A stretch of DNA of 46,626 nt, taken from NCBI GenBank assembly GCA_018817865.1, contig JAHITG010000292.1:1-46626 (forward strand). The letters are read 5' to 3'. The notes beneath the pieces are model-generated. The model worked only from the letters and a program-made list of their open reading frames with translations. It had not been told where the DNA came from and did not search any database. The position numbers were made by a program, and so were the translations under genes. Source of the DNA: Spirochaetota bacterium (lineage in GTDB: Bacteria; Spirochaetota; JAHITG01). Each line of letters opens with the position of its first letter. Positions within the stretch are counted from its first letter, which is position 1. Below, piece by piece: positions 1 through 46,626 of the stretch.

Positions 1-2522
1 CTGACATTATCGATGGGTATATTATCCTCTATTTCATAATAATCCGCTTTTTGAATTTTCAGATGATGAAGGGCTTTCTTTTCCGATGAGATATTCAGGG
101 GTGAGAGGCCCTTTAATTTGTTGTTAATATAAATATTTGCCTTATCCGGTACTGTTTTGATCATGATCTTATTCAGGCCCGGAATTTCTTTAAATTTGAT
201 CAGGAGGAAATCCTGTGCTCCTGTTCCTTTTGAGGATGTTGACCCACTGATCATATATTCTGATTTATTGATCTGTTTAATGGTGCTGACCGACTCTTTT
301 GCATCACCCCCGTAAGTTTTATTCCAGATCATTTCACCTCTTTCCGAGAGCTTCATGATCCAGATATCCCAATTGCCCGCCCCCTTTGAAAAGATCGTTC
401 CTGCAACAACAAAACCCTTGTCAAAGGTCTGTTCTACCGAATATGCCGTGTCAACCAGGCTTCTGTCATACTGCTTATCCCATAGAATGGCACCATTTGC
501 ACTCAAGCGGATAATCCTGATATCCGACTCACCGGACTTTGTATAGGAATAACCTGCCATAATATATCCGCCGCGTTCGGTTTCTCTGATCGCGTGTACT
601 CCATCGTGGTAGGGGCCTCCAAAGGTCTTTTCCCAGATCAGTTGGCCCTTACTGTTCAATTTGATGATCCAGATATCACTTTCACCGTTTCCTTTTGAAT
701 AGGTATGCCCGGCAATGATATAACCATCTTCTTTTGTCTGGCTTATGGAGAAGGCTTCATCATCCGCATCTCCCCCAAAAGTTTTATCCCATTCTTTTAC
801 TCCTTTCCGGTTTAATTTGATGATCCAGATATCGCTTCCTCCCTTTCCATGGGAGAGGGTTGTTCCGGCAATAATGAATCCGTTGTCTCTGGTTGACAGG
901 ATGGATATTCCCTTATCATCCTGTTTTCCCCCGAACGTTTTTTCCCAGAGTTTAAAGCCCTTATAATTCAATTTCAGTACCCAGACATCTGCTTTTCCTT
1001 GTCCTTTCGAACGGGTATAACCTGTCGCGATGATCATTCCGTCAGGAGCTATCTGGATGGAATTGATCTGATCATCGCTGTTCCCGCCATAGGTCCTGCC
1101 CCATTGTAAAGAGCCGTTTTTATTTATTCCTGCGATAAGGGCATCTCTCATATTCTTTCCTTTTGATTCCGTAAAACCGGCTGCAATAAAATCGTCATTT
1201 TCTGTACTGCATATAGAAAGGATCGCTTCCTCTTTTTCCGATCCGTAGATCTTGTCCCACAGGAGGTAAAATTTCATATCTTCTTTTGGCTTTTTATAGG
1301 ATGAAATATCGAATTTACTGAATATTTCCGGTTTAGCGGGCCGGTAATTCCCGTCATTGTCGGTTTTTAGTATCCATGCATCCTGTACTTCCGCTTCCGG
1401 GGAGATAGAATATCCTGCTGCAATAAATCCGTCATCAGTAGATGCTATCGAAAGGATCTCGTCATCGTTCAGATCACCGTAGGTGCGGTCCCATAGTATT
1501 TTTCCATTGTTATCTATTTTAACCATCCAGCCGTCCTTATTATTAAGGCCTTTTGACCTGGTATACCCGGTAAAGACATACTCTTCATTTCCGGTTTCTA
1601 TGACAGATGCGGCATCATCCCAGTTTTTTCCTCCATATACCCTGTCCCATAATTTTTTTCCTCTTCTGTCCAGTTTAAGGATCCAGGCACTGCTTTTACC
1701 GGAATCACTGCGGTAGGTATACCCGGCGACAATGTAATTGGTCCTTGAAGTCTCGATGATCGAATTAGCAGAATCCCAGTACAGGTTACCGTATTTTTTC
1801 TCCCATAATTTTTTAAAGGTTTTATTGAATTTAACGATCCATATATCCTTTAAACCCGTTTTTTTCGTTTCGGTTACACCTGCAATAATATATCCTTTAT
1901 CGTATGTCTTTTTTATGGAATAACCTGCATTCCAGTTATTACCGCCAAGTGTTTTATTCATGATCACATGCCCTTTGGTATTCAGCTCCAGTATCCATAA
2001 ATATGATTTTTTCTTTTTCTGAAAAAAGATTGATCCTACAATAATATAGTTTCCATTGGTTTTAATAATAACATCATTTACCTCATTATCATCCCCGTAA
2101 TTGAAATACTTTCTCCAGACCAGTTTTCCGTTTTTATCCAGTTTCAGCACCTGTGCCATGCGTCCCATCGCATGTTTGGATATCGTCTCCCCGATAACAA
2201 CATAACCCTTATCACTGGTCGGCAAGATCGAATTAGCTTTATCCCAGGCTTTACTGCCATAAGTTTTTTCCCAAATTATTTTTCCATATCTATTTAACCT
2301 TGTGATCCAAATATCGCTTTCTGTTTTAGTAGCCTTATAGCCTGCGGTAATGTATCCGCTGGTTTTTAAGACCCGGATGGACGTGATCTGTTCAAAGTGA
2401 TCATTGAGCAGTATTTTACTGAAACAGATCGTTTTTTCCCTGGAATTAAGCGAATTAGCCCTGATCATGATCAAGATAACCAATATCAGAATGGATAAAA
2501 TATAATAGGCTTTTTTATTCAT
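1..2522 (-). CDS. Secreted beta-propeller-type repeat protein (~13 tandem ~60-aa repeats) with C-terminal PEGA-like domain; C-terminus truncated by window edge
   Basis: Absent from the ORF track because it is open at the edge. My reverse-strand translation starts at ATG (complement of 2520-2522): MNKKAYYILSILILVILIM (signal/anchor). Repeats follow, such as DIWITRLNRYGKIIWEKTYGS, DIWIIKLNRKGVKEWDKTFGG, DIWIIKLNSKGQLIWEKTFGG and DIWIMKLSERGEMIWNKTYGG. The last residues in the window, IKTVPDKANIYINNKLKGLSPLNISSEKKALHHLKIQKADYYEIEDNIPIDNV, fit the PEGA pattern. I spot-translated the frame at both ends and mid-gene and saw no stop. Confidence 0.85.
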   Translation of the reverse strand, partial: MNKKAYYILSILILVILIMIRANSLNSREKTICFSKILLNDHFEQITSIRVLKTSGYITAGYKATKTESDIWITRLNRYGKIIWEKTYGSKAWDKANSILPTSDKGYVVIGETISKHAMGRMAQVLKLDKNGKLVWRKYFNYGDDNEVNDVIIKTNGNYIIVGSIFFQKKKKSYLWILELNTKGHVIMNKTLGGNNWNAGYSIKKTYDKGYIIAGVTETKKTGLKDIWIVKFNKTFKKLWEKKYGNLYWDSANSIIETSRTNYIVAGYTYRSDSGKSSAWILKLDRRGKKLWDRVYGGKNWDDAASVIETGNEEYVFTGYTRSKGLNNKDGWMVKIDNNGKILWDRTYGDLNDDEILSIASTDDGFIAAGYSISPEAEVQDAWILKTDNDGNYRPAKPEIFSKFDISSYKKPKEDMKFYLLWDKIYGSEKEEAILSICSTENDDFIAAGFTESKGKNMRDALIAGINKNGSLQWGRTYGGNSDDQINSIQIAPDGMIIATGYTRSKGQGKADVWVLKLNYKGFKLWEKTFGGKQDDKGISILSTRDNGFIIAGTTLSHGKGGSDIWIIKLNRKGVKEWDKTFGGDADDEAFSISQTKEDGYIIAGHTYSKGNGESDIWIIKLNSKGQLIWEKTFGGPYHDGVHAIRETERGGYIMAGYSYTKSGESDIRIIRLSANGAILWDKQYDRSLVDTAYSVEQTFDKGFVVAGTIFSKGAGNWDIWIMKLSERGEMIWNKTYGGDAKESVSTIKQINKSEYMISGSTSSKGTGAQDFLLIKFKEIPGLNKIMIKTVPDKANIYINNKLKGLSPLNISSEKKALHHLKIQKADYYEIEDNIPIDNV

Positions 2523-2668
2523 AAAAAATTCCCGAAATATTAGAATACCAATTATACTAATATTTCATAATAAAGCAACTTCTTTTATTGAATCAAATTA
2601 ATTTTTGACAAAATAAACCATATCAGTACATTAACTATATATTTTATCAAGTGGTAAGGAGTGCATTT

Positions 2669-3178
2669 ATGAGCAGTTTTCAGAAAATAAATGCTGAGCA
2701 GCTTCATAATAATTTTTTTAAAGCCATAGGCCGGGAATGGATGCTGTTAACGGCCGGAACAGAGAAGTCTTATAATGCCATGACAGCGGGTTGGGGAACT
2801 ATGGGCGTATTATGGAGGTTGAATGTCTGTATCTGTTTTGTCAGGCCAAGCCGTTATACATATGAATTAATGGAAAAAAATGAGTATTTTACACTCTCTT
2901 TTTTTGAGAAGAAACACAGGGAGCTGTTAACCTATTTCGGAACCGTATCCGGCCGGCAGGAAGATAAAATAAAAAAGGCACAAGTAAATCCTGTGATCGG
3001 TGAGACAGGTGCAGTCTATTTTGATGAGGCCAGCCTTGTATTCGAGTGCAAAAAGATTTACGCGGATAATATTGATCCGAAGCATTTTATTGATAAGGGA
3101 CTTATGAATAATTATCCCGGTGCGGATTATCACAGATTCTATGTTGGTGAGATCAGAAATTGTCTAAAAAAAGCTTAA
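2669..3178 (+). CDS. Flavin reductase-like (FMN-binding split-barrel) protein, 169 aa
   Basis: The track ORF 2651-3178 starts at GTG. The ATG at 2669 is preferred because AAGGAG lies at 2656-2661. The sequence (WMLLTAGTEKSYNAMTAGWGTMGVLW...CFVRPSRYTYELMEKNEYFTLSFF...GRQEDKIKKAQV) matches my recollection of the flavin reductase-like domain family. Confidence 0.6.
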   Translation: MSSFQKINAEQLHNNFFKAIGREWMLLTAGTEKSYNAMTAGWGTMGVLWRLNVCICFVRPSRYTYELMEKNEYFTLSFFEKKHRELLTYFGTVSGRQEDKIKKAQVNPVIGETGAVYFDEASLVFECKKIYADNIDPKHFIDKGLMNNYPGADYHRFYVGEIRNCLKKA

Positions 3179-3195
3179 GAAGCTTACCTTATAGT

Positions 3196-3804
3196 TTATT
3201 CCTTCCTATTCCCTTTTTTGAGTTCTTCGTTGATGAATTTGATCAATATCTTACGCCGGATCTCGGATAATTGAAACTGGATGCCATAGTTAGAAAACGA
3301 TCTGTCTTCAGGCTTTATCCAGACGATCTTTCCGGGGACATCCTCCATTAATTTTTCGTTTGGAAGCGAAAATGCCAGTTTAACCAGATCTCCTTGTTTA
3401 CGCCCTATTTTTGCTGTGACCATGGCCCCGCCTGCGCTGAGATCAGCAATAATACATTGAGTCCTGTTGATCCCTTCGAAATCATATATAGCCGCAGTTA
3501 TCTTAGCATTGATCCTCGGAAAGGAACGGTTGAATATCTTCTTTAAAGTTGTGGGACGGGAGATGTCCAGTAAATTTTCTTTATTTTGTTTAGAGTTCAG
3601 GGCTACTGATTTGAATTCATACGTTGCTTGATCATCCCAGAAGTTTATAAAGAGTATCGTATTTTTTTCAATGATAATATTATTTATAGGGATATAGATG
3701 GTGATACATTCCGGAGTTATTTTTTGGATCAGGGCCTGGAGTTTTTCACCATTCAGGATCTTATCGGAATAGATAACAATGCCCTGTTGAGTCTTTAATC
3801 CCAT
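3196..3804 (-). CDS. PilZ domain (c-di-GMP receptor-type) protein with YcgR-like N-terminal half
   Basis: Both PilZ signatures are present: RSFPR (RxxxR) followed by DLSAGG (DxSxxG). The C-terminal beta-barrel-like segment reads GKIVWIKPE...YGIQF. Confidence 0.8.
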   Translation of the reverse strand: MGLKTQQGIVIYSDKILNGEKLQALIQKITPECITIYIPINNIIIEKNTILFINFWDDQATYEFKSVALNSKQNKENLLDISRPTTLKKIFNRSFPRINAKITAAIYDFEGINRTQCIIADLSAGGAMVTAKIGRKQGDLVKLAFSLPNEKLMEDVPGKIVWIKPEDRSFSNYGIQFQLSEIRRKILIKFINEELKKGNRKE

Positions 3805-3806
3805 GT

Positions 3807-4019
3807 TTATTCCTTTATCAGTTTTTTGAAGGCCTTTTTATCTTTTTTATAGAGCTCTTCGTCTTTTTTCGCTTCAGTTTCAGTGTCTCTCCATGGGCCG
3901 CATAGGATTTCGACTTCATTATTGTCTTTATTCTTTATATACATGTGATTGTCCGAGTGCTCTTTAACAGAGTCTTCTTTAATGACTTTTTTAATTGTAA
4001 AACAGAAACTGTATTTCAT
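3807..4019 (-). CDS. Small hypothetical protein (70 aa from ATG; track ORF starts at TTG 4028)
   Basis: The ORF stops 2 nt upstream of the PilZ start, so the two may be co-transcribed. It has a Lys/Glu-rich tail, no recognisable motif and a weak RBS. Confidence 0.3.
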   Translation of the reverse strand: MKYSFCFTIKKVIKEDSVKEHSDNHMYIKNKDNNEVEILCGPWRDTETEAKKDEELYKKDKKAFKKLIKE

Positions 4020-4129
4020 AATACTCAATTATATATAATTATTTTTAATAGTCAAGTATATGCCCTAAGGATGTGTGAGTATGCAGGAGATCGTTACGGG
4101 TATTATTATTTACAGAAGCAGGATACCAA

Positions 4130-4217
4130 AGAAAAGGGGACGGTGCGTGACATTGTGACATTTTAGTTAAAGGAATACTAGAATGATGTCACAATGTCAC
4201 GCACCGTCCCCTTTTCT
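4130..4217. repeat. Perfect palindrome (30-bp arms 4131-4160 / 4187-4216, 26-nt spacer) built from a repeat family also present at 44.0 and 46.5 kb; likely doubles as a bidirectional terminator
   Basis: The left arm GAAAAGGGGACGGTGCGTGACATTGTGACA is the exact reverse complement of 4187-4216. T-rich tracts follow the hairpin on both strands. It lies just downstream of the metallophosphoesterase stop at 4262. Confidence 0.85.
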
Positions 4218-4261
4218 GTACCCTTTTCTGTAAGGATGGATCATCCTCACATTAAGCGCGA

Positions 4262-5227
4262 TCATTTTTTCACTTTATAATTGAAGGTGTCTACAGTTTT
4301 AATAGAGCCGTTTTCATCAAAGACTTTCATTTCCATACTGATGCTTGATCCGTCGACTTCAACAACCATATAGCCATACTTTTCCGAATGCGCGACCTGA
4401 ATGACATCCGGCTCTCTGTACTGCCTGGAATGCCAAACTCGCAGGGGAGCTCCGGCAGTGCCGACAATAAACTGGTGAAACCATAATTCATCCTGAAATT
4501 CTATTTTTGCATGATCATACCAGTGATCATGTCCGCAGAAATAAATTATACCGCCAGCACCCAGTATACTTTCTACAAAGGTGTCTCTTGCTTTTTCATG
4601 AATGGCTAAGGCATCATAATGACCACCCTCCAGTGTGTATGCCGGTTCATGTGCATATAAAAAAACATGAGGGAGAGAATTTTTTTTAAGTTGCTTATCA
4701 AGCCATTTTTGATTGACTTTGCTCCTGTCAATATAAGTGTCCAGTCCGATAAAAAATGCATTTTGGTTAGTGAATGAATAAGTGATATTCTTTTCTCCCT
4801 CCGGACCGTTTGACGGCAGGGCATATTTTCCCATAAAGACATCGTTCCATGCCCTTTCGGGATATTCATCTTTTACAAGGTCATGGTTCCCCCTTACAGG
4901 ATAGACTTTTATATTCTTTTTATGTAAAGGCTCCATAAATGACCGCCTCCAGTTGAGAAGCTGCTGAACTGTCTCTTCATAATCCACATATCCATTAACA
5001 AGGTCACCGGGGAAGAGAACAAGCGTTGGATTCTCTTTTATGATCTGCCTGGCAAGGGTCCTCACCACTTCTTCATTGATCCCGTTTTGATAACCTCTGC
5101 TGTCCCCGGTTACAATAAAGCTCCAGCGTTCAGGTTCTTTTGCATTTAGACCGGTTGGAAATGACAGGAACCATATTAACAGAAAAAAAGCCATGATCCG
5201 GATAACTGCTTTAAGTTGTTTTGACAT
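4262..5227 (-). CDS. Secreted calcineurin-like metallophosphoesterase, 321 aa
   Basis: Motifs seen: TGDSRG, PGDLVNG, RGNHD, AHEP and CGHDHW. There is an N-terminal signal-like helix. The start is set at the internal ATG (complement 5225-5227) because AAGGAGGAAG precedes it; the track start at 5275 lacks an RBS. Confidence 0.8.
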   Translation of the reverse strand: MSKQLKAVIRIMAFFLLIWFLSFPTGLNAKEPERWSFIVTGDSRGYQNGINEEVVRTLARQIIKENPTLVLFPGDLVNGYVDYEETVQQLLNWRRSFMEPLHKKNIKVYPVRGNHDLVKDEYPERAWNDVFMGKYALPSNGPEGEKNITYSFTNQNAFFIGLDTYIDRSKVNQKWLDKQLKKNSLPHVFLYAHEPAYTLEGGHYDALAIHEKARDTFVESILGAGGIIYFCGHDHWYDHAKIEFQDELWFHQFIVGTAGAPLRVWHSRQYREPDVIQVAHSEKYGYMVVEVDGSSISMEMKVFDENGSIKTVDTFNYKVKK

Positions 5228-5403
5228 GCACTTCCTCCTTAAAATATAGGATATCACAATAAATATTAATGTCAACAGAAAGCAGTACGGCTCTTTCTTC
5301 TTTAATTATTACAGAAGATATTTTTTTAACCGAATTTAATAATAGGTATAATTATCTGTTTACATTTTATTGAACCTGAAAAGAGTATATAAGGAGGCTG
5401 GAA

Positions 5404-8400
5404 ATGACAGTTTATAAAAGAATTTTCAGTTTTATGGGAATAATATGGATTTTGTTGCTTTTATCTTCTTCAGTTTTTTCCCAGGAAGAGCACAATAAAT
5501 ATTTTCAAGCCGGTTTGCAGAATTACCAGAATAAAAAGTATGATGCAGCTATTAGGGCGTATTCCATGGCACTTCAGTTTGAAAAGGACGATCCCCGGAT
5601 CTATATCAACCTGGCTGATGCCTGTCTGAAATACATCCATTCAATGAAATTGAATTATAAGAGGAATTCAGCTCTTATTAAAAAACAATTCGACATGGCT
5701 GATGCCTGTTTGAAGATGGGAGAGCATAAGATAATACTATATGAATCAGGAACATCTACAGCTATCGGAAAGAAGATAAACACGGGTTTGTTAAGAACCA
5801 GATCTAAGACTTTAAAACAGTCGATGGTTTCATTGAAACGAGAAATGAAAGATGTTATAGATGAAAAGAAGGAACCTACGGTCATTGCTGTATCTGTTCC
5901 GGAAAAAAAGGAGCAGACAGGTCCTGAAATGCATCAAGAAAAGAAAGATCAGGCCATTACCAATAAAAGTAATTTTCAAAAAAGAGTTATAGGTATTACT
6001 CGGAATAAGGAGGCAAAAGATGATAACCGTCAAAAGGCCATCATGCAATCACAGTTTGATCTTCTGATCGCAAGTAATGAACGATTATATGATGAAAATA
6101 GAAGATATCAGGATCGACTTCAAGCTATTCAAGAGCAGATCGCTCATTTGAACGAGGAAATTTCAAATAGAGATGCTGCTCTTCATCCGGGTCCGTCACA
6201 AGAGATGACATCTGAAGAGTTTAAAGTGAAGAATGAGGCAATGCAATTACAGATACATGATCTTGAGATCAACATTGAGAATCAGAAAAAAGCATATGAA
6301 GATGAGATCAAACGGATGGAAGGGAGTAATCAGAGTTTGAGTAATTATCTTTCACATAAGATCTTGTTATTAAAAGAAGAAGTAGAAGACAGGAAGAAGT
6401 ATTACGCTTTAGAGCATCAGAAGCTTTTCAAGAATGAGCAAAAAGTGATCATGAATGATAATGATTATCAGAAAAAAATAAATGACCTGCAGGCAAAGTT
6501 ATCTTATCAGGAGAAGATGTATTGGGACCATACACAGCAGTTAGAACGAAATATTGAGGAGATCAGTAATGAGTCCCGGCTGGTAATAGAAAATTTTCAG
6601 AATGAATTGCATTCTCAAAAGAAGTCTTTTGAGCAACAACTGGCAAAAAATCAGGAAGGATCACAAAAAATGAATGATCAGTATCAACAGTCTATTAGTA
6701 ATTTAAATGAAAAGTTTAATAATCAGGAAATGATCCTATTAAATAGAGTTGTAGAGATGAGTAACCAGATGCAGAGGCAGACTGCAGGATTGAAGAAGGG
6801 TAATAATGATCAGAAAACCTTTTATGAACGAAAGCTTAAAAAGTTGAAAGAGATCCATTATGATGATAAGAATAAGTTACAGATTTTATCAGGAGAATTG
6901 GAAAAAAGAATACAGGAGCAAAAAAAAGGGTATTCTAAAAAAATTGATGAAAAAGAAGAGAAGTATGATTCATTGATCAAGCAGCAGGAAAAAGAGATTG
7001 AAAAATTACAGGAAGAAGCAGAAAATCTTGAAGAAGAGAAAAAAATGATCACAGAAAAAGCCGATGAAGAGCGGGAGCTGTTCCAGAAGAACAAGAAGAA
7101 GTATAATGAGATCAGTGAAATGAATAAAGATCTTTTTCAGGAGAGTCTTCAATATCAGATAAAAATTATTAATTTAGAAAAAGACCTTTCTGAGTTCAGA
7201 CAAAGGAGTGCAGTAGTTCAGGAATATAACAGTGGATTGGAAGGGGAGAACCAGGTCCTTAAGAAAGAGAGCTTGAAATATTCTGAAGAGAAAGAAGAGT
7301 TAGAGAAAAAATTAAAGACAACCGAGTCGCTTTATTATGATCAGCTCACAAAGAAGAATCTGCAGATCAGTACACTTGGATCGGAATATGAAGAGAAGTT
7401 GAAAAAACTCGCGGATGAACATGAAAAAGAGATCTCATTATATAAAAAGAGGGATGGGAATAATATTATTACCCTTTCCCGATATGAGAAAGAAGTTAAC
7501 AAATTAAAGCAGGAACTAAGTGATGTAAAAACATCGCTAAAAGGGGAGAAGAAGCAAATTCAGATCACAATAAAGCGTTATAAGAAGTTAAAGACAAAAA
7601 ACACAGATCAACTCAGGAAGTTACAGCAGCTAAGTGAAGCTCTGAAAGCAGAAGAGAAGAAGAACACGGATATTGTGGAACAGCTGGCACAATATGATAA
7701 AGAGAACAGGGAGCTTGATCAGAAATATAATAATAAAAGTGAAAAAGAAAAAGAGCTTCTTAAATATCAACAGAGGAATATGATTAGATTACAAGAAAAG
7801 GATCTGAAGATCGAACAGCTGAAAAATAATATCATGGAATTAAATAATAAGAATTTAACTCTGCAAAAAGATATTGATCTCTATTTAAACCAGGACCACG
7901 GCCATAAGATAGAAACATTAAAGGTTGAACTGGCAGGCATGAGGGGTCGATACGAGGAACTGCAGAAGGAAGCCGCAGTATTAAAGGCCTTCACAGCACA
8001 AAAGGCAAAAAATTATCGTAAAATGATCATTCAAAATGAAGAACAGAGTAAGAAAATATCCGGTTATAGTGAAAAGATCAAAGAATTGTTCTCAGATAAT
8101 CGGCTATTAAAACATGATGTGCTTCTGGTGAATAAAGAGATCAGACAGTTGAAGATGAACTCCCGCTCCGGAGATGGTCTTCAGGATAGTAAGAAACAAA
8201 AGATCACGCAGGATCCTGATGAGAATGAAAATGAAAATGCGATCGAAAAAAAGGAAGTCTTTCTGTTAAAAGATTCCGGTGGGAATGAAGTAGTTAAAGT
8301 TCCGATACTTTGTTATCATTCGTTTGATACTAAGGGTCCGTATTCTGTCTCTGGAGAACAGTTCCGAAAACAGATGGAATACCTGCATAAAAATAATTAT

Positions 8401-8979
8401 AATGTGATCAGCCTGGATGATGTGGTCCTCCATATAAAATATAAGATACCTTTTAAAGGAAAAGTATGTGCCATCACTTTTGATGACGGTTACAGGTCTG
8501 TTTATGATACTGCTTTTCCCATATTAAAAAAATATGGCTTTTCGGCAACTTTATTTTTATATACGAACGGATTTATTAATATTTACCCGGGGGCTTTAAG
8601 CTGGGATCAGATCAGGGAAATGATGAAACATAACATTACACCTCAGTCACATTCCCACAGCCATCCATGGCTTCATAAACGAAAAAAAGGGGAGCAGTAT
8701 AAGTTATACCTCGAAAGAGTAAAATGGGAGCTGGAGGCTTCAAAAGTGCTTCTCGAGAGCAAACTCCAAACATCCATAGGCTATTTTGCTTTTCCTTTTG
8801 GCGGATATAGTAAAGATGTTATAAAACTGGCACAAAAAGCCGGATATAAAGCTCTTTTTAATGTTGATATGGGTATCCCTAAAATTACAGATGATAAATT
8901 TAATTTAAAGAGGATCACGATATGCAGTGATTATAGTATGCGGATATTTAAAAAATTGTTAAAGCAGGGTTCGTTTTAA
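5404..8979 (+). CDS. 1191-aa fusion: signal peptide + TPR-like segment + ~900-aa K/E/Q-rich coiled coil + C-terminal NodB-type polysaccharide deacetylase
   Basis: The RBS is TAAGGAGG. The N-terminus reads MTVYKRIFSFMGIIWILLLLSSSVFS. There is a long heptad-like K/E/Q/L-rich middle region. The C-terminus has VPILCYHSF, ITFDDGYRS, SHSHSHPW and FAFPFGGYS, which are the deacetylase metal and catalytic motifs. Confidence 0.8.
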   Translation: MTVYKRIFSFMGIIWILLLLSSSVFSQEEHNKYFQAGLQNYQNKKYDAAIRAYSMALQFEKDDPRIYINLADACLKYIHSMKLNYKRNSALIKKQFDMADACLKMGEHKIILYESGTSTAIGKKINTGLLRTRSKTLKQSMVSLKREMKDVIDEKKEPTVIAVSVPEKKEQTGPEMHQEKKDQAITNKSNFQKRVIGITRNKEAKDDNRQKAIMQSQFDLLIASNERLYDENRRYQDRLQAIQEQIAHLNEEISNRDAALHPGPSQEMTSEEFKVKNEAMQLQIHDLEINIENQKKAYEDEIKRMEGSNQSLSNYLSHKILLLKEEVEDRKKYYALEHQKLFKNEQKVIMNDNDYQKKINDLQAKLSYQEKMYWDHTQQLERNIEEISNESRLVIENFQNELHSQKKSFEQQLAKNQEGSQKMNDQYQQSISNLNEKFNNQEMILLNRVVEMSNQMQRQTAGLKKGNNDQKTFYERKLKKLKEIHYDDKNKLQILSGELEKRIQEQKKGYSKKIDEKEEKYDSLIKQQEKEIEKLQEEAENLEEEKKMITEKADEERELFQKNKKKYNEISEMNKDLFQESLQYQIKIINLEKDLSEFRQRSAVVQEYNSGLEGENQVLKKESLKYSEEKEELEKKLKTTESLYYDQLTKKNLQISTLGSEYEEKLKKLADEHEKEISLYKKRDGNNIITLSRYEKEVNKLKQELSDVKTSLKGEKKQIQITIKRYKKLKTKNTDQLRKLQQLSEALKAEEKKNTDIVEQLAQYDKENRELDQKYNNKSEKEKELLKYQQRNMIRLQEKDLKIEQLKNNIMELNNKNLTLQKDIDLYLNQDHGHKIETLKVELAGMRGRYEELQKEAAVLKAFTAQKAKNYRKMIIQNEEQSKKISGYSEKIKELFSDNRLLKHDVLLVNKEIRQLKMNSRSGDGLQDSKKQKITQDPDENENENAIEKKEVFLLKDSGGNEVVKVPILCYHSFDTKGPYSVSGEQFRKQMEYLHKNNYNVISLDDVVLHIKYKIPFKGKVCAITFDDGYRSVYDTAFPILKKYGFSATLFLYTNGFINIYPGALSWDQIREMMKHNITPQSHSHSHPWLHKRKKGEQYKLYLERVKWELEASKVLLESKLQTSIGYFAFPFGGYSKDVIKLAQKAGYKALFNVDMGIPKITDDKFNLKRITICSDYSMRIFKKLLKQGSF

Positions 8980-9010
8980 AGATCGCAAAAAGGAGAATCA
9001 TTTAAAAGTA

Positions 9011-9751
9011 ATGAGTAAAAAACTGACACACAAAGAGATCAAGGAGATCATCCAAAAACTATCAGACCAGTATGAAGAATATGCTGTGTCCTATGGAAAG
9101 GGATTTTTTGATAAAAAAGCATTTGAAGATCGGTACATGGAAGCTTTAAAGAGCGATAGCAATCTGGAGTCTTTTGCCTATGCTGAGGTCTCTTTTTTCG
9201 AAGATCTGAAAAAGAAGTTTGACAGGATACAGGAGGAGAAACGGATCCGGATCGAGAAGCCGTTTACCAGAAAGGTTGAAAAGTATATAGAAGAGCTGGA
9301 AAAAAGATGGCTGAAGTATCCCGAATTGTTTGCAGCATCGGAACTTTCGGATGAAGCGAAATATTTTTGCGGGGCCATTCAGGAATTTTATCATCTTTGC
9401 TGGCTTCCCCTTGAGAAGGGTGCCTTCGGCAGAGTCGGAGCAAAGGTGCTGCTAAGATACAATAGTCTTACTGAAACCATGCAGTCTTTTATTTTGTCAA
9501 TTTCAGAGAAGTTTCCCTATGAAGTCGAACGATACGGATTGAACCTTTCGAAATACGGCGTGGAAAAAACGCATATGATCTTTTTAAAAGAAGGAGCACT
9601 GTTACTGAAAGAGATCAGGATATTCTTTAAAACAATTGAGCAGGTTCATGATGACATTTCAGAAGAACTTAAAAATTCAGAAATCTTCCTTAAAGCAAAA
9701 AAGATGCTTGATCAGATCATATATGATTTCAGGCTTTCCAGTTTGATCTGA
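9011..9751 (+). CDS. Hypothetical cytoplasmic protein, 246 aa
   Basis: Clean ORF with an AAAGGAG-type RBS. No signal peptide and no motif I recognise. Confidence 0.5.
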   Translation: MSKKLTHKEIKEIIQKLSDQYEEYAVSYGKGFFDKKAFEDRYMEALKSDSNLESFAYAEVSFFEDLKKKFDRIQEEKRIRIEKPFTRKVEKYIEELEKRWLKYPELFAASELSDEAKYFCGAIQEFYHLCWLPLEKGAFGRVGAKVLLRYNSLTETMQSFILSISEKFPYEVERYGLNLSKYGVEKTHMIFLKEGALLLKEIRIFFKTIEQVHDDISEELKNSEIFLKAKKMLDQIIYDFRLSSLI

Positions 9752-9855
9752 TCAATGGTCTTCATGCCGCCATTTTTTCATATAATACATATAATAAAAG
9801 TATAATAAGTTGAAAATGAAAAAATCGAAATTATATTTGTGTTTAAGGTATGATA

Positions 9856-10488
9856 ATGGAATTAATTTTAATATTCAGCGGAGCATTTATCGTGGGTCTC
9901 TCCGGTGCTCTGATGCCGGGGCCATTGATGACGATCACGATCTCACACTCAGTGAAAAGAGGCTTTATTGCCGGACCGCTGGTTATTCTGGGACATATGA
10001 TCCTGGAGATAAGCCTTTTGATTGCGATCGTTCTTGGTTTTAAAAATGTTATCTCTGCACCGCTGGCAATGAAAGTCGTCTTTATTGCAGGTGGAGCGAT
10101 CCTTATCGCACTGGGGATAGACCTGATGATCAATCATCGCAAAAGTACTGTTCCGACAGGAACGACAGAAAAATCCGCATTAAAAAAAGTTTTTTCCCAC
10201 CCGATCATCAGCGGAATAGTGGTCAGCCTGTCCAATCCTTACTGGACGATCTGGTGGGTCACGATCGGGCTTGGTTATGTTATAAAAGCGTTGAAATATG
10301 GATTTTTAGGGATCACCCTCTTCTTTTCAGGCCATATTCTTTCAGATCTGATATGGTACAGTTTTATCTCTTATACATTCAGCAGAGGAAAGAAGTTTTT
10401 TCATGATAGGACCTACCATAGTATTATCTTTATCTGCGGGATTTTTCTGATCTTTTTTGGTTTATGGTTTTTGTATAGCGGTCTATAA
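9856..10488 (+). CDS. LysE/RhtB-family amino-acid exporter
   Basis: The N-terminus MELILIFSGAFIVGLSGALMPGPLM carries the LysE-type PGP motif, and there are about 6 hydrophobic helices. The ATG at 9856 is preferred over 9850 on spacing from AAGG at 9845-9848. Confidence 0.7.
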   Translation: MELILIFSGAFIVGLSGALMPGPLMTITISHSVKRGFIAGPLVILGHMILEISLLIAIVLGFKNVISAPLAMKVVFIAGGAILIALGIDLMINHRKSTVPTGTTEKSALKKVFSHPIISGIVVSLSNPYWTIWWVTIGLGYVIKALKYGFLGITLFFSGHILSDLIWYSFISYTFSRGKKFFHDRTYHSIIFICGIFLIFFGLWFLYSGL

Positions 10489-10512
10489 GAAATAAAAGTA
10501 TAAGGAGTGAAC

Positions 10513-11031
10513 ATGTCCGTTATTTATAAGGGTAAGATCATTACGGTAAAAAATGAAGAGGTCACTTTTCCGGATGGGCATTCATCCATGTATGAATTTG
10601 TTCTTCACAGGGGAGCGGTTGCTATTGTTCCTTTGATAGAAAAAAACAGGGTGCTTCTGGTAAAACAATATCGCCCGGTGATCAAGAGACCAATATGGGA
10701 ATTACCTGCCGGCCTGATCGACGAGGGGGAAACACCATTCCATGCTGCAAAAAGAGAGCTGAAGGAGGAGACGGGTTTTATTGCCGGAAAACTGATAAAA
10801 GTCGGGGCAGCGTTCTCTTCTCCCGGATTTACTGATGAAAAGACGATCATATTTTTTGCAAAGGACCTGAAAAAGACGAAGCCAAATCTAGACCCGGATG
10901 AAAAGATCCTTACAAGGGTTTTTTCGATCCCGGAGCTGCTGGAGATGATCGAGAAAAAAAAGCTTTCAGATGCCAAGACCATTATGGGTATCCTTCAGGT
11001 ATATACTTATTACAGGCATTTGATAAAATAA
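10513..11031 (+). CDS. NUDIX hydrolase, ADP-ribose pyrophosphatase-like
   Basis: It has a perfect Nudix box, GLIDEGETPFHAAKRELKEETGF (Gx5Ex7REUxEExGU). AAGGAG lies at 10501-10506 ahead of the ATG at 10513. Confidence 0.8.
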   Translation: MSVIYKGKIITVKNEEVTFPDGHSSMYEFVLHRGAVAIVPLIEKNRVLLVKQYRPVIKRPIWELPAGLIDEGETPFHAAKRELKEETGFIAGKLIKVGAAFSSPGFTDEKTIIFFAKDLKKTKPNLDPDEKILTRVFSIPELLEMIEKKKLSDAKTIMGILQVYTYYRHLIK

Positions 11032-11121
11032 AGCGATTGTTTTCAGACGGATCAAATAGTTTTGACATTTTAAAACAGTTCATTATTTTGAAAATGATAG
11101 CCTTTCACATGGAGGATAAAG

Positions 11122-11673
11122 ATGAAAAAAGTATTATTATTTATTTTAGTAGGATTGGTTCTGTTGTTCGGTTTTTTCCTGGTCTATTCGGGACTCTTTA
11201 CAAAAGTGGTGATCAGCGAAAAGATGACGGGTCCCTATCAGCTGGTATATGAAAGATATACAGGGGATTATAAAGAGACAGGAAAAGTTATGGATAAGAT
11301 CTATTACGCGTTAAAAAAGGATATGAAGGTCGAGACGTTTAAAGGATTCGGAATATATTATGATGATCCACGGGAAAAGAAAAAAGAGGAATTAAAGAGT
11401 GATGTGGGAATTATTCTGGAAAAAAAAGATTATAAAAAGATTCCGCTGATCAAAAAAAAGTATAGTGTTAAAAAAATCTCTAAAGTTAAAAGTATTGTTG
11501 CTGAATTTCCGTTCCGAACGGAATTTTCTGTTTTTATCGGTATCATGAAAGTGTATCCGGTTTTACAATCATATATTCTACAGAATAAATACAGGAATAC
11601 TCCGGTCATGGAGATCTATGATGTCCCGCAAAAGAAGATCATATATGTGGCACCGGTGTTAAAGAAAAAATAG
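11122..11673 (+). CDS. Membrane-anchored GyrI-like (SOUL/AraC-effector-binding fold) protein
   Basis: It has an N-terminal TM helix, then GPYQLVYERYTGDYKETGKVMDKIY...GFGIYYDDPREKKKEELKSDVG, which is typical of GyrI-like domains. The RBS is GGAGGA. Confidence 0.55.
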   Translation: MKKVLLFILVGLVLLFGFFLVYSGLFTKVVISEKMTGPYQLVYERYTGDYKETGKVMDKIYYALKKDMKVETFKGFGIYYDDPREKKKEELKSDVGIILEKKDYKKIPLIKKKYSVKKISKVKSIVAEFPFRTEFSVFIGIMKVYPVLQSYILQNKYRNTPVMEIYDVPQKKIIYVAPVLKKK

Positions 11674-11674
11674 A

Positions 11675-12196
11675 TCAATATCCTTCTTCATCCAGTTCTT
11701 TAAATGGATCCTTGTTCGTTTCATCGATCCAGCTCTGTGCTTCATATGTTATTATTTTATTATTATAGGACGTGATCACTTTTGTTATCCCGACATTGAT
11801 GATCATGCGCCTGCACATCTTGCATGGTTTTGCTTCAATAACAGAGTTATCATCAAAGTTTTCACCGTAAAGATACATGACCGTATCTTTGATCGAGATC
11901 CCTTCTCTGGCGGAATTAATGATGGTATTTGCTTCCGCATGGACGGACCGGCATTTTTCATAATGGCTTCCGGAGGGTATATTACGTTCTTTACGGTAAC
12001 ACCTTCCCAGGTCAGTACAGTTCGGTGTGTTCCGGGGAGCACCGTTATAACCGGATGCTAAAAGGACATTATTCTTTACGACCACTGCTCCGAATCTTCT
12101 GCGCAGGCAGGTGCTTCTTTTAGCTACGACTTTAGCAATACCGAGCCAATGGTCATGCCACGACGGTCTCTCAAATTTTTTTATCTTAGAATTCAT
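11675..12196 (-). CDS. dCMP (deoxycytidylate) deaminase
   Basis: Zinc and catalytic motifs are present: HAEANTI (HAE) and PCKMCRRMI (PCxxC). The size (173 aa) is typical for the family. Confidence 0.85.
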   Translation of the reverse strand: MNSKIKKFERPSWHDHWLGIAKVVAKRSTCLRRRFGAVVVKNNVLLASGYNGAPRNTPNCTDLGRCYRKERNIPSGSHYEKCRSVHAEANTIINSAREGISIKDTVMYLYGENFDDNSVIEAKPCKMCRRMIINVGITKVITSYNNKIITYEAQSWIDETNKDPFKELDEEGY

Positions 12197-12310
12197 AACG
12201 ATCTCCTTAAGGGCATTCTAATATAATCCTTCCATTTTGGATTTCAATCAGAAAATGGGAAAAATATGGTTTAAAGGTGAAAATATTAAAACTAAACAAA
12301 AAGAACCGAA

Positions 12311-12343
12311 AAGAACCGGGACAGGTACAATGTCTCGGTTCTT
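12311..12343. terminator. 13-bp stem hairpin in divergent intergenic region (terminator-like, function unclear)
   Basis: AAGAACCGGGACA / TGTCTCGGTTCTT pair with one G-U. T-rich sequence follows on both strands. AAGAACCG is also directly repeated just upstream at 12301-12308. Confidence 0.3.
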
Positions 12344-12373
12344 TAAATTATCTGTAAAATATATATTTTTTTC

Positions 12374-12401
12374 TTGACTAATAGGAAAAATATGTTATAT
12401 T
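12374..12401 (+). promoter_or_regulatory. Sigma70-type promoter TTGACT-N16-TATATT for the fimbria-like operon
   Basis: The -35 is TTGACT at 12374-12379 and the -10 is TATATT at 12396-12401, preceded by TGT (extended -10-like). The hexamers and spacing are identical to three other sites in the window. Confidence 0.5.
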
Positions 12402-12537
12402 ATATTATGAAAGCGATTTAGGGAAAGCGATATCCCAATATTAAATAGGATAGGGGGCAGAATTTTTTTTGCTTCATCAGTTAAAGCGTTTTCGCAAAAT
12501 CGTTTAAATAACAAATTTAATTAAGGAGGAGGTTATT

Positions 12538-13101
12538 ATGAAGAAATTATTAGTATTAACCTTAACCCTGGCAATGGTAGCCGGTTTCACTACCATGGCA
12601 AAATCTGCTACTCAAGATGATATTTTTCTTAATATCACGATCGTGAATTCCGGATTGAGTATCAGAAGTGATTTCCCGGATGTTAACTGGGGAGTTCCTT
12701 TAGGTGTCTTCACTATTTCAGGCCCCGATTATAAAGGAACTATTGTAAATGACGGTTCAGACAATGCTGACCTGTCCGTACAGTGTATTACCACCAACTG
12801 GACAGCTTCTACTACAACTACTCCTGCTGCTAATGCATTTGTTTTACAGGGTATCTTCTGTGTCTATGATGAGACATTAGCTGATGCTAATTTCGCTAAT
12901 GAAGATATTGTCACGGCCACATCTACAGCCTGCAGTGCAACTGCATATGCCAAGAACGGTGGTGATGCCATAAGGAATGGCGTTAATGTTCCTCCGGGAC
13001 AGATATTAAGTATGCGGTTCAGATTTCAGCCGCCAACAGGTGCCAGTGTTGGAGATCAGGAAACTGTTACAGTACGAGTTTCTGCTGTTACGACCCCATA
13101 G
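12538..13101 (+). CDS. Small secreted T/S/A/N/G/V-rich beta-type protein, candidate major fibre/pilin-like subunit (187 aa)
   Basis: It has a very strong SD (TTAAGGAGGAGG) and the Sec signal MKKLLVLTLTLAMVAGFTTMAKSA. It has no enzyme motif. Its composition and alternating-hydrophobic strands (IFLNITIVNSGLSI, ETVTVRVSAV) resemble fimbrial subunits. The function is an inference. Confidence 0.45.
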   Translation: MKKLLVLTLTLAMVAGFTTMAKSATQDDIFLNITIVNSGLSIRSDFPDVNWGVPLGVFTISGPDYKGTIVNDGSDNADLSVQCITTNWTASTTTTPAANAFVLQGIFCVYDETLADANFANEDIVTATSTACSATAYAKNGGDAIRNGVNVPPGQILSMRFRFQPPTGASVGDQETVTVRVSAVTTP

Positions 13102-13118
13102 TATTTTTCAATACAATT

Positions 13119-13162
13119 CTTATATCAATGTCCGCCCGAAAGGAACCGGACATTGATATAAG
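13119..13162 (+). terminator. Hairpin 1 after subunit gene: 16-bp perfect stem, 12-nt loop
   Basis: CTTATATCAATGTCCG (13119-13134) pairs with CGGACATTGATATAAG (13147-13162). There is no clean U-tract, so this could be an attenuator, RNA stabiliser or processing site rather than a strict terminator. Confidence 0.5.
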
Positions 13163-13164
13163 GT

Positions 13165-13212
13165 TGTCTGTAAAATGTAAACATTCTTTATGTAGTTTAC
13201 ATTTTACAGACA
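13165..13212 (+). terminator. Hairpin 2 after subunit gene: 16-bp perfect stem (extendable to 18), 12-nt loop
   Basis: TCTGTAAAATGTAAAC (13167-13182) pairs with GTTTACATTTTACAGA (13195-13210). The 10-mer TCTGTAAAAT also occurs at 12351-12360, just upstream of the operon promoter. Confidence 0.5.
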
Positions 13213-13247
13213 GCGAATAGCAACATTTTTAAATCAGGGGAAAAATT

Positions 13248-14168
13248 ATGACAGGGAAAAAGTTCAAGCAGTCTTCTGTAATATTTATTGCGGCTATTAT
13301 GATCATCTTATGGGGAAATCCCTCTAATAGCTATTCCGGCGGTTTGAAAACCTCTTTTGCAGAGGTTCTTCTGGAGAACCTTCATATCGGGAAAAGTTAT
13401 AACATTGGAAAGATCGCTAATTTTCCGATAGAAGTTTTTAACACATCCCCAAAAAGAATTCAGCTTACCATTAAGCCGGTAATGCCGGATAAGGTCAAAT
13501 CCGGATTTGAGCCTATTCCTGATCTGGGATGGATCACATTATCAAAGACGGATTTTATCCTGGACCCGGACGGATCAGCTAAAAGTGATATTATTATTAC
13601 GATCCCTGATAATAAAAAGTACCTTGGCGGAAAATACGAAGTAAATATCCTTTCTTCCGGCTCTAAACTCGGAAGAAAAGGCATGTTCGGATTTGAAGCG
13701 GCCCTGCGCAGCCGATTGCTCTTTACGGTTTACAAAGATAAAATTGATGATACTGGAGTTTTAGATAAACAGGTTAATTTAAATTTTGATGTATTGCCGT
13801 TAAAATCCGTTGTCTCAAATATTATAACTGGTGTGCGGACTGACCTGGCAGAGAAGGGCGTAATACTCAGTATCCGGAATAACAATACAGACTCATTTGA
13901 ATATGAAATAGAAAGCCTTCCGATCAAGGATACAGTCAGCAGTATTCCGGATGATTATATTCCCTGCCCGGACCCGCAACTGTTAAGTTTCAGCGATGTG
14001 AATATCAAGGTGGGCCCTAAACAGACAAAATATGTAAAGATGTACCTTGATTTTCCTGATAAAGACGATTACCGGAATAAAAAATATATGTTTATTGTCT
14101 CCATGAGGGTCAGGAATAAAAGTATCACCGGGAACCGCTATATACGGGTCTATGTTCAGACAGATTAA
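13248..14168 (+). CDS. Secreted protein made of two tandem copies of a ~140-aa beta-sandwich-like unit (306 aa)
   Basis: It has a signal/anchor (SSVIFIAAIMIILWG). The two halves share an internal duplication: FEPIPDLGW...ITIPDNKKYLGGKYEVNI versus DYIPCPDPQ...LDFPDKDDYRNKKYMFIV. I recognise no family name for it. Confidence 0.6.
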   Translation: MTGKKFKQSSVIFIAAIMIILWGNPSNSYSGGLKTSFAEVLLENLHIGKSYNIGKIANFPIEVFNTSPKRIQLTIKPVMPDKVKSGFEPIPDLGWITLSKTDFILDPDGSAKSDIIITIPDNKKYLGGKYEVNILSSGSKLGRKGMFGFEAALRSRLLFTVYKDKIDDTGVLDKQVNLNFDVLPLKSVVSNIITGVRTDLAEKGVILSIRNNNTDSFEYEIESLPIKDTVSSIPDDYIPCPDPQLLSFSDVNIKVGPKQTKYVKMYLDFPDKDDYRNKKYMFIVSMRVRNKSITGNRYIRVYVQTD

Positions 14169-14196
14169 ATAATTAAGTATTTGGAAGATGATTTAT

Positions 14197-15006
14197 ATGA
14201 AAAGATCATATCAAATAGGATTGTTGGGCGTTATCGTGCTCCTGTTGAATATTTCTTCTTCTTTTGCCCGGATCAAAGTTACGCCAGCTGTTCAGCAGAT
14301 GGTACTGACCGCAGGAGAGGAGAGAGAGGTTTTTTTTGAGATCATGAATTCGGGACAGCAGGACCTGAAGATCACAATTGAACCGGAGGATTGGGGACAG
14401 ACTCAGGATCTAAAAGATATTACATGGACTAGATGGCTGGATCTCGACACACGGGGATTTCAATTAAAAGCCGGAGAGAAAAAGAGGATCTCATGCAGGG
14501 TCCATTTACCATCGGATATTACCCGGGAAGTGAATGCCATGGTATATTTTTCTTGTGAACTTCCAAGAAAAAACATAAGATTGAAGACCCGTGTGGGTGT
14601 TTCTCTTTTTGCCGGAAGAAAGGGGAATGAAAAAAAGAATATTGAAATTGAAAGTATAAAGGTCAGTAAATCTTCCGGCCTGAATCCTGCCTGTTATTTT
14701 GATATTACCCTTAAAAACAACGGGAATACTCATATTATACCACAGGGATATTTAATTCTCTCCAAACCGGATAATACCAGGGTCGCCTATCTCCCTTTAA
14801 GCAACATGGAGCCGGTAATAGCTGATGAGAAGAAAGTGTACCGGATCACCTGTAAGGAGAGTACCTTTAACGGAAATTATAAAGGAAAGATGATCATTAC
14901 GTATAAGGGGTTTCCTGAAAGAGCGGAATTTAAAAAAGTAAAAGAATTTTCATTTTTTATCAGCAGAAAAGAGGAAAAAAGAGGAAAGGCTTATTTTAAG
15001 GAATGA
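14197..15006 (+). CDS. Secreted two-domain Ig/beta-sandwich-like protein, periplasmic chaperone-like in pattern (269 aa)
   Basis: The signal is MKRSYQIGLLGVIVLLLNISSSFA. RIKVTPAVQQMVLTAGEEREVFFEIMNSGQQDLKITIEPEDW resembles the first strands of PapD-type chaperones, and a second half (IESIKVSK...FDITLKNNGNTHIIPQGYL) looks like a second sandwich. This is a pattern-level inference only. Confidence 0.5.
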   Translation: MKRSYQIGLLGVIVLLLNISSSFARIKVTPAVQQMVLTAGEEREVFFEIMNSGQQDLKITIEPEDWGQTQDLKDITWTRWLDLDTRGFQLKAGEKKRISCRVHLPSDITREVNAMVYFSCELPRKNIRLKTRVGVSLFAGRKGNEKKNIEIESIKVSKSSGLNPACYFDITLKNNGNTHIIPQGYLILSKPDNTRVAYLPLSNMEPVIADEKKVYRITCKESTFNGNYKGKMIITYKGFPERAEFKKVKEFSFFISRKEEKRGKAYFKE

Positions 15007-15008
15007 TC

Positions 15009-16244
15009 ATGAAAAAGATCAGATTAATTAAAAGAGGATCGTCTATAGCTTTCATCATAAGCGTGCTTATTCTTATCCTGCTGCCTTTTTATATTCTTTT
15101 TGCTGATTATTCATTATTTGTTGAGGTTAGAAATGTCAGTGATAACAACCTTGTCACGAATGTCTCTTTCAATACCAATAATGTTACGGATGATGACAAG
15201 CGGTTCATCACCTCTCCTCAGTATGTTACTGTTCATTATTCCAATGAATCGACCAATGCAGCATGGGGTATCAGGATCTACACTTATAACACGAATTATA
15301 CGGGAACGGCTCCTTATGCCGGATTGATAAGCTGTCCTGTTCCTGACAGCAGGCTTGACCTGTTATGGAAGATCTTTACTTCGGTTCAACCCGGCGGTGT
15401 TCCCTGCTCCAATGATATTGCGTGGGGATATATCAAGGATCGTCGTGATAATGACTGGACCCAGGCCCCTGAAAGTTTTGATCTGATCCGGGGCACGCAG
15501 TTACAGGGAGAATTAGCCTCATATCCGGTTGCCGGAAGGACGGTTGTAAGTCCTGTCCCATTGTATCTCTATTTAGGAGTGAACTGCAGTAATCCTCCAT
15601 CCGGGACTAATAATTATGGAACAACCCTCTATATGGATATCTATCATGTACCGGCTTATATTCCTTCATTTCGAATTACTGAGATCGTTCCTCTGCAGGA
15701 TTTTAATATTAATAAGGATTTTACCCTCGCGATCACCGGTGAAGCCTTTCAGGAGGGAGCTGAAGTAAAATTAAGAAAAAGCGGCCAATCTGATATAAAT
15801 GCAACTGAAGTAGTTGTAACACCGGATAAGATATTAGCCGATTTTGACCTGACAAAAGCTTTTAAAACAGGAGCATGGGACCTTATTGTTAAGAATCCGG
15901 ATAATGAAACCGTGGTTCTGCCGGAGGGATTTTTAATCCGGGGATTTGATATGACCGGATATAAACTGATCCCGGTAAACAATCTTTTTAATCCCGCGCG
16001 CGGAGAGAAGATGTCCGTAAAATGGAGCATTGAAAAGGAAGAGAAGGTAATGCTTGAGATCTATAATGTAAAGGGAGAGATCGTAAAAACATTTTACAAC
16101 AATGAGCCTGTTTTACCCGGTGTATATCAGAATGACTGGTATGGGAATAATAATGGCAATAACCGGGTGGGAAGCGGGATCTATTTTATAAAGATGAGTG
16201 CAGGGGCATTTAATGATATTAAGAAAGTGGTGGTTGTAAAATAG
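15009..16244 (+). CDS. Surface protein with T9SS-type C-terminal sorting domain (411 aa)
   Basis: The track start at 15003 overlaps the upstream stop (ATGA). The ATG at 15009 has better spacing from AAGGA. The C-terminus KMSVKWSIEKEEKVMLEIYNVKGEIVKTFY...GSGIYFIKMSAGAFNDIKKVVVVK matches the Por_Secre_tail/FlgD-Ig-like CTD pattern. Confidence 0.7.
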   Translation: MKKIRLIKRGSSIAFIISVLILILLPFYILFADYSLFVEVRNVSDNNLVTNVSFNTNNVTDDDKRFITSPQYVTVHYSNESTNAAWGIRIYTYNTNYTGTAPYAGLISCPVPDSRLDLLWKIFTSVQPGGVPCSNDIAWGYIKDRRDNDWTQAPESFDLIRGTQLQGELASYPVAGRTVVSPVPLYLYLGVNCSNPPSGTNNYGTTLYMDIYHVPAYIPSFRITEIVPLQDFNINKDFTLAITGEAFQEGAEVKLRKSGQSDINATEVVVTPDKILADFDLTKAFKTGAWDLIVKNPDNETVVLPEGFLIRGFDMTGYKLIPVNNLFNPARGEKMSVKWSIEKEEKVMLEIYNVKGEIVKTFYNNEPVLPGVYQNDWYGNNNGNNRVGSGIYFIKMSAGAFNDIKKVVVVK

Positions 16245-16265
16245 GATCAAGGAGATGATGATGTT

Positions 16266-17573
16266 ATGAGATCAATTATATTTATATTAATATTTTCAAT
16301 ATTAATGAGCCTGTCCGGCAATATGTACGGTGATAATACACGTGTCTCTACAAGAGGAGCAGGGATCGTTATGATGGCTCTGGAACCACGGCCGATGAGC
16401 ATGGGAGGAGCGTTTACCGCTGTGTCTGATGATATCCATGCTCTTGTTTATAATCCGGCCGGGATAGGGCTGATCAGAGATCTTTTAGGATCAATATCCT
16501 ATCAAAAAGGGATCGAAGATATGCATTACGGTTCAGCCTCTTTAGTTTATCCAATAGGAAGACAGAGTGCTTTAGGGCTTAATTTTGGTTTTTTTCATCA
16601 GGGATTTTTTGATCTGTATCATCAGGAAGGAACTATTGAGCGCGGTTCTTTAGGGAACAGCTATAAACTGGGGTTAACCTACGGGATCCTTTTTAAGGAT
16701 AGTGACATTTCATTAGGTGCAACTTTAAAAATGATCAACAGTACATTATATACGTATTCCGCTTCCACCGGTGCTGTTGATCTGGGTCTGTTATATCATC
16801 CGTTATCAGCAGATTCAAAGAAAAACCGGTTTTCGTTTGGAATAGCTGTTTTAAATCTGGGTCCCGGTCTGAAATATATTGAAGAGGAAGACCCATTACC
16901 AACCGCATATAAATTGGGAATAGCCTATGCCTGTCATTTTAAAGCTGGAAAGACTCCTTTTAGACTGCTCTTTGCAAATGATATTATAAAGGATGATCAG
17001 TATGAAGGGCTCGGAGTGAATACAGGCATTGAGTTTAAATACCGTGATATTCTAATGGTCCGTGCGGGATATCAATTCAGGGGAGGGCTGGATCTTGATG
17101 ATGATAACGGATTTAATACGGGAATGGGTATCAATTACAGTGATCTTCAGTTTGATTACAGTTTTAAACTATCAAGCAGTGAATTGAATTCCACTTCTCA
17201 TTGTTTTTCTGTTTCATACAGGTTTTCATCTTCCGGGGAGAGAAGAAATAAAAAAAGTTCGCTCAGCTTAAAAAGATCCCTCGGCGAAGAACCTGAAGTG
17301 GAGGAAAAGAAGGTGGAGGATAAAGTAAAGACCATTAAATATTCCGATATACCCCTGTATAATAAAATAATTCTGGGTGTATCAAAAGGGCCCAGTAATT
17401 CAGGGAATAATTATAAGATACAGTATTCTACAAAAGAGACTCCGGACCAGAGCCCTGATTCAGAGGATTATAAAGGGAATGTGTTCGATGAGACCAGGGT
17501 GAAATGGGTTCGCTGGGTAGAGAAGAATAAAAACACTAATAAACCGGTATACTATAAAATTAGTATTGAATGA
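16266..17573 (+). CDS. PorV/PorQ-family outer-membrane beta-barrel with ~110-aa charged C-terminal extension
   Basis: The family signature is RPMSMGGAFTAVSDDIHALVYNPAGIGLI. Alternating beta-strand segments follow, ending in FSVSYRF. The tail SSGERRNKKSS...YYKISIE is of unknown type. Confidence 0.7.
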   Translation: MRSIIFILIFSILMSLSGNMYGDNTRVSTRGAGIVMMALEPRPMSMGGAFTAVSDDIHALVYNPAGIGLIRDLLGSISYQKGIEDMHYGSASLVYPIGRQSALGLNFGFFHQGFFDLYHQEGTIERGSLGNSYKLGLTYGILFKDSDISLGATLKMINSTLYTYSASTGAVDLGLLYHPLSADSKKNRFSFGIAVLNLGPGLKYIEEEDPLPTAYKLGIAYACHFKAGKTPFRLLFANDIIKDDQYEGLGVNTGIEFKYRDILMVRAGYQFRGGLDLDDDNGFNTGMGINYSDLQFDYSFKLSSSELNSTSHCFSVSYRFSSSGERRNKKSSLSLKRSLGEEPEVEEKKVEDKVKTIKYSDIPLYNKIILGVSKGPSNSGNNYKIQYSTKETPDQSPDSEDYKGNVFDETRVKWVRWVEKNKNTNKPVYYKISIE

Positions 17574-17623
17574 GGATCCTTTTAAACCGATAAATAATAT
17601 GAAAGAAAGTAAGGAAGATAATT

Positions 17624-20236
17624 ATGGGATTTAAAAAGAGAATAATAATTCCTGTTCTGATCATGTTTGTGTTTCTCTTGCCATACCTGACAAAGGGACA
17701 GTCAGGGGATGTAAGCCTTCATATCGATATTATCAGTTATGACGTACAGAATGCGGAGTTTTCTCCCATGAGTAAGCCCGCAGAGCTTTCCTTAAAGAAT
17801 TATTATTTTAGCAGCTTTTCTAATAAAGGGATCTCCTTTATCGATTATTCGAAATGGGGGTATTCCACGAGTACGGCTGAAGAGTCTCTGAACCGGATGA
17901 AGGCTGATTATGTAAATTATGTAGCACTGAATTTTATGGTTTATCAGGATACAGGAACCTCTACTGTCATATACAGGGATGGGACTAAAACACCGGATGA
18001 CCGTGCTTTAACCAATATTATTAATGATATTCATTCAAGGAACATGAAGGTCTTTTTAAAGGTCAATGTGGATGCTCAGAACGGAGATTCACGCACTGCT
18101 TTCAATCCAACATCAAAACCACAATGGTTCTCCAGTTACAAGACGATCATTACCCAGTATGCACGGCTGGCGCAGCAGAATAATGTAGAGATGTTTTCAG
18201 CAGGTGTAGAACTGAAGACATTATCCGGAAGTTCTTATCAGGCAAACTGGAATGATATCATCTCTTCTATTAGAAATATTTATACTTATGGAGATGTTAT
18301 CTATTGCGCAAACTGGAATGAGTATCAAAATGTCAGTTTCTGGGACTCTCTCGATTATATCGGGATCGATGCATATTTTCCTTTGAATGAATTACAGGAT
18401 CCCGCTGTTGCACAGATCAGTAATGGCTGGTATGCTTATAATGGTACCTGGGGGGCTCATAACTGGGTCAATGAGATAGATACCTTCAGGCAGAGTAAGG
18501 TTAAGGATGTACTTTTTACAGAGATCGGCTACAGGAGTGCGGACTATGCAGCCAAAGAGCCGTGGTCGGAGAAGACGGTGATCAACCTCCCTCTTCAGGA
18601 GAGATGCTATTCCGCTGCCATGAAGGTCTGGAAGCCGATCACCTGGTTAAAAGGGCTCTTCTGGTGGGACTGGCCCATTAATGTGCAGTCCGGAGGAGGG
18701 GATAACCATCACTTTGAATATGATACGGTGAACTGGGCATATGATACGTATACTACCGATATGGGCTGTACCAATGTAGAACGCACCACCGAGCGGGCCT
18801 ATCAGGGTTTTGGTTCTTTAAAGATGGATTATCATCTGGTATATGATCATGCAAACTACAGCAAGGGAGATGCCTACTGGGAGATCGGTGATCAGTATCT
18901 GCGGGGAAAAAGATTGAGCGTGTATGTATATTGTCCCGCAGGGTCCATGGGAAGCGCATCCCATTATAACGGATTGACCCTCTTTGCCAAGGATGCGGAC
19001 TGGAATTATTATCAGGGTGCTTGGAATAATATATATATTACCAATCAGTGGTTTAAACTGACCTGGGACCTTCCTGATGAAGCCTGGGCATCGCATGTTC
19101 GTCAGGTAGGATTAAAATTTTCTACGCCCGGGACCGGCTCTGCGCTTGAGAACAATTATGACGGGCCCATCTATATGGATGATTTTATCTGGGAGGATAT
19201 TGTTCCGCCGGGAGATAATTACGGTTTTGAATCCCAGCCCATTGCATGGTATAATGCGGGTAATGCCTGTTCCAGTGTCCAGCAGTCTGCCGCGGTTGCT
19301 TACAGCGGTTCCTATTCTCTGCAGATGAATTATGATCTCAAGTGCAGTGACAATACCGGATTTGCGGAATGGGATATGGGAAGCAGCGGGACCAATCTGT
19401 ACGGTAAAGAAGTTAATATCTGGGTCTATTGTCCAGCCGGGTCCGGCGGAACAGCATCAGCTAAAAACGGAGTAACGATCTATATGAAGGATGCAGGTTT
19501 TAACTGGATCGAGAGTGAATGGAATAATATTTACGGCAGTGAAGATTCCTGGATGAATATCAGATGGACCGTTACATCCAATGTGGCCAGTAATGCCAGG
19601 TATATCGGGATCAAAGTGGGAACTGCCGGAAGCTGTACCAGTTCAAATGAGTATACAGGGCCGATCTATATTGATGATCTGATATGGAGCAATGCTTCAG
19701 CACCTCCTGCAACGCCTGAAGGATATTATGACTGGGAAGACGGGACACTCCAGGGGTGGTATCCGGACAACTATATCAACAACAGGGCGTTTTATGATCC
19801 TCCTGCTCCGATCAATACAAATGAAAGAGCTCAGGCCGGGACGCAGTCCATGAAATGTCACTTCCGGCTGATAAAGAATAATGTCAACTATGACAGCGGG
19901 TACATGTGGGTAGATTGTGCCCGAACCAACCTGACAGGGAAGACCGTCTCTGTTTACATCTGGGCACCGGCTTCTCTGCAGTGGAAGGGCGGGATACAGC
20001 TGGCTTTCAAAGACAATACCTGGACCTACTGCGACACTGACTGGCGGAATATCGCTTCGGTTGGCAGCTGGGTTCGGTACAGTGCTGCTCTGCCGGCTGA
20101 TATCAACTGGAATGACGGGATCGACCTGACCAAGATAGAACATATGGGTATAAAACTTGGCTCCGGCGGCGGCATGAGCTCCGGTCAGGAGATCACAGGA
20201 TATATTTATATTGATGAGTTTGATTGTGACTATTAA
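17624..20236 (+). CDS. Secreted TIM-barrel glycoside-hydrolase-like domain followed by three CBM-like beta-sandwich repeats (870 aa); no T9SS CTD
   Basis: The N-terminal half has VALNFMVYQD, MKVFLKVNVD, WFSSYKTIITQYARLAQQNNVEMFSAGVELKT and LFTEIGYRS, which are clan GH-A-like acid/base and nucleophile contexts. Three ~150-aa repeats follow, each ending in GPIYMDDFIW / GPIYIDDLIW / GYIYIDEFDC. Confidence 0.6.
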   Translation: MGFKKRIIIPVLIMFVFLLPYLTKGQSGDVSLHIDIISYDVQNAEFSPMSKPAELSLKNYYFSSFSNKGISFIDYSKWGYSTSTAEESLNRMKADYVNYVALNFMVYQDTGTSTVIYRDGTKTPDDRALTNIINDIHSRNMKVFLKVNVDAQNGDSRTAFNPTSKPQWFSSYKTIITQYARLAQQNNVEMFSAGVELKTLSGSSYQANWNDIISSIRNIYTYGDVIYCANWNEYQNVSFWDSLDYIGIDAYFPLNELQDPAVAQISNGWYAYNGTWGAHNWVNEIDTFRQSKVKDVLFTEIGYRSADYAAKEPWSEKTVINLPLQERCYSAAMKVWKPITWLKGLFWWDWPINVQSGGGDNHHFEYDTVNWAYDTYTTDMGCTNVERTTERAYQGFGSLKMDYHLVYDHANYSKGDAYWEIGDQYLRGKRLSVYVYCPAGSMGSASHYNGLTLFAKDADWNYYQGAWNNIYITNQWFKLTWDLPDEAWASHVRQVGLKFSTPGTGSALENNYDGPIYMDDFIWEDIVPPGDNYGFESQPIAWYNAGNACSSVQQSAAVAYSGSYSLQMNYDLKCSDNTGFAEWDMGSSGTNLYGKEVNIWVYCPAGSGGTASAKNGVTIYMKDAGFNWIESEWNNIYGSEDSWMNIRWTVTSNVASNARYIGIKVGTAGSCTSSNEYTGPIYIDDLIWSNASAPPATPEGYYDWEDGTLQGWYPDNYINNRAFYDPPAPINTNERAQAGTQSMKCHFRLIKNNVNYDSGYMWVDCARTNLTGKTVSVYIWAPASLQWKGGIQLAFKDNTWTYCDTDWRNIASVGSWVRYSAALPADINWNDGIDLTKIEHMGIKLGSGGGMSSGQEITGYIYIDEFDCDY

Positions 20237-20327
20237 ATTTTTTATTAAACTGCAGTAGCTGTTTCTTCTGTTCGGCTTCATTATTTGTGAAGGTGATTCC
20301 GTAAAGTGCCGAAAAGATTAATGTATC

Positions 20328-21983
20328 ATGAGAAGGATCTTATTCATTATAATAATTATTTTTTTAGCTTCAATTTCTTTATCTGCTGAGCTGTATACGG
20401 TCTGGACACAGCGTATAAATAGTCCGGGGTCCGAAGATGACAGCGGATACGGGATCGATGTGGATGATCTCGGTAATGCGTATGTGACCGGAAGAAAGCA
20501 TAACGGGCTGAATTTTGATTATTTTACGATAAAATATGACCCGGATGGAAATACGGTCTGGTCACAGGTTTATGATAACGGCCAGAGAGATGATGGCTAT
20601 TATGCCCGGATACGGTCATCCTATCTTTATATTACAGGGGCAAGTGATAATGGCGCTGATTTTGATTTTTGTACTGTGGTATATGACCTGAACGGGAACA
20701 GCACATTTACACAGAGGTTTAACAGTGGCGCGGCTGATTTCGGCCATGCTGTAACAGCGGATGATTCCGGTGCTATTTATGTAGCCGGTCCGAGTAATAA
20801 CTGGAACTATTTTTTAATTAAATATAACAGTGATGGAAGTACGAACTGGACCCGGTCCGGACCTGCAGGAAGGCCGTTCGGAATTGTATATGATAATACC
20901 GGATATGTATATGTGACAGGGTTCAGGGACGTCGGCCCTAATGTGGATTATTACACTGTGAAATACAGTACCAATGGAACAACAATATGGACACAGCAGT
21001 ATGACAGCCAGGCCGCTACTGATGATGCAGCGCATGATATTGTACTGGACAGCATTGGAAATGTTTATATAACAGGGTATAAGCTGAACAGTGATTTTTA
21101 TACTATAAAACTTGACTCTCTCGGGAATACGGTCTGGACTCAGGGATTTGACGGGGGAGGGATCGATTACGGCAGAGGCATTGATATCGGTCCGTTAGGA
21201 TATGTTTATGTCGGGGGATTCAAGCACAATGGTCTTAATTATGATTATTTTATTATAAAATATGATCAGAATGGCAATACGATCTGGACTCAAGGATATA
21301 ACGGCGGGAGTGATGACAGGATTGAAAGAATTGCGGTGGATAATAAAGGATTTGTTTATGCTACAGGATATAAAGATAATGGCGCGGATGATGATTTTTT
21401 TACTATTAAATATCTTCAGCCTCCTTATCCCACAGTACCCTCTTCTCTTTCTGCCTCTTTCATCTCGAAAAATGCTGCAACGATCAGCTGGCAGGATATG
21501 ACGATCAATGAAGAAGGATTCAAGATATACAGAAGCAGTGACAATCTTATCTTTAACCTGATAGGAACAGTTACAGCAGGCAGTACTTCTTTTCCTGATA
21601 ATACATTGGAAGAGGGATCATACTGGTACAGGATTGGAGCAACCAACAGGGCCGGCGAGATTACATCAATAACTTATAAATATACAGCCGGAGAGGCCTT
21701 TATCTCCACCACTCGTACAGGTGTTTATCCCAATTATTTTCAGATCGGACATGACCATGAAATAAAGATAGTCATAGCTGAGGCAGGATATGCCCGGATC
21801 AGGATATACAATATTGCAGATTCTCTTGTTAAGGATTATCCGGAACAATATTATCAGGCGGGAGCATATTCAGTATGGGATGGAAAAGGAGGAGTCGGAC
21901 AGGCTCTGGGCGCAGGTCTCTATTTTGTCGTGATAAAAGGGGAAAATGTAAATACCATATGTAAAGTGATCCTGAAAAGGTAG
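20328..21983 (+). CDS. SBBP-type beta-propeller repeat protein + FN3-like domain + T9SS-type CTD
   Basis: It has repeats such as DYFTIKYDPDGNTVWSQVYD, DYYTVKYSTNGTTIWTQQYD and DYFIIKYDQNGNTIWTQGYN. The FN3-like segment is ATISWQDMTINEEGFKIYRS. The CTD reads ARIRIYNIADSLVKDY...GAGLYFVVIKGENVNTICKVILKR. Confidence 0.8.
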   Translation: MRRILFIIIIIFLASISLSAELYTVWTQRINSPGSEDDSGYGIDVDDLGNAYVTGRKHNGLNFDYFTIKYDPDGNTVWSQVYDNGQRDDGYYARIRSSYLYITGASDNGADFDFCTVVYDLNGNSTFTQRFNSGAADFGHAVTADDSGAIYVAGPSNNWNYFLIKYNSDGSTNWTRSGPAGRPFGIVYDNTGYVYVTGFRDVGPNVDYYTVKYSTNGTTIWTQQYDSQAATDDAAHDIVLDSIGNVYITGYKLNSDFYTIKLDSLGNTVWTQGFDGGGIDYGRGIDIGPLGYVYVGGFKHNGLNYDYFIIKYDQNGNTIWTQGYNGGSDDRIERIAVDNKGFVYATGYKDNGADDDFFTIKYLQPPYPTVPSSLSASFISKNAATISWQDMTINEEGFKIYRSSDNLIFNLIGTVTAGSTSFPDNTLEEGSYWYRIGATNRAGEITSITYKYTAGEAFISTTRTGVYPNYFQIGHDHEIKIVIAEAGYARIRIYNIADSLVKDYPEQYYQAGAYSVWDGKGGVGQALGAGLYFVVIKGENVNTICKVILKR

Positions 21984-22089
21984 AATAATAAAAAAAAAGA
22001 GAAAGAAAAGTTGAAATATAATAATTTTGAGGTATATTATATATTAGAAAAAGATCAAATGACCTGATTTTTTAAACCGGGGGTGACAA

Positions 22090-22569
22090 ATGAAAGTTTT
22101 AAAAGGCATACTTTTGTGTCTGATCTTCCTTTTAACAGAGTTAACTATTACGGCTGTATATGCCAAGAAGGTAGCCGTACTTCAGTACTATAAGGGAGAT
22201 GTATTGATCGAGCGCCATGTTATGAAGGGGAAATGGATGAAACCGAGGCTGAATGTAAAACTGGATGATAAGGACCAGATAAAGCTGGTTAAAGGTGGAA
22301 TAGCGAAACTCAAATTCATAGACGGGTCCATTGTAGAAATTAAAGAGAGTAAAATCTATCAAGTCGGTGATGTTAAAAATCTGGCAACGAGTAAGCGGAC
22401 CAAAGGAAAATCCGTCCTTTCAAAATTGAAATCACTGAAGAGTAAGCTTGGAAAAGGCGGAGGAGCAGACAAAGGAGGCCCGACAGCTGTTGCCGGTGTC
22501 CGCGGTGCTGATGTCTCTGAGAAATCCAAATCACCGGTTAAACCTTCTGAATTAGTCTGGGAAGAGTGA
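22090..22569 (+). CDS. Small secreted FecR-domain-like protein
   Basis: It has a signal peptide. KGDVLIERHV...LVKGGIAKLKFIDGSIVEIKESKIYQVG and TAVAGVRGADV resemble FecR-type beta-sandwich proteins. The assignment is weak. Confidence 0.4.
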   Translation: MKVLKGILLCLIFLLTELTITAVYAKKVAVLQYYKGDVLIERHVMKGKWMKPRLNVKLDDKDQIKLVKGGIAKLKFIDGSIVEIKESKIYQVGDVKNLATSKRTKGKSVLSKLKSLKSKLGKGGGADKGGPTAVAGVRGADVSEKSKSPVKPSELVWEE

Positions 22570-22783
22570 TAGGGAGAGGCCCGCACTTTATTCGTACTTG
22601 CATTTTATATTAGACAGTATTGTATTCTTATAGTTCAATTTAAATTATTTAATATTTATATTGCTTGTTTATGATAAAAAAAAGCCATATATCTTCAAAA
22701 TATTTTATTAAATATTCTATCCGCTTTTTACGGCGATCATTTTTCCCATATTTTATTTTTAATTCAATTGTGTGAGGTCTATC

Positions 22784-25700
22784 ATGAAAAAGCTATTATT
22801 GATAATATTGATTTTATCTTTTCCGGTCGCAGATGCAAGTTCCGCAATTATCTATTCCAATAATTTTGAATCGGATGACGGGGGCCTGATACAGATCGAT
22901 TGTATCAATTACAGCTGGGAGTGGGGGATCCCCAAATATGTTGGTCCTTCCAATGTTCCTTCGGGACAGCGATGCTGGGGAACCATAATTGAAGGGAATT
23001 ACGGCAGTTCCACAACGAACAGGGAGTACCTGGTTCTGACTAATGTTGATCTGACTTCGGTCTCCTATGCAGGGCTGGAATTCTGGCATTACTATAAATT
23101 TGATGATATGATGACCGATGATGCGGGCCGGGTGGAAGTATCGACCAATAGCGGTACCACCTGGTCTAATCTGGGGGATTATCCCTACGAGTACTCTCAA
23201 AGTTGGGTCATGGCTTTTAATGGTCCCGGTTATGCGCGTAATGAGGGGACGAATTGGCAGCAGGCTGCATTTGACCTGACCTCGTATGCCGGACAGAATA
23301 TCTGGATTCGATTCCGTTTCGAATCTGATTCATGGAATAATAACCATCCCGGATGGTATATAGATGATCTTGTGATCAAAGATATTCCCGTACCGATCGC
23401 CGGTACAGGGACCTCATCCAACATGCCTGTCAGTGTCTATAATAACAGCAGTAACGCCATTACATTTTATTATAAAGCGGAAAAAGGTATCTATAGCGGA
23501 AAAGTTTCCCTCGAGATCCCGGCAGGCTGGTCTGCTCCTCAGGACAGTAATGGTGCTTTAGAGGGGTATGTTCAGATCCAGTCCGGAACCGGTTCACCTG
23601 TTATTGCGCTAGACCCTGATATTGTTTTACGAACTATCACGGTCCAGATAACGAACATGAAACCTGGAGATGACCTGCGGATCATTTACGGGGCAGGAGC
23701 TGTGGGAGCCGTGGCTCCGTCTTCATACGGGACCTATAGTTTTACCATGCAATCCGGTAATATACTGGAAGGCATGGTGGACCTTGATGAATCACCCTGG
23801 GTCGCTGTTCAGCCTTTGATCGTACCGCCTTATTTCGAAAATTTTGAATCCGGTGTTGGCGGGCTTTATGCCACGGGTGAGAAGGCTCAGTGGGAGTATG
23901 GTACTCCATCCGGTGTTGGCCCTTCATCAGCACACAGCGGCAGTTCCTGCTGGGCCACTAAAATCTCAAGCTATTATGATATTAATTTCTGGAATCCGGA
24001 AAACCTGTATCTGCCACCCATTGACCTGACAGGGATCACCACCAATGTCTATATCAGTTTTTGGCACTGGTTTGAATTCTATTATGACAGGAACATGGGG
24101 CATGATGGATCTGCTATCTTTGCATCCACAAATGGCGGTACGAATTACTTTATCCTGGAAGCTCATTTAGGTACCAGGTATAATGATACATCCGATATGA
24201 TGCCACCATTCGGAATGGGAGGGACCTCACCTTATTGCTGGTCTTTAAAGAATTCCGGTTGGGAGCAGGTCTATGTGGATTTGACATCATTTACTAATAA
24301 GGTGGTTAATCTCTATTTTGCCTTTAAAGCAGGAAATTGGCAGTTCCCCAATTTTGCCGGTTATTATCTGGATGATATTGAAGTGATCGCCTCTACTCCA
24401 CCCGTTGCAGGATCAGGCCAGGGTTCTATCCAGCCTGCTGCGACTTATATCTCCTCAACTAATTATTATAAATTGAAATATACATCCGATACAGTGATCT
24501 ATAATGGAACTGTAACCGTTGATATTCCGGGCGGATGGACACCTCCACAGATGGCAATTCCGGCCAATCCTGGATATGTGTATATTGTTTCGACCAATTC
24601 TGCTGTAAAAATCAATAAGATCCCGGGAGTTGGGGGGAATACTATAACAATAAATATTACCAATATGCCGGCAGGAATGGATTTTGATATATGCTACAGC
24701 AATGCAGTGGCTCAAAACACCACGGGTCCGGCGCAATTCATTACACGATCAATGAGGCAGGGTGAAGTATTGACGCCAATAAATAAAACTCCTGAGGTCA
24801 GGGTCATGAACTTAATTTCATCTTTCCCCTGGTTCAGGGATTTTGAAGGTAATGACGGCAATCTCTCTACAGTAGGGAATCTCACTCCTTTCTGGGAGTG
24901 GGGTGTGCCCGGAGTCGGCCCAACAGGAGCTTATTCCGGATCAAGGTGCTGGGGAACCCTGCTTAATAGTACTCTCGATCCTGATTATCAGAATTACAGC
25001 CTGTATACCCCATTCTTCAATTTCAGTAATATTACAAATGCCATCATTGATTTTCAGTATTTTGCTGATCTTCAGGGATCCGGTTCTTTTGGTGCCCATT
25101 TTATGATCTCTACTAATAAGGGACAGACCTTTGAAGTCTTTGGTAAATATCCGACTGACTATGATGAGCAGTGGTTTTATTCTCCACCCCCCTATACTAA
25201 AAGTTATCCCGGGTGGGCTGATTCCACAACAGCATGGGAGCAGAAGATAATAGATCTTTCTTCCTTGTCCGGGAAGATCTTGCAGATGAGATTCAGGTTT
25301 GTAAATAGAGGGTGGGAACCGAACCATGCGGGATTTTATATTGATGATCTGTATGTAAAGAGAGATCGGCCGCCTATTGCCGGATCAGGAACAGCAACGG
25401 TTAATCCCAGTGTAACAGCTCCCAGTACCTCTGCTGATTATGCCTTTTTATATTTATCTGAAAAGAATTTTTATGATGGAAGTGTGACCTTTGAAATACC
25501 AAATAACTGGACAGCTCCTCAGAAGATATTTCCGGCTAATCCGGGATATATTAAGATCATATCCGTCTTATCCAATGCAAAAGTGAATTATGATCTGAAT
25601 ATTATCGGGGCAGGGCCTTGGATCGTAACGGTAACAGTGACCAATATCCCTGCAGAGGGCGGGTTCACTCTGGCCTACAGCAATGCTGTTTCACCGGCGC

Positions 25701-28700
25701 TGATCGGTGAATCAGTCTTTTCAGTACGATCTGCTCTGGATACGGAACCCCTGACAGAGATCAACAGCTCTCCTGTTATTGTTAATCTGAATACGATCTC
25801 GATACCTTTTACTCATACCTTTGACAGTGATAATGGAGGGTGGGTAGAAGCAGGAAGCACGCATGAACTCTGGGATTGGGGTATCCCTTCCTGGGGTCCT
25901 TCCTCGGCCCATTCCGGATCCAGGCTTTGGGGTACTGTACTGGATGATAATGTTAATGTACCGGGAGTATTGGACAAACTGACCTCTCCTATTATTGATC
26001 TGACCTCTGCTACCCAGGCCCATTTTGCCTTTTATCACTGGTATGATATGAGTGATATGGCTATGAGTGATATGGCCGGAAATGTGATGGTCTCTACCAA
26101 TTTTACTGACTTTGCGGTTCTAGGCAGTTATCCCAAGAACTATCCCAATTCCTGGGTCTTCAGCTGGTCCGGCCCGAAGAACGGTCAGGACGGATATTCC
26201 GGCATGGACTGGGAAAATCAGAAGAGATGGGAGAAACGCACTTTTAATTTATTGCCTTATGTAGGGAACAAGATTATTCTACGGTTTGACTTCGGATCAC
26301 GCCCTGCTGCCCCTCAACTGAATTCTCCCGGATGGTATATTGATGACGTCTCCGTACAGCCCACACCGCCTCCGATCGCCGGTACGGGAACAGCTACCAT
26401 TTATCCGGAATCAGCTATTGTGAATACGACCAATAATTATACGATCACCTATACGGCAAAAGAAGATATTTTTATCGGATCGATCGAGATCGACTTCCCG
26501 CACGACTGGTCTTTGATCCAGACCAATAATAGCAGCGGGCGAGGGTATGTATTTTTAGATACATTCAGCACGTTCACTTATAATCTGACTATAGCGAACA
26601 GTAATCGTCTGATCATAAATGTTCAGAACCTTGATTATAATGAGTCCTTCCAGATCAGATATAAAAAGGCAGTTACTCCGGCAGTAGCGGGAACCTATGT
26701 TTTTACCAATAAATCACAGGGATTCAGTGAGCCTATTACACCGATCGATAATTCACCTTCAGTGATCTGCCAGGAGATCCAGACCCTCCCTTATAAGGAG
26801 GAATTTGAATCCGGAAATGGCGGCTATATCTCAGAAGGGAACGATAAGCTGTTCGAATGGGGTACTCCGGCCAATGTAGGTCCGTCAGAGGCTCATTCCG
26901 GTATTAAATGCTGGGGAACAAAGATCAATCAGTTTTATAATGAAGATAACAGTTGGGAATATATGGTATCGCCTCCTTTTGATGTTACGGCTGAAACTCA
27001 GATATACTTCTCGTTTCATCATTATTTTGATTCGGAAGCGGATCCCATGAAAATGTTTCCCTGGGGAAGCGGTGACGGGGTAACTCTTGAGATCGCCAGT
27101 GCTGATACGCTGGCCGGCCTTACCACAGCCTCTTTTGAACAGGTTGGCAGTTATCCTCAGGTGTATAACCAGTACCTGGATAACCGGCAGTTCTGGGGAG
27201 GATTCAGCGGAGGATGGGTACGCCAGGAGATGAACCTTTCGCAGTATGGCGGAAAATATATTAAATTCAGGTTTTATTTCCACAGTGACTGGGACTATGC
27301 CAGCCTGCCGGGGTGGTATGTTGATGATATAAAGATAGATAATGTAACACCAAAGACACCGGATGTTCCTTTTGAAGATTCCGGTACTCACATCGGGCGG
27401 AATAATTCGTATGGAGTATCCTTTCTTGATTTTGATAATGACGGCGATTTTGATCTTATTGAGAACAACTACAAGCAGACCTATAATATCATATGGCGCA
27501 ATAACGGCAGCGGTTCTTTGTCAGAGTACAAGAGTATCGGTAAGAACAGCACCCGTGTAATACGATTTGCCGATTTTAATAATGACGGATTTTATGATGC
27601 TTTTGCCGGGAACTGCAAAGGGGAAATAGGAGAGTTGTCGGAACAGCCGAATGAGATCTTTATGAATGCCGGCGGGAAAGAGTTTGTTCTTAAACAATCT
27701 ATTGGAAATGATATAACCCGGGATGTGGCCTTATGTGATGTTGATAATGACGGTGATGTGGATATCTTTGTAGCCAACATAGGAGCAAATTCCCTTTATC
27801 TGAATGACGGGACCGGGAATTTTCAGGAGAGTGAAAATATCCTGACCGGAGGGAATACAACCGCTGCTTTATTTGCCGATTTTAATAATGATGCCTACAT
27901 GGACCTGGTCATCGGGAACAATGGAGGAGAAGCGAACCGGTTACTGATGAATAACGGGAGCGGCGGGTTTTCCGATTCCGGCCAGTCCATGGGCAAGTAT
28001 GAAACGACTTCCCTTGATGTCGGGGATATTGACCTGGATGGAGATCTGGATATCGTCTTCGGTACCAGGACCCTTATAAAGATATGGACGAATAATGGAT
28101 CTGCAGGTTTCGGATCTGCCGGAAGTTCACGGTTCCAGGCACGGAGTATAGATTTTGTTACTAATGACACAAAAGATATGAAGCTTGCTGATGTAGATAA
28201 TGACGGTGACCTTGATATCCTTTGTGCTAATGAATATGATACGGATATGGTCTGGCTTAATAACGGGTTCGGGACATTCAAGGACAGCGGGAATTATCTC
28301 GGGAGTTATGCATCCAAACGAATGTCTGTAGCAGATTTTAACAGGGACGGCCTTCTGGATTTTGCCGTTGGAAACAGCTTTGACCAGCCGGATATCATAT
28401 GGTTGAATAAGATGACCAACAACAACATCAACCGGGCGCCCTCACCGCCAAAAGTCCTTGAAGTGGAATTCAGCGGTAATGAGGCTATCATTACCTGGAG
28501 TTCGGGAACGGATTCCGAGACTCCTATCAGTCATCTGACCTATAACCTGAATATCGGTACCAGTCCTAATGGTAATGATATCCTCTCTGTTCCGGTGAAA
28601 AAGGACAGCTATTATTTCAACGGACCGGGGAATGTCAGAATGGCTAAAGTCTCGGGGGGAAACCGCATCTGGAGGATCAAGAACCTGACCAAGATCTCTT

Positions 28701-29092
28701 ATTACTACTTCAGTGTCCAGACGATTGATGAGGGATTTATGGGTTCAACATGGCTGACAGCTTCGTATTATCATGATCCCAAAGCTCCCGGAGTGGATGA
28801 TTTCAAGACTTCTGATAATTTTCTGAATCTGGATGACGGACAGGAGTGTATTATAACGTATAACCTCGGGCAGGCTTCTAAAGTAACCATCGAGATCGTG
28901 AATCTTGAAGGGACCATTGTGAAGACCCTGCTGAAAGATGTTCAGAAACCGGCCGGGTATCATCCGTATACTCATAAAGAGACATGGAAGGGTATCAATG
29001 AAGCAGGGACAAAGATAGCTCCCGGGATCTATTGGGTCTTTGTAAAGACCGATCACTGGGTTAAAAAGAAACGTGTTTTGATCGTATGGTAG
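22784..29092 (+). CDS. Giant (2102 aa) T9SS cargo/adhesin: 5 x [MAM/choice-of-anchor-J-like sandwich + Ig-like module] + 7-blade FG-GAP/VCBS propeller + FN3 + CTD
   Basis: The ATG at 22784 (MKKLLLIILILSFPVADA) is preferred over the GTG at 22772. A motif set recurs five times: FE(S/G)xxGG...WEWG(I/T)P..GPS.AHSG..CWGT...GWYIDD(L/V), each followed by P(I/V)AG(T/S)G...P.GW(S/T).PQ. The seven DxDxDG-type blades are FDNDGDFD, FNNDGFYD, VDNDGDVD, FNNDAYMD, IDLDGDLD, VDNDGDLD and FNRDGLLD. The CTD reads KVTIEIVNLEGTIVKTLL...PGIYWVFVKT...RVLIVW. Confidence 0.8.
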   Translation: MKKLLLIILILSFPVADASSAIIYSNNFESDDGGLIQIDCINYSWEWGIPKYVGPSNVPSGQRCWGTIIEGNYGSSTTNREYLVLTNVDLTSVSYAGLEFWHYYKFDDMMTDDAGRVEVSTNSGTTWSNLGDYPYEYSQSWVMAFNGPGYARNEGTNWQQAAFDLTSYAGQNIWIRFRFESDSWNNNHPGWYIDDLVIKDIPVPIAGTGTSSNMPVSVYNNSSNAITFYYKAEKGIYSGKVSLEIPAGWSAPQDSNGALEGYVQIQSGTGSPVIALDPDIVLRTITVQITNMKPGDDLRIIYGAGAVGAVAPSSYGTYSFTMQSGNILEGMVDLDESPWVAVQPLIVPPYFENFESGVGGLYATGEKAQWEYGTPSGVGPSSAHSGSSCWATKISSYYDINFWNPENLYLPPIDLTGITTNVYISFWHWFEFYYDRNMGHDGSAIFASTNGGTNYFILEAHLGTRYNDTSDMMPPFGMGGTSPYCWSLKNSGWEQVYVDLTSFTNKVVNLYFAFKAGNWQFPNFAGYYLDDIEVIASTPPVAGSGQGSIQPAATYISSTNYYKLKYTSDTVIYNGTVTVDIPGGWTPPQMAIPANPGYVYIVSTNSAVKINKIPGVGGNTITINITNMPAGMDFDICYSNAVAQNTTGPAQFITRSMRQGEVLTPINKTPEVRVMNLISSFPWFRDFEGNDGNLSTVGNLTPFWEWGVPGVGPTGAYSGSRCWGTLLNSTLDPDYQNYSLYTPFFNFSNITNAIIDFQYFADLQGSGSFGAHFMISTNKGQTFEVFGKYPTDYDEQWFYSPPPYTKSYPGWADSTTAWEQKIIDLSSLSGKILQMRFRFVNRGWEPNHAGFYIDDLYVKRDRPPIAGSGTATVNPSVTAPSTSADYAFLYLSEKNFYDGSVTFEIPNNWTAPQKIFPANPGYIKIISVLSNAKVNYDLNIIGAGPWIVTVTVTNIPAEGGFTLAYSNAVSPALIGESVFSVRSALDTEPLTEINSSPVIVNLNTISIPFTHTFDSDNGGWVEAGSTHELWDWGIPSWGPSSAHSGSRLWGTVLDDNVNVPGVLDKLTSPIIDLTSATQAHFAFYHWYDMSDMAMSDMAGNVMVSTNFTDFAVLGSYPKNYPNSWVFSWSGPKNGQDGYSGMDWENQKRWEKRTFNLLPYVGNKIILRFDFGSRPAAPQLNSPGWYIDDVSVQPTPPPIAGTGTATIYPESAIVNTTNNYTITYTAKEDIFIGSIEIDFPHDWSLIQTNNSSGRGYVFLDTFSTFTYNLTIANSNRLIINVQNLDYNESFQIRYKKAVTPAVAGTYVFTNKSQGFSEPITPIDNSPSVICQEIQTLPYKEEFESGNGGYISEGNDKLFEWGTPANVGPSEAHSGIKCWGTKINQFYNEDNSWEYMVSPPFDVTAETQIYFSFHHYFDSEADPMKMFPWGSGDGVTLEIASADTLAGLTTASFEQVGSYPQVYNQYLDNRQFWGGFSGGWVRQEMNLSQYGGKYIKFRFYFHSDWDYASLPGWYVDDIKIDNVTPKTPDVPFEDSGTHIGRNNSYGVSFLDFDNDGDFDLIENNYKQTYNIIWRNNGSGSLSEYKSIGKNSTRVIRFADFNNDGFYDAFAGNCKGEIGELSEQPNEIFMNAGGKEFVLKQSIGNDITRDVALCDVDNDGDVDIFVANIGANSLYLNDGTGNFQESENILTGGNTTAALFADFNNDAYMDLVIGNNGGEANRLLMNNGSGGFSDSGQSMGKYETTSLDVGDIDLDGDLDIVFGTRTLIKIWTNNGSAGFGSAGSSRFQARSIDFVTNDTKDMKLADVDNDGDLDILCANEYDTDMVWLNNGFGTFKDSGNYLGSYASKRMSVADFNRDGLLDFAVGNSFDQPDIIWLNKMTNNNINRAPSPPKVLEVEFSGNEAIITWSSGTDSETPISHLTYNLNIGTSPNGNDILSVPVKKDSYYFNGPGNVRMAKVSGGNRIWRIKNLTKISYYYFSVQTIDEGFMGSTWLTASYYHDPKAPGVDDFKTSDNFLNLDDGQECIITYNLGQASKVTIEIVNLEGTIVKTLLKDVQKPAGYHPYTHKETWKGINEAGTKIAPGIYWVFVKTDHWVKKKRVLIVW
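26048..26077 (+). repeat. 15-bp tandem duplication inside the giant gene (ATGAGTGATATGGCT / ATGAGTGATATGGCC)
   Basis: The two units are adjacent and match at 14/15 positions. They are in frame and encode MSDMA-MSDMA in module 4. Confidence 0.9.
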
Positions 29093-29108
29093 AGGAGGAT
29101 CAGGAATT

Positions 29109-31481
29109 ATGAAAGGTTTATGGAGAGCATTATATTTTCTGATAATACTTATATTTTATTCAGGTCTGGCTGCACAGGATTATTCGACTTCTGTAGGCAG
29201 GTTTCTCCTGCTTTCGGGAGGAGCCAGGGCCGGTGCAATGGGCGGAGCCTACTCTGCCGTGGCAGAAGATGCCTCTACCATAAACTGGAATCCGGGCGGC
29301 CTGGCCTTTATTAAGGGATATGAGATATCCTTTATGCATATGATGTATGATGAAGATATATTATATGAAAATGCTTCCGCTACGCTGCCTCTGGATTTCG
29401 GAACATTTGGACTGAATTTTATTTACATGGGAATGTCACCTCTGGCTGAAATGGCAAATGGGGACCTGACCGGTAAGGAGCTGGATTATTCTGATATGGC
29501 TATCTCTCTCTCCTTTGGAAGGGAGTTCTTTAATATGGTCGGGATCGGTGCCAATGTAAAATATATAAAAAGCTCAATGGGAATTTCTGACACGGCAGAT
29601 TATTTTACGGGACAGGGCATAGCCTTTGATATCGGCCTTCTTTCAAGGTTCGATCTGTTCAGATTCTATAATAAAATCGAAAAGAACCTGCGCGTGGGGA
29701 TTTCTCTTCAGAATATCGGGACCGGCCTTAAATACATTACATCAACCCATTCCTTTCCTACGGTCATTAAACCGGGCCTTTTTTATAAACCGATCAAGTA
29801 TGCAGAAGTGGTCTTTGATTATAATATCATCAGTGATTCTCCCAATACCATCAATATCGGGCTGGAAGCCCTTCCGGAATGGATCCTGTCCCCACGTGCC
29901 GGTATTAAGATAAAAGATTCCATCAAGACGTTTACATTGGGAGGAGGCTTAAAATACGGATTTGGAAGCTTCTTTTTTCAGCTGGATTATGCCTATAATA
30001 CGGATGATTATTTTAAAAATCATATGATCAGTATAGCGATCAGAAAATTCACGGCATCTTTAGCGGAATTCGGTTTCGGGAATATCATTATAAAAGATGT
30101 TTTCCCGGCCATGTATAAGTATTATACAAAGAACTCGGTATCGGATGTGGAAGTGAAGAATGATACTAATATTCCTATTGAAAAGATAAAGGTCTCCATG
30201 CTTGTAAATAAGTATATGGATTTTCCTTCCGAAAGCAAGGAGGTTGAGCGGTTACCCTCCGGTGATACTATTGTTGTAAAGCTTCCTGCTGAATTTAACA
30301 ATGAAATTCTAAATATATCCGAAGATACCCCCATGCAGGCGCAGATTAAGATAGATTATGTGGCTGAGGGAAAACGGCATCAGATCTCTCAGACAAAATC
30401 ATTTAAACTCTTTAACCGGTATGCCATGACTTGGGATAATTTTGATAAATTGGCAGCATTTGTTACACCAAAGGACCCGCCTGTAAAAGTTTTTGCCCGG
30501 GGCATGGTCCAGCAGTACAGCACCATAAGGATCAAGGACCTTCCCCGTTCTATTGTACAGGCCTCCGTTATTTTCAATGCTTTAGGAGCTGTAGGTATCA
30601 CTTATGTCCTTGATCCGCAGAGCCCCTACAGGCAGAGGCAAAAGGCAACCGAGATCATAGATCAGATCCAGTATCCGCGGGATACCTTGCGGTATAAAAC
30701 AGGGGATTGTGATGACTGCTCCGCCCTTTACTGTGCTTTGCTGGAGAATATAGGACTGAACACGGCATTTATTGATATTCAGGATCACATCTTTATGATG
30801 TTTGATACCCAGGTACCGGAGGAAAATGCTTTGGAGGAGTTCGGTAAGAGGGACCTCTATGTTATTAAAGATGGTACCGCGTGGCTTCCCATAGAGACGA
30901 CAATGTTCAAAAAGGGATTTTCAGATGCCTGGATCACGGCAGCGAATGAGTATCTTGAAGCTTCGGAAAAAGGCATTGTTACGATCGTTGATGTTAAAAA
31001 AGCCTGGGAGACATTCTATCCCGTAACATTACCTGATATTCAGTGGGAACCGCCTTTCCCTTCAAAAAGCAGCATGGAGCTTTTTCTAAATAAAGACAGG
31101 AGGAGATTCGGCAGTCTGGGGGTAAAAGGATTGATCAATGAATTACGGATACAGCTTGCCAGAAATCCGCGTGATGTGGACATATTGAACAGGCTGGCCG
31201 TAACGTACGGCAGGATCGGCAAGGTAAAGATCTCTCAGAGGTATCTGGAAATGATATTGGAGCAGAAGCCCAATAAAGCAAAATATTTTAATAACCTGGC
31301 CAATACCTATTTTCTCGATAATAAATTAAATGAAGCGCTTATTTACTATAAACAGGCGATCAAACTTGAACCGGATAACCCGAACTACAGGATCAATATC
31401 TCTAACCTGTACAGCGTCATGGGGGAGAAGGACAGGGCTGAAGAAGAGATGAAGAAGGCTGAAAAACTTCTTGAAGAATAG
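29109..31481 (+). CDS. Fusion protein: PorV/PorQ-family barrel + middle beta-rich region + transglutaminase-like Cys-protease core + C-terminal TPR repeats (790 aa)
   Basis: The RBS is GAGGAGGA, and the gene starts 16 nt after the giant cargo gene. The barrel signature is GARAGAMGGAYSAVAEDASTINWNPGGLAFI. The TGase-like core is GDCDDCSALYCALLENIGLNTAFIDIQDHIFMMFD...GTAWLPIETT (Cys, His, acidic residue). The TPR segment is AKYFNNLANTYFLDNKLNEALIYYKQAIKLEPDNPNY. Confidence 0.75.
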   Translation: MKGLWRALYFLIILIFYSGLAAQDYSTSVGRFLLLSGGARAGAMGGAYSAVAEDASTINWNPGGLAFIKGYEISFMHMMYDEDILYENASATLPLDFGTFGLNFIYMGMSPLAEMANGDLTGKELDYSDMAISLSFGREFFNMVGIGANVKYIKSSMGISDTADYFTGQGIAFDIGLLSRFDLFRFYNKIEKNLRVGISLQNIGTGLKYITSTHSFPTVIKPGLFYKPIKYAEVVFDYNIISDSPNTINIGLEALPEWILSPRAGIKIKDSIKTFTLGGGLKYGFGSFFFQLDYAYNTDDYFKNHMISIAIRKFTASLAEFGFGNIIIKDVFPAMYKYYTKNSVSDVEVKNDTNIPIEKIKVSMLVNKYMDFPSESKEVERLPSGDTIVVKLPAEFNNEILNISEDTPMQAQIKIDYVAEGKRHQISQTKSFKLFNRYAMTWDNFDKLAAFVTPKDPPVKVFARGMVQQYSTIRIKDLPRSIVQASVIFNALGAVGITYVLDPQSPYRQRQKATEIIDQIQYPRDTLRYKTGDCDDCSALYCALLENIGLNTAFIDIQDHIFMMFDTQVPEENALEEFGKRDLYVIKDGTAWLPIETTMFKKGFSDAWITAANEYLEASEKGIVTIVDVKKAWETFYPVTLPDIQWEPPFPSKSSMELFLNKDRRRFGSLGVKGLINELRIQLARNPRDVDILNRLAVTYGRIGKVKISQRYLEMILEQKPNKAKYFNNLANTYFLDNKLNEALIYYKQAIKLEPDNPNYRINISNLYSVMGEKDRAEEEMKKAEKLLEE

Positions 31482-31501
31482 TGACAGGAACTTTTACACA
31501 C

Positions 31502-31529
31502 TTGACTTTGCGGCTGAATTTAATATATT
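31502..31529 (+). promoter_or_regulatory. Sigma70-type promoter TTGACT-N16-TATATT reading into the IR-flanked structured element
   Basis: The -35 is TTGACT at 31502-31507 and the -10 is TATATT at 31524-31529. Confidence 0.45.
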
Positions 31530-31545
31530 ATAAGTAAGAGGCAAA

Positions 31546-31724
31546 TCAGGATATCGCTAAATTAAAAGTAATGTAGTAAGGGGCTTGTGCGGAGCCTCCC
31601 CGAAGGGGGTAGCCCCGCTTGAAATAAGCTATTTTCACTCCATAGACGGGCCTACTTGTGCCCGCAGGGTAAAGGCATTTGATGCATTTTTTGTCAAATA
31701 AATATTAATTTAGCGACAACCTGA
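31546..31724. repeat. 179-bp element bounded by 20-bp inverted repeats (18/20) with GC-rich internal hairpins; candidate sRNA, MITE or invertible switch
   Basis: TCAGGATATCGCTAAATTAA (31546-31565) pairs with TTAATTTAGCGACAACCTGA (31705-31724). Inside are a hairpin GGGGCT...AGCCCC (31580-31616) with an inner CCCC-GAA-GGGG, a second hairpin GGGC...GCCC (~31648-31663), and GCATTTGATGC followed by TTTTTT (31675-31692). Confidence 0.6.
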
Positions 31725-31863
31725 AAGACATCAGGATTGCAAGAAGATTTTGTAACGGGGAATTACTCTTTTGCCAGTTTGATTGACACTTCAGATGATT
31801 TGAATGTAATAGTTTAAGAATATTTATCACGGGTATAATATACAGTATACAAGGAGTACTGAA

Positions 31864-32772
31864 ATGTTCAGAAGATGGATGTTTCAAAAAGACGGCCAGA
31901 CCCTGGGTCTTGTAGCCCTCATTATTCTGCTTTTAGGTGTGATCGCTTTTTTTATCTATAACATAGGTGATTTTTATATAAAAGCGGTAAAGGAACAGAG
32001 TGCCGTGGATGCGGCCATGATCTCCGGTGCTTCGGTACAGGCGGATTATTTGAACATGATCGTACGAAATAATAGAAATACTATACGAGATTATTATATA
32101 CTTATCTGGGCCTGCCGGATATGCGAATTGATTTGTATTCCGGTATTTCCATGCTGCGGGAGGATCTGTTATGTTACTACTCCCCTTATGCATATTATAG
32201 AAAAAAGGTTTATGCTTAAACAGATGACATTGGCGCAAATGGCAGGTATCAAAGCGAGGAGCGAGGCATTAAGTGCTTATAGGAGATCGGGCGGTAAAGG
32301 GAATTTGGAAATATTGCTTTCCTCCGACCCGTATCCTTCAGGGGATGACAGGATGCTTTTCCCCAACACATTGAGACTCAGTATGATCTATTCAAAGATG
32401 CCCAAGACCAGGTTTAGTCAAAATAAAAAGACTTTCTGCGGTTTAGGGGAGAAAAAGAGGAACTCTATGTATGACTGGAAGGGAATGATAAGCTGGATGA
32501 GGGTCCAGGGGAATTACCAGGGTTTTTATGATAAAGCCGGGCCTTTTATCAAGACGATCCCGGAAAGTACTCATTTTAAATTTAAACCCGTATCAAGCTG
32601 GTTTTCTAAAACTCAGAAGATCAGTGTACATTCAGCTGCCCGGCCCTACGGCGGGCATGTTCATGATAAATATTCGTATGGCTTAGGCTGGCCCATCCTG
32701 GTTGGCGGCGGTGAAGATACATTTACGGCAAAATTGGTTCCAACAAAATCATTGTTATACAGGTGGTGGTAA
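31864..32772 (+). CDS. TadG-like pilus (pseudopilin) protein with Cys-rich insert
   Basis: The RBS is AAGGAG. The N-terminus KDGQTLGLVALIILLLGVIAFFIYNIGDFYIKAVKEQSAVDAAMISGAS fits the Tad/TadG N-terminal pattern (G-x4-hydrophobic helix...Q.A.DAA.L.GA). It contains the cluster CRICELICIPVFPCCGRIC. Confidence 0.6.
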   Translation: MFRRWMFQKDGQTLGLVALIILLLGVIAFFIYNIGDFYIKAVKEQSAVDAAMISGASVQADYLNMIVRNNRNTIRDYYILIWACRICELICIPVFPCCGRICYVTTPLMHIIEKRFMLKQMTLAQMAGIKARSEALSAYRRSGGKGNLEILLSSDPYPSGDDRMLFPNTLRLSMIYSKMPKTRFSQNKKTFCGLGEKKRNSMYDWKGMISWMRVQGNYQGFYDKAGPFIKTIPESTHFKFKPVSSWFSKTQKISVHSAARPYGGHVHDKYSYGLGWPILVGGGEDTFTAKLVPTKSLLYRWW

Positions 32773-32773
32773 G

Positions 32774-33211
32774 ATGAAACTATCATTTAAAAAATTCATT
32801 GATTTCATCAAGGAGAAGAAAGGCCAGGCATTTACAGAGCTGATCATACTTATCACCCTGATCTTTATGACCGCGATCGTTGCTACGATCCATTTAGGGC
32901 TTTTCCAGTTGAGCCGGACAAGGATACAGATGGCTAATTTCTATCTGGGCCATACATCAGCAACCGCAAAAAATCCCGGGGATGTAGGAACAAAGACAAA
33001 AGTAATGCTTAAAAAAGGGGCTCCTTCTGTTGTTGAAGACAGTACATGGTTTGAATCAGTTACTCCCACAGTATCCGGCGGTGACGCAAAGACAGCACAG
33101 ATCAAAACGGAGTTCCGATTAAATTCATCTATCATGCAAAAAGTTGTTGGAAGTGACATTATGCCTTTGAACTCATATAAACTCTATATAAAAGGACCCA
33201 AGTATAAATGA
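32774..33211 (+). CDS. TadE-like pseudopilin (145 aa)
   Basis: The ATG at 32774 lies 1 nt after the upstream stop, so I reject the track start at 32702. The N-terminus is MKLSFKKFIDFIKEKKGQAFTELIILITLIFMTAIVATI (G-x3-E + hydrophobic helix). Confidence 0.5.
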   Translation: MKLSFKKFIDFIKEKKGQAFTELIILITLIFMTAIVATIHLGLFQLSRTRIQMANFYLGHTSATAKNPGDVGTKTKVMLKKGAPSVVEDSTWFESVTPTVSGGDAKTAQIKTEFRLNSSIMQKVVGSDIMPLNSYKLYIKGPKYK

Positions 33212-33996
33212 TTAAATTAAATAAGATAAAGACATTATGCGTTTTGTTTTTATTGATCGTCTGCATTTTTATGCATCAGAACATATCTGGACAATTAAAT
33301 GACGCCCTTCAGGAAGTTCTCTTCTATAAAGGGGATATTGTTGTTGATAATGTGGATCAATGGGAATCCAATAATATCCATTTTACTATGGTTGGCTATT
33401 TCCTGAAAAAGGAGAGGGAGATCACTGTTAAAAAGATACAGGAGTATTATAAGCATTCTTTTAAGAGATTTGGTTACAAAGTTTACAGAAAGAAGGATCA
33501 GAAACTGGCCGAGGGAATGCTTCAGGAAATGTATTTAATGAATGATAAACACATTTTTGGTATTACTATCTATGATCTAAAGGATATTGAAGACTACTAT
33601 ATAACCTTACAGGTATCTGAAAAGGATGTCATGCGTAATCCCGGGATGTTCTTATTAAATAAGAAAAAAGATAATCCCGGATTTGATTATAAGGATATTC
33701 CCCGTTTTAAGAACAGTATTAGGTTCATGTCCTCCCGGTCAATATCCGAGGTTGGAAAAACAGAGCAGCAGATCATTTATCATACACTATCTGAAATTGA
33801 GGGTATTACGGATTTTTATAAAGATATTATGATCAAAGAAGACTGGAAAATGAAGCAGTCCTTTGAGACTCCCGAGTGTAATATGCTTCATTATAAAAAA
33901 AGTAAAAATAATGAGGTAACATGTGATATTTTTATCATGAAGAGTAAGGACATGAAAGAGAATGCAATTATTATAAACAGGAGTTCATATGATTAA
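33208..33996 (+). CDS. Secreted/anchored hypothetical protein embedded in the Tad pilin set (262 aa)
   Basis: It overlaps the upstream gene by 4 nt (ATGA). It has an N-terminal hydrophobic helix (LCVLFLLIVCIFM) and no motif I recognise. Confidence 0.5.
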   Translation: MIKLNKIKTLCVLFLLIVCIFMHQNISGQLNDALQEVLFYKGDIVVDNVDQWESNNIHFTMVGYFLKKEREITVKKIQEYYKHSFKRFGYKVYRKKDQKLAEGMLQEMYLMNDKHIFGITIYDLKDIEDYYITLQVSEKDVMRNPGMFLLNKKKDNPGFDYKDIPRFKNSIRFMSSRSISEVGKTEQQIIYHTLSEIEGITDFYKDIMIKEDWKMKQSFETPECNMLHYKKSKNNEVTCDIFIMKSKDMKENAIIINRSSYD

Positions 33997-34168
33997 GCTT
34001 TTAAAAAAGATCAATGGACAGGCCCTTGTAGAATATGCTCTGCTGAGTGTTTTTATTACCCTTGCTGTACTCGGTGTTTACATGGCTGCAGCAGCTGCCT
34101 ATAAGAATGTTCTGAATGAAATTATTGAAGGAATTGAAAAAGCACATTATCTTGAGATGTTCATGTAG
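33989..34168 (+). CDS. flp: Flp-family type IVb pilin (59 aa), missing from the ORF track
   Basis: My own translation gives MIKLLKKINGQALVEYALLSVFITLAVLGVYMAAAAAYKNVLNEIIEGIEKAHYLEMFM. It carries the Flp motif G/QALVEY followed by a hydrophobic helix. AGGAG lies at 33979-33983. The start overlaps the upstream stop within ATGATTAA, and the TAG stop is at 34166-34168. Confidence 0.8.
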   Translation: MIKLLKKINGQALVEYALLSVFITLAVLGVYMAAAAAYKNVLNEIIEGIEKAHYLEMFM

Positions 34169-34177
34169 GAGAAGGTC

Positions 34178-34690
34178 TTGAAAATACGGCAGTTTATTAA
34201 ACAAACCGATGGCCAGTCATTAAGTGAAACTTTAGTGGCTTTACTGGTGGTCATCTATATTGTTCTTGGACTATTTCAGTTTTCCCTGTTCATTACCGGG
34301 TTCCTTTCAACGAATTATGCGGCGTTCAGGGCGGGCCGGGCTGTTCTGGTCTCTTATAATAATGAAAGAAGCTACGGTCAGTCTGCCGGTTCAGCCCTCA
34401 TGGATGCAAGAAAGGTGGTGGGTAATTTATATCTCTTTTCCTCTATTGCCGGATCAATGCCATATCAGGTTAAGTTATACAAGTTTGACAGCAGCGATGA
34501 TTCATATCTGGGGGATCCATACCAGTCCAGTGAATCCCTCCCTGCTGATAGCGATGTCTGGGTAGAAGTGACCGGTAGAATGCGGTATGTCATGCCTTAT
34601 GCCAGAAAAATATTCGGACTTTTCGGCTGGAAGACCATTAAAGCCTATTATCTGATCCATACACCCAATCCCGGCCGGAATAACCCATAG
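34178..34690 (+). CDS. TadE-like pseudopilin (170 aa, TTG start)
   Basis: The RBS is TAGGAGAAGG. The N-terminus TDGQSLSETLVALLVVIYIVLGLFQFSLF...NYAAFRAGRAV matches the TadE pattern (G-x3-E-hydrophobic ... aAR.GAR). Confidence 0.6.
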   Translation: MKIRQFIKQTDGQSLSETLVALLVVIYIVLGLFQFSLFITGFLSTNYAAFRAGRAVLVSYNNERSYGQSAGSALMDARKVVGNLYLFSSIAGSMPYQVKLYKFDSSDDSYLGDPYQSSESLPADSDVWVEVTGRMRYVMPYARKIFGLFGWKTIKAYYLIHTPNPGRNNP

Positions 34691-34694
34691 TTCC

Positions 34695-36653
34695 TCATTT
34701 ATTTATTGCTTCAATTTTTTTCAGAATGTACATGGATGTTTTATCCAGCAGTAAAAAGAGGTTTTTATCTACACTTCCCTGGATCTGATCGGTGACCAGG
34801 ATCTCTCCGCTGTCGATATTGACCAGGCTGATATTTATTCTTAAACCACCTTTACTGTAAATATAGCTTCCTGTAATCAGGGTGTCGATATTCCAGAATT
34901 CCTTTAAAAGTTTTACCAGATCACTTTTTTTAAAGTCGGAATTTTTTACGGAGAGTGCTCCTATTCTATTCTTAATGATCCTTCGGTCTATTACCTTTAA
35001 GTTCTTCTGCCTGGCCAGGTGCGTAGCTATGGATTCGGGAATGGTGTTCGAAAGGTATCCGAAATCTTTGATCCGGGATGTGTTTTCAAAATTGAAGAGG
35101 GCGATCCGTCTGATCTTCTGATCAGCTGTTTCATCGGATCTGATCAGCTTCTGCATCTTTAATTCCTGTTTTGCTTTTTCCAGCTCCAGCCGGGTCTTTA
35201 CTTCTATGTTCTCCGGATCGATCCGGAGTGCTTCTCCCCATTCTTTGATGGCTTCTGAATGCCCTTCTTTGATGCTGGCATCCAGCCCGCTGAAATAGTG
35301 ATCCTCAAATTTTTCTTTTTCTTCTTCCTTCCATCGTTTCAGGAGGATCTGGTACTTGTATCCATCCAGGCCTTTCTCTTTTTTATACAGTTTGTAAGAG
35401 ATCCTGTCTTTTTGTACATCCTTTTCCATTAAATACTTGCATATCAGTAAGGCCTGTTCTTTTAATTCTTCCAGGTTCTGCTTCCTGTTTGTGATCGGGG
35501 TCATGGCAATGACATTTTTATAATCCTCATCTTTTATCAGTTTCGCGATCTGATCCAGTATTTTCGTTGTTTCTGTATCAAGCATAGATCCGTCTTTACC
35601 GGTTAATTCAGACTTGTTTATCTTGAAAGATATCTCATCCCGCGTTTCTCTGATCACGATATTTCTGTTTTTGTATTGCTCGATCTTCTCCTCACTATAT
35701 GTACGTACTGGAGCCAAGAGCAGGGTCATCTGCAGAAAATGGGATGTCCCTTCCTCAAGCAGAGAGATCCCGTAATCAAGCCTGATCCCGGCTTTACCTA
35801 AAAAGCGGGTTTGCAGAAGATCATCTTTTCCGATCCCAATTCCGAAATTAATTCTGTCCTCATCTCTGCCGAAGAGGTAGTATCCGCCTCTTAAAAAGAG
35901 AACGTCCAGGTAGCCCAGCTCCAGTCCTGCTGAAATATATTGGCTATTGTATTTGGAAAGGAAGGTATAGGTGCTTCCCAGTTTTGCTTCAATTGTATTA
36001 AAAATTTTCAGGAATTTATAGACAAACCCGGTATAGACCGAAACAGGATATGTATATGCTCTCTGGTCGAATCCGGTCTTAATGATATTCAGATTTTGTA
36101 CTCCCAGACCCATGTTCAAGTTTCTTTTTTCATTGATGTTGATCCCTTTTACTGTTACGGGTATGATCCCCGAGAGACCTGCACCCAGCCAGTTTCCGGT
36201 ATATCCTCCCAGATCTGTGGACATATATTTTAGATTGGCTCCCAGAAGGATATTTTTAAATATCTCCCTGCCATATCCCAGATTGAGCATTATCTCAGAA
36301 CTGGAAACATCCCCCAGGATATTTCCGCTTGGATCATAATTTTTTATTGCATCCAGGGAGCCGAAGATGATCGTACCGCCGATCACACCCAGTTTTGTAT
36401 CAGCGGCACAGCCTATCCTCTGGATGGTGAGCGTATCCTGCCATCGTAAATAATTAAAGCTGATAGTATGACCATTTAGACCGGCCAGGGAAGCGGGAAA
36501 AATGTCAATATTATTTTGATCACTCCTCTCCACAAGCAGTGATTCGGCTGTTCCATATAGTCGGCTGTTGTAATGGGGGAAATCCAGTAAAATAGCTGCT
36601 TGAATGAGCGCTGTCTGGCATAAAAAACAGATGATAATGATGATCTTTTTCAT
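34695..36653 (-). CDS. Fusion protein: PorV/PorQ-family barrel + OmpA-like segment + TPR-like segment + C-terminal LpoB/CsgG/TolB-N-like alpha/beta domain (652 aa)
   Basis: The barrel region is paralogous to 29109-31481: FPASLAGLNGHTISF...GYGREIFKNILLGANLKYMSTDLGG versus NPGGLAFIKGYEISF...SFGREFFNMVGIGANVKYIKSSMG. The middle segment is ISFKINKSELTGKDGSMLD...ILDQIAKLIKD. The C-terminus is IALFNFENTSRIKDFGYLSNTIPESIATHL...TLITGSYIYSKGGLRINISLVNIDSGEIL. Confidence 0.65.
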   Translation of the reverse strand: MKKIIIIICFLCQTALIQAAILLDFPHYNSRLYGTAESLLVERSDQNNIDIFPASLAGLNGHTISFNYLRWQDTLTIQRIGCAADTKLGVIGGTIIFGSLDAIKNYDPSGNILGDVSSSEIMLNLGYGREIFKNILLGANLKYMSTDLGGYTGNWLGAGLSGIIPVTVKGININEKRNLNMGLGVQNLNIIKTGFDQRAYTYPVSVYTGFVYKFLKIFNTIEAKLGSTYTFLSKYNSQYISAGLELGYLDVLFLRGGYYLFGRDEDRINFGIGIGKDDLLQTRFLGKAGIRLDYGISLLEEGTSHFLQMTLLLAPVRTYSEEKIEQYKNRNIVIRETRDEISFKINKSELTGKDGSMLDTETTKILDQIAKLIKDEDYKNVIAMTPITNRKQNLEELKEQALLICKYLMEKDVQKDRISYKLYKKEKGLDGYKYQILLKRWKEEEKEKFEDHYFSGLDASIKEGHSEAIKEWGEALRIDPENIEVKTRLELEKAKQELKMQKLIRSDETADQKIRRIALFNFENTSRIKDFGYLSNTIPESIATHLARQKNLKVIDRRIIKNRIGALSVKNSDFKKSDLVKLLKEFWNIDTLITGSYIYSKGGLRINISLVNIDSGEILVTDQIQGSVDKNLFLLLDKTSMYILKKIEAINK

Positions 36654-38692
36654 TTTATTAAATAGAACATGGCCCTCTTATTATTGATCCTGACGCTATA
36701 CTGTCCGGGGGGAAGAAATCTAAGGTTCTGTACATCATATTCATAAGCACCGGTGCTTAAGTCAGCACCATTGATCTCCTTTACAATATCTCCCCTCAGG
36801 TTGCAGATCCGGATATCCGTATCCTGCTTTCCGTTCCTGTATACGATGATCATTCTGGTGACTTCATCTGGTTTTACCATGGTAGGATAGACAGCTATAT
36901 CCTCTGCTCCTTTTAGAACCGTATAAAGTGCCTGATTGGTTTTACTCATATTATAGTATCGGTCCCTTGCGTAATAGGAAAGGGTGTATTCATATCCGGC
37001 AGAGAGAGGGATATCCAATGTTGCCGTTCCTGAAAGAGTCCTGTCAGCAACATTATTGCGAAAGACCGTAACAAATATAATGGCTGTTGTATCGACAACG
37101 GTCATACTCTGATCTTGAAAAACCGAAAATCGAAGGATGATATCACCAAAGTATTTCCCGGGTAATTTGTCCGGGGCAACCGAAGGGGAGATATATTCCT
37201 GAGGTTTGATAAAGCCGGACTCCAGCCACCCCATGTCCGGATCAAAACTGAAAAAAGCATCCGTGATCCCGGGAATGTTGGTGCCGCTGTCGATCACCGG
37301 GCTCTGTCCGAAGATGATGCGGTAATCACCCGTTGTATCTAAAAACGGGTTTTCAGTGATATTATGACTGCCCCAGAGGACCGGGCCGTTGGTCAGGTCT
37401 GTTCCGTTCCCGTAAAAGTCATTGTAATCTGCATATACGCTTCCCATGCTGGCATTTGAGATGCCGAAAAATGTATTGGAGAGAATAATGTTATTGAAAA
37501 GGAAACCGCTTGTATCATTTTTCCAGATTAGGCCGTTTGGTGAAAGAGAGATCGTATTATTGATCACTGCTAAATTTGTTACACTGCTTTCACAATAGAT
37601 TCCCGAGCGGTTGTTGCTAATGATAAGATTTCTATATATTATATTACTGTTCCCATGCTGTGCATAAATGCCGTCATACTGATTTTGGATGATCTGATTG
37701 TATTTTATAATATTATTTGTGGCTTGAAATAACCTGATGCCATAATCCTGTTGATTACCGGTACAGCGGATTATGTTCGATACGATCGATGCGGAATACA
37801 TGCCGTCCTCAATATATATTCCGCCCCAGTAACTGTCACCTATTAGTGAGTTGCCTCTGATCCGGAGGCCTCTTGTGCCTGAAACACGAATCCCGGTACG
37901 GCTGTTGTACAACAGCTGATTATTTTCCACCAGGCCGTTGTCAGAGCCAATATCGATACCATCCAGGCCTTTCATTATTGTATTATTCATAATATGGGCA
38001 GACTGGCCTCCGCTTATGATCGATTGAGATTTCATGTTGGATATGAAATTATTAATGATGTAATTATTAGTTGAACTATCGAAAAATATACTTACTAAAA
38101 GATCATAAAAAGAATTTGAGGCTATTATATTATTATCACTGAATGCCATGCGGATTCCGTAACTATTGGTTGATGGCCCAAAGAGATTGGAGGCAATGAA
38201 ATTATTATCTGAGTCTAAACCTTGAATTAAAACACAATAGAAATTGGAAAAAAGCGTGTTTTTAACAATAATGTTATAAGCAGAATTATTATCTATATAG
38301 ATTCCTTCATTTATTGCATTTTTGATGATAAACCCTTTGATCCTGATATAACTTTTACCATCCAGGTGAAAACATTCTGTTGATCCTGTTCCGTCCACTG
38401 TGGCCTGCCTTTCCTCGTATGCCGTAAAAGTGATATAATTCCCGGGATTTCCACTGTTGGGTATTTTAATCTGTTCGTTATAAATGCCGTTGGAAACAAT
38501 GACAGTGTCCCCGGCAAAGGCATTGGTGGCGGCATGTCCGATCGTCTGCCAGGCCTGGGCCCAGTTGGTCCCGTCAGCTATGTTAGAGCCGTTCGTCTTT
38601 ACATAAAAGAGTGTGGCATAGGATGGGACTGTTTCAACAACAGCGAGTAAAATGATAAAGGGAAAAAACAGAATAGATTTGAGCCGGGACAT
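36650..38692 (-). CDS. Right-handed parallel beta-helix (pectate-lyase-fold/NosD-like) surface protein with T9SS-type CTD (680 aa)
   Basis: It has many N/I/G-rich approximately 22-aa turns (NNIIASNSF, NNYIINNFIS, NIIYRNLIISNN, and others). The CTD reads RMIIVYRNGKQDTDIRICNLRGDIVKEI...PGQYSVRINNKRAMFYLIK. It overlaps the downstream barrel gene by 4 nt. Confidence 0.75.
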   Translation of the reverse strand: MSRLKSILFFPFIILLAVVETVPSYATLFYVKTNGSNIADGTNWAQAWQTIGHAATNAFAGDTVIVSNGIYNEQIKIPNSGNPGNYITFTAYEERQATVDGTGSTECFHLDGKSYIRIKGFIIKNAINEGIYIDNNSAYNIIVKNTLFSNFYCVLIQGLDSDNNFIASNLFGPSTNSYGIRMAFSDNNIIASNSFYDLLVSIFFDSSTNNYIINNFISNMKSQSIISGGQSAHIMNNTIMKGLDGIDIGSDNGLVENNQLLYNSRTGIRVSGTRGLRIRGNSLIGDSYWGGIYIEDGMYSASIVSNIIRCTGNQQDYGIRLFQATNNIIKYNQIIQNQYDGIYAQHGNSNIIYRNLIISNNRSGIYCESSVTNLAVINNTISLSPNGLIWKNDTSGFLFNNIILSNTFFGISNASMGSVYADYNDFYGNGTDLTNGPVLWGSHNITENPFLDTTGDYRIIFGQSPVIDSGTNIPGITDAFFSFDPDMGWLESGFIKPQEYISPSVAPDKLPGKYFGDIILRFSVFQDQSMTVVDTTAIIFVTVFRNNVADRTLSGTATLDIPLSAGYEYTLSYYARDRYYNMSKTNQALYTVLKGAEDIAVYPTMVKPDEVTRMIIVYRNGKQDTDIRICNLRGDIVKEINGADLSTGAYEYDVQNLRFLPPGQYSVRINNKRAMFYLIK

Positions 38693-38888
38693 AGATAATA
38701 ATAATATACTTTAATATAATTATTTTTCAATAAAAAGGATATGAAGGCGTGAAACTGTGCAGGATCACATGAATCCGGTACCAGTCAGTATGAAACAGGG
38801 TTTCGATTCCCGGGTTTTAACAGCTGATAGTATCTTAAAAGAAATATGTAAGGATCCGGTGTATTCTTTATTATATAACTTGTTTCTA

Positions 38889-41800
38889 TTAAGCAACAGG
38901 ATTTTCTGCTTTTTTCTTCTTTTTTTCAATATCCCTATGGTAATCCTGTAATGATTTAACAGACGGTTTATTATCCTGACAGGCAGCAATTCCTTTGGCT
39001 GTGGCCCGGGCTGCTGCTAATGTTGTAATATAGGGGATCTTGAATTTAATAGCAGACTTGCGTATATAGGAATCATCATGTTGACTTAATTTTCCTATAG
39101 GCGTATTGATAACCAGCTGGATCTCACCGTTTTTAATACCATCAGTGATATTAGGCCGGCCTTCATGCTGTTTTAAAATGAGTTCAGATCCAATTTGATG
39201 TTCCTTTAAAAAATCATGGGTCCCCCGGGTGGCTTTTATCAAAAAGCCCATTTCAGAAAATTGTTTGGATATATCCAGTACCTGCTGATTCTTTTCTGCC
39301 ACGCTGATCAGCACACAGCCTTCCAGAGGAAGGGTCTGTTTGGCTGCTTCCTGGGCCTTGTAAAAGGCCAGGCCGAATGAGTTTGCCATACCCAGAACTT
39401 CTCCGGTTGACCGCATCTCAGGACCCAGAAGGGGGTCCACTTCAGGATACATATTAAATGGGAAGACCGCTTCCTTTACTCCAAAGTGGGGGATCACTGT
39501 TGGCTGAGTATCTATATCAGACAGCTCTTTTCCCAGCATGAGCTGTGTAGCTATACGAGCCATGGATATTCCGCATACCTTTGAAACAAGGGGGACTGTT
39601 CTTGATGCACGCGGATTAGCTTCTAATACATATACTTTATCTTTACAAATAGCGTATTGAATATTCATAAGCCCGACAACATTCAGTTCTTTAGCGATCT
39701 TTTTAGTATATTCATATATTGTATCAAGGTGTTTCTGCGGTATACTGACAGGAGGGATGACACAGGCTGAATCACCGGAATGAATACCGGCCAGCTCAAT
39801 ATGCTCCATGACTGCCGGAACAAACGCATCCTTCCCATCAGCGATCGCATCTGCTTCGGCCTCGATCGCGTCTTCCAGGAACTTATCGATCAGAATGGGA
39901 CGGTCAGGTGTAACACCTACGGCCCGGGAGACATACTCCTTCAGCATTTCTTCATCATATACTATTTCCATTCCCCGTCCTCCCAGCACATAAGAGGGGC
40001 GGACCATCAACGGGTAACCGATCTGATCCGCTATTTTTAATGCCTCTTTCAGGTTACTGGCCATTCCGGAATCTGCCATGGGAATACCCAGTTTCTCCAT
40101 CCTCTGACGAAAGCGGTCACGGTCTTCGGCAAGGTCGATGATATCAGGCGAAGTACCCAGGATCTTCACTCCGTTATCCTGGAGTTCATTTGCGATATTC
40201 AAAGGTGTCTGACCACCGAATTGAACGATAACCCCTTCCGGTTTTTCCTTCTCATAGATGCTCAGGACATCCTCGACTGTGAGCGGTTCAAAATAGAGCT
40301 TATCGGAAGTATCATAATCGGTGGAGACAGTCTCCGGATTGCAGTTTACCATGATCGTTTCAAGCCCTTCATCACGAAGAGTAAAAGCAGCATGAACACA
40401 GCAGTAATCAAACTCGATCCCCTGCCCGATACGGTTCGGTCCTCCGCCCAGCACCATCACTTTCCGCTTTTTACTGCTGGTGGTCTTATCCGGGGCATTA
40501 TACGTTGAAAAATAGTAGGCGGCATTTTCTACTCCGCTCACAGGTACCGGTTCCCATCCTTCCACTATGCCGATCTCTTTGCGTCTTTCTCTGATCTGTT
40601 TTTCAGGAATGTTTAAGATCTGTGACAGGTATCGATCAGCGAAACCGTCTTTTTTGGCCCGGGTCAAGAGATCATCCGGAAGCATCTTTCCTTTATGTTT
40701 TAATATCTTTTTTTCGAGATCAACCAGCTCTTTCATCTGTGTAATGAACCACGGTTTGATATAGGTCTTTTCATAAAGTTTTTCTATGGAGGCACCCTTT
40801 CGGAGCGCTTCGTACATGATAAATTGCCGTTCGCTGGAAGGCCAGGAGAGCATATCCATCAGTTCATCCAGGCTCTTTTCATGAAAATCACGGGCAAATC
40901 CCAGTCCATATCGTTTGTTTTCAAGGGATCGGATCGATTTCTGAAAGGCTTCCTTGTAATTCTTGCCTATGCTCATGACTTCACCCACGGCTTTCATCTG
41001 AGTACCGAGTTTATCTTCTGCATTCTTGAATTTTTCAAAGGCCCACCGGGCAAATTTAACAACAACATAATCACCGGAGGGAGTATATTTTTCCAGTGTT
41101 CCGTCCCGCCAGTACGGGATCTCATTCATGGTCATACCACCGGCCAGTTTGGAAGAGACCAGGGCAATAGGGAACCCCGTGGCTTTTGAGGCCAGGGCTG
41201 ATGAACGTGATGTCCTGGGGTTGATCTCGATAACAACCACGCGTCCGGTTTTCGGATCATGGGCAAACTGAACATTTGTTCCGCCGATCACCTTTATAGC
41301 TTCCACTATCCGGTAGGAATAATCCTGCAGTTTTTTCTGGAGTTTTTCATCTATTGTAAGCATGGGTGCCGTACAATAGGAATCTCCGGTATGAACACCC
41401 ATGGCATCCACATTTTCAATAAAACAGACTGTGATCATCTGGTTCTTTGCATCACGGACCACTTCCAGTTCCAATTCCTCCCATCCTAATACTGATTCCT
41501 CAATGAGGATCTGGCCGATCATGCTGGCTGCGATCCCCCGATTCGCTATCGTGCGTAATTCTTCACCATTAAAGACAATGCCTCCCCCTGTTCCTCCCAT
41601 CGTGTAGGCAGGCCGGACAACAACGGGATAGCCGAGTTCTAATGCTGCTTTTTCCGCATCTTCAACGCTGTAGACCGCCTTACTCTTCGGAATATCTATC
41701 CCCAGATTTGTCATGGTCTCCTTAAAGGCAATGCGGTCTTCCCCTCGTTCAATGGCATCGATCTCTACACCGATGACTCTTACTCCGTACTTCTTTAAGA

Positions 41801-42119
41801 CACCTGCTTTTGAAAGTTCTGAGCTGAGGTTCAGACCTGATTGTCCCCCGAGGTTAGGCAGAAGAGCATCAGGGCGTTCTTTTTCTATGATCTTTGTAAT
41901 GACTTCGACTGTAAGCGGTTCAATATATGTAATATCAGCTGTCCCCGGGTCGGTCATGATCGTGGCAGGATTTGAATTTACCAGAATGATCTTATAACCT
42001 AATCCGCGAAGGGCTTTACAGGCCTGGGTCCCGGAATAATCAAATTCACAGGCCTGGCCGATCACAATAGGGCCGGAACCGATGATCAAAACTTTATCAA
42101 TATCTGGTAATTTTGGCAT
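38889..42119 (-). CDS. carB: Carbamoyl-phosphate synthase large subunit
   Basis: This is a full-length 1076-aa protein with both ATP-grasp halves (IIGSGPIVIGQACEFDYSGTQA; VLGGGPNRIGQGIEFDYCCVHA) and an MGS-like C-terminal domain. Confidence 0.95.
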   Translation of the reverse strand: MPKLPDIDKVLIIGSGPIVIGQACEFDYSGTQACKALRGLGYKIILVNSNPATIMTDPGTADITYIEPLTVEVITKIIEKERPDALLPNLGGQSGLNLSSELSKAGVLKKYGVRVIGVEIDAIERGEDRIAFKETMTNLGIDIPKSKAVYSVEDAEKAALELGYPVVVRPAYTMGGTGGGIVFNGEELRTIANRGIAASMIGQILIEESVLGWEELELEVVRDAKNQMITVCFIENVDAMGVHTGDSYCTAPMLTIDEKLQKKLQDYSYRIVEAIKVIGGTNVQFAHDPKTGRVVVIEINPRTSRSSALASKATGFPIALVSSKLAGGMTMNEIPYWRDGTLEKYTPSGDYVVVKFARWAFEKFKNAEDKLGTQMKAVGEVMSIGKNYKEAFQKSIRSLENKRYGLGFARDFHEKSLDELMDMLSWPSSERQFIMYEALRKGASIEKLYEKTYIKPWFITQMKELVDLEKKILKHKGKMLPDDLLTRAKKDGFADRYLSQILNIPEKQIRERRKEIGIVEGWEPVPVSGVENAAYYFSTYNAPDKTTSSKKRKVMVLGGGPNRIGQGIEFDYCCVHAAFTLRDEGLETIMVNCNPETVSTDYDTSDKLYFEPLTVEDVLSIYEKEKPEGVIVQFGGQTPLNIANELQDNGVKILGTSPDIIDLAEDRDRFRQRMEKLGIPMADSGMASNLKEALKIADQIGYPLMVRPSYVLGGRGMEIVYDEEMLKEYVSRAVGVTPDRPILIDKFLEDAIEAEADAIADGKDAFVPAVMEHIELAGIHSGDSACVIPPVSIPQKHLDTIYEYTKKIAKELNVVGLMNIQYAICKDKVYVLEANPRASRTVPLVSKVCGISMARIATQLMLGKELSDIDTQPTVIPHFGVKEAVFPFNMYPEVDPLLGPEMRSTGEVLGMANSFGLAFYKAQEAAKQTLPLEGCVLISVAEKNQQVLDISKQFSEMGFLIKATRGTHDFLKEHQIGSELILKQHEGRPNITDGIKNGEIQLVINTPIGKLSQHDDSYIRKSAIKFKIPYITTLAAARATAKGIAACQDNKPSVKSLQDYHRDIEKKKKKAENPVA

Positions 42120-42339
42120 GATCTTTACTCCTCATGAACAGGGAATGAATGAATTTTATTATATTTGTATTGATACATTGACAATACTGAAGAGAGTTTT
42201 TAATATTTAATTTACTGTCTTTAATACCGTGCTTAAACATAATTTTCATAATAGTAATATTTTTAAGAATGCTGTCAATTGTTTTTTGAAATCTTTTCCT
42301 GATGAAACAGGCCCGGATCTCCCCTGCCATATAATTGAA

Positions 42340-42367
42340 TTGACTTTTAACATATTTTTTCTATATT
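42340..42367 (+). promoter_or_regulatory. Promoter TTGACT-N16-TATATT; predicts a leaderless or near-leaderless mRNA for the peptidase gene
   Basis: The -35 is at 42340-42345 and the -10 at 42362-42367. The ATG at 42377 lies only about 10 nt after the -10, and there is no spaced SD. Confidence 0.45.
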
Positions 42368-42376
42368 AGAATAGAG

Positions 42377-43594
42377 ATGAGAAAATATTATTTTCGATCT
42401 TTTTCTGCTGTCCTGTTCATATTCCTGCTGCTGTTATCTCCTTTAAATAATTCGTATTCCAGTGATAAAAAAGGGCAACCGACACTTGATGATGTTAAAA
42501 AATACATTGACGGGAAGGATTTTGGAGGAGAAGTAAAAAAAGATGCTCCCCGGGATCTGGAAAAAGATGATAACCTTTTTTCAGGATCATCCGGAGAGAC
42601 CAAACAGACAGGAAGATCGATCACTTTTCCCGATGCGGATAGAAATGATATAAAAAGATACTGTGAAGCTTATACCGTAATGGCCGAGGCGGACGATGAA
42701 GCCGGTGCCTCAATGGTATTGAAAGATGTTGTGAATATCCTGAAAGAGAAGGGATATGATGAAGGGATGAAAAAAGATGTTGCGAATAAATTAAACCTCA
42801 CGGGAGACAGGAAAGATATTTGGATGGATCATAATATACTCATCGCAGGAGGGAACAGGGATTTTTCCGATACAGAGGTGAAACTTATAAAAGAGGCCCT
42901 TCAGCAGCTTCCTGAAGCGGTCTTTAAAAACGTCAGGGTCATCAGCGCCGTTGATGTGGACAGCAAGGATGAAGATACAGGTTTTGCGGGCAGAGTACCT
43001 TCCGGCGGCGTTATTGAAATGAATGATTTTTCAAAAAAATTTAACAAAGAGAATGAAGGTTTCATCCACACCCTCCTGCACGAGATTGGGCATACAGGAG
43101 ACAAAAGTGTTGATAAGGATGCTATCCCCATACTCTCGGACAAACAGGCAGCCCAGTGGGAAGATCTTTGGGAAAATTCTACAGGATACGCTGATTATGC
43201 AAGTCAATATGCGCAAAAGAATATAAAGGAGGACTTTGCTGAAACCTTTCAGGAGTATCATAAGGACACAAAGAGTTTTTTCCTGCATGCGGTATTAACT
43301 TCTTCACGATCCCAGAGAGATATATTACTTCAGAAATTTGAGAACATTACACAGGCGTACAGGCATACGGGAGAAGACGGAAAAGAGTATATATATGAGT
43401 TTTATGTGGATGATTACGGAAAGATCCATCAGAAGGAGGTGCCTCTCTCTCATAGAAGGATAAACGGAAAGATCTATTCCTTACCTTCATATCCTCAAAC
43501 AGAGGGAATGAGGCCGCCTGTCCCCTTTCGAAGGGTTCAGGAATCCACAGAAGATATTATCAACAGGGAACTCGACAGTATAACCGAAAAGTAA
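42377..43594 (+). CDS. Secreted zinc metallopeptidase, ATLF/PPEP-like gluzincin pattern (405 aa)
   Basis: It has a signal peptide (FSAVLFIFLLLLSPLNNSYS). It has HExxH in LLHEIGHTGD and a downstream third-ligand-type motif, KEDFAETFQEY, as in lethal-factor-like (M34-type) peptidases. Confidence 0.55.
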   Translation: MRKYYFRSFSAVLFIFLLLLSPLNNSYSSDKKGQPTLDDVKKYIDGKDFGGEVKKDAPRDLEKDDNLFSGSSGETKQTGRSITFPDADRNDIKRYCEAYTVMAEADDEAGASMVLKDVVNILKEKGYDEGMKKDVANKLNLTGDRKDIWMDHNILIAGGNRDFSDTEVKLIKEALQQLPEAVFKNVRVISAVDVDSKDEDTGFAGRVPSGGVIEMNDFSKKFNKENEGFIHTLLHEIGHTGDKSVDKDAIPILSDKQAAQWEDLWENSTGYADYASQYAQKNIKEDFAETFQEYHKDTKSFFLHAVLTSSRSQRDILLQKFENITQAYRHTGEDGKEYIYEFYVDDYGKIHQKEVPLSHRRINGKIYSLPSYPQTEGMRPPVPFRRVQESTEDIINRELDSITEK

Positions 43595-43624
43595 AAAATA
43601 TACTTTTATACAGGTAAAAAAGAT

Positions 43625-44029
43625 ATGTTTAAGAATAAAAAAATAATATTATTTTCCGGAATCATTCTCATTGCTGCTGCAGGCGTTATCTTTTTTTTAA
43701 ACCGGGGAGTCTTTATGAAGAAACAAGGCAGGCTCAAACCACTTACCTATCTGAAGGTCGAATTCCTCAAGATCGACCGGGAAGGAGGATCTGCAGGTGA
43801 ATTGGCAGGTACAGCCGTCTGGAAGGATGGAAAAATGGCGTTGAACATAAAGGATCCGGAACTTGAAAAGATACTTAAAGCTCCGTTCAGGACCATGACT
43901 GGCGAAGAAGTAAAAGGAAAGATGGAGACCCGCTTTCTAACCCTTGAGCCTGGAACACCCGAACACCTCCTTGAAGTGGCCAGGCAGGCCCGCGGTTATG
44001 TCGGGATCATACACGAAGAAGAGAAATAA
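43625..44029 (+). CDS. Small membrane-anchored hypothetical protein (134 aa)
   Basis: It has an N-terminal TM helix (IILFSGIILIAAAGVIFFL) and a soluble domain with no motif I recognise. It starts 30 nt after the peptidase gene. Confidence 0.45.
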   Translation: MFKNKKIILFSGIILIAAAGVIFFLNRGVFMKKQGRLKPLTYLKVEFLKIDREGGSAGELAGTAVWKDGKMALNIKDPELEKILKAPFRTMTGEEVKGKMETRFLTLEPGTPEHLLEVARQARGYVGIIHEEEK

Positions 44030-44035
44030 CCGGTG

Positions 44036-44056
44036 CCGGTGCGTGACTTTGTGATA
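44036..44056 (+). repeat. Copy of the GGTGCGTGAC(A/T)TTGTGA(C/T)A repeat (left flank of TA island)
   Basis: CCGGTGCGTGACTTTGTGATA compared with 4141-4160 CGGTGCGTGACATTGTGACA matches at 18/20. It is in the same orientation as the copy at 46549-46567. Confidence 0.8.
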
Positions 44057-44077
44057 CTTTATCAGGAAAGCAAATAT

Positions 44078-44104
44078 TGTAGCAAGGGGCTTTAGCCCCG
44101 CAAT
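44078..44104 (+). repeat. Short GC-rich hairpin repeat TGTAGCAAGGGGCTT-TAGCCCCGC, related to 31572-31618
   Basis: 31572-31586 TGTAGTAAGGGGCTT and 31610-31618 TAGCCCCGC are the same two halves, separated there by a 23-nt GC-rich insert. AAGGGGCTT occurs again at about 44160. Confidence 0.7.
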
Positions 44105-44436
44105 TAATGGAGTCGGTTTTTAACATTATCACTTTTTGGATCGCCCCAAACACCCCCAAAGGGGCTTTCTACATTCATTTCTTTTAAAGCACAATAAAAA
44201 CAATTTGACTCCTCTTTCATATCCTGAAAGATTAATAAGTACTATAATGAAAAATAAACTATGTATAATGATAATAAAGTTTTCCTTATTATCATTTATA
44301 TTAAAAAACAGCAATAAGGTATATTGATTAGGATAACAATATTTTTTTTTATTTTTGGGGATATCCCCTGGTTTTTATTTATTAAGAATTGTTTAACTTA
44401 ATTGATAGATGCCGATTATATAATTATGTTAAATTG

Positions 44437-44475
44437 TTCCCAAATTGGGAAAAAATAACTTGACTTTTTTGGGAA
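44437..44475. promoter_or_regulatory. Candidate operator: palindrome TTCCCAA-A-TTGGGAA plus a third TTGGGAA half-site inside the higB promoter spacer
   Basis: The palindrome at 44437-44451 lies immediately upstream of the -35. TTGGGAA is repeated at 44469-44475, between the -35 and -10. Confidence 0.4.
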
Positions 44476-44487
44476 TATGCTTATATT
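44460..44487 (+). promoter_or_regulatory. Promoter TTGACT-N16-TATATT for higB operon
   Basis: The -35 is at 44460-44465 and the -10 at 44482-44487. The higB ATG at 44499 lies about 12 nt after the -10, so the leader is very short or absent. Confidence 0.45.
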
Positions 44488-44498
44488 ATTATTATGAT

Positions 44499-44783
44499 AT
44501 GAATGTTATTTCCAAAAAGGCTATTGTTGATTTTATTAAGAAACATCCGGTTTCTAAGAGTTCTTTAGAAAGCTGGTATTATGAAACTTGTCACGATAAT
44601 TGGAAAACAACAATGGATATTAAAAAAAAGTATCCGACAGCGAGTTTTTTAAAAGATAATATGGTTATTTTTAATATTAGCGGTAATAAATATCGATTGG
44701 TTGTTAAACTGGCGTATCATACACAAAGAGTGTTTATAAAATGGATTGGAACACATTCTGAATATGATAAAAAGATATTTTAA
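44499..44783 (+). CDS. higB: Type II toxin HigB-family (RelE-fold mRNA interferase), 94 aa
   Basis: MNVISKKAIVDFIKKHPVSKSSLESWYYETCHDNWKTTMDIKKKYPTASFLKDNMVIFNISGNKYRLVVKLAYHTQRVFIKWIGTHSEYDKKIF matches the HigB_toxin family pattern end to end. I reject the track start (TTG at 44445). Confidence 0.85.
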   Translation: MNVISKKAIVDFIKKHPVSKSSLESWYYETCHDNWKTTMDIKKKYPTASFLKDNMVIFNISGNKYRLVVKLAYHTQRVFIKWIGTHSEYDKKIF

Positions 44784-44795
44784 AGGAGGTCAATT

Positions 44796-45998
44796 ATGAT
44801 AAAGGTCATTAAAACAGAACAAGAATATAATGAGGCTCTTGAAATGGCTGAAGAATTAATTGACAAAGACCCAAAGCCGGGTACACAGGATGCTGATAAG
44901 CTTGAATTATTAACTCTTCTTATTGAGAATTATGAAGAGTCTCATCATAAAATTGATCCTCCTGATCCGATCGAGGCATTAAAATTCAGAATGGAACAGC
45001 AGGGATTAACTCAAAAAGATTTAATCCCGTATATCGGCAGTAGAAGCAAGGTGTCGGAAATATTGAACAGAAAAAGGCCATTAACATTAAATATGATGCG
45101 AGCGTTAAACAGAAATTTAGAGATCCCGGCAGAAGTTTTACTGCAAAAGAATTCCATTATCTTGGAAGAAGATACTGATATTGACTGGCAGAAGTTTCCA
45201 ATTACAGAAATGGTAAAACGCAAATTATTTCCTGATTTTACAGGCACTGTTGTCCAGGCAAAGGAAAATGCAGAAGAATTAATAAGGAAGTTTTTTCGAA
45301 ATGCCGGTGTCCGTAACATACAACCGGCATTATATAGAAAAAATGTTAGAGCCGGTTCCTGCATGGATGAATATGCATTATTTGTATGGCATGCAATAGT
45401 AGAAAATAAAGCGGAAAAAAATCTGCTTCCAAATAAATATAAACATGGGACTATTAATAGAGAATTTATGAAAAAACTTGCAGGATTGAGTTATTTTAAA
45501 GAAGGTCCGCAGTTAGCTAAAGAATTTTTAGAAAAGAACGGGATTCATCTGATCATTGAACCGCATTTCAGGAAAACATATCTGGACGGAGCGGCTATCC
45601 GGAATAAAGATAAAAATCCTATAGTTGCTCTTACGTTGCGTTATGATCGTATTGATAACTTCTGGTTTTCTTTATGTCATGAATTAGCTCATATTGTACT
45701 TCACCTTGATAAAGATCAAGCAGAAAACCCGTTTTTTGATAACCTGGAAGTTGAAGGAAATGATCTGGAAAAAGAGGCTGATCATCAGACAAAGGACTGG
45801 CTGATCCCTCGAAAAGAATGGGAAAGATCGGATGTTTTGAATCACCCGTTGCCTGTATATATTAAAGAATTTGCTGAACAGCTAAAGATCCATCCCGCTA
45901 TTATTGCAGGACGGATCCGGCATGAAAGAAAAAATTATCGAATTTTAAGCCAGATGGTCGGAAAGGATGAAGTCAGGAGATTGTTTGGATTAAATTGA
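44796..45998 (+). CDS. HigA-type antitoxin (HTH_XRE) fused to ImmA/IrrE-family (M78) metallopeptidase domain, 400 aa
   Basis: The RBS is AAGGAGG. The N-terminal ~115 aa is HigA-like: IKTEQEYNEALEMAEELID...PDPIEALKFRMEQQGLTQKDLIPYIGSRSKVSEILNRKRPLTLNMMRAL. The C-terminal domain carries HExxH in LCHELAHIVLH. Confidence 0.8.
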   Translation: MIKVIKTEQEYNEALEMAEELIDKDPKPGTQDADKLELLTLLIENYEESHHKIDPPDPIEALKFRMEQQGLTQKDLIPYIGSRSKVSEILNRKRPLTLNMMRALNRNLEIPAEVLLQKNSIILEEDTDIDWQKFPITEMVKRKLFPDFTGTVVQAKENAEELIRKFFRNAGVRNIQPALYRKNVRAGSCMDEYALFVWHAIVENKAEKNLLPNKYKHGTINREFMKKLAGLSYFKEGPQLAKEFLEKNGIHLIIEPHFRKTYLDGAAIRNKDKNPIVALTLRYDRIDNFWFSLCHELAHIVLHLDKDQAENPFFDNLEVEGNDLEKEADHQTKDWLIPRKEWERSDVLNHPLPVYIKEFAEQLKIHPAIIAGRIRHERKNYRILSQMVGKDEVRRLFGLN

Positions 45999-46036
45999 TA
46001 TCAAGTGAGTATGTGGGTTGATAAGTGGAGGAGAGG

Positions 46037-46369
46037 ATGAGAACAATATTTTGTCAAAAAGACATAAAAACATTGATGAATTCAATCAAGGGCAAGCAAA
46101 CTTCTGAAAGAATACCTGTTTTTAAAAAAGAATTAATAATTAAATACCATCAAAAGGAATATGATTATATATCATTATTATTAAGAGAAATTGATTTAAA
46201 AGATTTATCATTTTTAAAAGAAGAATTAGAAATAAAGATACAAAATTTAATAAATTTTGAAATTGAGCGTAGAGAAATTACTTGGACAAATATTCGGTCA
46301 TGGATTGCGATAATAGTAGCAATAATTTCTGTAATTTTTACAATTATATATAATTTATTTTTGAAATAA
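46037..46369 (+). CDS. Small protein with single C-terminal TM helix (110 aa), third gene of TA island
   Basis: GGAGGAG precedes the ATG at 46037. The C-terminus is WIAIIVAIISVIFTIIYNLFL. It has no motif I recognise. Confidence 0.45.
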   Translation: MRTIFCQKDIKTLMNSIKGKQTSERIPVFKKELIIKYHQKEYDYISLLLREIDLKDLSFLKEELEIKIQNLINFEIERREITWTNIRSWIAIIVAIISVIFTIIYNLFLK

Positions 46370-46531
46370 TCCCATACACACTATCACCATCCAGTCATAA
46401 TATTCAAAATCTTTAATAATATTTAAAATTAAATAGTTTTTTCCATTTTTATCAGAAATCCAAATTTTACAGGGAACAATTGAAATATTATAATAATAAT
46501 TAATTTTCTCTTTTTTGGATTCTTTTTGTTT

Positions 46532-46567
46532 GGGGAAAAACCGGGGATGGTGTGTGACTTTGTGATA
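46532..46567 (+). repeat. Copy of the GAAAA..GGGGA..GGTG(C/T)GTGAC(A/T)TTGTGA(C/T)A repeat (right flank of TA island)
   Basis: GGGGAAAAACCGGGGATGGTGTGTGACTTTGTGATA parallels 4131-4160 GAAAAGGGGACGGTGCGTGACATTGTGACA. It is in direct orientation relative to the copy at 44036-44056. Confidence 0.75.
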
Positions 46568-46626
46568 TTATAGAAGTTTACCCTACCCCGCTACTCACTA
46601 TATTCTAAAAATAATTGAAAAAATAA

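Follow-up and report, generated by a model that had tools for sequence, protein, structure and literature searches.

Analysis of a 46,626-nt contig of an uncultured bacterium (the whole stretch is referred to here as the window) revealed what looks like an operon coding for a pilin-like small protein (P1), two chaperone-like partners (P2 and P3), and an anchor consisting of a secretion-tagged protein (P4) and an outer-membrane barrel (P5). The P1-P5 cassette is real and conserved, and the four kinds of parts that it brings together might constitute a system by which a diderm bacterium assembles and displays proteins at its surface, a proposal that, taken as a whole, we judge to have about an even chance of being right. 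On comparison with known systems, the cassette resembles the poorly understood WxL/Csc cell-surface complexes of lactic acid bacteria, of which it seems to represent a Gram-negative counterpart not described before. The sequence-only observation on this region is confirmed, and its interpretation as a fimbria-like operon using a PorV-like barrel instead of an usher is partly supported.

Organization and conservation of the operon

Five, probably six, co-directional genes, the products of which have signal peptides, occupy positions 12538 to 17573 (to 20236 with the sixth). All six lie on the + strand with close spacing, and by direct reading each product has a Sec-type signal peptide that lacks a lipobox Cys (Table 1). 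The tight or overlapping arrangement of the first five genes, the Sec signal of P1, and its strong Shine-Dalgarno sequence had been recognized earlier and hold up. The consensus promoter proposed to drive the genes is present as a site upstream of P1, inside the divergent intergenic region, but such sites are no commoner in the region than in shuffled sequences (30 found versus 23.8 +/- 5.3 expected), and it is therefore a plausible, unproven candidate. The two back-to-back hairpins noted after P1 are borne out: folded together, they reach -55.1 kcal/mol (z = -9.6). Strong stem-loops lie 3' of the P1 gene in all relatives examined (loci L001, L004, L088/89, L090, and L091), with the position kept and the sequence not conserved, so that the predicted layout of a major subunit gene followed by hairpins is a conserved one among them. 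These elements are likely to act as a partial terminator or mRNA stabilizer giving a high ratio of P1 to its partners.

Table 1 Features of the operon in window coordinates
Feature	Position	Strand	Description
Sigma-70-like promoter candidate	12374-12401	+	TTGACT, 16-nt spacer, TATATT, TG extension; 10/12 matches
Strong Shine-Dalgarno sequence	12523-12532	+	AAGGAGGAGG, 5 nt upstream of P1 ATG (direct reading)
P1	12538-13101	+	187 aa
Stem-loop 1	13119-13162	+	Between P1 and P2; 16-bp main stem
Stem-loop 2	13163-13214	+	Adjoins stem-loop 1; 20-bp stem
P2	13248-14168	+	306 aa
P3	14188-15006	+	272 aa; 269 aa from NCBI's MKR start
P4	15003-16244	+	413 aa; 4-nt overlap with P3
P5	16266-17573	+	435 aa
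P6	17624-20236	+	870-aa GH113 enzyme; 50 nt after P5

The same gene order is found on other metagenomic contigs at 23-48% identity. Synteny is retained in L004 (23-33% identity) and for P1-P5 in L090 (37-48%); in L088/89, the cassette includes an additional mannan-binding-module gene, and L091/92 have a P1-P2-GH113 arrangement. Among 15 metagenome loci in which P2 is flanked by no less than 3.5 kb in both directions, genes on the same strand as P2 code for a CTD protein in 14, a PorV-like barrel in 8, and P1 in 7; P1 is missing from the neighborhood of P2 in half of the loci (type B). Pfam scans of 26 of the window's open reading frames of at least 120 aa yielded no match to usher, sortase, type IV, curli, or lipoprotein-pilin families, in agreement with the earlier remark that known pilus machinery is absent.

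P6, which is probably a co-transcribed cargo or partner of the cassette, matches the Pfam GH113 (beta-mannanase) family with an E value of 4e-50 and contains three repeated modules of ~160 aa each. A GH113 protein 54% identical to it is encoded directly after P2 in L091/L092, and the additional gene within the L088/89 cassette codes for a 207-aa protein homologous to the P6 repeated modules (precomputed Pfam Mann_GBD_bact). Cassette loci are further linked to GH44 and Glycoamylase genes. The co-transcribed GH113/mannan-binding protein suggests that the displayed assembly serves polysaccharide capture.

Domains of the secreted proteins

P1 is predicted to consist of a signal peptide and a single pilin-like beta-sandwich domain. 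Its AF2 model is a confident beta-sandwich (pLDDT 86.6, pTM 0.78), in which the N-terminal strand region reaches a pLDDT of only 54-73. The best Foldseek matches are FimA, AbpA, CS20, the thread subunit, and FimG, and the best PDB matches are nearly all donor-strand pilins, including self-complemented FimA; the pilin matches within the top 11 have probabilities of 0.92-0.99, but TM-scores of 0.32-0.39, below the usual same-fold threshold of 0.5. P1 has no significant sequence match in Pfam, NCBIfam, or the PDB, no W-x-L motifs or meaningful Pfam WxL match, and no Peptidase_M73/TasA match. Its family comprises 135 cluster representatives (92 small and 43 large), and in 40 of the 43 large members the domain is at the extreme C terminus, with the match mostly beginning past its first strand. 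The N-terminal parts of these proteins include subtilases (Peptidase_S8), C25, C10, LamG, DUF2341, SBBP, and F5/8-C domains, and an SLH protein is also among the carriers. P1 is the stand-alone version of a domain found at the end of numerous large secreted enzymes and lectins, and this placement suggests a docking or polymerizing module.

P2, the hallmark component of the cassette, is secreted and is predicted to carry a pair of Ig domains of the PapD-like/ASH type. Its AF2 model (pLDDT 74.6, built on 4 sequences) comprises two beta-sandwiches (residues 33-161 and 180-305) with identical strand order. The internal duplication reported previously is thereby upheld, with BLASTP between the halves giving just E = 0.003 over 48 aa and both IPD..KY.GKKY motifs kept across 47 homologs. 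Foldseek retrieved tandem ASH/MSP proteins (1e-11), Caf1M (6e-8), WxLIP (9i1y; 2e-7), FimC, and YadV, with low global TM-scores. Pfam fn3_5 and FixG_C matches occur in 20-23 of the 47 homologs, and JGI metagenomes contain 195 P2 relatives. P3, previously likened to PapD-type chaperones as a 269-aa protein, is a divergent paralog of P2, as hhalign comparison of the two families aligns their N-terminal domains at 94.8% (E = 5e-8); the FimC/Caf1M fold match itself is that of P2. The P3 family consensus matches Pfam WxLIP_PGBD (DUF916) below threshold (E = 3.4e-4), and its orthologs are limited to the clade of the window (L090 and L088/89) plus L004.

P4 comprises a signal peptide, a conserved N-terminal strand, a ~180-aa unknown domain, a ~100-aa middle stretch with weak matches only that is missing in L004, and a T9SS type-A-like CTD. 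The CTD assignment made earlier is sustained: it scores narrowly below the curated cut-offs (FlgD_ig 25.9 versus 27; TIGR04183 21.5 versus 23) and is 36-40% identical to CTDs above cut-off from the mini-CTD proteins described below. Orthologs in L090 and L088 are 43-48% identical and that in L004 is 32% identical over the N-terminal domain, and an L.VEVRNVS strand is conserved directly after the signal peptide. P5 is, as proposed, a barrel of the NCBIfam PorV/PorQ family (PorV_fam, 162 bits versus a cut-off of 90) with a charged C-terminal extension, and its L090 ortholog is above the Pfam PorP_SprF and PorV cut-offs. In T9SSs, a CTD cargo gene adjoins that for its cognate PorP/PorV-like shuttle or anchor (PMC9143113, PMC12618676, PMC5562754), and P5 is presumed to play this part for the P4 CTD.

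In many relatives, a tiny protein combining a P1-like N-terminal strand with a CTD above the Pfam Por_Secre_tail or CHU_C cut-offs takes the place of P4, which with its large N-terminal domain differs from this layout. The sole conserved element of these mini-CTD proteins beyond the CTD is an SSSISVTVxVV strand. When 1527 open reading frames are ranked with a profile built on the N-terminal strand of P1, 6 of 17 of these proteins fall within the top 20, a short, V/T/S-rich similarity with individual E values of 1-15 and enrichment P values inflated by related sequences; type-B and large CTD proteins gave no score. P1 and P2 have no CTD that would explain passage through the outer membrane, and they could stay periplasmic.

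Affinities to known surface systems

The earlier statement that the parts of the operon match no known pilus paradigm goes too far, as their four-part logic matches that of the csc/WxL clusters of Lactobacillales and Bacillales (PMC1534035, PMC9772566, PMC10599100). In these, CscA is WxLIP (DUF916+DUF3324), CscB a small WxL protein, CscC a large WxL protein, and CscD a tiny LPXTG protein (PMC1534035). Both systems have a small secreted domain-only protein, large multidomain proteins (often ConA-like/LamG) with the shared domain at the C terminus, and a partner that contains two Ig domains. In both there is also a very short protein, in which 40-70 residues separate the signal peptide from a signal for surface anchoring. 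The predicted WxL interaction involves a partner strand inserted into an incomplete sandwich (PMC10599100), as we propose for the cassette, and carbohydrate-active genes are associated with both systems (PMC1534035). The fold match of P2 to WxLIP and the sub-threshold Pfam match of P3 add to the likeness. However, P1 lacks W-x-L motifs, the TM helix at the C terminus of WxLIP is absent from P2, the anchor is a T9SS CTD with a PorV-like barrel rather than LPXTG/sortase, the host is diderm, and peptidoglycan binding is not implied. By sequence the cassette falls outside the WxL family, and homology between the two is very remote at best.

Chaperone-usher pili (FimA/FimC/FimD, Caf1/Caf1M) share with the cassette an Ig-like subunit, as P1 best matches FimA-type pilins, a two-domain PapD-like partner (P2), large proteins ending in a pilin-like domain, comparable to FimH and PapG, and hairpins after the subunit gene. 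Unlike them, the cassette has a PorV/PorQ-type barrel and no usher, has no Pfam PapD_N/PapD_C or Fimbrial matches, and encodes a P2 that is ~60-80 residues longer than their chaperones. Pairs of T9SS cargo and shuttle or anchor (SprB-SprF; type B CTD-PorP) have in common with the cassette a CTD protein gene adjacent to that for a PorV/PorP-family barrel, as in P4-P5 and also at 22772-31481, and the mini-CTD proteins score above the Por_Secre_tail or CHU_C models. A T9SS link to PapD-like proteins and a family of pilin-like domains has, in contrast, not been described, the nearly passenger-free mini-CTD proteins are unusual, and the host is labeled Spirochaetes, outside Bacteroidota, with core T9SS genes not seen. 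The chaperone-free donor-strand filaments include TasA, archaeal bundling pili (AbpA), Sulfolobus threads, and cannulae (CanA); the P1 Foldseek matches list AbpA (7ueg, probability 0.99), the thread subunit (7pnb), and CanA/Hyper2. In these proteins, the N-terminal strand completes the sandwich of the neighboring subunit. The cassette differs from them in its PapD-like partner, diderm context, CTD anchor, and lack of a Peptidase_M73/TasA match.

A possible mechanism and its alternatives

We infer that P1, a small and probably highly expressed protein with a single Ig-like pilin-type sandwich and a loosely attached N-terminal strand, would be bound through its domain by P2/P3 in the periplasm, which would complete or shield the sandwich. 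FimC does so for the FimA sandwich, and WxLIP is predicted to do likewise for WxL. P4 would be exported by virtue of its CTD via a T9SS-like route encoded elsewhere and be retained at the surface by P5. The N-terminal strand of mature P4, or in many relatives that of the tiny strand-plus-CTD protein, might insert into the P1 domain and so tether P1, P1 oligomers or fibers, and P1-tagged enzymes to the anchor.

A true long fimbria, with P1 as a donor-strand polymer, P2/P3 as periplasmic chaperones, and P5 as an outer-membrane assembly and export pore replacing the usher, would agree with the folds of P1 and P2, the synteny of the five genes, and the strong Shine-Dalgarno sequence and conserved hairpins, as in pilin operons; the large proteins with a C-terminal P1 domain, matched mostly past its first strand, recall two-domain tip adhesins. 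We nonetheless consider it unlikely. P5 belongs to the PorV/PorQ family of shuttle/anchor barrels, Pfam and NCBIfam searches detected no usher-like plug or periplasmic domains in it, and a barrel is missing near about half of the P2 loci, among them most that bear P1. Moreover, barrels pair with CTD cargo without P1-P3 in the same window and in L002, which argues for P5 as an anchor or shuttle and against the usher role suggested for it earlier.

The four-for-four architectural match to csc/WxL clusters (PMC1534035, PMC9772566, PMC10599100) and the linked genes for GH113, mannan-binding-module, GH44, and Glycoamylase proteins would also suit a short, non-polymeric equivalent of those complexes, in which monomeric P1 and P1-tagged enzymes sit on a P2/P3-P4-P5 platform and capture carbohydrate with no fiber being formed. 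This largely overlaps the display and assembly system that we prefer, polymer length being the only difference, and we regard it as somewhat unlikely given that P1 and P2 lack, respectively, the defining WxL motifs (or a meaningful Pfam WxL match) and the WxLIP TM helix, and that the P1 expression signals suggest a stoichiometric excess more like that of a polymer. We find it quite improbable that P1-P3 are merely periplasmic Ig-like binding or quality-control factors for P4 (or the GH113 enzyme) before export, with the pilin likeness reflecting a generic Ig fold, even though they carry only Sec signals and no CTD, the Foldseek TM-scores are low, and the CTD protein is the most consistent neighbor of P2. 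The P1 domain ends proteases, lectins, and an SLH protein, which are typical extracellular proteins, and its best matches are not a random set of Ig domains but donor-strand pilins in particular.

Organization and conservation of the cassette

Five tightly packed, co-directional genes (P1 to P5), with a gene for a GH113 enzyme directly behind them, lie on a contig of an NCBI MAG labeled "Spirochaetes bacterium" (locus tags KKH98_08920 onwards). By direct reading, a Sec-type signal peptide is present at the start of every cassette product and a lipobox cysteine in none of them. The P1 gene is preceded by a strong Shine-Dalgarno (SD) sequence, AAGGAGGAGG, 5 nt from its ATG, and by a TTGACT-16-TATATT site at 12374-12401, which we treat as a candidate promoter only, since a promoter scan found such sites in the region no more often than expected by chance (30 versus 23.8 +/- 5.3 in shuffles). 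The P1-P2 gap holds two adjoining stem-loops (13119-13162 and 13163-13214; together -55.1 kcal/mol, z = -9.6), and strong stem-loops of nonconserved sequence are found 3' of the P1 gene in all of the cassette relatives compared. Overproduction of P1 would be consistent with its strong SD and with the conserved hairpins. The sequence-only reading had described the sequence correctly.

Genes of the cassette and of the second cargo-barrel pair in the window
Feature	Position	Strand	Length and remarks
P1	12538-13101	+	187 aa
P2	13248-14168	+	306 aa
P3	14188-15006	+	272 aa; 269 aa with the NCBI start
P4	15003-16244	+	413 aa; 4-nt overlap with P3
P5	16266-17573	+	435 aa
GH113 enzyme (sixth gene)	17624-20236	+	870 aa; 50 nt after P5
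FG-GAP/InhA-MAM protein with FlgD_ig-type CTD	22772-29092	+	2106 aa
PorV/UPF0164-like barrel fused to TPR repeats	29109-31481	+	790 aa

A word-indexed search of 5.8 billion proteins retrieved one homologue of P1, three non-self homologues of P2, and none of P3; this search is insensitive and missed the second P2 copy on L004, a 79.5-kb JGI contig with a P2 homologue. A scan of genome contigs with P5 returned only two unrelated pairs of a cargo protein and a PorV-like barrel and did not retrieve the cassette. Scanning the JGI metagenomes with a P2 alignment yielded 195 relatives, for which 80 loci were fetched, and the closer relatives (L088 to L092) came from an exhaustive HMMER search. On L004, P1-like, P2-like, P1-like, P2-like, P3-like, P4-like, and PorV-like proteins follow one another at 23-33% identity to those of the window, the P4-like protein having the same N-terminal domain and T9SS-type C-terminal sorting domain (CTD). 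One of the two P2 paralogues on this contig (10001-11134) carries C-terminal KDDK[TA][VA]AV repeats absent from other P2 proteins. L090 keeps the order P1-P2-P3-P4-P5 at 37-48% identity and continues with Mann_GBD/SBBP proteins and a GH44 enzyme, L088 and L089 have an extra gene for a 207-aa mannan-binding module between P2 and P3, and in L091 and L092 P1-P2 is followed directly by a GH113 enzyme 54% identical to that of the window. The gene order on which the sequence-only reading had built its operon recurs in relatives, as P1-P5 in L090 and as P1-P2-P3-P4-PorV within L004, and synteny kept at 23-48% identity rules out a chance gene neighborhood. The cassette is real, conserved, and unannotated.

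The five-gene form is shared by L004, L090, and L088 (where the contig end falls within the P5 gene), and four other loci (L009, L015, L064, and L081) have it without a separate P3. Local profile searches over the 80 fetched loci defined two further layouts: type A, in which a large protein with a P1-like domain at its C terminus is followed in order by a small P1, by P2, and by a CTD protein of very small size; and type B, in which a CTD protein of this kind comes first, a PorV-like barrel second, and P2 third, with no P1. In 15 loci, P2 is flanked on either side by 3.5 kb or more; a CTD protein is present in 14 of them, a PorV-like barrel in 8, and P1 in 7, and a single locus has none of these. 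P2 and a CTD protein thus form the constant core. CTD proteins were flagged with a profile that was begun on the N-terminal domain of P4 and is now a generic CTD detector, with which Pfam agreed on eight examples. In L049 (4021-7869), as in other type-B loci, a mini CHU_C-type CTD protein, a PorV-like barrel with TPR, and P2 occur without P1, and the set is preceded there by three response-regulator genes.

The P1 domain and the predicted tandem Ig proteins P2 and P3

Searched singly, P1, P2, and P3 matched nothing significantly in Pfam, in NCBIfam, or among the sequences of the PDB; what Pfam and NCBIfam returned was weak Ig-like noise (e.g., NPCBM_assoc, DUF5723, and choice_anch_T). Family profiles of the three searched against the PDB likewise gave no significant match, the only near-matches being nonsignificant ones to MSP/VAP for the P2 C-terminal domain. 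No model in Pfam or NCBIfam covers the P1 domain. When 1.84 billion representatives were searched exhaustively with a profile, a family of 135 proteins was recovered at E <= 1e-3. In 92 of them, none longer than 230 aa, the domain stands alone; the other 43 are larger (239-1430 aa), and in 40 of these the end of the domain is no more than 12 residues from the C terminus. The N-terminal parts of the larger members, namely, Peptidase_S8, Peptidase_C25, Peptidase_C10 with inhibitor, LamG, DUF2341, SBBP propellers, and F5/8-C with SLH, are typical secreted functions. In these proteins the P1 match mostly starts past the first strand (median profile position 35 of 190). In type-A loci the large P1-domain protein is encoded directly 5' of the small P1; the window has the small form only. 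A 753-aa match from the deep search (P0011) contains three P1-like stretches, the best at 436-517, followed in the same chain by a T9SS type-A CTD, and is a natural fusion of two modules found elsewhere on separate proteins.

An AlphaFold2 model of P1 based on a 76-sequence alignment of the family is a beta-sandwich (pLDDT 86.6, pTM 0.78) whose first mature strand is of lower confidence (54-73). When the PDB was searched with this model by means of Foldseek, the top ranks were almost all occupied by donor-strand-complemented filament subunits. They include FimA from three species, self-complemented monomers among them, and further AbpA (7ueg), the CS20 pilin, a Sulfolobus thread subunit, FimG, the PapG pilin domain, and CanA. 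Within the top 11, the pilin matches have probabilities of 0.92-0.99, whereas those of lower rank (thread subunit, FimG, PapG, and CanA) have 0.2-0.8; the best E-value is 6e-4, and the TM-scores are only 0.32-0.39. The predicted pilin-like fold of P1 is accordingly a consistent lead, short of proof of fold identity.

The P2 model, built from four sequences (pLDDT 74.6), consists of two sandwiches with the same strand order, and its two halves show weak similarity by BLAST (E = 0.003). The internal duplication proposed in the sequence-only reading is supported by the shared strand order of the two modeled sandwiches. Foldseek returned 337 matches to the model at E <= 1e-3, led by tandem ASH/MSP-domain proteins of the PapD-like superfamily at about 1e-11, and including WxLIP of Enterococcus faecium (9i1y; E = 2e-7) and the chaperones Caf1M, YadV, and FimC (E of 6e-8 to 4e-7, target TM of 0.40-0.45). 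At the sequence level, the Ig-like Pfam families fn3_5 and FixG_C match half of 47 P2 homologues, and no cassette sequence matches PapD_N or PapD_C at E <= 1. An hhalign comparison of a four-sequence P3 alignment with the P2 family aligns the N-terminal domain core (94.8%, E = 5e-8); P3 is a divergent paralogue of P2. Both are predicted to be PapD-like tandem Ig proteins, and a C-terminal TM helix is absent from both by direct reading. The P3 consensus matches Pfam WxLIP_PGBD (DUF916) at E = 3.4e-4 with 21 bits, below the cutoff of 27.3, the P2 consensus matches it at a subthreshold E of 0.013, and a sequence search of the PDB with the P3 consensus did not retrieve 9i1y.

CTD proteins and PorV-like barrels

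The C-terminal domain of P4 scores just under the cutoffs of the CTD models (FlgD_ig, 25.9 versus 27; Por_Secre_tail, 20.7 versus 27; TIGR04183, 21.5 versus 23) and is 36-40% identical to those of the mini-CTD proteins of relatives, which pass CTD models at 28.8-37.7 bits (Por_Secre_tail in type A and CHU_C in type B). The type-A mini-CTD protein, encoded next to P2 on its 3' side, is only 150-185 residues long and comprises a signal peptide, 40-70 residues, and the CTD. The sole conserved element beyond the CTD is a strand, e.g., "SSSISVTVLVVN" or "GSTISVTVTVT," which resembles the first mature strand of the neighboring P1 ("ANPATINVTVTI"). When 1527 non-P1 ORFs were ranked with a profile of the P1 strand, 6 of the 17 distinct type-A mini-CTD proteins came among the best 20 (Mann-Whitney, 1.3e-10; hypergeometric, 2.5e-8), statistics that overstate the case because the sequences are mutually related and the individual E-values are 1-15. 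Type-B and large CTD proteins do not score with this profile. A comparable strand, "L.VEVRNVS," is conserved directly after the signal peptide in the P4 orthologues of the window. Large proteins encoded just 3' of P2 in three loci (L066 2003-4702, L067 1068-4802, and L025 1833-3116) lack the P1 domain and have a P1-like N-terminal strand ("ANPVNVTISVNIV" and "AANVTVRVNI") directly after the signal peptide; possibly they too are partners that donate a strand.

P5 belongs to the PorV/PorQ family of barrels (NCBIfam PorV_fam, 162 bits versus a cutoff of 90), and its L090 orthologue passes both Pfam PorP_SprF and Pfam PorV. A second cargo-barrel pair occupies 22772-31481 of the window, and two unrelated genomes encode a PorV-like barrel after a 974-aa CTD protein. 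CTD proteins of Bacteroidota whose genes adjoin those of PorP/SprF-like barrels need these barrels for secretion and surface anchoring (PMC9143113, PMC12618676), and PorV itself is a CTD shuttle (PMC5562754). These pairs, this rule, and the finding that about half of the P2 loci have no nearby barrel argue that P5 is most plausibly an anchor or shuttle cognate to the P4 CTD and not an usher. No core T9SS component (SprA/Sov translocon or PorK/L/M/N) was found among the scanned proteins of the 46.6-kb window.

Elsewhere in the window, at 34695-38692 (minus strand), a 652-aa protein and a NosD/right-handed beta-helix protein of 680 aa are translationally coupled; the 652-aa protein scores 203 bits with the PorV-like profile, also matches Pfam FlgO, and brings the PorV-like paralogues in these 46 kb to three. 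At 20328-21983 (plus strand), the generic CTD profile matches an SBBP beta-propeller protein of 551 aa, which suggests a T9SS-type CTD, and at the equivalent place after P5 L090 encodes SBBP and Mann_GBD proteins.

Comparison with known surface systems

The WxLIP match of P2 led us to compare the cassette with the csc/WxL clusters of Lactobacillales and Bacillales. These hold four kinds of proteins: CscB, a small protein consisting of the WxL domain alone; CscC, a large one with a C-terminal WxL and ConA-like or other binding domains; CscA/WxLIP, a DUF916+DUF3324 two-Ig-domain protein; and CscD, which is very short (PMC1534035, PMC9772566). The WxL domain is defined by two conserved Trp-x-Leu motifs, WxLIP ends in a TM helix, and CscD comprises a signal peptide, 40-60 residues, and an LPXTG sortase anchor. 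An AlphaFold prediction has a strand of WxLIP completing the WxL sandwich (PMC10599100), and the clusters have been proposed to form cell surface complexes for the use of plant polysaccharides (PMC1534035). All four roles are present in the cassette family, with a T9SS CTD, in some cases together with a PorV-like barrel, replacing LPXTG/sortase. As in the csc/WxL clusters, one domain occurs both alone in small proteins and at the C terminus of large ones, and glycan-active genes (for GH113, GH44, Glycoamylase, and mannan-binding modules) accompany the cassette as well.

The two nevertheless differ in several respects. P1, compared with WxL through Pfam and by motif, has no W-x-L motif, its tryptophans lying at positions 51 (WGV) and 88 (WTA); Pfam WxL matches 1 of 42 P1 family members at E = 0.081, which is noise, and leaves the consensus sequences unmatched. 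P2 has no TM helix, and the WxLIP signal is at the fold level and subthreshold only. LPXTG is absent; the very short protein of the relatives has a T9SS CTD instead, and the window has the larger P4. In view of the missing motif, Pfam match, and TM helix and the subthreshold WxLIP signal, we do not assign the cassette to the csc/WxL clusters proper. We classify it as a diderm, putatively T9SS-anchored counterpart of the WxL system with a predicted pilin-like docking domain absent from family libraries. The claim that the operon fits no known paradigm does not stand, as the logic of the csc/WxL clusters fits it closely.

Among pilus systems, the likeness to chaperone-usher pili is tentative for both the subunit-like P1 fold (TM, 0.32-0.39) and the chaperone-like P2 fold (TM, 0.40-0.45), and that to archaeal bundling pili is at the fold level only (AbpA). 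Type V pili (Bacteroidota FimA/Mfa1) were rejected, there being no lipobox cysteine in P1 to P5 and no match to a type V pilin family, as was the TasA family (no Peptidase_M73 match at E <= 1 and no signal peptidase gene in the cassette). No components of curli, type IV pili, or sortase pili were found, and DUF4402 and SCPU gave no matches. Literature searches on T9SS or PorV combined with donor-strand pili found no description of such a system.

On the basis of these comparisons, we give about an even chance to a reading of display and assembly in which all products reach the periplasm by Sec, the P1 domain is bound by P2 (and P3), which maintain its sandwich in a competent state, and P4 leaves by a T9SS-like route and is held by P5. 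The N-terminal strand of P4, or that of the mini-CTD proteins in relatives, would insert into the P1 domain; P1 may also polymerize head-to-tail via its own N-terminal strand, and enzymes and lectins ending in the P1 domain would join the same structure. The simplest way for P1 to cross the outer membrane would be to piggyback on the CTD protein. One main rival is a version in which only a short complex forms; the expression signals that fit a component made in excess would sit more easily with polymerization. The other is a true fimbria with P5 as the usher. The fold predictions for P1 and P2 partly uphold the fimbria-like side of the sequence-only reading, but its PorV-like barrel in place of an usher is not borne out: the barrel is more plausibly the anchor partner of the CTD protein, and Pfam scans of P1 to P5, the GH113 enzyme, and another 20 ORFs of the window (120 aa or longer) gave no usher match, PorV/PorQ being the sole barrel type.

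If the display and assembly reading is right, it would define a widespread unannotated family (135 P1 cluster representatives and 195 metagenomic relatives of P2, none in Pfam or NCBIfam) and would show that uncultured diderms tag the C termini of proteases, lectins, and proteins that bind glycans with a pilin-like docking domain. It would connect assembly of the donor-strand type with anchors of type IX secretion for the first time, would open the csc/WxL clusters, whose mechanism has so far only been predicted, to structural and evolutionary study, and would improve the annotation of many "hypothetical" surface proteins in polysaccharide-degrading sediment and digester MAGs. A more specific proposal, which we consider rather improbable, is that the P1 domain and the mini strand-CTD proteins constitute a two-part secretion and anchoring signal combining strand donation, P2 chaperoning, T9SS passage, and PorV-like anchoring. 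The incomplete sandwich of P1, or of an enzyme with the P1 domain at its end, would be held open in the periplasm by the PapD-like P2 and would receive the N-terminal beta-strand of the CTD protein; the complex would then cross via T9SS and be fixed on the PorV-like barrel, giving single units or donor-strand fibers tipped with enzymes. Were this so, it would amount to a pathway for pili or surface display that works with a chaperone and without an usher and makes use of type IX secretion, and to a diderm sister of the Gram-positive WxL system, hinting at how WxL works.

The neighboring genes offer some further observations. The GH113 enzyme of the window has neither a CTD nor a P1 domain and carries three modules of about 160 aa homologous to the 207-aa "Mann_GBD_bact" protein inside the cassette of L088/L089 (L088 11614-12237); its relative in L091 is at 8677-10055, and in L091 and L092 it directly follows P2. 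On the 5' side of the cassette, the window encodes a PilZ-domain protein (3196-3804, minus strand) and a 1191-aa protein combining TPR with a polysaccharide deacetylase (5404-8979, plus strand), which possibly reflect an exopolysaccharide or c-di-GMP context.

Follow-up and report, generated by a model that had tools for sequence, protein, structure and literature searches.

PorZ and PorU are the two type IX secretion system (T9SS) proteins that retain their C-terminal domain (CTD), seated on PorQ and PorV, respectively. Prevailing T9SS models assign a single general carrier, PorV, to cargo with type A CTDs and private PorP/SprF carriers to cargo with type B CTDs. Slam (type XI) systems likewise have a TPR-bearing barrel of 14 strands, its gene beside that of the surface protein it serves, but the Slam barrel comes from an unrelated family (DUF560), has its TPR at the N-terminus, and serves lipoprotein cargos without a CTD; its likeness to the barrel–TPR genes next to cargo described here may be taken as analogy only. 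Within the T9SS, cognate pairs are already known: PorQ–PorZ, PorV–PorU, and cargos with type B CTDs encoded beside PorP/SprF-like barrels (PMC10202324, PMC9143113, PMC10994853). The same papers provide precedent for cognate carriers and for peptidoglycan (PG)-tethered anchors, and in the PorP system the PG tether runs through the OmpA_C/TPR protein PorE (PMC9143113, PMC10994853). A review has further suggested that "cognate PorV-like beta-barrels" shield the CTD (PMC10202324).

Two other groups of barrels are relevant. NCBIfam curates a second PorV-like protein, "PorV2" (NF052325), and a T9SS-dependent cargo, the "T9SS-dependent M6-like inactivated metalloprotease" (NF052323); we found no paper on this pair in the literature. 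Spirochaete barrels of the same superfamily, namely the FadL-like OMPs of Treponema (UPF0164) and a PorV/PorQ-family OMP of Brachyspira, have been read as importers of lipids or hydrophobic substrates, with a CTD partner unreported (bioRxiv 10.1101/2025.01.03.631275).

Here we describe a third situation, seen in one locus and in a survey of 84 related loci: a large and diversified PorV/PorQ branch whose genes stand one-to-one behind genes with type-A-like CTDs, with several such barrels per genome, and with cell-wall-binding or TPR modules as frequent fusion partners. This two-gene unit recurs across many bacterial phyla. Most likely it keeps each cargo on the cell surface, which extends the known "cognate carrier" idea in type IX secretion. 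A sequence-only reading of the locus had set such pairs against a Bacteroidota model in which one generic PorV serves all cargo. That premise leaves out PorQ–PorZ, PorV–PorU, and type B cargo with PorP/SprF-like barrels; because cognate pairs were already known, the private-pair idea is an extension and not a break.

Three cargo–barrel pairs in one window

The sequence available to us consisted of the window (the whole 46.6-kb stretch of DNA that was analyzed) and the ±10 kb flanks of related loci. The window's MAG carries the label Spirochaetes. ORF positions bear out the earlier claim of three cargo genes, each followed by a barrel gene in the same direction. These pairs are probably co-transcribed units, with signals of co-transcription at their junctions: cargo 1 and barrel 1 are separated by a 21-nt gap containing an AAGGAG RBS, cargo 2 and barrel 2 by a 16-nt gap containing an AGGAGG RBS, and cargo 3 runs into barrel 3 through an ATGA start/stop overlap. 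Each paired cargo has a signal peptide at its N-terminus. Pairwise identity between the three barrels is 23%–30%. Of a motif block proposed to unite them, barrels 2 and 3 alone carry the exact form; barrel 1 has NPAGIG and GATLKM, and barrel 3 has FPASLA.

Pair 1 belongs to a five-gene operon on the plus strand. Three secreted proteins of 187, 306, and 272 aa (12538–15006), without a family match in Pfam or NCBIfam, precede cargo 1 (413 aa; 15003/15009–16244), which is composed of a signal peptide, an Ig/TIG-like passenger, and a C-terminal CTD (about 15951–16241). Barrel 1 (435 aa; 16266–17573) has a PorV/PorQ-family barrel at residues about 23–320, then a 110-aa C-terminal tail. The operon is conserved: the three secreted proteins are homologous and syntenic in loci L001 and L002, orthologs of cargo 1 occupy the identical operon position in L001 (48% identity) and L002, and pair 1 is inherited as a unit in both. 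The gene separating barrel 1 from cargo 4 encodes a GH113-family glycoside hydrolase (17624–20236, plus strand; GH113 171 bits) that lacks a CTD and has repeated C-terminal binding modules, which are shared with 858-aa and 864-aa neighbors in L001. Cargo 4 (551 aa; 20328–21983, plus strand) combines SBBP beta-propeller repeats (59 bits), fn3, and a CTD (21681–21980). Located two genes downstream from barrel 1 on the same strand, it lacks a barrel alongside, as the earlier reading had it.

Pair 2 starts with the largest cargo (2106 aa; 22772/22784–29092, plus strand), which carries five MAM/choice-of-anchor-J and Ig modules (InhA-like_MAM 84 bits; choice_anch_J also matched), an FG-GAP propeller (FG-GAP_3 119 bits), fn3, and a CTD (about 28793–29089). 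Barrel 2 (790 aa; 29109–31481, plus strand) has its PorV-family barrel at residues about 30–313.

Pair 3 is on the minus strand. Cargo 3 (680 aa; 36650–38692) has a right-handed beta-helix passenger of the NosD/pectate-lyase-like kind (Beta_helix and NosD, about 71 bits each) and a divergent CTD (36653–36946); barrel 3 (652 aa; 34695–36653) has a PorV-like barrel at 35712–36470. This pair is inherited as a unit in L084, L085, L086, and L168, in each of which the barrel gene has a beta-helix gene immediately upstream; in L084–L086, our CTD profile found the CTD of the beta-helix protein.

CTDs and barrels of the window

The CTD tails of cargos 1–4 can be aligned with one another and appear, from their sequences, to be homologous Ig-like CTDs. 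Curated CTD models match the full-length cargos only weakly, and cargo 3 not at all. Full-length cargo 1 scored 21.5 against TIGR04183 (cutoff 23), 20.7 bits against the type A CTD model PF18962 (Por_Secre_tail; cutoff 27), and 25.9 bits against FlgD_ig; its tail alone reached 28.4 bits with Por_Secre_tail, which exceeds the cutoff of 27, and 29.3 bits with FlgD_ig. The only CTD match of full-length cargos 2 and 4 was FlgD_ig, under the cutoff (23 bits at residues 2023–2093 and 19.4 bits, respectively). Curated cutoffs are missed by three of the window's four CTDs. A CTD profile iterated on relatives and run in our own hmmsearch gave domain E values of 2e-23, 7e-20, and 3e-11 for cargos 1, 2, and 3, and cargo 4 scored 3.7e-40 with the seed profile, to which cargo 4 itself contributed. 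Por_Secre_tail was matched by 43 of 77 related tails at E < 1e-3; matches to CHU_C, a type B CTD model alongside TIGR04131, were weaker and fewer (28 of 77). Searched against the PDB, a profile of the 77 CTDs had the PorZ CTD as its best match (5m11 residues 666–758; E 1e-11), with the PorU CTD (6za2 residues 1053–1155) at 5e-11. Both outranked the cleaved cargo CTDs 8glk_D, 8glj_D, and 5hfs; the profile additionally matched FlgD.

The earlier assignment of the barrels to the PorV/PorQ family (Pfam PF19572), and not to FadL, is supported by NCBIfam scores, a PDB profile search, and Foldseek on two AlphaFold models. Barrels 1 and 2 scored 162.4 and 142.3 bits against NF033709 PorV_fam (cutoff 90 bits), and barrel 3, at 66.5 bits (E 3e-18), falls under this cutoff and is therefore a divergent family member. 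A barrel profile built from 41 sequences matched F. johnsoniae PorV in the PDB over its full length (6h3i_F; E 5e-42), compared with 4.5e-5 for TodX. PorV 8gl6_F was the top Foldseek match of the AlphaFold models of barrel 2 (pLDDT 86.7; E 7.6e-10 vs. 1.4e-7 for FadL) and barrel 3 (pLDDT 85.2; 3.2e-12 vs. 1.5e-8). None of the three matched PorP_SprF (PF11751), and only barrel 2 matched FadL/OmpP1/TodX (PF03349), with 17.6 bits over 55 residues (cutoff 29.7 bits). Against the equivalog models of PorV (NF033710, cutoff 250 bits), PorQ (NF033711, 220), and PorV2 (NF052325, 325), all scores were under the cutoff: 88, 107, and 39 bits for barrel 1; 68, 63, and 38 bits for barrel 2; 19 bits, 37 bits, and no match for barrel 3. 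On these scores, none of the three is an ortholog of PorV or PorQ.

Another possibility is that the barrels take up hydrophobic or other small substrates as FadL-type channels, sitting in a nutrient-acquisition operon with secreted enzymes, the CTD being irrelevant. PorV has a FadL fold; the next Foldseek matches are FadL, TodX, and TbuX; barrel 2 has the weak Toluene_X match and scores 42.5 bits against the Treponema FadL-like family UPF0164 (cutoff 21.4); the Brachyspira protein has been interpreted in this way (bioRxiv 10.1101/2025.01.03.631275); and the locus has GH113 and beta-helix enzymes. We nevertheless consider uptake very unlikely. The barrel profile matches PorV far more strongly than TodX. 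What is conserved in the neighbor is a CTD and not a kind of enzyme, with inactive proteases and adhesin-like MAM/FG-GAP/fn3 giants among the passengers. The adjacency is tight and directional, and uptake would not account for the periplasmic tethers (OmpA or LpoB-like).

Recurrence of the pair in related loci

Cargo–barrel adjacency, proposed from a single locus, is strongly conserved among relatives. Across the 84 loci, a CTD gene lies directly upstream of 62 of 91 testable barrels (median gap 36 nt), and 67 of the 84 CTD genes touch a barrel; as a check on chance, only 17 of these 84 genes, in 1.31 Mb of related loci, are not beside one. About a third of the related barrels have no detectable CTD neighbor. 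The association tracks the barrel and not the fused module, with an upstream CTD gene found for six of 10 barrel+TGase fusions versus none of 71 module-only genes. The upstream passengers are mutually unrelated, forming 44 BLAST clusters (proteases, fn3, FG-GAP, beta-helix), and the common element is therefore the CTD. In a mirror-tree comparison, distances between barrels track those between CTDs (Spearman 0.39, or 0.30 for non-homologous passengers; Mantel p = 0.001), a correlation that is confounded by species phylogeny. The window's MAG has at least two further pairs on another contig (L084), for a total of at least five in this one genome. Together with equivalog scores below the PorV and PorQ cutoffs and the inheritance of pairs 1 and 3 as units, this number argues that the barrels are dedicated and not generic, as had been suggested.

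The same data bear on whether the pairs are simply the canonical attachment-complex genes, that is, porU–porV and porZ–porQ orthologs of an ordinary T9SS. porU and porV are neighbors in model Bacteroidota, and the CTD profile is nearest to the PorZ and PorU CTDs. The equivalog scores contradict such orthology (best 88, 107, and 39 bits against cutoffs of 250, 220, and 325), Peptidase_C25/PorU and PorZ models found no match among the window cargos, and one genome has at least five pairs with unrelated passengers, making this reading extremely unlikely in our judgment. Upstream proteins of 1050–1250 aa in relatives were considered as PorU candidates and dropped, being M6-like, M36/FTP-like, or without a family. 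In Krumholzibacteriota, pairs at L013 and other loci place an M6i-like cargo (231 bits) upstream of a PorV_fam barrel; the window barrels reach only 38–39 bits against the PorV2 model (cutoff 325).

By MAG label, pairs were found for 29 of 40 testable barrels outside the FCB group (Elusimicrobiota, Nitrospirota, FCPU426, Firestonebacteria) and for 14 of 24 with FCB labels. Elusimicrobiota, Nitrospirota, and FCPU426 make up most of the carriers, and we found no published T9SS report for these three or for Spirochaetes. We found none of the T9SS core genes (sprA, gldKLMN, porU) on searching the window, the Pfam lists for six related loci, and ten annotated recurrent neighbor families; the cargo–barrel pair is the only recurrent unit in the 84 loci. 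The pair might be an autonomous export and anchor module, in which the barrel, perhaps with BAM, moves and holds its neighbor without a SprA/GldKLMN T9SS; in function it would amount to a "split autotransporter" or a Slam-like system. The similar frequency of pairs outside and within FCB labels, the recurrence of the pair alone, the Spirochaetes label of the MAG, and several best NCBIfam matches to Leptospira families all speak for it, and the order passenger–CTD–barrel with overlapping or nearly overlapping ORFs resembles an autotransporter cut in two. We think this unlikely: a plugged 14-strand barrel is too narrow for folded passengers of 400–2100 aa, and bona fide Bacteroidota, Ignavibacteria, and Chlorobiales loci (L070, L082, L044, L049, L055), in which a T9SS is expected, show this barrel family in the same arrangement. 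Moreover, the absence of T9SS genes applies to the window and the ±10 kb flanks, not genome-wide, and MAG taxon labels are unreliable (e.g., "Clostridia" and "Methanoperedens"). Rather unlikely, too, is a broader version in which the pair is a self-sufficient and widespread means of surface display, without T9SS translocon or motor, in diderms of the Spirochaetota, Elusimicrobiota, and Nitrospirota type, the Bacteroidota T9SS attachment complex (PorQ–PorZ, PorV–PorU) being a specialized descendant of this older two-gene module.

A proposed route and anchor for each cargo

Our preferred reading is that each barrel is probably the cognate carrier or anchor of its own cargo, by a T9SS-type route. 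The cargo, whose C-terminal end would be a CTD with an Ig-like beta-sandwich of T9SS type-A/FlgD-Ig character, would be exported by Sec through its N-terminal signal peptide, and the next gene would encode a 14-strand PorV/PorQ-family outer-membrane barrel dedicated to that cargo as carrier and anchor. Passage across the outer membrane would use a T9SS translocon of the SprA type whose genes lie elsewhere in the genome; we infer this step as well as the physical binding of CTD to barrel and the retention of the CTD. The CTD would dock on the extracellular face of the barrel and stay there, as for PorZ on PorQ, PorU on PorV, and SprB on SprF. For barrels 2 and 3, the C-terminal modules would be periplasmic and would attach the complex either to peptidoglycan, through the OmpA-like one, or to partners in the periplasm, through the others (TPR, LpoB/FlgO-like, transglutaminase-like), in parallel with the PorP–PorE complex; some barrels may in this way tether their cargo to the cell wall. 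A stationary anchor seems likelier than a shuttle, given the likeness of the CTDs to those of PorZ and PorU and the presence of OmpA-like and TPR modules in the periplasm.

The arrangement resembles PorQ–PorZ and PorV–PorU of P. gingivalis, in which a surface protein is held, through the type-A-like CTD that it retains, by a 14-strand barrel of the PorV/PorQ family; here, however, barrels and cargos lack orthology to PorV/PorQ and PorU/PorZ, pairs are many per genome and strictly adjacent, and the barrels often have periplasmic modules. With the type B systems SprB–SprF and PG1035–PorP–PorE it shares private pairs encoded side by side and, as proposed here, a barrel that is both carrier and anchor. 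Unlike in those systems, the barrels belong to NF033709 PorV_fam and not to PF11751 PorP_SprF, and the CTDs fit type A (Por_Secre_tail, FlgD_ig) better than CHU_C. Barrel 3 resembles a PorP–PorE arrangement in a single chain, the tether being fused to the barrel, whereas PorE is a separate lipoprotein.

If the pairs bind as inferred, the genomic rule of a CTD gene followed by a PorV_fam gene predicts non-covalently anchored surface proteins and their barrels, and dozens of naturally occurring pairs, cognate and non-cognate, become available for decoding CTD–carrier specificity. A further question would then be whether Elusimicrobiota, Nitrospirota, and the Spirochaetes-labeled lineage have an overlooked T9SS or the pair without one.

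The barrel family repeatedly carries periplasmic modules at the C-terminus (OmpA-like, TPR, LpoB-like, transglutaminase-like), and OmpA, AMIN, and TPR extensions are recurrent among its members in other phyla. The module compositions previously proposed for barrels 2 and 3 are supported by the AlphaFold models. The C-terminal part of barrel 2, predicted to be periplasmic, has an Ig-like and a transglutaminase-like (cysteine-protease-like) module at residues about 321–632 and TPR at about 653–789, consistent with its AlphaFold model and a GDCDD...H...E motif. Its own sequence did not match Transglut_core (PF01841), which is matched by six of 11 homologous modules (best E 1e-5); the alignment shows no variation at C534, H560, and E596, and the only PDB sequence match was a weak one to 4u65_E (E 0.2). 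The fused architecture is conserved in P0219 (63% identity) and about 20 more representatives. Barrel 3 continues, on the minus strand, into an OmpA-like domain (35334–35657), a helical TPR-like hairpin (35139–35327), and an LpoB/FlgO-like domain (34701–35111; FlgO 37 bits), a composition seen in its AlphaFold model and in Foldseek matches to the OmpA-like PA0833 periplasmic domain (6jfw; TMt 0.66), LpoB (4q6l), and GNA1162 (4hrv). Barrel 3 scores 18.5 bits against the OmpA-like peptidoglycan-binding domain PF00691, the domain present in PorE, which is under the cutoff of 27.2; the barrel 3 relatives P0214 and P0215 have precomputed PF00691 annotation. Finally, the 110-aa tail of barrel 1 is kept in P0002 and P0003 and missing from P0004.

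Cargo and barrel genes of the window

The contig (46.6 kb; labeled "MAG: Spirochaetes bacterium" at NCBI) encodes four secreted proteins with a T9SS-like CTD tail (cargos 1–4), three of which are directly followed by a PorV/PorQ-family gene (barrels 1–3). All genes over 12538–31481 are on the + strand: three secreted proteins without a Pfam or NCBIfam family (187, 306, and 272 aa; 12538–15006) directly 5' of cargo 1 (15003–16244), barrel 1 (16266–17573), a GH113 hydrolase, cargo 4 (20328–21983), a small protein, cargo 2 (2106 aa; 22772–29092), and barrel 2 (29109–31481). On the − strand, cargo 3 (38692–36650) is followed at its 3' side by barrel 3 (36653–34695). The junctions are as the sequence-only reading described them, namely a 21-nt gap with AAGGAG, a 16-nt gap with AGGAGG, and an ATGA stop/start overlap. 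A signal-peptide-like hydrophobic stretch was present at the N terminus of all seven proteins.

Curated CTD models matched the full-length cargos below threshold only, with no match for cargo 3. The four cargo tails align in a common pattern (N.F.P, I.I.N..G..VK, W.G, G.Y), and we used them to seed an HMM that was iterated across every ORF in the related loci. The iterated profile matched cargos 1, 2, and 3 with domain E-values of 2e-23, 7e-20, and 3e-11, and the seed profile matched cargo 4, itself among the seed sequences, at 3.7e-40. When 77 CTD tails were scanned in isolation against Pfam (E < 1e-3), 43 matched Por_Secre_tail, 39 FlgD_ig, and 28 CHU_C. The best solved match to the profile was the PorZ CTD (5m11 residues 666–758; E 1e-11), along with the PorU CTD (6za2 residues 1053–1155; E 5e-11), followed by FlgD, the Flavobacterium johnsoniae cargo CTDs on PorV (8glk_D, 8glj_D), and the RgpB CTD. 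PorZ and PorU are the two proteins of the T9SS from which the CTD is not cleaved off; they remain bound to PorQ and PorV (PMC10202324). Cargos 1–3 are likely anchored through a retained CTD.

The barrels are of PorV/PorQ type and not FadL, in line with their initial assignment. Against the PorV/PorQ family model NF033709 (NCBIfam; cutoff 90 bits), barrels 1 and 2 scored 162.4 and 142.3 bits, and barrel 3 scored 66.5 bits (E 3e-18), below the cutoff; none of the three reached the NCBIfam equivalog cutoffs for PorV, PorQ, or "PorV2", and their Pfam PorV matches were sub-threshold to borderline. On the FadL side, barrel 2 was above threshold for Pfam UPF0164 (a Treponema FadL-like family) and gave only 17.6 bits with Toluene_X, and a PorV/PorQ-family outer membrane protein of Brachyspira has been interpreted as FadL-like (bioRxiv 10.1101/2025.01.03.631275). 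A profile of 41 barrel domains run against the PDB matched F. johnsoniae PorV (6h3i_F) over its full length at E 5e-42, versus a partial match at E 4.5e-5 for TodX, the best of the FadL family. The top Foldseek match of the AlphaFold models of barrel 3 (pLDDT 85.2) and barrel 2 (pLDDT 86.7) was PorV of the substrate-bound translocon (8gl6_F; 3.2e-12 and 7.6e-10, respectively), with FadL ranking behind it (∼1e-8 to 1e-7). The motif block originally quoted for all three barrels is exact in barrels 2 and 3 and not in barrel 1.

Pairing in related loci

The genome scan used a 10-sequence barrel alignment and a single genome for each GTDB species; it yielded 80 loci, to which we added those of close homologs before searching the called ORFs with the barrel and CTD profiles. 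The survey contained 98 barrel genes, 91 of them with ≥600 nt upstream. A same-strand ORF ending in a CTD lay directly upstream of 62 of these 91 testable barrels (median distance 36 nt), and five barrels had a CTD gene directly downstream. There were 84 CTD ORFs in the 1.31 Mb surveyed, of which 67 touch a barrel. The three private cargo–barrel pairs proposed from the sequence were thus confirmed as an observation and generalized to relatives, and it is close to certain that the two genes of each pair are partners. A mirror-tree test of barrel versus CTD was also positive, although only suggestive because phylogeny confounds it.

The upstream passengers fell into 44 unrelated BLAST clusters, including M6-like inactive protease, FTP/M36-like, subtilase, fn3 array, CarboxypepD_reg, and FG-GAP proteins. 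We suspected canonical porU–porV pairs where 1050–1250-aa proteins precede barrels in Elusimicrobiota, Krumholzibacteriota, and Bacteroidota; these proteins had no Peptidase_C25, PorU, or PorZ-equivalog match, ruling out PorU, and were M6-like, FTP/M36-like, or without a family. No third gene family recurred with the pair: the most frequent neighbor family occurred in at most eight of 86 loci, and the ten most recurrent were housekeeping genes or regulators (e.g., TonB receptor, AsnS, LpxH, sigma factor, LacI).

Judged by record titles, which call for caution owing to probable mislabeling, 29 of 40 testable barrels in non-FCB MAGs (Elusimicrobiota, Nitrospirota, FCPU426, Firestonebacteria) were paired, as were 14 of the 24 in MAGs of the FCB group (Bacteroidota, Ignavibacteria, and Chlorobiales among them). 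MAGs labeled "Clostridia" and "Methanoperedens" (loci L004, L062, L066, L068) also hold PorV-family barrels with CTD neighbors; these labels almost certainly reflect binning or labeling errors. At locus L085 (1–7511, − strand), a 537-aa PorV-family barrel gene lies 5' of a giant (>3356 aa) Invasin_D3/Big_1 protein, and gene order within a pair can therefore be reversed. The barrel-then-cargo order was observed at five more loci (L060, L067, L070, L080, L086).

The surroundings of pair 1 form a five-gene operon (proteins of ∼190, 300, and 250 aa, the CTD protein, and the barrel) that is homologous and syntenic in two other contigs (L001 and L002). For its three family-less secreted proteins (L001 1784–4166; L002 402–3337), which always come before cargo 1 and barrel 1, possible roles are a fiber, an Ig protein resembling a chaperone, or a surface-layer component. 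In barrel 1, the 110-aa tail (17256–17570, + strand) has a short KWVRWV...K motif stretch in common with the C terminus of a 1160-aa PQQ/beta-helix protein of L002 (9668–13150; 35% identity across 46 aa, E 5e-5).

The barrel 2 architecture, in which the barrel is fused to an Ig-like, transglutaminase-like (TGase-like), and TPR module, is kept in protein P0219 (63% identity) and ∼20 further representatives of 50% clusters. A metagenome scan for such fusions was run with the family alignment, a single-protein query having returned nothing. Among the metagenome loci, a CTD gene preceded six of 10 testable barrel–TGase fusions versus none of 71 module-only genes; the CTD neighbor thus goes with the barrel, which provides a useful internal control.

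The barrel 3 family is small (seven clusters), and all its named members come from "Spirochaetes bacterium" MAGs. Wherever upstream sequence exists (L084, L085, L086, L168), a beta-helix protein directly precedes the barrel-3-type gene, and the CTD profile confirmed its tail as a CTD in L084–L086. The locus tags (KKH98_04915 and KKH98_08995) place L084 in the same MAG as the window. A further pair on L084, in which a barrel of 316 aa follows an Ig-rich CTD protein of 1341 aa, brings this genome to at least five pairs. Pairs of the beta-helix/barrel-3 type adjoin genes for an ECF sigma factor and for a FecR/PQQ-propeller protein at L084 12140–14626, L086 11844–14573, and L168 7706–12293, with a TonB-dependent receptor added at L168, an arrangement that resembles cell-surface signaling. 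Genes of these three kinds are absent next to pair 3 in the window.

C-terminal modules of the barrels

The AlphaFold model of barrel 3 comprises the barrel (residues 62–314), an OmpA-like alpha/beta domain (residues 333–440; Foldseek 6jfw, TMt 0.66), a helical hairpin, and an LpoB/GNA1162/FlgO-like domain (residues 515–651; 4q6l and 4hrv, TMt 0.69; Pfam FlgO 37 bits). That of barrel 2 shows the barrel, an Ig-like sandwich, an alpha/beta core in which C534, H560, and E596 are invariant, and four TPR pairs. Relatives of this core matched Transglut_core, and the TGase-like module profile had a sole match among PDB sequences, 4u65_E at E 0.2. Other family members carry strong OmpA (55–62 bits), AMIN, TPR, or fn3 extensions. 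From the fold, we infer that the modules of barrels 2 and 3 are periplasmic, because a barrel with an even number of strands has both its ends on the periplasmic side.

The 460-aa barrel 2 module (30066–31478, + strand; related proteins P0225–P0368) is a very widespread unit, found in >1300 50%-identity clusters at E ≤ 1e-30 with NHL-repeat, TPR, or other N termini. Its best NCBIfam match is the N terminus of the anti-phage protein ProA (63 bits).

Relation to the T9SS, and other genes of the window

In the published T9SS model, a cognate carrier barrel recognizes the substrate at the translocon and the two leave together; type A cargo uses PorV as its carrier and type B cargo a PorP/SprF-like protein, on which it remains anchored, with PorE sometimes tying the complex to peptidoglycan (PMC10994853, PMC9143113). 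The window pairs fit this cognate carrier model. They differ in that each type-A-like cargo would have a carrier from the PorV/PorQ family rather than from PorP/SprF, and in that the proposed peptidoglycan or TPR tether forms one chain with the barrel, unlike PorE. We favor, with moderate confidence, the view that they are cognate carrier/anchor pairs. The sequence-only interpretation of dedicated shuttle or anchor barrels is partly supported.

Alternatively, the pairs may work without a T9SS. Core T9SS genes were found neither in the window nor in six related loci from this lineage nor among the recurrent neighbors, and we found no published report of a T9SS in Elusimicrobiota or Spirochaetota. 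We regard this alternative as rather unlikely. A search of the literature, including that on "FlgD Ig-like" domains and the T9SS, returned no description of a pairing between PorV-family barrels and cargo; NCBIfam nevertheless lists a "PorV2" model and one for a "T9SS-dependent M6-like inactivated metalloprotease." Cognate carrier/anchor pairs remain our preferred reading.

Elsewhere in the window, carB (38889–42119, − strand) has its closest named relatives in Dehalococcoidia/Chloroflexota MAGs, at 80%–82% identity, with a local GC of 0.47 versus ∼0.40 nearby. Horizontal transfer could account for this, as could an allele that many lineages share, making carB uninformative for placing the MAG. 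The four small genes between barrels 2 and 3 (31864–34690, + strand) have TadG/TadE-like N termini and weak Pfam Tad and TadE matches, and look like Flp/Tad pseudopilin-type proteins. Finally, a 1191-aa protein (5404–8979, + strand) combines N-terminal TPRs and ∼900 residues of Lys/Glu-rich coiled coil with a C-terminal polysaccharide deacetylase domain (88 bits).

Follow-up and report, generated by a model that had tools for sequence, protein, structure and literature searches.

Can a single spirochete protein unite a PorV-type outer membrane barrel with an enzyme that processes the cargo encoded beside it? The question is raised by a 790-aa ORF in a 46,626-nt contig of a Spirochaetota MAG, hereafter called the window. 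A first-pass annotation had read this ORF as one polypeptide composed of a PorV/PorQ-type barrel, a transglutaminase (TGase)-like core, and TPR repeats, and had proposed that it might combine in one protein the functions of PorV and PorU, the barrel and the sortase of the T9SS of Bacteroidota. The single ORF was present as annotated and the three named parts were all recovered, but an Ig-like sandwich between the barrel and the TGase-like core had been missed, and the protein has five parts (Table 1). It is built like OmpA, with an N-terminal outer membrane barrel and a C-terminal soluble part on one conserved polypeptide.

Table 1. Features of the fusion gene and of the genes encoding CTD-bearing and barrel proteins in the window
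Feature	Position	Strand	Basis or remark
413-aa protein with the same CTD class as the giant protein; first gene of a second cargo-plus-barrel pair	15003..16244	+	CTD HMM
Stand-alone PorV/PorQ-family barrel, 435 aa (MBU1077404.1)	16266..17573	+	Directly 3' of the 413-aa CTD protein
551-aa SBBP beta-propeller protein with the same CTD class	20328..21983	+	CTD HMM
Giant secreted/surface protein, 2106 aa (GTG) or 2102 aa (ATG at 22784)	22772..29092	+	Signal peptide, MAM/choice-of-anchor-J, FG-GAP repeats, C-terminal sorting-like domain
CTD of the giant protein, ~93-aa beta-sandwich, FlgD-Ig-like/T9SS-type-A-CTD-like	28811..29089	+	Ends ...KKKRVLIVW
Shine-Dalgarno AGGAGGA	29093..29099	+	9 nt 5' of the fusion-gene ATG
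Fusion ORF, 790 aa, ATG start	29109..31481	+	MBU1077409.1, annotated 'PorV/PorQ family protein', Spirochaetota MAG
Signal peptide, residues 1-22, ...GLAA/QD	29109..29174	+	Sequence; in the AF2 model, helix 2-20 and then a stretch of low pLDDT
N-terminal hatch and predicted 14-strand PorV/FadL-family beta-barrel (barrel residues 70-314)	29175..30050	+	Pfam, NCBIfam, AF2 model, Foldseek
Ig-like beta-sandwich, residues ~321-434	30069..30410	+	DSSP strands; Foldseek matches to PapD, LEA, and TG2 sandwich domains
Divergent TGase-like (papain-fold) core, residues ~440-640	30426..31028	+	Profiles, conservation, AF2 model
Putative triad residue Cys534	30708-30710	+	
Putative triad residue His560	30786-30788	+	
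Putative triad residue Glu596	30894-30896	+	
TPR region, residues ~653-789, eight helices	31065..31475	+	Pfam TPR models, AF2 model

Independent contigs in ENA, JGI, Logan, and NCBI yielded full-length homologs, and about 15 contigs carried a continuous barrel-TGase-TPR fusion at 45-73% identity, among them members with divergent barrels (P0093, P0148, and P0165). A scan of GTDB species genomes returned only nonbarrel paralogs, from Spirochaetota and Nitrospirota, and a metagenome scan added only two further barrel-fusion loci, both short. The database survey suggested with the first-pass annotation thus placed the same fusion in different samples and sources, and a frameshift or chimeric assembly that merged two genes, which the annotation had named as a way for its idea to fail, was rejected on this conservation, the ORF being unbroken, nothing having been found in its favor, and its probability being negligible. 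Upstream, the stop codon of the giant-protein gene occupies positions 29090-29092 and leaves a gap of 16 nt to the ATG of the fusion gene, so the two genes probably form one operon. Scans of the window for tRNA genes and Rfam families were empty.

According to profiles and the AF2 model, the barrel belongs to the FadL/PorV/PorQ (UPF0164) family, has 14 strands and a plug, and is not a PorV or PorQ ortholog. The subfamily-level NCBIfam model PorV_fam (NF033709; cut-off 90) was passed over residues 30-306 with 142.3 bits, as was Pfam UPF0164 (PF03687), at 42.5 bits against a gathering score of 21.4 over residues 31-231, while Pfam PorV was passed marginally (28.4 bits vs. 27). Both equivalog models failed: PorV (NF033710) scored 68.2 bits against 250 and PorQ (NF033711) 62.6 bits against 220. 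The claim of a PorV/PorQ-type barrel consequently stands at the level of the broad family but not at that of the ortholog models. The AF2 model had a mean pLDDT of 84 and a pTM of 0.45, and its domain arrangement is unreliable. Its best PDB fold matches were PorV (8gl6_F and 6h3i_F, with E-values of 3e-11 and 3e-10 and TM scores of 0.65-0.69), followed by FadL and TodX. As is typical of PorV/FadL-type barrels, the 14 predicted strands enclose an N-terminal hatch (residues ~27-67, GARAGAMGGAY...NWNPGGL), modeled at a pLDDT of ~87-93 over segment 31-67, that would plug the lumen. The last strand ends in a beta-signal-like ...RKF314, of which K313 and F314 are invariant. Passage of the C-terminal part through the barrel, as in an inverse autotransporter, was considered and rejected, since the barrel is of the FadL/PorV type and its lumen is filled by the hatch.

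UPF0164, a Pfam family of uncharacterized proteins, is one that we take to cover the FadL-like OMPs of spirochetes, including those of Treponema. Spirochete OMPs of this kind are targets in vaccine work and physiology, and their C-terminal extensions would have to be read differently if the barrel could carry a catalytic tail. In T. pallidum they are 14-strand barrels with an N-terminal hatch and, at the C-terminus, alpha-helical extensions of TPRs (Hawley et al. 2021, PMC8407342). The protein described here shares with them the spirochete host, the 14-strand FadL/PorV-family barrel with its hatch, and the C-terminal TPR part. Unlike them, it has ~320 aa of additional sequence between barrel and TPRs, made up of an Ig-like domain and a TGase-like core with Cys, His, and Glu, and its gene is linked to that of a giant CTD-bearing protein; neither extra appears in PMC8407342.

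The soluble part is, on the evidence of profiles and residue conservation, an Ig-like domain followed by a TGase-like thiol-enzyme core with an invariant Cys-His-Glu and by TPRs. The profile check proposed with the first-pass annotation gave a divided answer for the window protein, which passed the PorV/PorQ family model but scored below the cut-off of 23 for Transglut_core (PF01841), with 14.5 bits at full length and 17.2 bits for the subdomain. Its relatives do match this model, with hits at E<=0.1 in 36 of 38 diverse members of the family and a best value of 6.6e-6; relatives reach 22.9 bits (P0060), and some, such as P0201 and P0209, carry precomputed PF01841. Among the same 38 members, DUF553 was matched by 32, the CEP76 peptidase by 6, and Transglut_core2 by 4, with no recurring unrelated family. 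The three residues of the putative triad were invariant in all 174 family representatives, and the surrounding GDC and WxPxExT motifs were also conserved. According to AF2 and DSSP, Cys534 begins a helix (534-546), His560 begins a strand (560-570), and Glu596 follows a strand (590-595), a predicted placement that corresponds to papain/TGase topology with the Cys-His-acid order, the acid being Glu rather than the usual Asp. The annotated order of Cys, His, and acidic residue was thereby borne out, and the putative catalytic residues do align with the TGase core. Foldseek matched the model of the middle domain to TG2 and PNGase (3esw and 1x3w, 247-261 columns, probability 0.98-0.99) with E-values of 5e-4 to 2e-3, among Ig-fold matches due to the sandwich domain. 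Sequence searches of the PDB with full-length, middle-domain, and TGase-subdomain profiles returned only TPR and PorV matches and nothing significant for the enzyme part; the sole protease-like match, at the Cys motif, was a LapG-type chain from Legionella (4u65_E) with a nonsignificant E-value of 0.33. The C-terminal TPR repeats of the annotation were upheld by Pfam models above their cut-offs (TPR_17, TPR_2, TPR_1, TPR_8, TPR_19, TPR_10, and TPR_11, about residues 690-785) and by the eight modeled helices.

By the standard topology rule for OMPs, a domain C-terminal to an even-stranded barrel is periplasmic. The enzyme follows a 14-strand barrel that has a ...RKF314 end and a lumen plugged by the hatch, and on the topology rule alone it is most likely periplasmic. 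For the FadL-like proteins of T. pallidum, the TPR tails at the C-terminus have likewise been assigned presumptively to this compartment (PMC8407342). The first-pass annotation had made its proposal depend on the membrane face at which the enzyme sits, and the modeled barrel topology probably puts it on the wrong one.

The protein and the adjacency behind the phrase "right behind a 2102-aa CTD cargo" are real, but the CTD is only T9SS-like. Its resemblance to the T9SS type A CTD is, at the sequence level, real but under threshold: against a TIGR04183 cut-off of 23, the giant protein scored 16.3 bits, the 413-aa protein 21.5 bits, and the 551-aa protein 19.4 bits, all below, and the CTD of the giant protein scored 23 bits for FlgD_ig (cut-off 27) with a weak match to the C-terminal region of PorU. 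The ends of the 413-aa (E 1e-15) and 551-aa (E 3e-6) proteins were likewise matched by an HMM of 5 orthologous CTDs. The giant protein additionally carries a choice-of-anchor J domain (38.6 bits vs. 30), which, by its NCBIfam naming, presumably accompanies alternative C-terminal sorting signals. The 435-aa barrel that follows the 413-aa protein passed PorV_fam (162 bits vs. 90) and matched the barrel HMM (E 3e-28). Across all seven loci for which upstream sequence was available, a giant MAM/FG-GAP protein ending in the same CTD-like beta-sandwich was encoded directly upstream of the fusion gene (7/7), with orthologs of the giant protein in this position in L001-L004, L014, and L015. This strict linkage makes a functional connection between barrel, enzyme, and cargo plausible. 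That PorV-like barrels and CTD-bearing giants are strictly paired in a phylum without known T9SS raises the questions of whether PorV-type barrels can recognize CTDs outside T9SS and what task a periplasmic thiol enzyme has there, both directly testable.

Our best explanation, which is tentative and falls slightly short of probable, is that an OmpA-like barrel protein docks the CTD cargo cognate to it and bears a periplasmic thiol protease or transamidase. The barrel would act as the cognate docking or shuttle partner of the C-terminal beta-sandwich of the probably co-transcribed giant MAM/FG-GAP protein, as suggested by the strict synteny and, by analogy, by the PorV-CTD and PorP/SprF-CTD precedents, and the 435-aa barrel would play the same role for the preceding 413-aa CTD protein. 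From OMP topology, the soluble part would hang in the periplasm below the barrel, where the TPR and Ig domains may recruit the substrate of the TGase-like domain. The least certain step is that this domain would cleave or transamidate a protein at the inner face of the outer membrane. A module working at this face would fit the finding that the Ig-TGase-TPR cassette also follows 8-strand OMP_b-brl barrels. The most plausible substrate would be the cargo or its anchor, with maturation, retention, or release controlled in a LapG-like manner; however, the substrate need not be the cargo, since thousands of proteins contain the cassette without CTD cargo neighbors. Should the CTD of the cargo finally lie outside the cell, as it does in T9SS, it would be within reach of a periplasmic enzyme only until export is complete.

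Parts of this arrangement have counterparts in known systems. OmpA-type bipartite OMPs likewise have an N-terminal barrel with an internal beta-signal and then a C-terminal periplasmic domain, whereas the barrel here is 14-stranded and plugged and the soluble part is an enzyme with TPRs rather than a peptidoglycan-binding domain. LapG acts on the giant adhesin LapA, controlling its release; the anchoring of LapA is N-terminal and uses a TolC-like pore. LapG and other BTLCPs are, like the proposed enzyme, TGase-fold thiol enzymes acting in the periplasm at the outer membrane; they differ in that their similarity to the fusion protein was not significant in sequence, the fusion protein has Glu rather than Asp, and it is fused to a barrel and TPRs. 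No LapD-like partner gene was found in the window. Cognate cargo/barrel gene pairs with PorP/SprF-like barrels are established where the cargo has a type B CTD, e.g., SprB-SprF, and PorP also recruits PorE, an outer membrane-associated periplasmic protein (PMC9143113, PMC12618676). There too a cargo gene, often for a giant adhesin, is linked to its own outer membrane beta-barrel, which binds the CTD, but the barrel and CTD families are different, the enzyme fused to the barrel is peculiar to the present protein, and PorP/SprF systems need a full T9SS. No PorP/SprF model was among the Pfam and NCBIfam matches listed for the fusion protein.

A reading that we regard as somewhat unlikely is that the barrel is a mere outer membrane anchor and the cargo not a substrate, the linkage reflecting co-regulation. 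The cassette would then use whatever outer membrane anchor a lineage provides for a general envelope job, for instance remodeling or cross-linking proteins of the outer membrane or periplasm, or passing an envelope signal on to sensors in the inner membrane. The breadth of the family speaks for this. The cassette, a large enzyme-like unit (Ig, TGase-like Cys-His-Glu, and TPR) that was unannotated and outside Pfam coverage and is defined here, is an autonomous, widespread, and uncharacterized module. It forms more than 5,000 clusters when grouped at 50% identity and is found repeatedly attached to the outer membrane, in spirochetes as well as in other phyla. Its N-terminal partners elsewhere, with no adjoining CTD cargo, are 8-strand OMP_b-brl barrels, NHL propellers, fn3, and TPRs, and proteins consisting of an 8-strand OMP_b-brl barrel and then the cassette form a large class of ~700 aa in Spirochaetota. 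The neighbors of this abundant class are not conserved, no conserved partner gene having been found in its neighborhoods. Genes for class III cyclases or CHASE2 proteins lie near cassette genes in L001, L002, L005, L011, and L012, and the genes of barrel+TPR relatives are followed by those of sCache-HAMP-SpoIIE sensors. Against a mere anchor stand the linkage to the CTD-bearing giant, kept in every locus across 45-73% identity and with an operon-like gap, the membership of the fused barrel in the type known to bind CTDs in T9SS, and the second pair of CTD protein and barrel in the window, in which no cyclase gene was found.

A bolder version of cargo docking seems improbable to us: that Spirochaetota possess a minimal, T9SS-independent CTD-sorting device of their own, in which each CTD cargo has its own PorV-like barrel and the barrel of the giant adhesin bears a TGase-fold transpeptidase or protease that would covalently attach, mature, or release the cargo. 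Such a protein would be, on one polypeptide, a functional counterpart of PorV+PorU (or LapG) with another enzyme fold, and it might be related or ancestral to the complex that attaches T9SS cargo.

The original proposal, a PorV and a PorU in one piece whose barrel shuttles the cargo and whose TGase-like domain, exposed at the surface, acts like a sortase by cutting off the CTD and attaching the cargo, must be judged decidedly improbable. PorU is a gingipain-like (C25) peptidase, not of the TGase fold, and acts on the cell surface, whereas the enzyme here is TGase-fold and, coming after 14 strands and a plugged lumen, probably periplasmic. PorV is indeed the best fold match, the family model is passed, a Cys enzyme with an intact putative triad is tied to the barrel, a cargo with a CTD-like end is always adjacent, and TGase-fold enzymes can catalyze transamidation. 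The genuine fusion, the intact residues, and the cargo linkage thus survive from that proposal, but the curated cut-offs for PorV, PorQ, and TIGR04183 were missed, no PorU-type sortase (T9SS_sortase, NF033707) was among the 25 of 26 NCBIfam matches listed for the fusion protein, and the cassette is widespread without CTD cargo. Here both functions would reside on one polypeptide. The host also argues against the proposal: T9SS has been described as restricted to the FCB group, we know of no T9SS in Spirochaetota, and no ORF of the window matched the T9SS core families (SprA/Sov, PorK/L/M/N, PorU, and PorZ among them). The fusion enzyme is most likely not a PorU-like surface sortase.

Very unlikely, finally, is that the TGase-like domain is a noncatalytic scaffold and the protein a FadL-like transporter with a periplasmic protein-interaction tail. 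The UPF0164/FadL-like barrel with its hatch and NPGGL motif, the precedent of the TPR tails on T. pallidum FadL-like OMPs, and the sub-threshold Pfam score of the TGase core would suit a pseudo-enzyme, but complete conservation of Cys, His, and Glu together with the GDC and WxPxExT motifs is the pattern expected of an active site.

Several further searches touched the cassette. PADLOC matched only the TPR region of the fusion protein, and a Foldseek comparison with viral structures was uninformative. An NCBIfam search aligned the cassette to the N-terminus of an 'anti-phage ProA' model, for which the literature on ProA yielded nothing usable; this alignment, the sub-cut-off Transglut_core and TIGR04183 scores, and the PDB sequence searches were counted against docking by the barrel combined with a periplasmic enzyme. 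Literature on TGase-like domains with PorV, TPR, or defense systems did not describe this architecture, and public annotation of the cassette proteins reads only 'TPR repeat protein' or 'PorV/PorQ family protein'.

The fusion gene lies exactly where the first-pass annotation had placed it, as a single ORF on a Spirochaetota MAG contig that the window spans in full (46,626 nt). Its product, MBU1077409.1, is publicly annotated merely as 'PorV/PorQ family protein'. A perfect AGGAGGA, 9 nt ahead of the ATG, adjoins the stop codon of the upstream gene; hence, there is good support for the start, and the fusion gene and the giant-protein gene before it look co-transcribed. Full-length homologs (n = 12, 45 to 73% identity) were encoded on independent ENA, JGI, Logan, and NCBI contigs, a metagenome scan added two fusion loci, and a search of 1.84 billion representatives returned further fusions with far more divergent barrels (P0031, P0077, P0148, P0165, and P0093). 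This recurrence excludes a frameshift or assembly artefact, a technical doubt attached to the earlier proposal.

Features of the window, the fusion protein, and homologous loci on other contigs (L001 and so on)
Feature	Location	Strand	Remarks
TPR plus polysaccharide deacetylase, 1191 aa	5404..8979	+	
CTD protein, 413 aa	15003..16244	+	same CTD class as giant protein; CTD HMM E 1e-15
Stand-alone PorV/PorQ-family barrel, 435 aa	16266..17573	+	directly after 413-aa gene, 21-nt gap
GH113 protein, 870 aa	17624..20236	+	
SBBP/delta-60 beta-propeller protein, 551 aa	20328..21983	+	CTD HMM E 3e-6; TIGR04183 19.4 bits vs 23
~150-160-aa ORF	22090..22569	+	
Giant protein, 2106 aa	22772..29092		MAM/choice-of-anchor-J domains, FG-GAP repeats, C-terminal ~93-aa FlgD-Ig-like sandwich
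Stop codon of giant-protein gene	29090-29092		
AGGAGGA	29093-29099		
Fusion gene, 790 aa	29109..31481	+	
Signal peptide	residues 1-22		
FadL/PorV-family barrel	residues ~27-314		
Ig-like sandwich	residues ~321-434		
Putative transglutaminase-like core	residues ~440-640		
TPR helices	residues ~653-789		
antiphage_ProA alignment	30135..31010		residues 343-634
Barrel plus FlgO protein, 652 aa	34695..36653	-	MBU1077415.1
NosD/beta-helix protein, 680 aa	36650..38692	-	
~150-160-aa ORF, L002	170-613		
Giant-protein ORFs, L002	914-2905; 2916-7199		663 aa; 1427 aa
Class III cyclase genes	L001 12422-12886; L002 13194-15242; L005 7906-9948; L011 5065-5667; L012 5780-7447		
sCache-HAMP-SpoIIE sensor genes	L023 1769-4198; L024 2265-4592		

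The barrel matched NCBIfam PorV_fam (142 bits, cut-off 90) and Pfam UPF0164 (42.5 bits, over threshold), and narrowly passed Pfam PorV. In contrast, the equivalog models for PorV (68 vs 250 needed) and PorQ (63 vs 220 needed) failed, so that the PorV/PorQ-type assignment stands for the family and not for either equivalog. In the AlphaFold2 model (mean pLDDT 84; pTM 0.45, at which inter-domain geometry is unreliable), 14 strands fell within residues 70-314 and an N-terminal hatch segment was modeled with confidence; the closest PDB folds were PorV chains 8gl6_F and 6h3i_F, followed by FadL, TodX, and TbuX. An invariant K313-F314 closes the last strand and looks like an internal beta-signal. The C-terminal TPR repeats were located as described earlier, while the Ig-like sandwich had been overlooked.

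For the putative transglutaminase (TGase)-like core, the window protein alone scored 14.5 to 17.2 bits against Transglut_core, under the cut-off of 23, and PDB sequence searches with this part returned nothing significant. Family-level evidence was nonetheless consistent with the assignment. Among 38 mutually diverse subdomain sequences (pairwise identity at most 58%), 36 matched Transglut_core at E ≤ 0.1 (best 6.6e-6), 32 DUF553, six the CEP76 peptidase-like domain, and four Transglut_core2, with no recurring unrelated family among the profile matches; one relative reached 22.9 bits to Transglut_core and some others carry a precomputed PF01841 match. The proposed Cys-His-acidic order was borne out: 174 of 174 family representatives keep Cys534, His560, and Glu596, and with them the neighboring GDC and WxPxExT motifs. 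The model shows the papain/TGase arrangement: helix 534-546 begins at Cys534, strand 560-570 begins at His560, and strand 590-595 is followed by Glu596. Foldseek searches with the middle-part model retrieved transglutaminase 2 and yeast PNGase (247-261 aligned columns, probability 0.98-0.99), intermixed with Ig-fold matches because the Ig-like sandwich was included. The middle domain is concluded to be a divergent TGase-fold thiol enzyme, probably active, in which Glu takes the third triad position; given the invariant triad, a pseudo-enzyme is very unlikely.

The giant protein's C-terminal sandwich is similar to T9SS type A CTDs, yet scored under the curated cut-off. Orthologs with the same C-terminal domain were encoded directly upstream of the barrel-fusion gene at all seven loci with upstream DNA (window, L001-L004, L014, and L015), while no conserved genes were found downstream on comparing loci. 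A CTD HMM detected this domain at the end of two other window proteins, of 413 and 551 aa. The former is followed by a stand-alone barrel, and CTD-protein/PorV-like-barrel pairing thus occurs twice in the contig; no barrel gene adjoins the latter in the window. The closest precedent comes from cargo proteins with type B CTDs, the giant adhesin SprB among them, which are genetically linked and physically bound to cognate PorP/SprF barrels (PMC9143113, PMC12618676). The giant proteins contain internal MAM/FG-GAP units repeated in variable number, the L001 ortholog exceeding 3,400 aa and that of L002 being split into two adjacent ORFs, both homologous to the 2106-aa protein. Ahead of the giant-protein gene, in the window and L002, an ORF with a weak Lsa33 adhesin-like match (E 9e-6) is a possible third member of the gene cassette.

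The part C-terminal to an outer membrane barrel of this kind is generally periplasmic, as in OmpA. From the even strand number, the hatch in the lumen, and the beta-signal-like motif ahead of the soluble part, we infer that the Ig-TGase-TPR tail is periplasmic and not surface-facing. For three FadL-like OMPs of T. pallidum, the TPR bundles at the C-terminus were likewise concluded to be periplasmic (PMC8407342). The best-supported reading, a tentative one, has the protein built in OmpA style: its PorV/FadL-family barrel would dock the CTD of the co-transcribed giant surface protein, and at the inner face of the outer membrane its tail would serve as a thiol protease or transamidase. The most plausible substrate would be the cargo or its anchor, giving LapG-like control of a giant adhesin.

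The main rival, somewhat unlikely, makes the barrel a mere anchor and the Ig-TGase-TPR cassette a general envelope or signaling module; it draws on the cassette's many alternative fusion partners, on recurrent class III cyclase/CHASE2 genes nearby, and on sCache-SpoIIE sensor genes after barrel-plus-TPR relatives. A device for T9SS-independent CTD sorting and attachment, with a TGase-fold transpeptidase built in, is less probable. The surface PorV-plus-PorU sortase of the first-pass annotation is improbable, given the predicted periplasmic topology, the failed curated PorV, PorQ, and CTD cut-offs, the spirochete host, and a PorU fold unlike that of this enzyme. Each building block is of a known kind: spirochetes have FadL/PorV barrels that carry TPR tails in the periplasm, and TGase-fold thiol enzymes as well as pairs of a cargo and its cognate barrel are familiar. 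An enzyme cassette fused behind the barrel, strictly linked to a giant protein with a CTD and occurring in Spirochaetota, was without description as a combination in the searchable literature.

A cassette profile (residues 318-660) searched against the 1.84 billion representatives returned 5,119 clusters at 50% identity (E ≤ 1e-3; 1,782 at E ≤ 1e-30), most with predicted signal peptides. N-terminal partners included NHL propellers plus fn3 (~1,250 aa), fn3 alone (~625 aa), further TPRs (~1,000-1,200 aa, in Spirochaetota genomes), and a ~200-aa 8-strand OMP_b-brl barrel (~700-aa class); the cassette therefore functions independently of the PorV-type barrel. The 8-strand class (976 matches at E ≤ 1e-20, many labeled Spirochaetota) passed the Pfam OMP_b-brl cut-off in two of eight N-termini tested, with four weaker, and the cassette is predicted to be outer membrane-tethered repeatedly, through two unrelated barrel kinds. 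No CTD-type neighbor accompanied this class at the loci examined, and NHL-class genes adjoin unrelated genes. The cassette itself lies outside Pfam and NCBI annotation coverage. The first ~300 positions of NCBIfam 'antiphage_ProA' (NF058533, 1903 positions) align to its Ig and TGase-like part (E 9e-18, 63 bits vs cut-off 1500), such that the same cassette would head a very large protein named an anti-phage factor; a literature search for 'anti-phage ProA' traced no paper.

At five of 14 loci, class III adenylate/guanylate cyclase genes are found within a few kb of cassette genes, two of them encoding CHASE2 sensor domains as well, and none occurs in the window. Cyclases are common in spirochetes, and this proximity may be chance or a signaling hint. 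In the genes for P0027 and P0028, barrel-plus-TPR proteins without the enzyme, the stop codon overlaps the start codon of a following sCache_3_2-HAMP-SpoIIE-HATPase_c_2 sensor gene, which suggests that a partner-switching phosphatase receives an envelope signal from some barrel-TPR proteins. The genes around the fusion gene encode large proteins of the envelope or secreted ones, and the contig is rich in predicted cell-surface functions. A third PorV/FadL-like barrel gene, annotated 'hypothetical', encodes MBU1077415.1, which is by its domains another barrel plus periplasmic-module fusion (N-terminal barrel, E 2e-15 to the barrel HMM; C-terminal FlgO domain, Pfam 37 bits).

Follow-up and report, generated by a model that had tools for sequence, protein, structure and literature searches.

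The segment at positions 31547-31723 of contig C44 is very probably a worn 177-bp MITE that has its ends in common with an IS1182-like insertion sequence elsewhere in the same genome (on contig C117) and that carries a REPIN-like doublet of class-1 REP sequences in its interior. In kind it is a commonplace selfish repeat, not a dedicated switch or RNA gene. The initial annotation of the window (by which we mean the whole stretch of DNA analysed, the 46,626 nt of C44) had offered three readings of this segment: an sRNA or structured leader, a MITE-like insertion and an invertible switch. We favor the second of these. Our reasoning is that the segment is present in many copies, has terminal repeats in common with an insertion sequence of its own genome and belongs to a family flanked by 4-bp target duplications; it is by such features that MITEs are defined (PMC3184786, PMC10969869). 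The element also has no coding capacity, its longest open reading frames running to 30-38 aa, and at 177 bp it lies under the ~300-bp limit for MITEs.

The element sits in an intergenic region (31482-31863) that has a PorV-like/TPR gene on one side and a Tad/Flp minor-pilin cassette on the other. The leading gene of this cassette, on the plus strand, encodes 302 aa from an ATG at 31864 to position 32772 behind the ribosome-binding site AAGGAG (31851-31856); it has a weak Pfam Tad match (PF13400, E = 0.004), and an exact-protein look-up returned no record for it. Upstream of the element, and outside it, is the sigma-70-like sequence TTGACT-N16-TATATT (31502-31529, plus strand), which had been proposed as a promoter and which does score 10/12 in our promoter scan. 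Across the genome we count 45 exact copies of this motif, against ~2 expected (our own calculation from the 38.7% GC content), and this promoter type is therefore probably genuine. The element landed ahead of the pilin cassette, 17 nt past the -10 hexamer of a probable promoter. A weaker alternative, TTGACA-N16-TGTAAT (31783-31810, plus strand, with its TTGACA at 31783-31788), can be read between the element and the Tad gene; the promoter scan made no call there because position 2 of its -10 is a G. Unless this second site is the working promoter, the whole element is likely to be co-transcribed, as a side effect of its insertion, forming a long hairpin in a ~330-nt 5' leader; such a hairpin could alter mRNA processing or stability, as Correia elements and other MITEs do. 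With regard to the flanks themselves, a left-flank 32-mer had no match among the metagenome contigs, and the neighbouring 790-aa protein shares no more than 35% identity with its counterparts in genomes of the same family and has many paralogues, which leaves no basis for a synteny comparison with an orthologous empty site.

An inverted repeat had already been described here, with 20-bp arms at 31546-31565 and 31705-31724. We find that this repeat is contained in longer arms of 27 nt (31546-31572 and 31698-31724) that are 81% complementary. The extent given to the element did not hold, however; the outermost pair, T31546/A31724, is part of a flanking 4-bp duplication and lies outside the repeat. 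The left terminal inverted repeat (CAGGATATCGCTAAATTAA, plus strand) accordingly occupies 31547-31565 and the right one (reverse complement CAGGTTGTCGCTAAATTAA, minus strand) 31705-31723, and between the arms of this copy there is one A·A pair and one A·C pair. Sister copies have kept these arms. Directly outside the element, AAAT at 31543-31546 and AAAG at 31724-31727 match at three of four positions and would represent the original 4-bp duplication, the two copies of which now differ at one base.

Between the arms lies an inverted pair of GTAG REPs, TGTAGYAAGGGGC-TTTA-GCCCCGC followed by an AT-rich spacer and the inverted partner GGGCC-TAAA-GGCCCTTGCTACA, where each hairpin is preceded by GTAG on its own strand. 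This core fits the published definition of a REP/REPIN, namely a GTAG or GTGG tag plus a palindrome, arranged in inverted doublets, extragenic and with flanking RAYT genes (PMC3686654, PMC3733652, PMC3116915). The core interior is not IS-derived. The two GC-rich hairpins of the initial annotation are indeed present, at 31580-31616 and 31648-31676; the REP doublet with its nested loop inserts had gone unrecognised there. The left REP (GTAGTAAGGGGC...GCCCCGC, 31573-31618, plus strand) is of class 1, the consensus of which is GTAGYAAGGGGC-TTTA-GCCCCGC. It has its GTAG at 31573-31576 and a stem of GGGGC (31580-31584) and GCCCC (31612-31616), and a hairpin with the core CCCCGAAGGGG, nested in its TTTA loop, has brought that loop (31585-31611) to 27 nt. 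An AT-rich spacer (31619-31645), kept among the aligned sister copies, separates it from the right REP (31646-31687, minus strand).

The right REP is decayed. One side of its stem, GGGCC, is at 31648-31652, and the partner has been reduced to GGC (31674-31676); its GTAG tail has mutated to ATTTGATGCAT where sister copies have CCTTGCTACAT. In the alignment with these sisters it has four substitutions, which destroy GTAG and two of the five stem pairs, and our regular expression for REPs does not recognise it as a unit. Its TAAA loop holds a 17-nt mini-hairpin insert (CTTGTGCCCGCAGGG plus TA, 31655-31671, plus strand) with TA on both sides, which the window copy alone among five close copies possesses; the other four show a clean 17-nt gap. 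Given that both loops are enlarged by small GC-rich hairpins and that the right REP has lost GTAG and part of its stem, the window copy is an old one that probably no longer moves.

Two further features of the segment had been interpreted as regulatory signals. The small hairpin with its T6 run, put forward as terminator-like, proved to have a stem of only 3 bp (GCA/TGC) before T6 at 31687-31692, short of the five or more GC-rich pairs required of an intrinsic terminator, and no terminator was called in 31300-32000. A minus-strand TTGACA does exist, but at 31697-31692 rather than at 31690-31695; it lacks a -10, and the scan called no promoter on that strand. On comparison of the copies, the T6 run together with TGTCAA (31692-31697, the same TTGACA on the plus strand) is conserved subterminal sequence of the family, kept over 31687-31697 in C320 and C414, and neither a terminator nor a promoter.

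The first line of evidence for a mobile repeat comes from its sisters. The copies come from one fragmented MAG (3.43 Mb, 539 contigs, 91.6% complete). A genome-wide blastn count, which had been proposed as a test of the MITE reading, found 16-22 matching places in the element's own genome, and iterated nhmmer extended the family to 111 loci, a figure that, like our other copy counts, depends on regular expressions and on nhmmer iteration and is prone to drift among related hairpin repeats. Four paralogues (C320, C414, C28 and C536) align with the window copy over its full length. Full copies of what we term the W type, with CAGGYTATCGC arms, number four (C44, C320, C414 and C28), and the type also takes in C536, which has a diverged CAGGCTGTTGC arm, as well as partial copies. 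Altogether we recognised 19 intact arm-bounded elements with two types of arm. Since the same architecture recurs at many genomic loci, the inverted-repeat feature is far beyond chance. The family is strongly extragenic: reading frames of at least 150 aa hold only 2 of the 111 loci, yet cover 84% of the genome. Of the 111 loci, 15 are no more than 300 nt from a contig end; these repeats thus seem to break the assembly and account for its fragmentation. Searches of the element DNA against 40 relatives gave only chance-level matches of 30-40 nt. As a separate observation on this genome, it has four FlaA genes (PF04620), against none in 14 control genomes, as befits a spirochete.

The second line of evidence is the partner insertion sequence. 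C117:1-1646 is a 1,646-bp IS1182-like element bounded by two copies of CAGGTTATCGCTAAATTGAC that lie 1,644 bp apart; it has terminal inverted repeats of ~24 nt and a single open reading frame for a 493-aa DDE transposase. The protein matches Pfam DUF772 and DDE_Tnp_1_6, both above their cut-offs, and aligns with positions 12-487 of the 488 in the NCBIfam IS1182 model NF033551 (E = 4e-69). As its score of 233.8 bits is below the curated cut-off of 270, the element is a divergent IS1182 member or a sister group. The C117 contig begins at the element end, where the insertion sequence's own target duplication cannot be read. Its terminal sequence agrees with both arms of the window copy at 17 of 20 positions and with the left arm of C28 at all 20. 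In the scenario that we favor, the C117 transposase would bind the CAGGYTATCGCTAAATT ends and act on the element in trans, each move producing a 4-bp target duplication. A genome search for further IS1182-like transposases matching the sister arm type (GGGYYTGTTGCCCAAA) returned only C117 and the edge of C456.

The target duplications are consistent with such a scenario. The flanking 4 nt are duplicated perfectly in 17 of the 19 intact elements, and the remaining two, the window copy among them, match at 3/4; in the control, the next 4 nt outward, three or more matches were seen in none of the 19. Eight of the 17 perfect duplications are non-palindromic and so are unambiguous direct repeats. 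The other nine are TTAA. This sequence is palindromic and forms the centre of another palindromic repeat, so these cases are ambiguous between a direct duplication and an outer inverted repeat.

These nine cases count against the MITE model, as do the below-cut-off score of the C117 transposase and the lack of a class-1 RAYT in our search (see below). A further point on the same side is that there are three MITE subfamilies, each with a different REP class inside, and this is hard to explain by a single capture event.

Among the other explanations, the one that survives best is that the element has been co-opted as a functional structured leader or sRNA controlling the Tad minor-pilin cassette, for instance if RNase III cut the long duplex of the terminal repeats, if the REP hairpins caused attenuation or if an sRNA were processed from it. 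We regard this as unlikely, while recognising that several observations speak for it. The probably genuine promoter, 17 nt upstream, is directed into the element. There is also precedent: co-transcribed Correia MITEs are cut by RNase III and sRNAs arise from QMITE1/2 (PMC10969869, PMC5896051). The plus strand of a 199-nt segment also folds better than its shuffles (-62 kcal/mol, z = -3.3). The opposite strand, however, folds even better (-67 kcal/mol, z = -5.0), and strong folding of both strands is the symmetry that a DNA palindrome gives.

Several other results argue against a selected RNA function. First, an Rfam scan produced no match at gathering score in the window, and over 31400-31950 only chance-level hits (E at or above 1, searched to E 10). 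A dedicated RNA gene is not upheld, and a leader is possible only as a by-product of insertion. Second, the decayed right REP and the imperfect duplication make this a degenerate copy, which fits neutral decay over selection. Third, the sister copies mostly lie upstream of promoters rather than in leaders; several of them, like the window copy with its second promoter-like site, have a TTGACA promoter directly downstream, and that second site itself counts against a leader. Covariation, which had been suggested as a check, is uninformative on RNA function because pairing within the terminal repeats and REP stems has to be kept as DNA in any case, and it cannot separate RNA structure from these constraints. 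As to individual candidates, no known Rfam 15 RNA family gave a meaningful covariance-model match.

Less probable still, in our estimation, is that this is purely a REPIN- or BIME-type element that depends for its movement solely on a RAYT (Y1/HUH) transposase, in which case the outer arms would be an extended palindrome and their likeness to an insertion sequence would be irrelevant. The core does have all REP features (GTAG tag, GC stem and inverted doublet), and REPs of this kind are abundant: our census found 270 units (46 of class 1, 106 of class 2, 29 of class 3 and 89 of class 4), of which 124 make up 62 inverted doublets, 13 of them class-1 doublets. It is repeats of this kind that HUH/Y1 RAYT transposases recognise, and RAYT genes with cognate REPs occur in this genome and in relatives. 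Pfam Y1_Tnp gave four matches in the genome and tblastn added a fifth, a broken gene on C307. At least three of these are RAYT genes, each with its own flanking class of REP: a 161-aa RAYT on C332 (NF047646, 111 bits against a cut-off of 80) has class-3 REPs on both sides, one that runs from C526 into C140 has class-2 REPs at its flanks, and the broken gene has class-4 REPs. C108 and C377 encode longer Y1+HTH proteins, and the gene on C108 is flanked by GGGGTCAGACC... repeats that fit the GGGGWSAS motif of 'TIRYT' genes (PMC3733652). Two relatives, G001 and G003, likewise have RAYT genes with GTAG REPs of their own.

It is also in keeping with a purely RAYT-driven element that each arm subfamily has its own REP class, and that GTAG dimers inside long palindromes have been described whose empty form was never found (Di Nocera et al., PMC3733652); our genome search for empty GGTGCCAGGTCTTAAGACCTGGCACC palindromes, that is, arm dimers, similarly found none. 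What speaks against it is that the arms match the ends of a DDE-transposase insertion sequence at 17-20 of 20 positions and that the non-palindromic 4-bp direct duplications are perfect in 8/8 cases (3/4 in the window copy). To our knowledge, Y1 transposition (IS200/IS605 family) creates no such 4-bp target duplications. In addition, no RAYT flanked by class-1 REPs, the class of the window copy, was found in the 91.6%-complete, 539-contig assembly, and none beside class-1 REPs in MAG045 or in 34 metagenome loci.

The invertible switch is the reading we consider barely credible: the segment has inverted repeats of suitable length around it, contains a minus-strand TTGACA, lies ahead of surface-structure genes and belongs to a kind of element for which there are reports of single copies inverting (Correia elements under stress, PMC10969869; between strains, a copy of QMITE2, PMC5896051), but its repeats are the terminal repeats of a family found at many unrelated loci rather than a locus-specific recombination site, it has no internal promoter, and the 46.6-kb contig, as the initial annotation had correctly stated of invertases, has no Pfam match to a resolvase or integrase (the genome has one PF00239 gene, on C239, and two PF00589 genes, on C68 and C270, for a recombinase encoded elsewhere to be drawn from). 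Another assembly of this population (Ga0180007), with contigs 99.95-100% identical to the MAG, is colinear through the three sister copies compared (C533, C196 and C172), although consensus assemblies hide minority forms.

Returning to the element as a MITE with a REP core, the loops of its REPs deserve separate comment. Among REPs of classes 1-3, 143 have a TTTA or TTCA loop, and ~30 have one lengthened by a 17-nt unit (CTTGTNCCCGNAGGG plus YA), which occurs in both orientations. The mini-stem of this unit has compensatory variants (CCC/GGG, CTC/GAG and CCTCC/GGAGG). The left-REP loops of the close copies form a series: (i) C28, the basal copy, has plain TTTA; (ii) C536 has the 17-nt unit; (iii) C320 has the same unit in the opposite orientation; (iv) the window copy has a 23-nt insert and (v) C414 carries an insert of 43 nt that itself contains another, nested hairpin. 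Where the insert lies in the 'reverse' orientation, the two nucleotides that follow the unit are a repeat of loop positions 3-4 in every TTTA case and in 3/7 TTCA cases, which hints at a 2-nt duplication at these sites. The 'forward' inserts have a GTG...TATA/TGCA context; those of class 2 all share an extra C-to-G change and may descend from one ancestral event instead of independent insertions.

We tentatively raise the possibility, to which we give a minority of our belief, that the single-stranded 4-nt loops (TTTA/TTCA) of GTAG REPs are landing pads for a 15-nt mini-hairpin, CTTGTNCCCGNAGGG, which would insert in either orientation with a 2-nt (YA) duplication, and that the composite elements are substrates of two unrelated transposition systems, a DDE enzyme acting on the terminal repeats and a HUH enzyme acting on the REPs. 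Loop insertion could perhaps arise as a side reaction when Y1/RAYT enzymes transfer strands into hairpin loops; if it recurred, it would build the 'hairpin within loop' elements of 3-4 levels that are seen here. If this is true, the 15-nt mini-hairpin would be among the smallest mobile DNAs described. REPs are known insertion targets (PMC3184786, PMC5896051); the precise and recurrent addition of a 17-nt hairpin to REP loops is the part of our findings least covered by the literature consulted.

The closest published analogue of the window element is QMITE2 of Coxiella burnetii (Wachter et al. 2018, PMC5896051), a 150-190-bp MITE with 24-29-nt terminal inverted repeats, flanking direct repeats and a GTAG REP in its core. 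Truncated copies of QMITE2 look like plain REPs, and later insertions tend to strike its REP (PMC5896051). Our element resembles it in the combination of terminal and direct repeats with a GTAG REP core, in the plain-REP look of truncated copies, in its intergenic or untranslated location, in being transcribable and in having a REP that attracts insertions. It differs in that (i) the duplication is 4 bp here and 7-11 bp in QMITE2; (ii) a partner insertion sequence with the same ends (IS1182-like) is present here; (iii) the core here is a REP doublet; (iv) the arrivals in the REP loops are 17-27-nt mini-hairpins here and a full IS1111 in QMITE2 and (v) the host here is an uncultured spirochete.

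The interior has the hallmarks of the REP/REPIN-RAYT systems (Nunvar 2010; Bertels & Rainey 2011, PMC3116915; PMC3686654; Di Nocera 2013, PMC3733652), including GTAG plus a GC-rich palindrome, frequent inverted doublets, hundreds of extragenic copies and several REP classes per genome, each with its own RAYT. Long self-complementary loops and REP dimers within longer palindromes have already been described in some REP families (PMC3733652) and recur here. Unlike those systems, the window doublet is surrounded by DDE-type terminal repeats and target duplications, and a RAYT of its class was not found in our searches. The exterior, for its part, is like that of Correia elements (NEMIS, Neisseria) and other IS-derived MITEs, which are 100-200-bp palindromes between promoters and genes with terminal repeats common to an insertion sequence (PMC10969869, PMC3184786). 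These are co-transcribed as long hairpins that RNase III can cut, and they sometimes carry promoter hexamers (PMC10969869, PMC3184786). Correia elements duplicate TA, however, and have an IHF site and proven promoters, whereas the internal TTGACA of the window element is without a -10. The partner on C117 is like the IS1182 family in having one open reading frame with DUF772 and DDE_Tnp_1_6 and in aligning with the full length of the family model.

For the annotation of the Tad locus, the consequence of this analysis is that a candidate riboswitch, sRNA or phase switch is removed from it. For the group as a whole, the analysis documents a rich repeat system, combining REP/RAYT and IS1182-MITE components, in an uncultured, AT-rich spirochete; a 2013 survey reported no GTAG REPs for the phylum and listed only CGTC repeats in Spirochaetes (Di Nocera 2013, PMC3733652). 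The sister copies also make up a natural series in which small hairpins have been added precisely to REP loops, and this series is usable for studying how hairpin loops are targeted. Finally, if the upstream promoter is used, the element would be a test case for the effects of a MITE on the leader of a pilus operon.

The promoter-like sequence just upstream of the MITE, TTGACT-N16-TATATT, is found at four places in the window (31502, 12374, 42340 and 44460), and exact matches number 45 genome-wide against the approximately two expected from composition. The organism seems to favour this motif as its strong promoter. The window also holds a second member of the MITE's repeat superfamily, a class-1 REP doublet at 44067-44193, which adjoins a HigB/HigA islet.

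The 4-nt loops of the GTAG-tagged REPs of this genome are a repeated location of a 17-nt mini-hairpin, CTTGTNCCCGNAGGG plus YA. It is present in both orientations, its stem variants are compensatory and it affects the loops of roughly 30 of some 176 closed-loop REPs, across classes 1-3. Additional modules are nested within the loop inserts, giving hairpins within loops to a depth of three to four levels; examples of inserts lie at C414:26131-26329, C298:1320-1518, C536:3920-4075 and C320:982-1138 (loci L012, L013, L004 and L002).

With regard to transposase genes, contig C108 (915-1856, locus L021) encodes a Y1 transposase of 314 aa, whose tail is a DnaA-C-like HTH. The gene is flanked by GGGGTCAGACCTTGAAA repeats, which conform to GGGGWSAS, the motif that Di Nocera 2013 (PMC3733652) gives for 'TIRYT' genes. 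Arms related to these repeats bound many 138-bp MITEs, each positioned at the central TTAA; GGTGCCAGGTCTTAAG-type arms number 63 genome-wide, and no empty dimer of such arms was found in the whole genome. A third RAYT-like gene is broken (C307:1394-1861): it is split, with one in-frame TAA, by a class-4 REP, GTAGGGACAAGGCATGCCTTGTCCCTAC, itself bearing an insert. An intact class-4 REP lies downstream of the gene.

Contigs of JGI metagenome Ga0180007 are 99.9-100% identical to contigs of the MAG (L044, L046, L052, L053, L062, L069, L072 and L075), and some run beyond MAG contig ends that terminate at REPs. Either the MAG derives from Ga0180007 or the two are sibling assemblies.

Exact copies of the 23-nt class-1 REP of this genome, GTAGCAAGGGGCTTTAGCCCCGC, are also present in MAG045 (loci L025-L034, JBIOXX01...), a MAG labelled only 'bacterium' that is unclassified and GC-rich (50-56% GC), and in several JGI metagenomes (Ga0194125/6/7, Ga0194113, Ga0066903 and Ga0126369, among loci L043-L076), where they form singlets and inverted doublets. 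No RAYT was seen adjoining the class-1 REP copies in L025-L034 or L043-L076. The occurrence of the same class-1 REP in an unrelated lineage hints that a RAYT/REP pair may have spread horizontally.

Follow-up and report, generated by a model that had tools for sequence, protein, structure and literature searches.

A probable Flp-type prepilin-like gene within a TadG/F/E-like cassette of an uncultivated Spirochaetes-labelled bacterium

Many Tad loci have several flp paralogues, and the function of the TadE/F/G-type proteins is still only partly understood. The Flp pilins themselves are short (about 50–80 aa) and fully alpha-helical (PMC12075869), carry the motif GXXXXEY (PMC10934763) and conserve Glu5 and Tyr6 (PMC10710030). 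In the Kil (Tad-like) pilus of Myxococcus xanthus, KilO and KilK are Flp minor 'adapter' pilins (Herrou et al., Nat Commun 2025, PMC12075869). KilO is a 59-aa protein encoded inside the tip3 cluster, and genetic work in Myxococcus showed that KilK/KilO are required to prime the polymerisation of KilP (PMC12075869).

The window analysed here is the whole stretch of a 46.6-kb contig, which is the complete record. It includes five tightly packed genes, in the order TadG-like, TadF-like, secreted 262-aa protein, Flp-like and TadE-like (Table 1), that are probably co-translated. The fourth of these, gene 4, is almost certainly a genuine protein-coding gene, and its product is very likely an Flp-type (type IVc/Tad) prepilin-like protein. 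Taken as a whole, the locus is best explained by a genuine Flp-type gene that is embedded in a cassette and whose product acts most likely as a minor or adapter pilin, an explanation that we favour with some reserve.

Table 1. Cassette genes and the gene 4 ribosome-binding site in the 46.6-kb window
Feature	Length	Coordinates	Strand	Basis or remark
Gene 1, TadG-like large minor pilin	302 aa	31864..32772	+	N-terminus KDG↓QTLGL and hydrophobic helix, without Glu5
Gene 2, TadF-like pseudopilin	145 aa	32774..33211	+	N-terminus KKG↓QAFTE and hydrophobic helix; internal ATG 32774
Gene 3, conserved protein with Sec-type signal peptide	262 aa	33208..33996	+	Directly precedes the small pilin gene in every case
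Shine-Dalgarno-like AGGAG		33979..33983	+	Read from sequence; 5 nt (ttcat) 5' of ATG 33989
Gene 4, Flp-type prepilin-like gene	59 aa	33989..34168	+	Translation, coding score, orthologues
Gene 5, TadE-like pseudopilin	170 aa	34178..34690	+	TTG start; N-terminus TDG↓QSLSE and hydrophobic helix

Gene 4 is read from its ATG to a TAG at 34166-34168, and its start overlaps the stop codon of gene 3 (TAA 33994-33996) within the 8 nt ATGATTAA (33989-33996). The reading frame with its exact translation, the AGGAG and the overlap had all been proposed in the first-pass annotation, and each was recovered from the sequence. The gene had also been described there as hidden. This is true of the ORF track, whose default cut-off of 60 aa misses a 59-aa product, but not of the public record, where three independent gene callers (NCBI, ENA and Logan) predict it and the identical NCBI protein is entered as 'MAG: hypothetical protein KKH98_08985 [Spirochaetes bacterium]'. 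The predicted leader, MIKLLKKING (33989-34018), is 10 aa long and basic, and the predicted mature peptide of 49 aa, with a calculated mass of 5,436 Da, begins QALVEYALLSVFITLAVLGVY (34019-34165). The N-terminus thus has the published Flp layout (MIKLLKKING↓QALVEYALLSVFITLAVLGVY, the arrow marking the predicted cleavage point): the leader ends in Gly, G↓QALVEY fits GXXXXEY with both Glu5 and Tyr6 in place, and a hydrophobic stretch follows.

The other cassette genes were compared with those of related loci; each of the five cassette genes in the window has a homologue in both L003 and L009. Gene 1 scored a sub-threshold 17.8 bits on Pfam Tad (PF13400), and its orthologue in L009 scored 24.1 against a cut-off of 22.3. 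Similarly, gene 5 scored 13.8 bits on Pfam TadE, and its L003 orthologue (35% identical) scored 27.1 against a cut-off of 22.9. The initial description of the neighbours as TadE/TadG-like is therefore borne out by orthologues that pass Pfam. Gene 1 is 37–45% identical to five other clusters (P0010 37%, P0007 45%), with blastp identities of 43% to L003 and 39% to both L007 and L009. It has an invariant Cys cluster, and its invariant residues include C84, C87, C91, C97, C98, C102 and C192. An AF2 model of gene 1, built from the six-sequence alignment, had low confidence (pLDDT 49), too low for its fold to be compared. The ATG of gene 2 lies 1 nt after the stop codon of gene 1. Gene 2 returned no family match; the motif scan found a class-III-type motif with Glu5, the length of 145 aa is also that of the ENA and Logan gene calls, and the L003 and L009 orthologues are 42% and 30% identical, respectively.

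The ATG of gene 3 overlaps the stop codon of gene 2 (ATGA). Its product matched nothing in Pfam or NCBIfam, and its one precomputed match, to AF_1845, is faint. The L003, L007 and L009 orthologues are 27–28% identical to it. A gene of 247–254 aa occupies the same position in L012 and L014/15, where it was equated with gene 3 by position alone; the L012 gene carries the same faint AF_1845 match. When a genome-contig collection (without the source MAG) was scanned with the 262-aa protein, no match was returned. For gene 5, the Logan caller uses TTG 34178 and the ENA caller begins 57 nt later. As the orthologues conserve the class-III N-terminus, the TTG start is needed. The cassette region, scanned for promoters and terminators, was no richer in them than shuffled sequence. 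Rfam searches (gathering thresholds over the whole window, and E-value mode over the upstream intergenic region) and tRNA scans gave nothing real. A GC-rich hairpin upstream of the cassette (31580-31616), unique in the window, was rejected because it folds no better than shuffles (z = -0.56).

No TadA/CpaF ATPase, TadB/C platform, secretin, RcpC or A24 prepilin peptidase was found in the 46.6-kb contig, nor any further Flp-motif ORF. Parts of the Tad machinery were found beside the cassette in relatives. Upstream of it lie two T2SSF genes in L003 and, in L009, two T2SSF genes together with RcpC, a CpaC-type secretin and a canonical Flp gene; in L015 it is followed downstream by RcpC and a Flp_Fap gene. 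An ATPase or A24 prepilin peptidase was seen in none of the related loci fetched. The canonical Flp of L009, whose gene leads the machinery operon, scored 27.3 bits on Flp_Fap (E 3e-6). It is 51% identical to the canonical Flp of L015, and the two are 17–37% identical to the cassette type. Both genes carry consensus AAGGAGGT ribosome-binding sites. The gene 4 sub-family is itself rare and divergent. A search of 1.84 billion representatives recovered three members (the gene 4 protein and two others). With the neighbouring TadG-like gene as anchor, six lineages were reached in all; in every case the gene is embedded in a TadG/F/E-like cassette.

As two relatives, L009 and L015, have a separate canonical Flp beside the machinery genes, a minor or adapter role is the most likely for gene 4, and on balance we prefer it to that of a major pilin. 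Gene 4 is then probably a second, cassette-embedded Flp paralogue and not necessarily a fibre-forming pilin. In the reading originally offered, the fibre of a Tad pilus is formed by the 59-aa protein as major Flp pilin, the TadG/F/E-like neighbours are its pseudopilins, and the genes for the machinery lie in another part of the genome. As no other Flp-type gene is present in the available sequence, this could be so in the organism at hand; gene 4 also has all of the Flp hallmarks (size, leader, GxxxxEY and an all-helical model) and a good AGGAG ribosome-binding site, and with several flp paralogues so common in Tad loci a co-occurring flp is no proof of a minor role. We nevertheless consider a major pilin unlikely. 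In the two relatives whose machinery genes can be seen along with one end of the locus, there is a distinct Flp that is more canonical and has a stronger ribosome-binding site. The cassette-type gene is packed between minor-pilin genes, without a promoter or terminator of its own, and its sub-family is always found within such a cassette. KilO also offers a direct precedent, being an Flp minor pilin of 59 aa whose gene lies in a tip cluster (PMC12075869). The statement that the neighbours make no sense without this gene was too strong, given the separate canonical Flp found by RcpC, secretin, TadB or TadC genes in L009 and L015.

If gene 4 does encode a minor or adapter pilin, the 59-aa protein would insert in the inner membrane via its hydrophobic helix. 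An aspartic prepilin peptidase of the TadV/CpaA type, with its gene at another place in the genome, would remove the basic 10-residue leader after Gly10, leaving a 49-residue all-helical peptide that starts QALVEY and presents Glu5 and Tyr6. A Tad machine, also encoded elsewhere, would assemble this peptide, which would serve as a low-abundance 'adapter' between a fibre of a different major Flp and a tip or priming complex of the TadE/F/G type. As the contig is without a TadV/CpaA peptidase and other Tad machinery, we infer the cleavage after Gly10; assembly into a pilus, the minor or adapter role and the presence of a Tad machine in this genome are proposed in the same way.

The assignment to the Flp type, made initially from the letters alone, was upheld by the motif, the hydrophobic helix, the all-helical 59-aa product and homology to Flp units. 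The AF2 model is a single helix (residues 2-58, mean pLDDT 79). A strict G-x4-E-[YF] followed by a hydrophobic stretch (at least 14 hydrophobic residues in the next 16, in ORFs of at least 40 aa) occurs once near an ORF start in the window; the mean in 200 dinucleotide-preserving shuffles was 0.015, with one occurrence in 3/200. The motif [G/A][Q/E]A[L/M]xEY is kept in all six lineages, and the residue at -1 in the L009 orthologue is Ala, not Gly. The Flp_Fap (PF04964) HMM search that had been suggested as a check was non-significant (12.3 bits, E 0.15), well under the gathering threshold of 32.2 bits. Among the six sub-family members, three matched this family weakly (best E 0.051) and 0/6 reached the threshold, yet it was the sole Pfam family matched by more than one of them. 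NCBIfam returned nothing for gene 4, and no meaningful match for any cassette protein.

More sensitive comparisons linked gene 4 to Flp units. An exhaustive phmmer search of the 1.84 billion representatives returned only three relatives. One, P0003 (E 3.2e-5 library-wide), is a tandem of two Flp units that scores 68.5 bits on Flp_Fap. Aligned by hhalign with these two units, the sub-family gave 96.5% (E 7e-10), and 98.6% (E 8e-16) after the L009 and L015 Flp genes were added to the Flp-unit profile, the L009 gene itself lying below the Flp_Fap cut-off. When the 59-aa protein and a three-sequence profile were used in word-indexed protein searches, only the query and its two known relatives came back. 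A PDB sequence search with the sub-family profile found no solved Tad pilin, only chance matches (bestrophin and a designed TPR), and Foldseek returned zero matches in PDB to the single-helix model.

A small single-pass membrane protein that has nothing to do with pili, such as a holin-like or membrane-anchor peptide in which GxxxxEY is coincidental, is a very improbable source of this pattern. A short hydrophobic helix with a charged tail matches many membrane families marginally, and gene 4 did match Pfam Holin_BlyA (PF05102) at 15.1 bits (E 0.023), but this is under the 27-bit gathering threshold and was seen in 1/6 orthologues, and a BlyA-type holin was rejected. Against it, the motif is conserved across six lineages and there is profile-profile homology to Flp units; in addition, three neighbouring genes have the same class-III-type N-terminus, and the relatives are physically linked to RcpC, secretin and TadB/C genes.

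That gene 4 is a real gene is indicated by its conservation. A homologous ORF of 54–62 aa, 30–47% identical, is found at the same position in L003, L007, L009, L012 and L014/15, and A12, E15 and Y16 are invariant in the alignment of the six orthologues. The synteny check proposed at the outset gave a clear result: the ORF is retained, and the + frame open, in all six of the independent loci that cover the position. pN was less than pS in 15/15 pairs, and dN/dS was 0.16–0.71 in the 10 pairs with unsaturated dS. Two further loci, L001 and L002, carry an identical protein; as their DNA is 100% identical to the window, they add no independent weight. Contigs that encode identical orthologues differ within the small gene at two third codon positions only, which is consistent with selection although two differences are too few to count. 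L010 and L011 are short fragments, and in L010 the TadE-like gene directly precedes the TadG-like gene, so that it is uninformative on the small ORF. A chance ORF, or a real gene in the 67-aa antisense ORF (34001-34204) that is listed together with gene 4 once the minimum is set to 40 aa, is hardly credible and, judged from sequence conservation, effectively refuted: although the + frame is short and the antisense strand is open across almost the same span in the window, the codon-usage log-likelihood is +22.7 bits for gene 4 against +0.8 bits for the antisense ORF, all antisense frames are interrupted in L003 and L007 (1-5 stops each), synonymous change prevails in every pair, and the antisense ORF, dismissed as meaningless from the start, had no match in a family search.

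The gene had thus already been called publicly, though as a 'hypothetical protein', and picking it out was correct but fairly ordinary. Pipelines left it 'hypothetical' because its score is far under the Flp_Fap cut-off, and short pilin genes are in general easily lost to ORF-length cut-offs and profile thresholds. Once gene 4 is named, five unannotated genes become a coherent Tad minor-pilin cassette. An FG-GAP/TPR protein of about 685 aa is encoded beside the cassette in four related loci (L003, L009, L012 and L016). It is conceivable, though doubtful, that the cassette forms a self-contained 'tip module', not described before, for the Tad-like pili of uncultivated bacteria labelled Spirochaetes, with the small Flp as a dedicated adapter and the 260-aa protein as a new tip or chaperone component. 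As no TadA-type ATPase or A24 peptidase was seen in the loci fetched, such a system might even run without locus-encoded copies of either. Otherwise, the result is a better annotation and not a new biological principle.

Set beside the Flp/Fap pilins (Aggregatibacter Flp1, Caulobacter PilA; PF04964), gene 4 is alike in its size within the 50-80 aa range, its short basic leader, Gly at -1, Glu5-Tyr6, a hydrophobic stretch of approximately 20 residues, an all-helical model and TadE/TadG-like neighbours, and it is remotely homologous to them, as detected via phmmer and hhalign. It differs in its sub-threshold Pfam score and in having Ala at mature positions 2 and 7, where Caulobacter PilA has Thr2 and Gly7. 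The EYALL of gene 4 is, however, shared by P0003, which is Pfam-positive. The sub-family also has its own conserved C-terminal signature, AYKNxhxKIh, and co-exists in relatives with a more canonical Flp, and gene 4 is embedded among pseudopilin genes rather than leading an operon. With the TadE/TadF pseudopilins (PF07811), gene 4 shares the class-III-type N-terminus (G↓xxxxE and a hydrophobic helix) and presumably the peptidase that processes it. However, those proteins are about 150-200 aa, have a C-terminal globular domain and carry the published motif GXXXXEF, whereas gene 4 encodes 59 aa, without a globular domain and with EY. Membership of PF07811 was rejected for gene 4, which is all helix and has no TadE match; that role is filled by genes 2 and 5.

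The closest analogue of gene 4, compared by size, helix and gene context, appears to be KilO of the Myxococcus tip3 cluster. The cassette in the window differs from the Kil system in having the extra conserved 262-aa secreted protein, and nothing links it to predation, so that function is suggested by analogy only. KilO is a fully helical protein of 59 aa with a leader and cleavage motif, and the gene 4 product is of the same length, with its helix and cleavage site predicted. KilO is encoded within a TadE/F/G-like (KilL/M/N) tip cluster, away from the machinery and the major pilin gene; the window cassette likewise stands apart from any machinery, and in L009 and L015, from which canonical Flps are known, the Flp-like gene lies inside a TadE/F/G-like cluster apart from the candidate major pilin gene. 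After Myxococcus, gene 4 may provide the second case of an Flp minor pilin that serves as an 'adapter' between a TadE/F/G tip and the fibre.

Translation of the + strand from ATG 33989 to TAG 34166–34168 gives a 59 aa product, MIKLLKKINGQALVEYALLSVFITLAVLGVYMAAAAAYKNVLNEIIEGIEKAHYLEMFM. An AGGAG precedes the ATG by 5 nt, and the start overlaps the stop of the upstream gene (TAA 33994–33996) by 8 nt, ATGATTAA. A 40 aa ORF listing shows this ORF together with an antisense ORF of 67 aa; it was missed at the ORF lister's default cut-off of 60 aa. The first-pass annotation matches the sequence in all these details. It had called the gene hidden, which it is not: an identical protein is in NCBI ('MAG: hypothetical protein KKH98_08985 [Spirochaetes bacterium]') and the gene is also called in ENA and Logan assemblies, so it is unnamed rather than hidden. 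As the ENA and Logan contigs share 100% DNA identity with the window, their calls add no independent evidence.

When the 59 aa protein was used in an exhaustive phmmer search of 1.84 billion representatives, only three relatives were returned: P0002 (59 aa, 45% identity), P0004 (55 aa, 47% identity) and P0003 (138 aa). Further loci were obtained by fetching their contigs and then searching with the well-conserved TadG-like neighbour as anchor. Retention in relatives, on which the first-pass annotation had made its reading depend, was borne out, with an ORF of 54–62 aa at the same position in six independent loci, the window and five others (L003, L007, L009, L012 and L014/15). The six share 30–47% identity, with A12, E15 and Y16 invariant. 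pN was below pS in 15/15 pairs, and dN/dS was 0.16–0.71 in the 10 pairs with unsaturated dS. Under a codon-usage model trained on the long ORFs of the window, the + frame scored +22.7 bits and the antisense ORF +0.8 bits. On this evidence the + strand ORF is a genuine gene, and purifying selection acts on it. The antisense ORF, whose frames all contain stops in L003 and L007, is an accident of the window sequence.

The first-pass annotation read the product as an Flp pilin. On its face, the Pfam check went against this: Flp_Fap (PF04964) reached 12.3 bits (E 0.15) where the gathering score is 32.2, NCBIfam gave no match, and none of the six sub-family members reached the Pfam threshold. Flp_Fap was nevertheless the sole family to match more than one member (3/6). 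P0003, matched by phmmer at a library-wide E of 3.2e-5, comprises two textbook Flp units in tandem (Flp_Fap 68.5 bits) and has EYALL in common with the 59 aa protein. In hhalign, the sub-family profile matched these units (96.5%, E 7e-10) and a four-sequence canonical profile (98.6%, E 8e-16, 52 columns) with G-Q...E-Y in register. Flp leaders are cleaved at GXXXXEY (PMC10934763), Glu5 is conserved among bacterial type IV pilins and Tyr6 among Tad pilins (PMC10710030), and Flp proteins are fully helical and 50–80 aa long (PMC12075869). The 59 aa protein agrees with this published definition in motif, Glu5/Tyr6, size and helicity, and its AF2 model is a single helix (residues 2–58, pLDDT 79). 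A G-x4-E-[YF] with a hydrophobic stretch near an ORF start is expected 0.015 times per window (3 of 200 dinucleotide shuffles had one), and a chance origin is unlikely. Caulobacter PilA has Thr2 and Gly7, whereas the 59 aa protein has Ala at both, and a conserved C-terminal signature, AYKNxhxKIh, is peculiar to the sub-family. The 59 aa protein is a rare new representative of the Flp-type pilin-like proteins; the Flp-type reading stands, though probably not as major pilin. Cleavage as predicted would leave a mature peptide of 49 aa (5,436 Da, pI 4.6). In some relatives Ala, not Gly, precedes the predicted cleavage site (KA/EALVEY, KA/QAVTE, KA/QALLE), which suggests that the cognate peptidase of the clade tolerates Ala at −1.

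Coordinates of features in the window and in related loci (slash, predicted cleavage site)
Feature	Contig	Position	Strand	Remarks
Gene 1, TadG-like, 302 aa	window	31864–32772	+	KDG/QTLGL
Gene 2, TadF-like, 145 aa	window	32774–33211	+	KKG/QAFTE
Gene 3, 262 aa	window	33208–33996	+	Sec signal peptide, no known family
AGGAG of gene 4	window	33979–33983	+	
Gene 4, Flp-like, 59 aa	window	33989–34168	+	
Gene 5, TadE-like, 170 aa	window	34178–34690	+	TTG start; TDG/QSLSE
Antisense ORF, 67 aa	window	34001–34204	−	rejected
Large surface-protein locus	window	12538–31481	+	
FG-GAP/MAM protein, 2106 aa	window	within 12538–31481	+	
GH113 protein	window	within 12538–31481	+	
Three proteins, C-terminal FlgD_ig/Por_Secre_tail-like domains	window	15003–16244, 20328–21983, 22772–29092	+	
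PorV/UPF0164-like outer-membrane protein	window	16266–17573	+	
TPR/transglutaminase-like protein, 790 aa	window	29109–31481	+	N-terminus PorV/UPF0164-like
GC-rich hairpin	window	31580–31616	+	
PilZ-domain protein	window	3196–3804	−	c-di-GMP-binding
Ala at −1	L009	12159–12323		
Ala at −1	L003	6320–6757, 7697–8290		
Ala at −1	L016	4949–5383		
Canonical Flp	L009	722–910		
Canonical Flp	L015	6414–6593		
DUF2085 membrane protein	L009	4557–5036		
TadG-like, 249 aa and 55 aa genes	L007	1–2271		

The small gene is fourth in a tight five-gene run, whose junctions are, in order, a 1 nt gap, 4 and 8 nt overlaps and a 9 nt gap. In the window, the TadG-like and TadE-like proteins gave sub-threshold Pfam scores (17.8 and 13.8 bits); the L003 TadE orthologue passes (27.1 vs 22.9 bits), as does the L009 orthologue for Tad PF13400 (24.1 vs 22.3 bits). 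All five genes are homologous to those in L009 and L003, with 43, 42, 27, 45 and 35% identity to the latter in gene order. The N-terminal motif pattern recurs at every locus, with E-Y restricted to the small protein. The TTG start of the TadE-like gene is required for its class-III N-terminus, which orthologues keep; in the ENA call, which begins 57 nt further downstream (151 aa), it is lost. No Pfam or NCBIfam family matched the 262 aa protein, for which there is only a faint precomputed AF_1845 match. In 6/6 loci the small pilin gene is directly preceded by a gene of matching size (27–28% identity in the three orthologues compared), whose product is a candidate for a hitherto undescribed component or chaperone of the cassette. 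Seven cysteines of the TadG-like protein (C84, C87, C91, C97, C98, C102 and C192) are invariant in six homologues (37–47% identity), a cluster that suggests disulfides or metal binding; its AF2 model (pLDDT 49) is not interpretable. Cassette composition varies: L007 lacks the TadF-like gene, the 249 and 55 aa (Flp-like) genes come straight after the TadG-like one, and the gene after them is unlike TadE.

No TadA/CpaF, T2SSF, secretin, RcpC or A24 peptidase was found in the window, which is the whole contig (46,626 bp). In relatives the cassette is linked to Tad genes: two T2SSF genes (TadB/C) lie upstream of it in L003, the L009 order is Flp, a 510 aa gene, RcpC, CpaC-type secretin, DUF2085, two T2SSF, OmpA, an outer-membrane protein and the cassette, and in L015 the cassette is followed by RcpC and a Flp_Fap gene. 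The DUF2085 gene of L009, between secretin and TadB, occupies the usual place of TadZ/TadA. No T2SSE-type ATPase or A24 prepilin peptidase was seen in the Tad-linked loci (window, L003, L009, L012, L014/15 and L016). In the window the cassette is surrounded by genes for large surface proteins and for PorV-like proteins of the outer membrane, and an FG-GAP/TPR protein of ~685 aa is a recurrent neighbour in L003, L009, L012 and L016. The PilZ-domain gene is ~30 kb from the cassette. The hairpin (GGGGCT...CCCCGAAGGGGG...AGCCCC), in an AT-rich 382 bp intergenic region upstream of the cassette, has no folding advantage over shuffles (z = −0.56), drew no Rfam match and is single copy in the window.

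A second, more canonical Flp gene accompanies the cassette in both L009 (Flp_Fap 27.3 bits, E 3e-6) and L015 (precomputed PF04964 match). These two share 51% identity with one another, against only 17–37% with the cassette-type proteins. Both are preceded by consensus AAGGAGGT ribosome-binding sites, and the L009 gene stands at the head of the machinery operon, whereas its cassette-type counterpart is wedged among TadG/F/E-like genes without its own signals. The evidence leans towards a minor pilin. The 59 aa protein may instead be the major pilin, as no other Flp-type ORF is present on the contig and the genome extends beyond it; given the canonical paralogues, their ribosome-binding consensus and a Myxococcus precedent, we consider this less likely.

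In Myxococcus xanthus, KilL/M/N (TadE/F/G-like) 'tip' genes form four clusters separate from the machinery, and one of these, tip3, includes KilO, a 59 aa Flp protein; KilK and KilO, both poorly expressed, act as 'adapter' minor pilins and are needed to prime polymerization of the major pilin KilP (PMC12075869). By analogy, we somewhat favour a KilO-like minor or adapter role for the 59 aa protein. A TadV-type peptidase, itself unseen, would cut off its leader behind Gly10, and the mature form would be incorporated into the pilus, where it could act as an adapter. A further reading, in which the cassette would form a tip module complete in itself, with a 260 aa protein as new component and no ATPase or peptidase encoded at the locus, seems improbable. 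Tad pili are found in most bacterial phyla, usually encoded at one locus, and scattered loci are reported to be very rare (PMC6668835); against this background, a minor-pilin cassette standing alone is somewhat unusual. It has a precedent in Myxococcus, where the Kil arrangement closely matches a small Flp within a TadG/F/E-like cassette.
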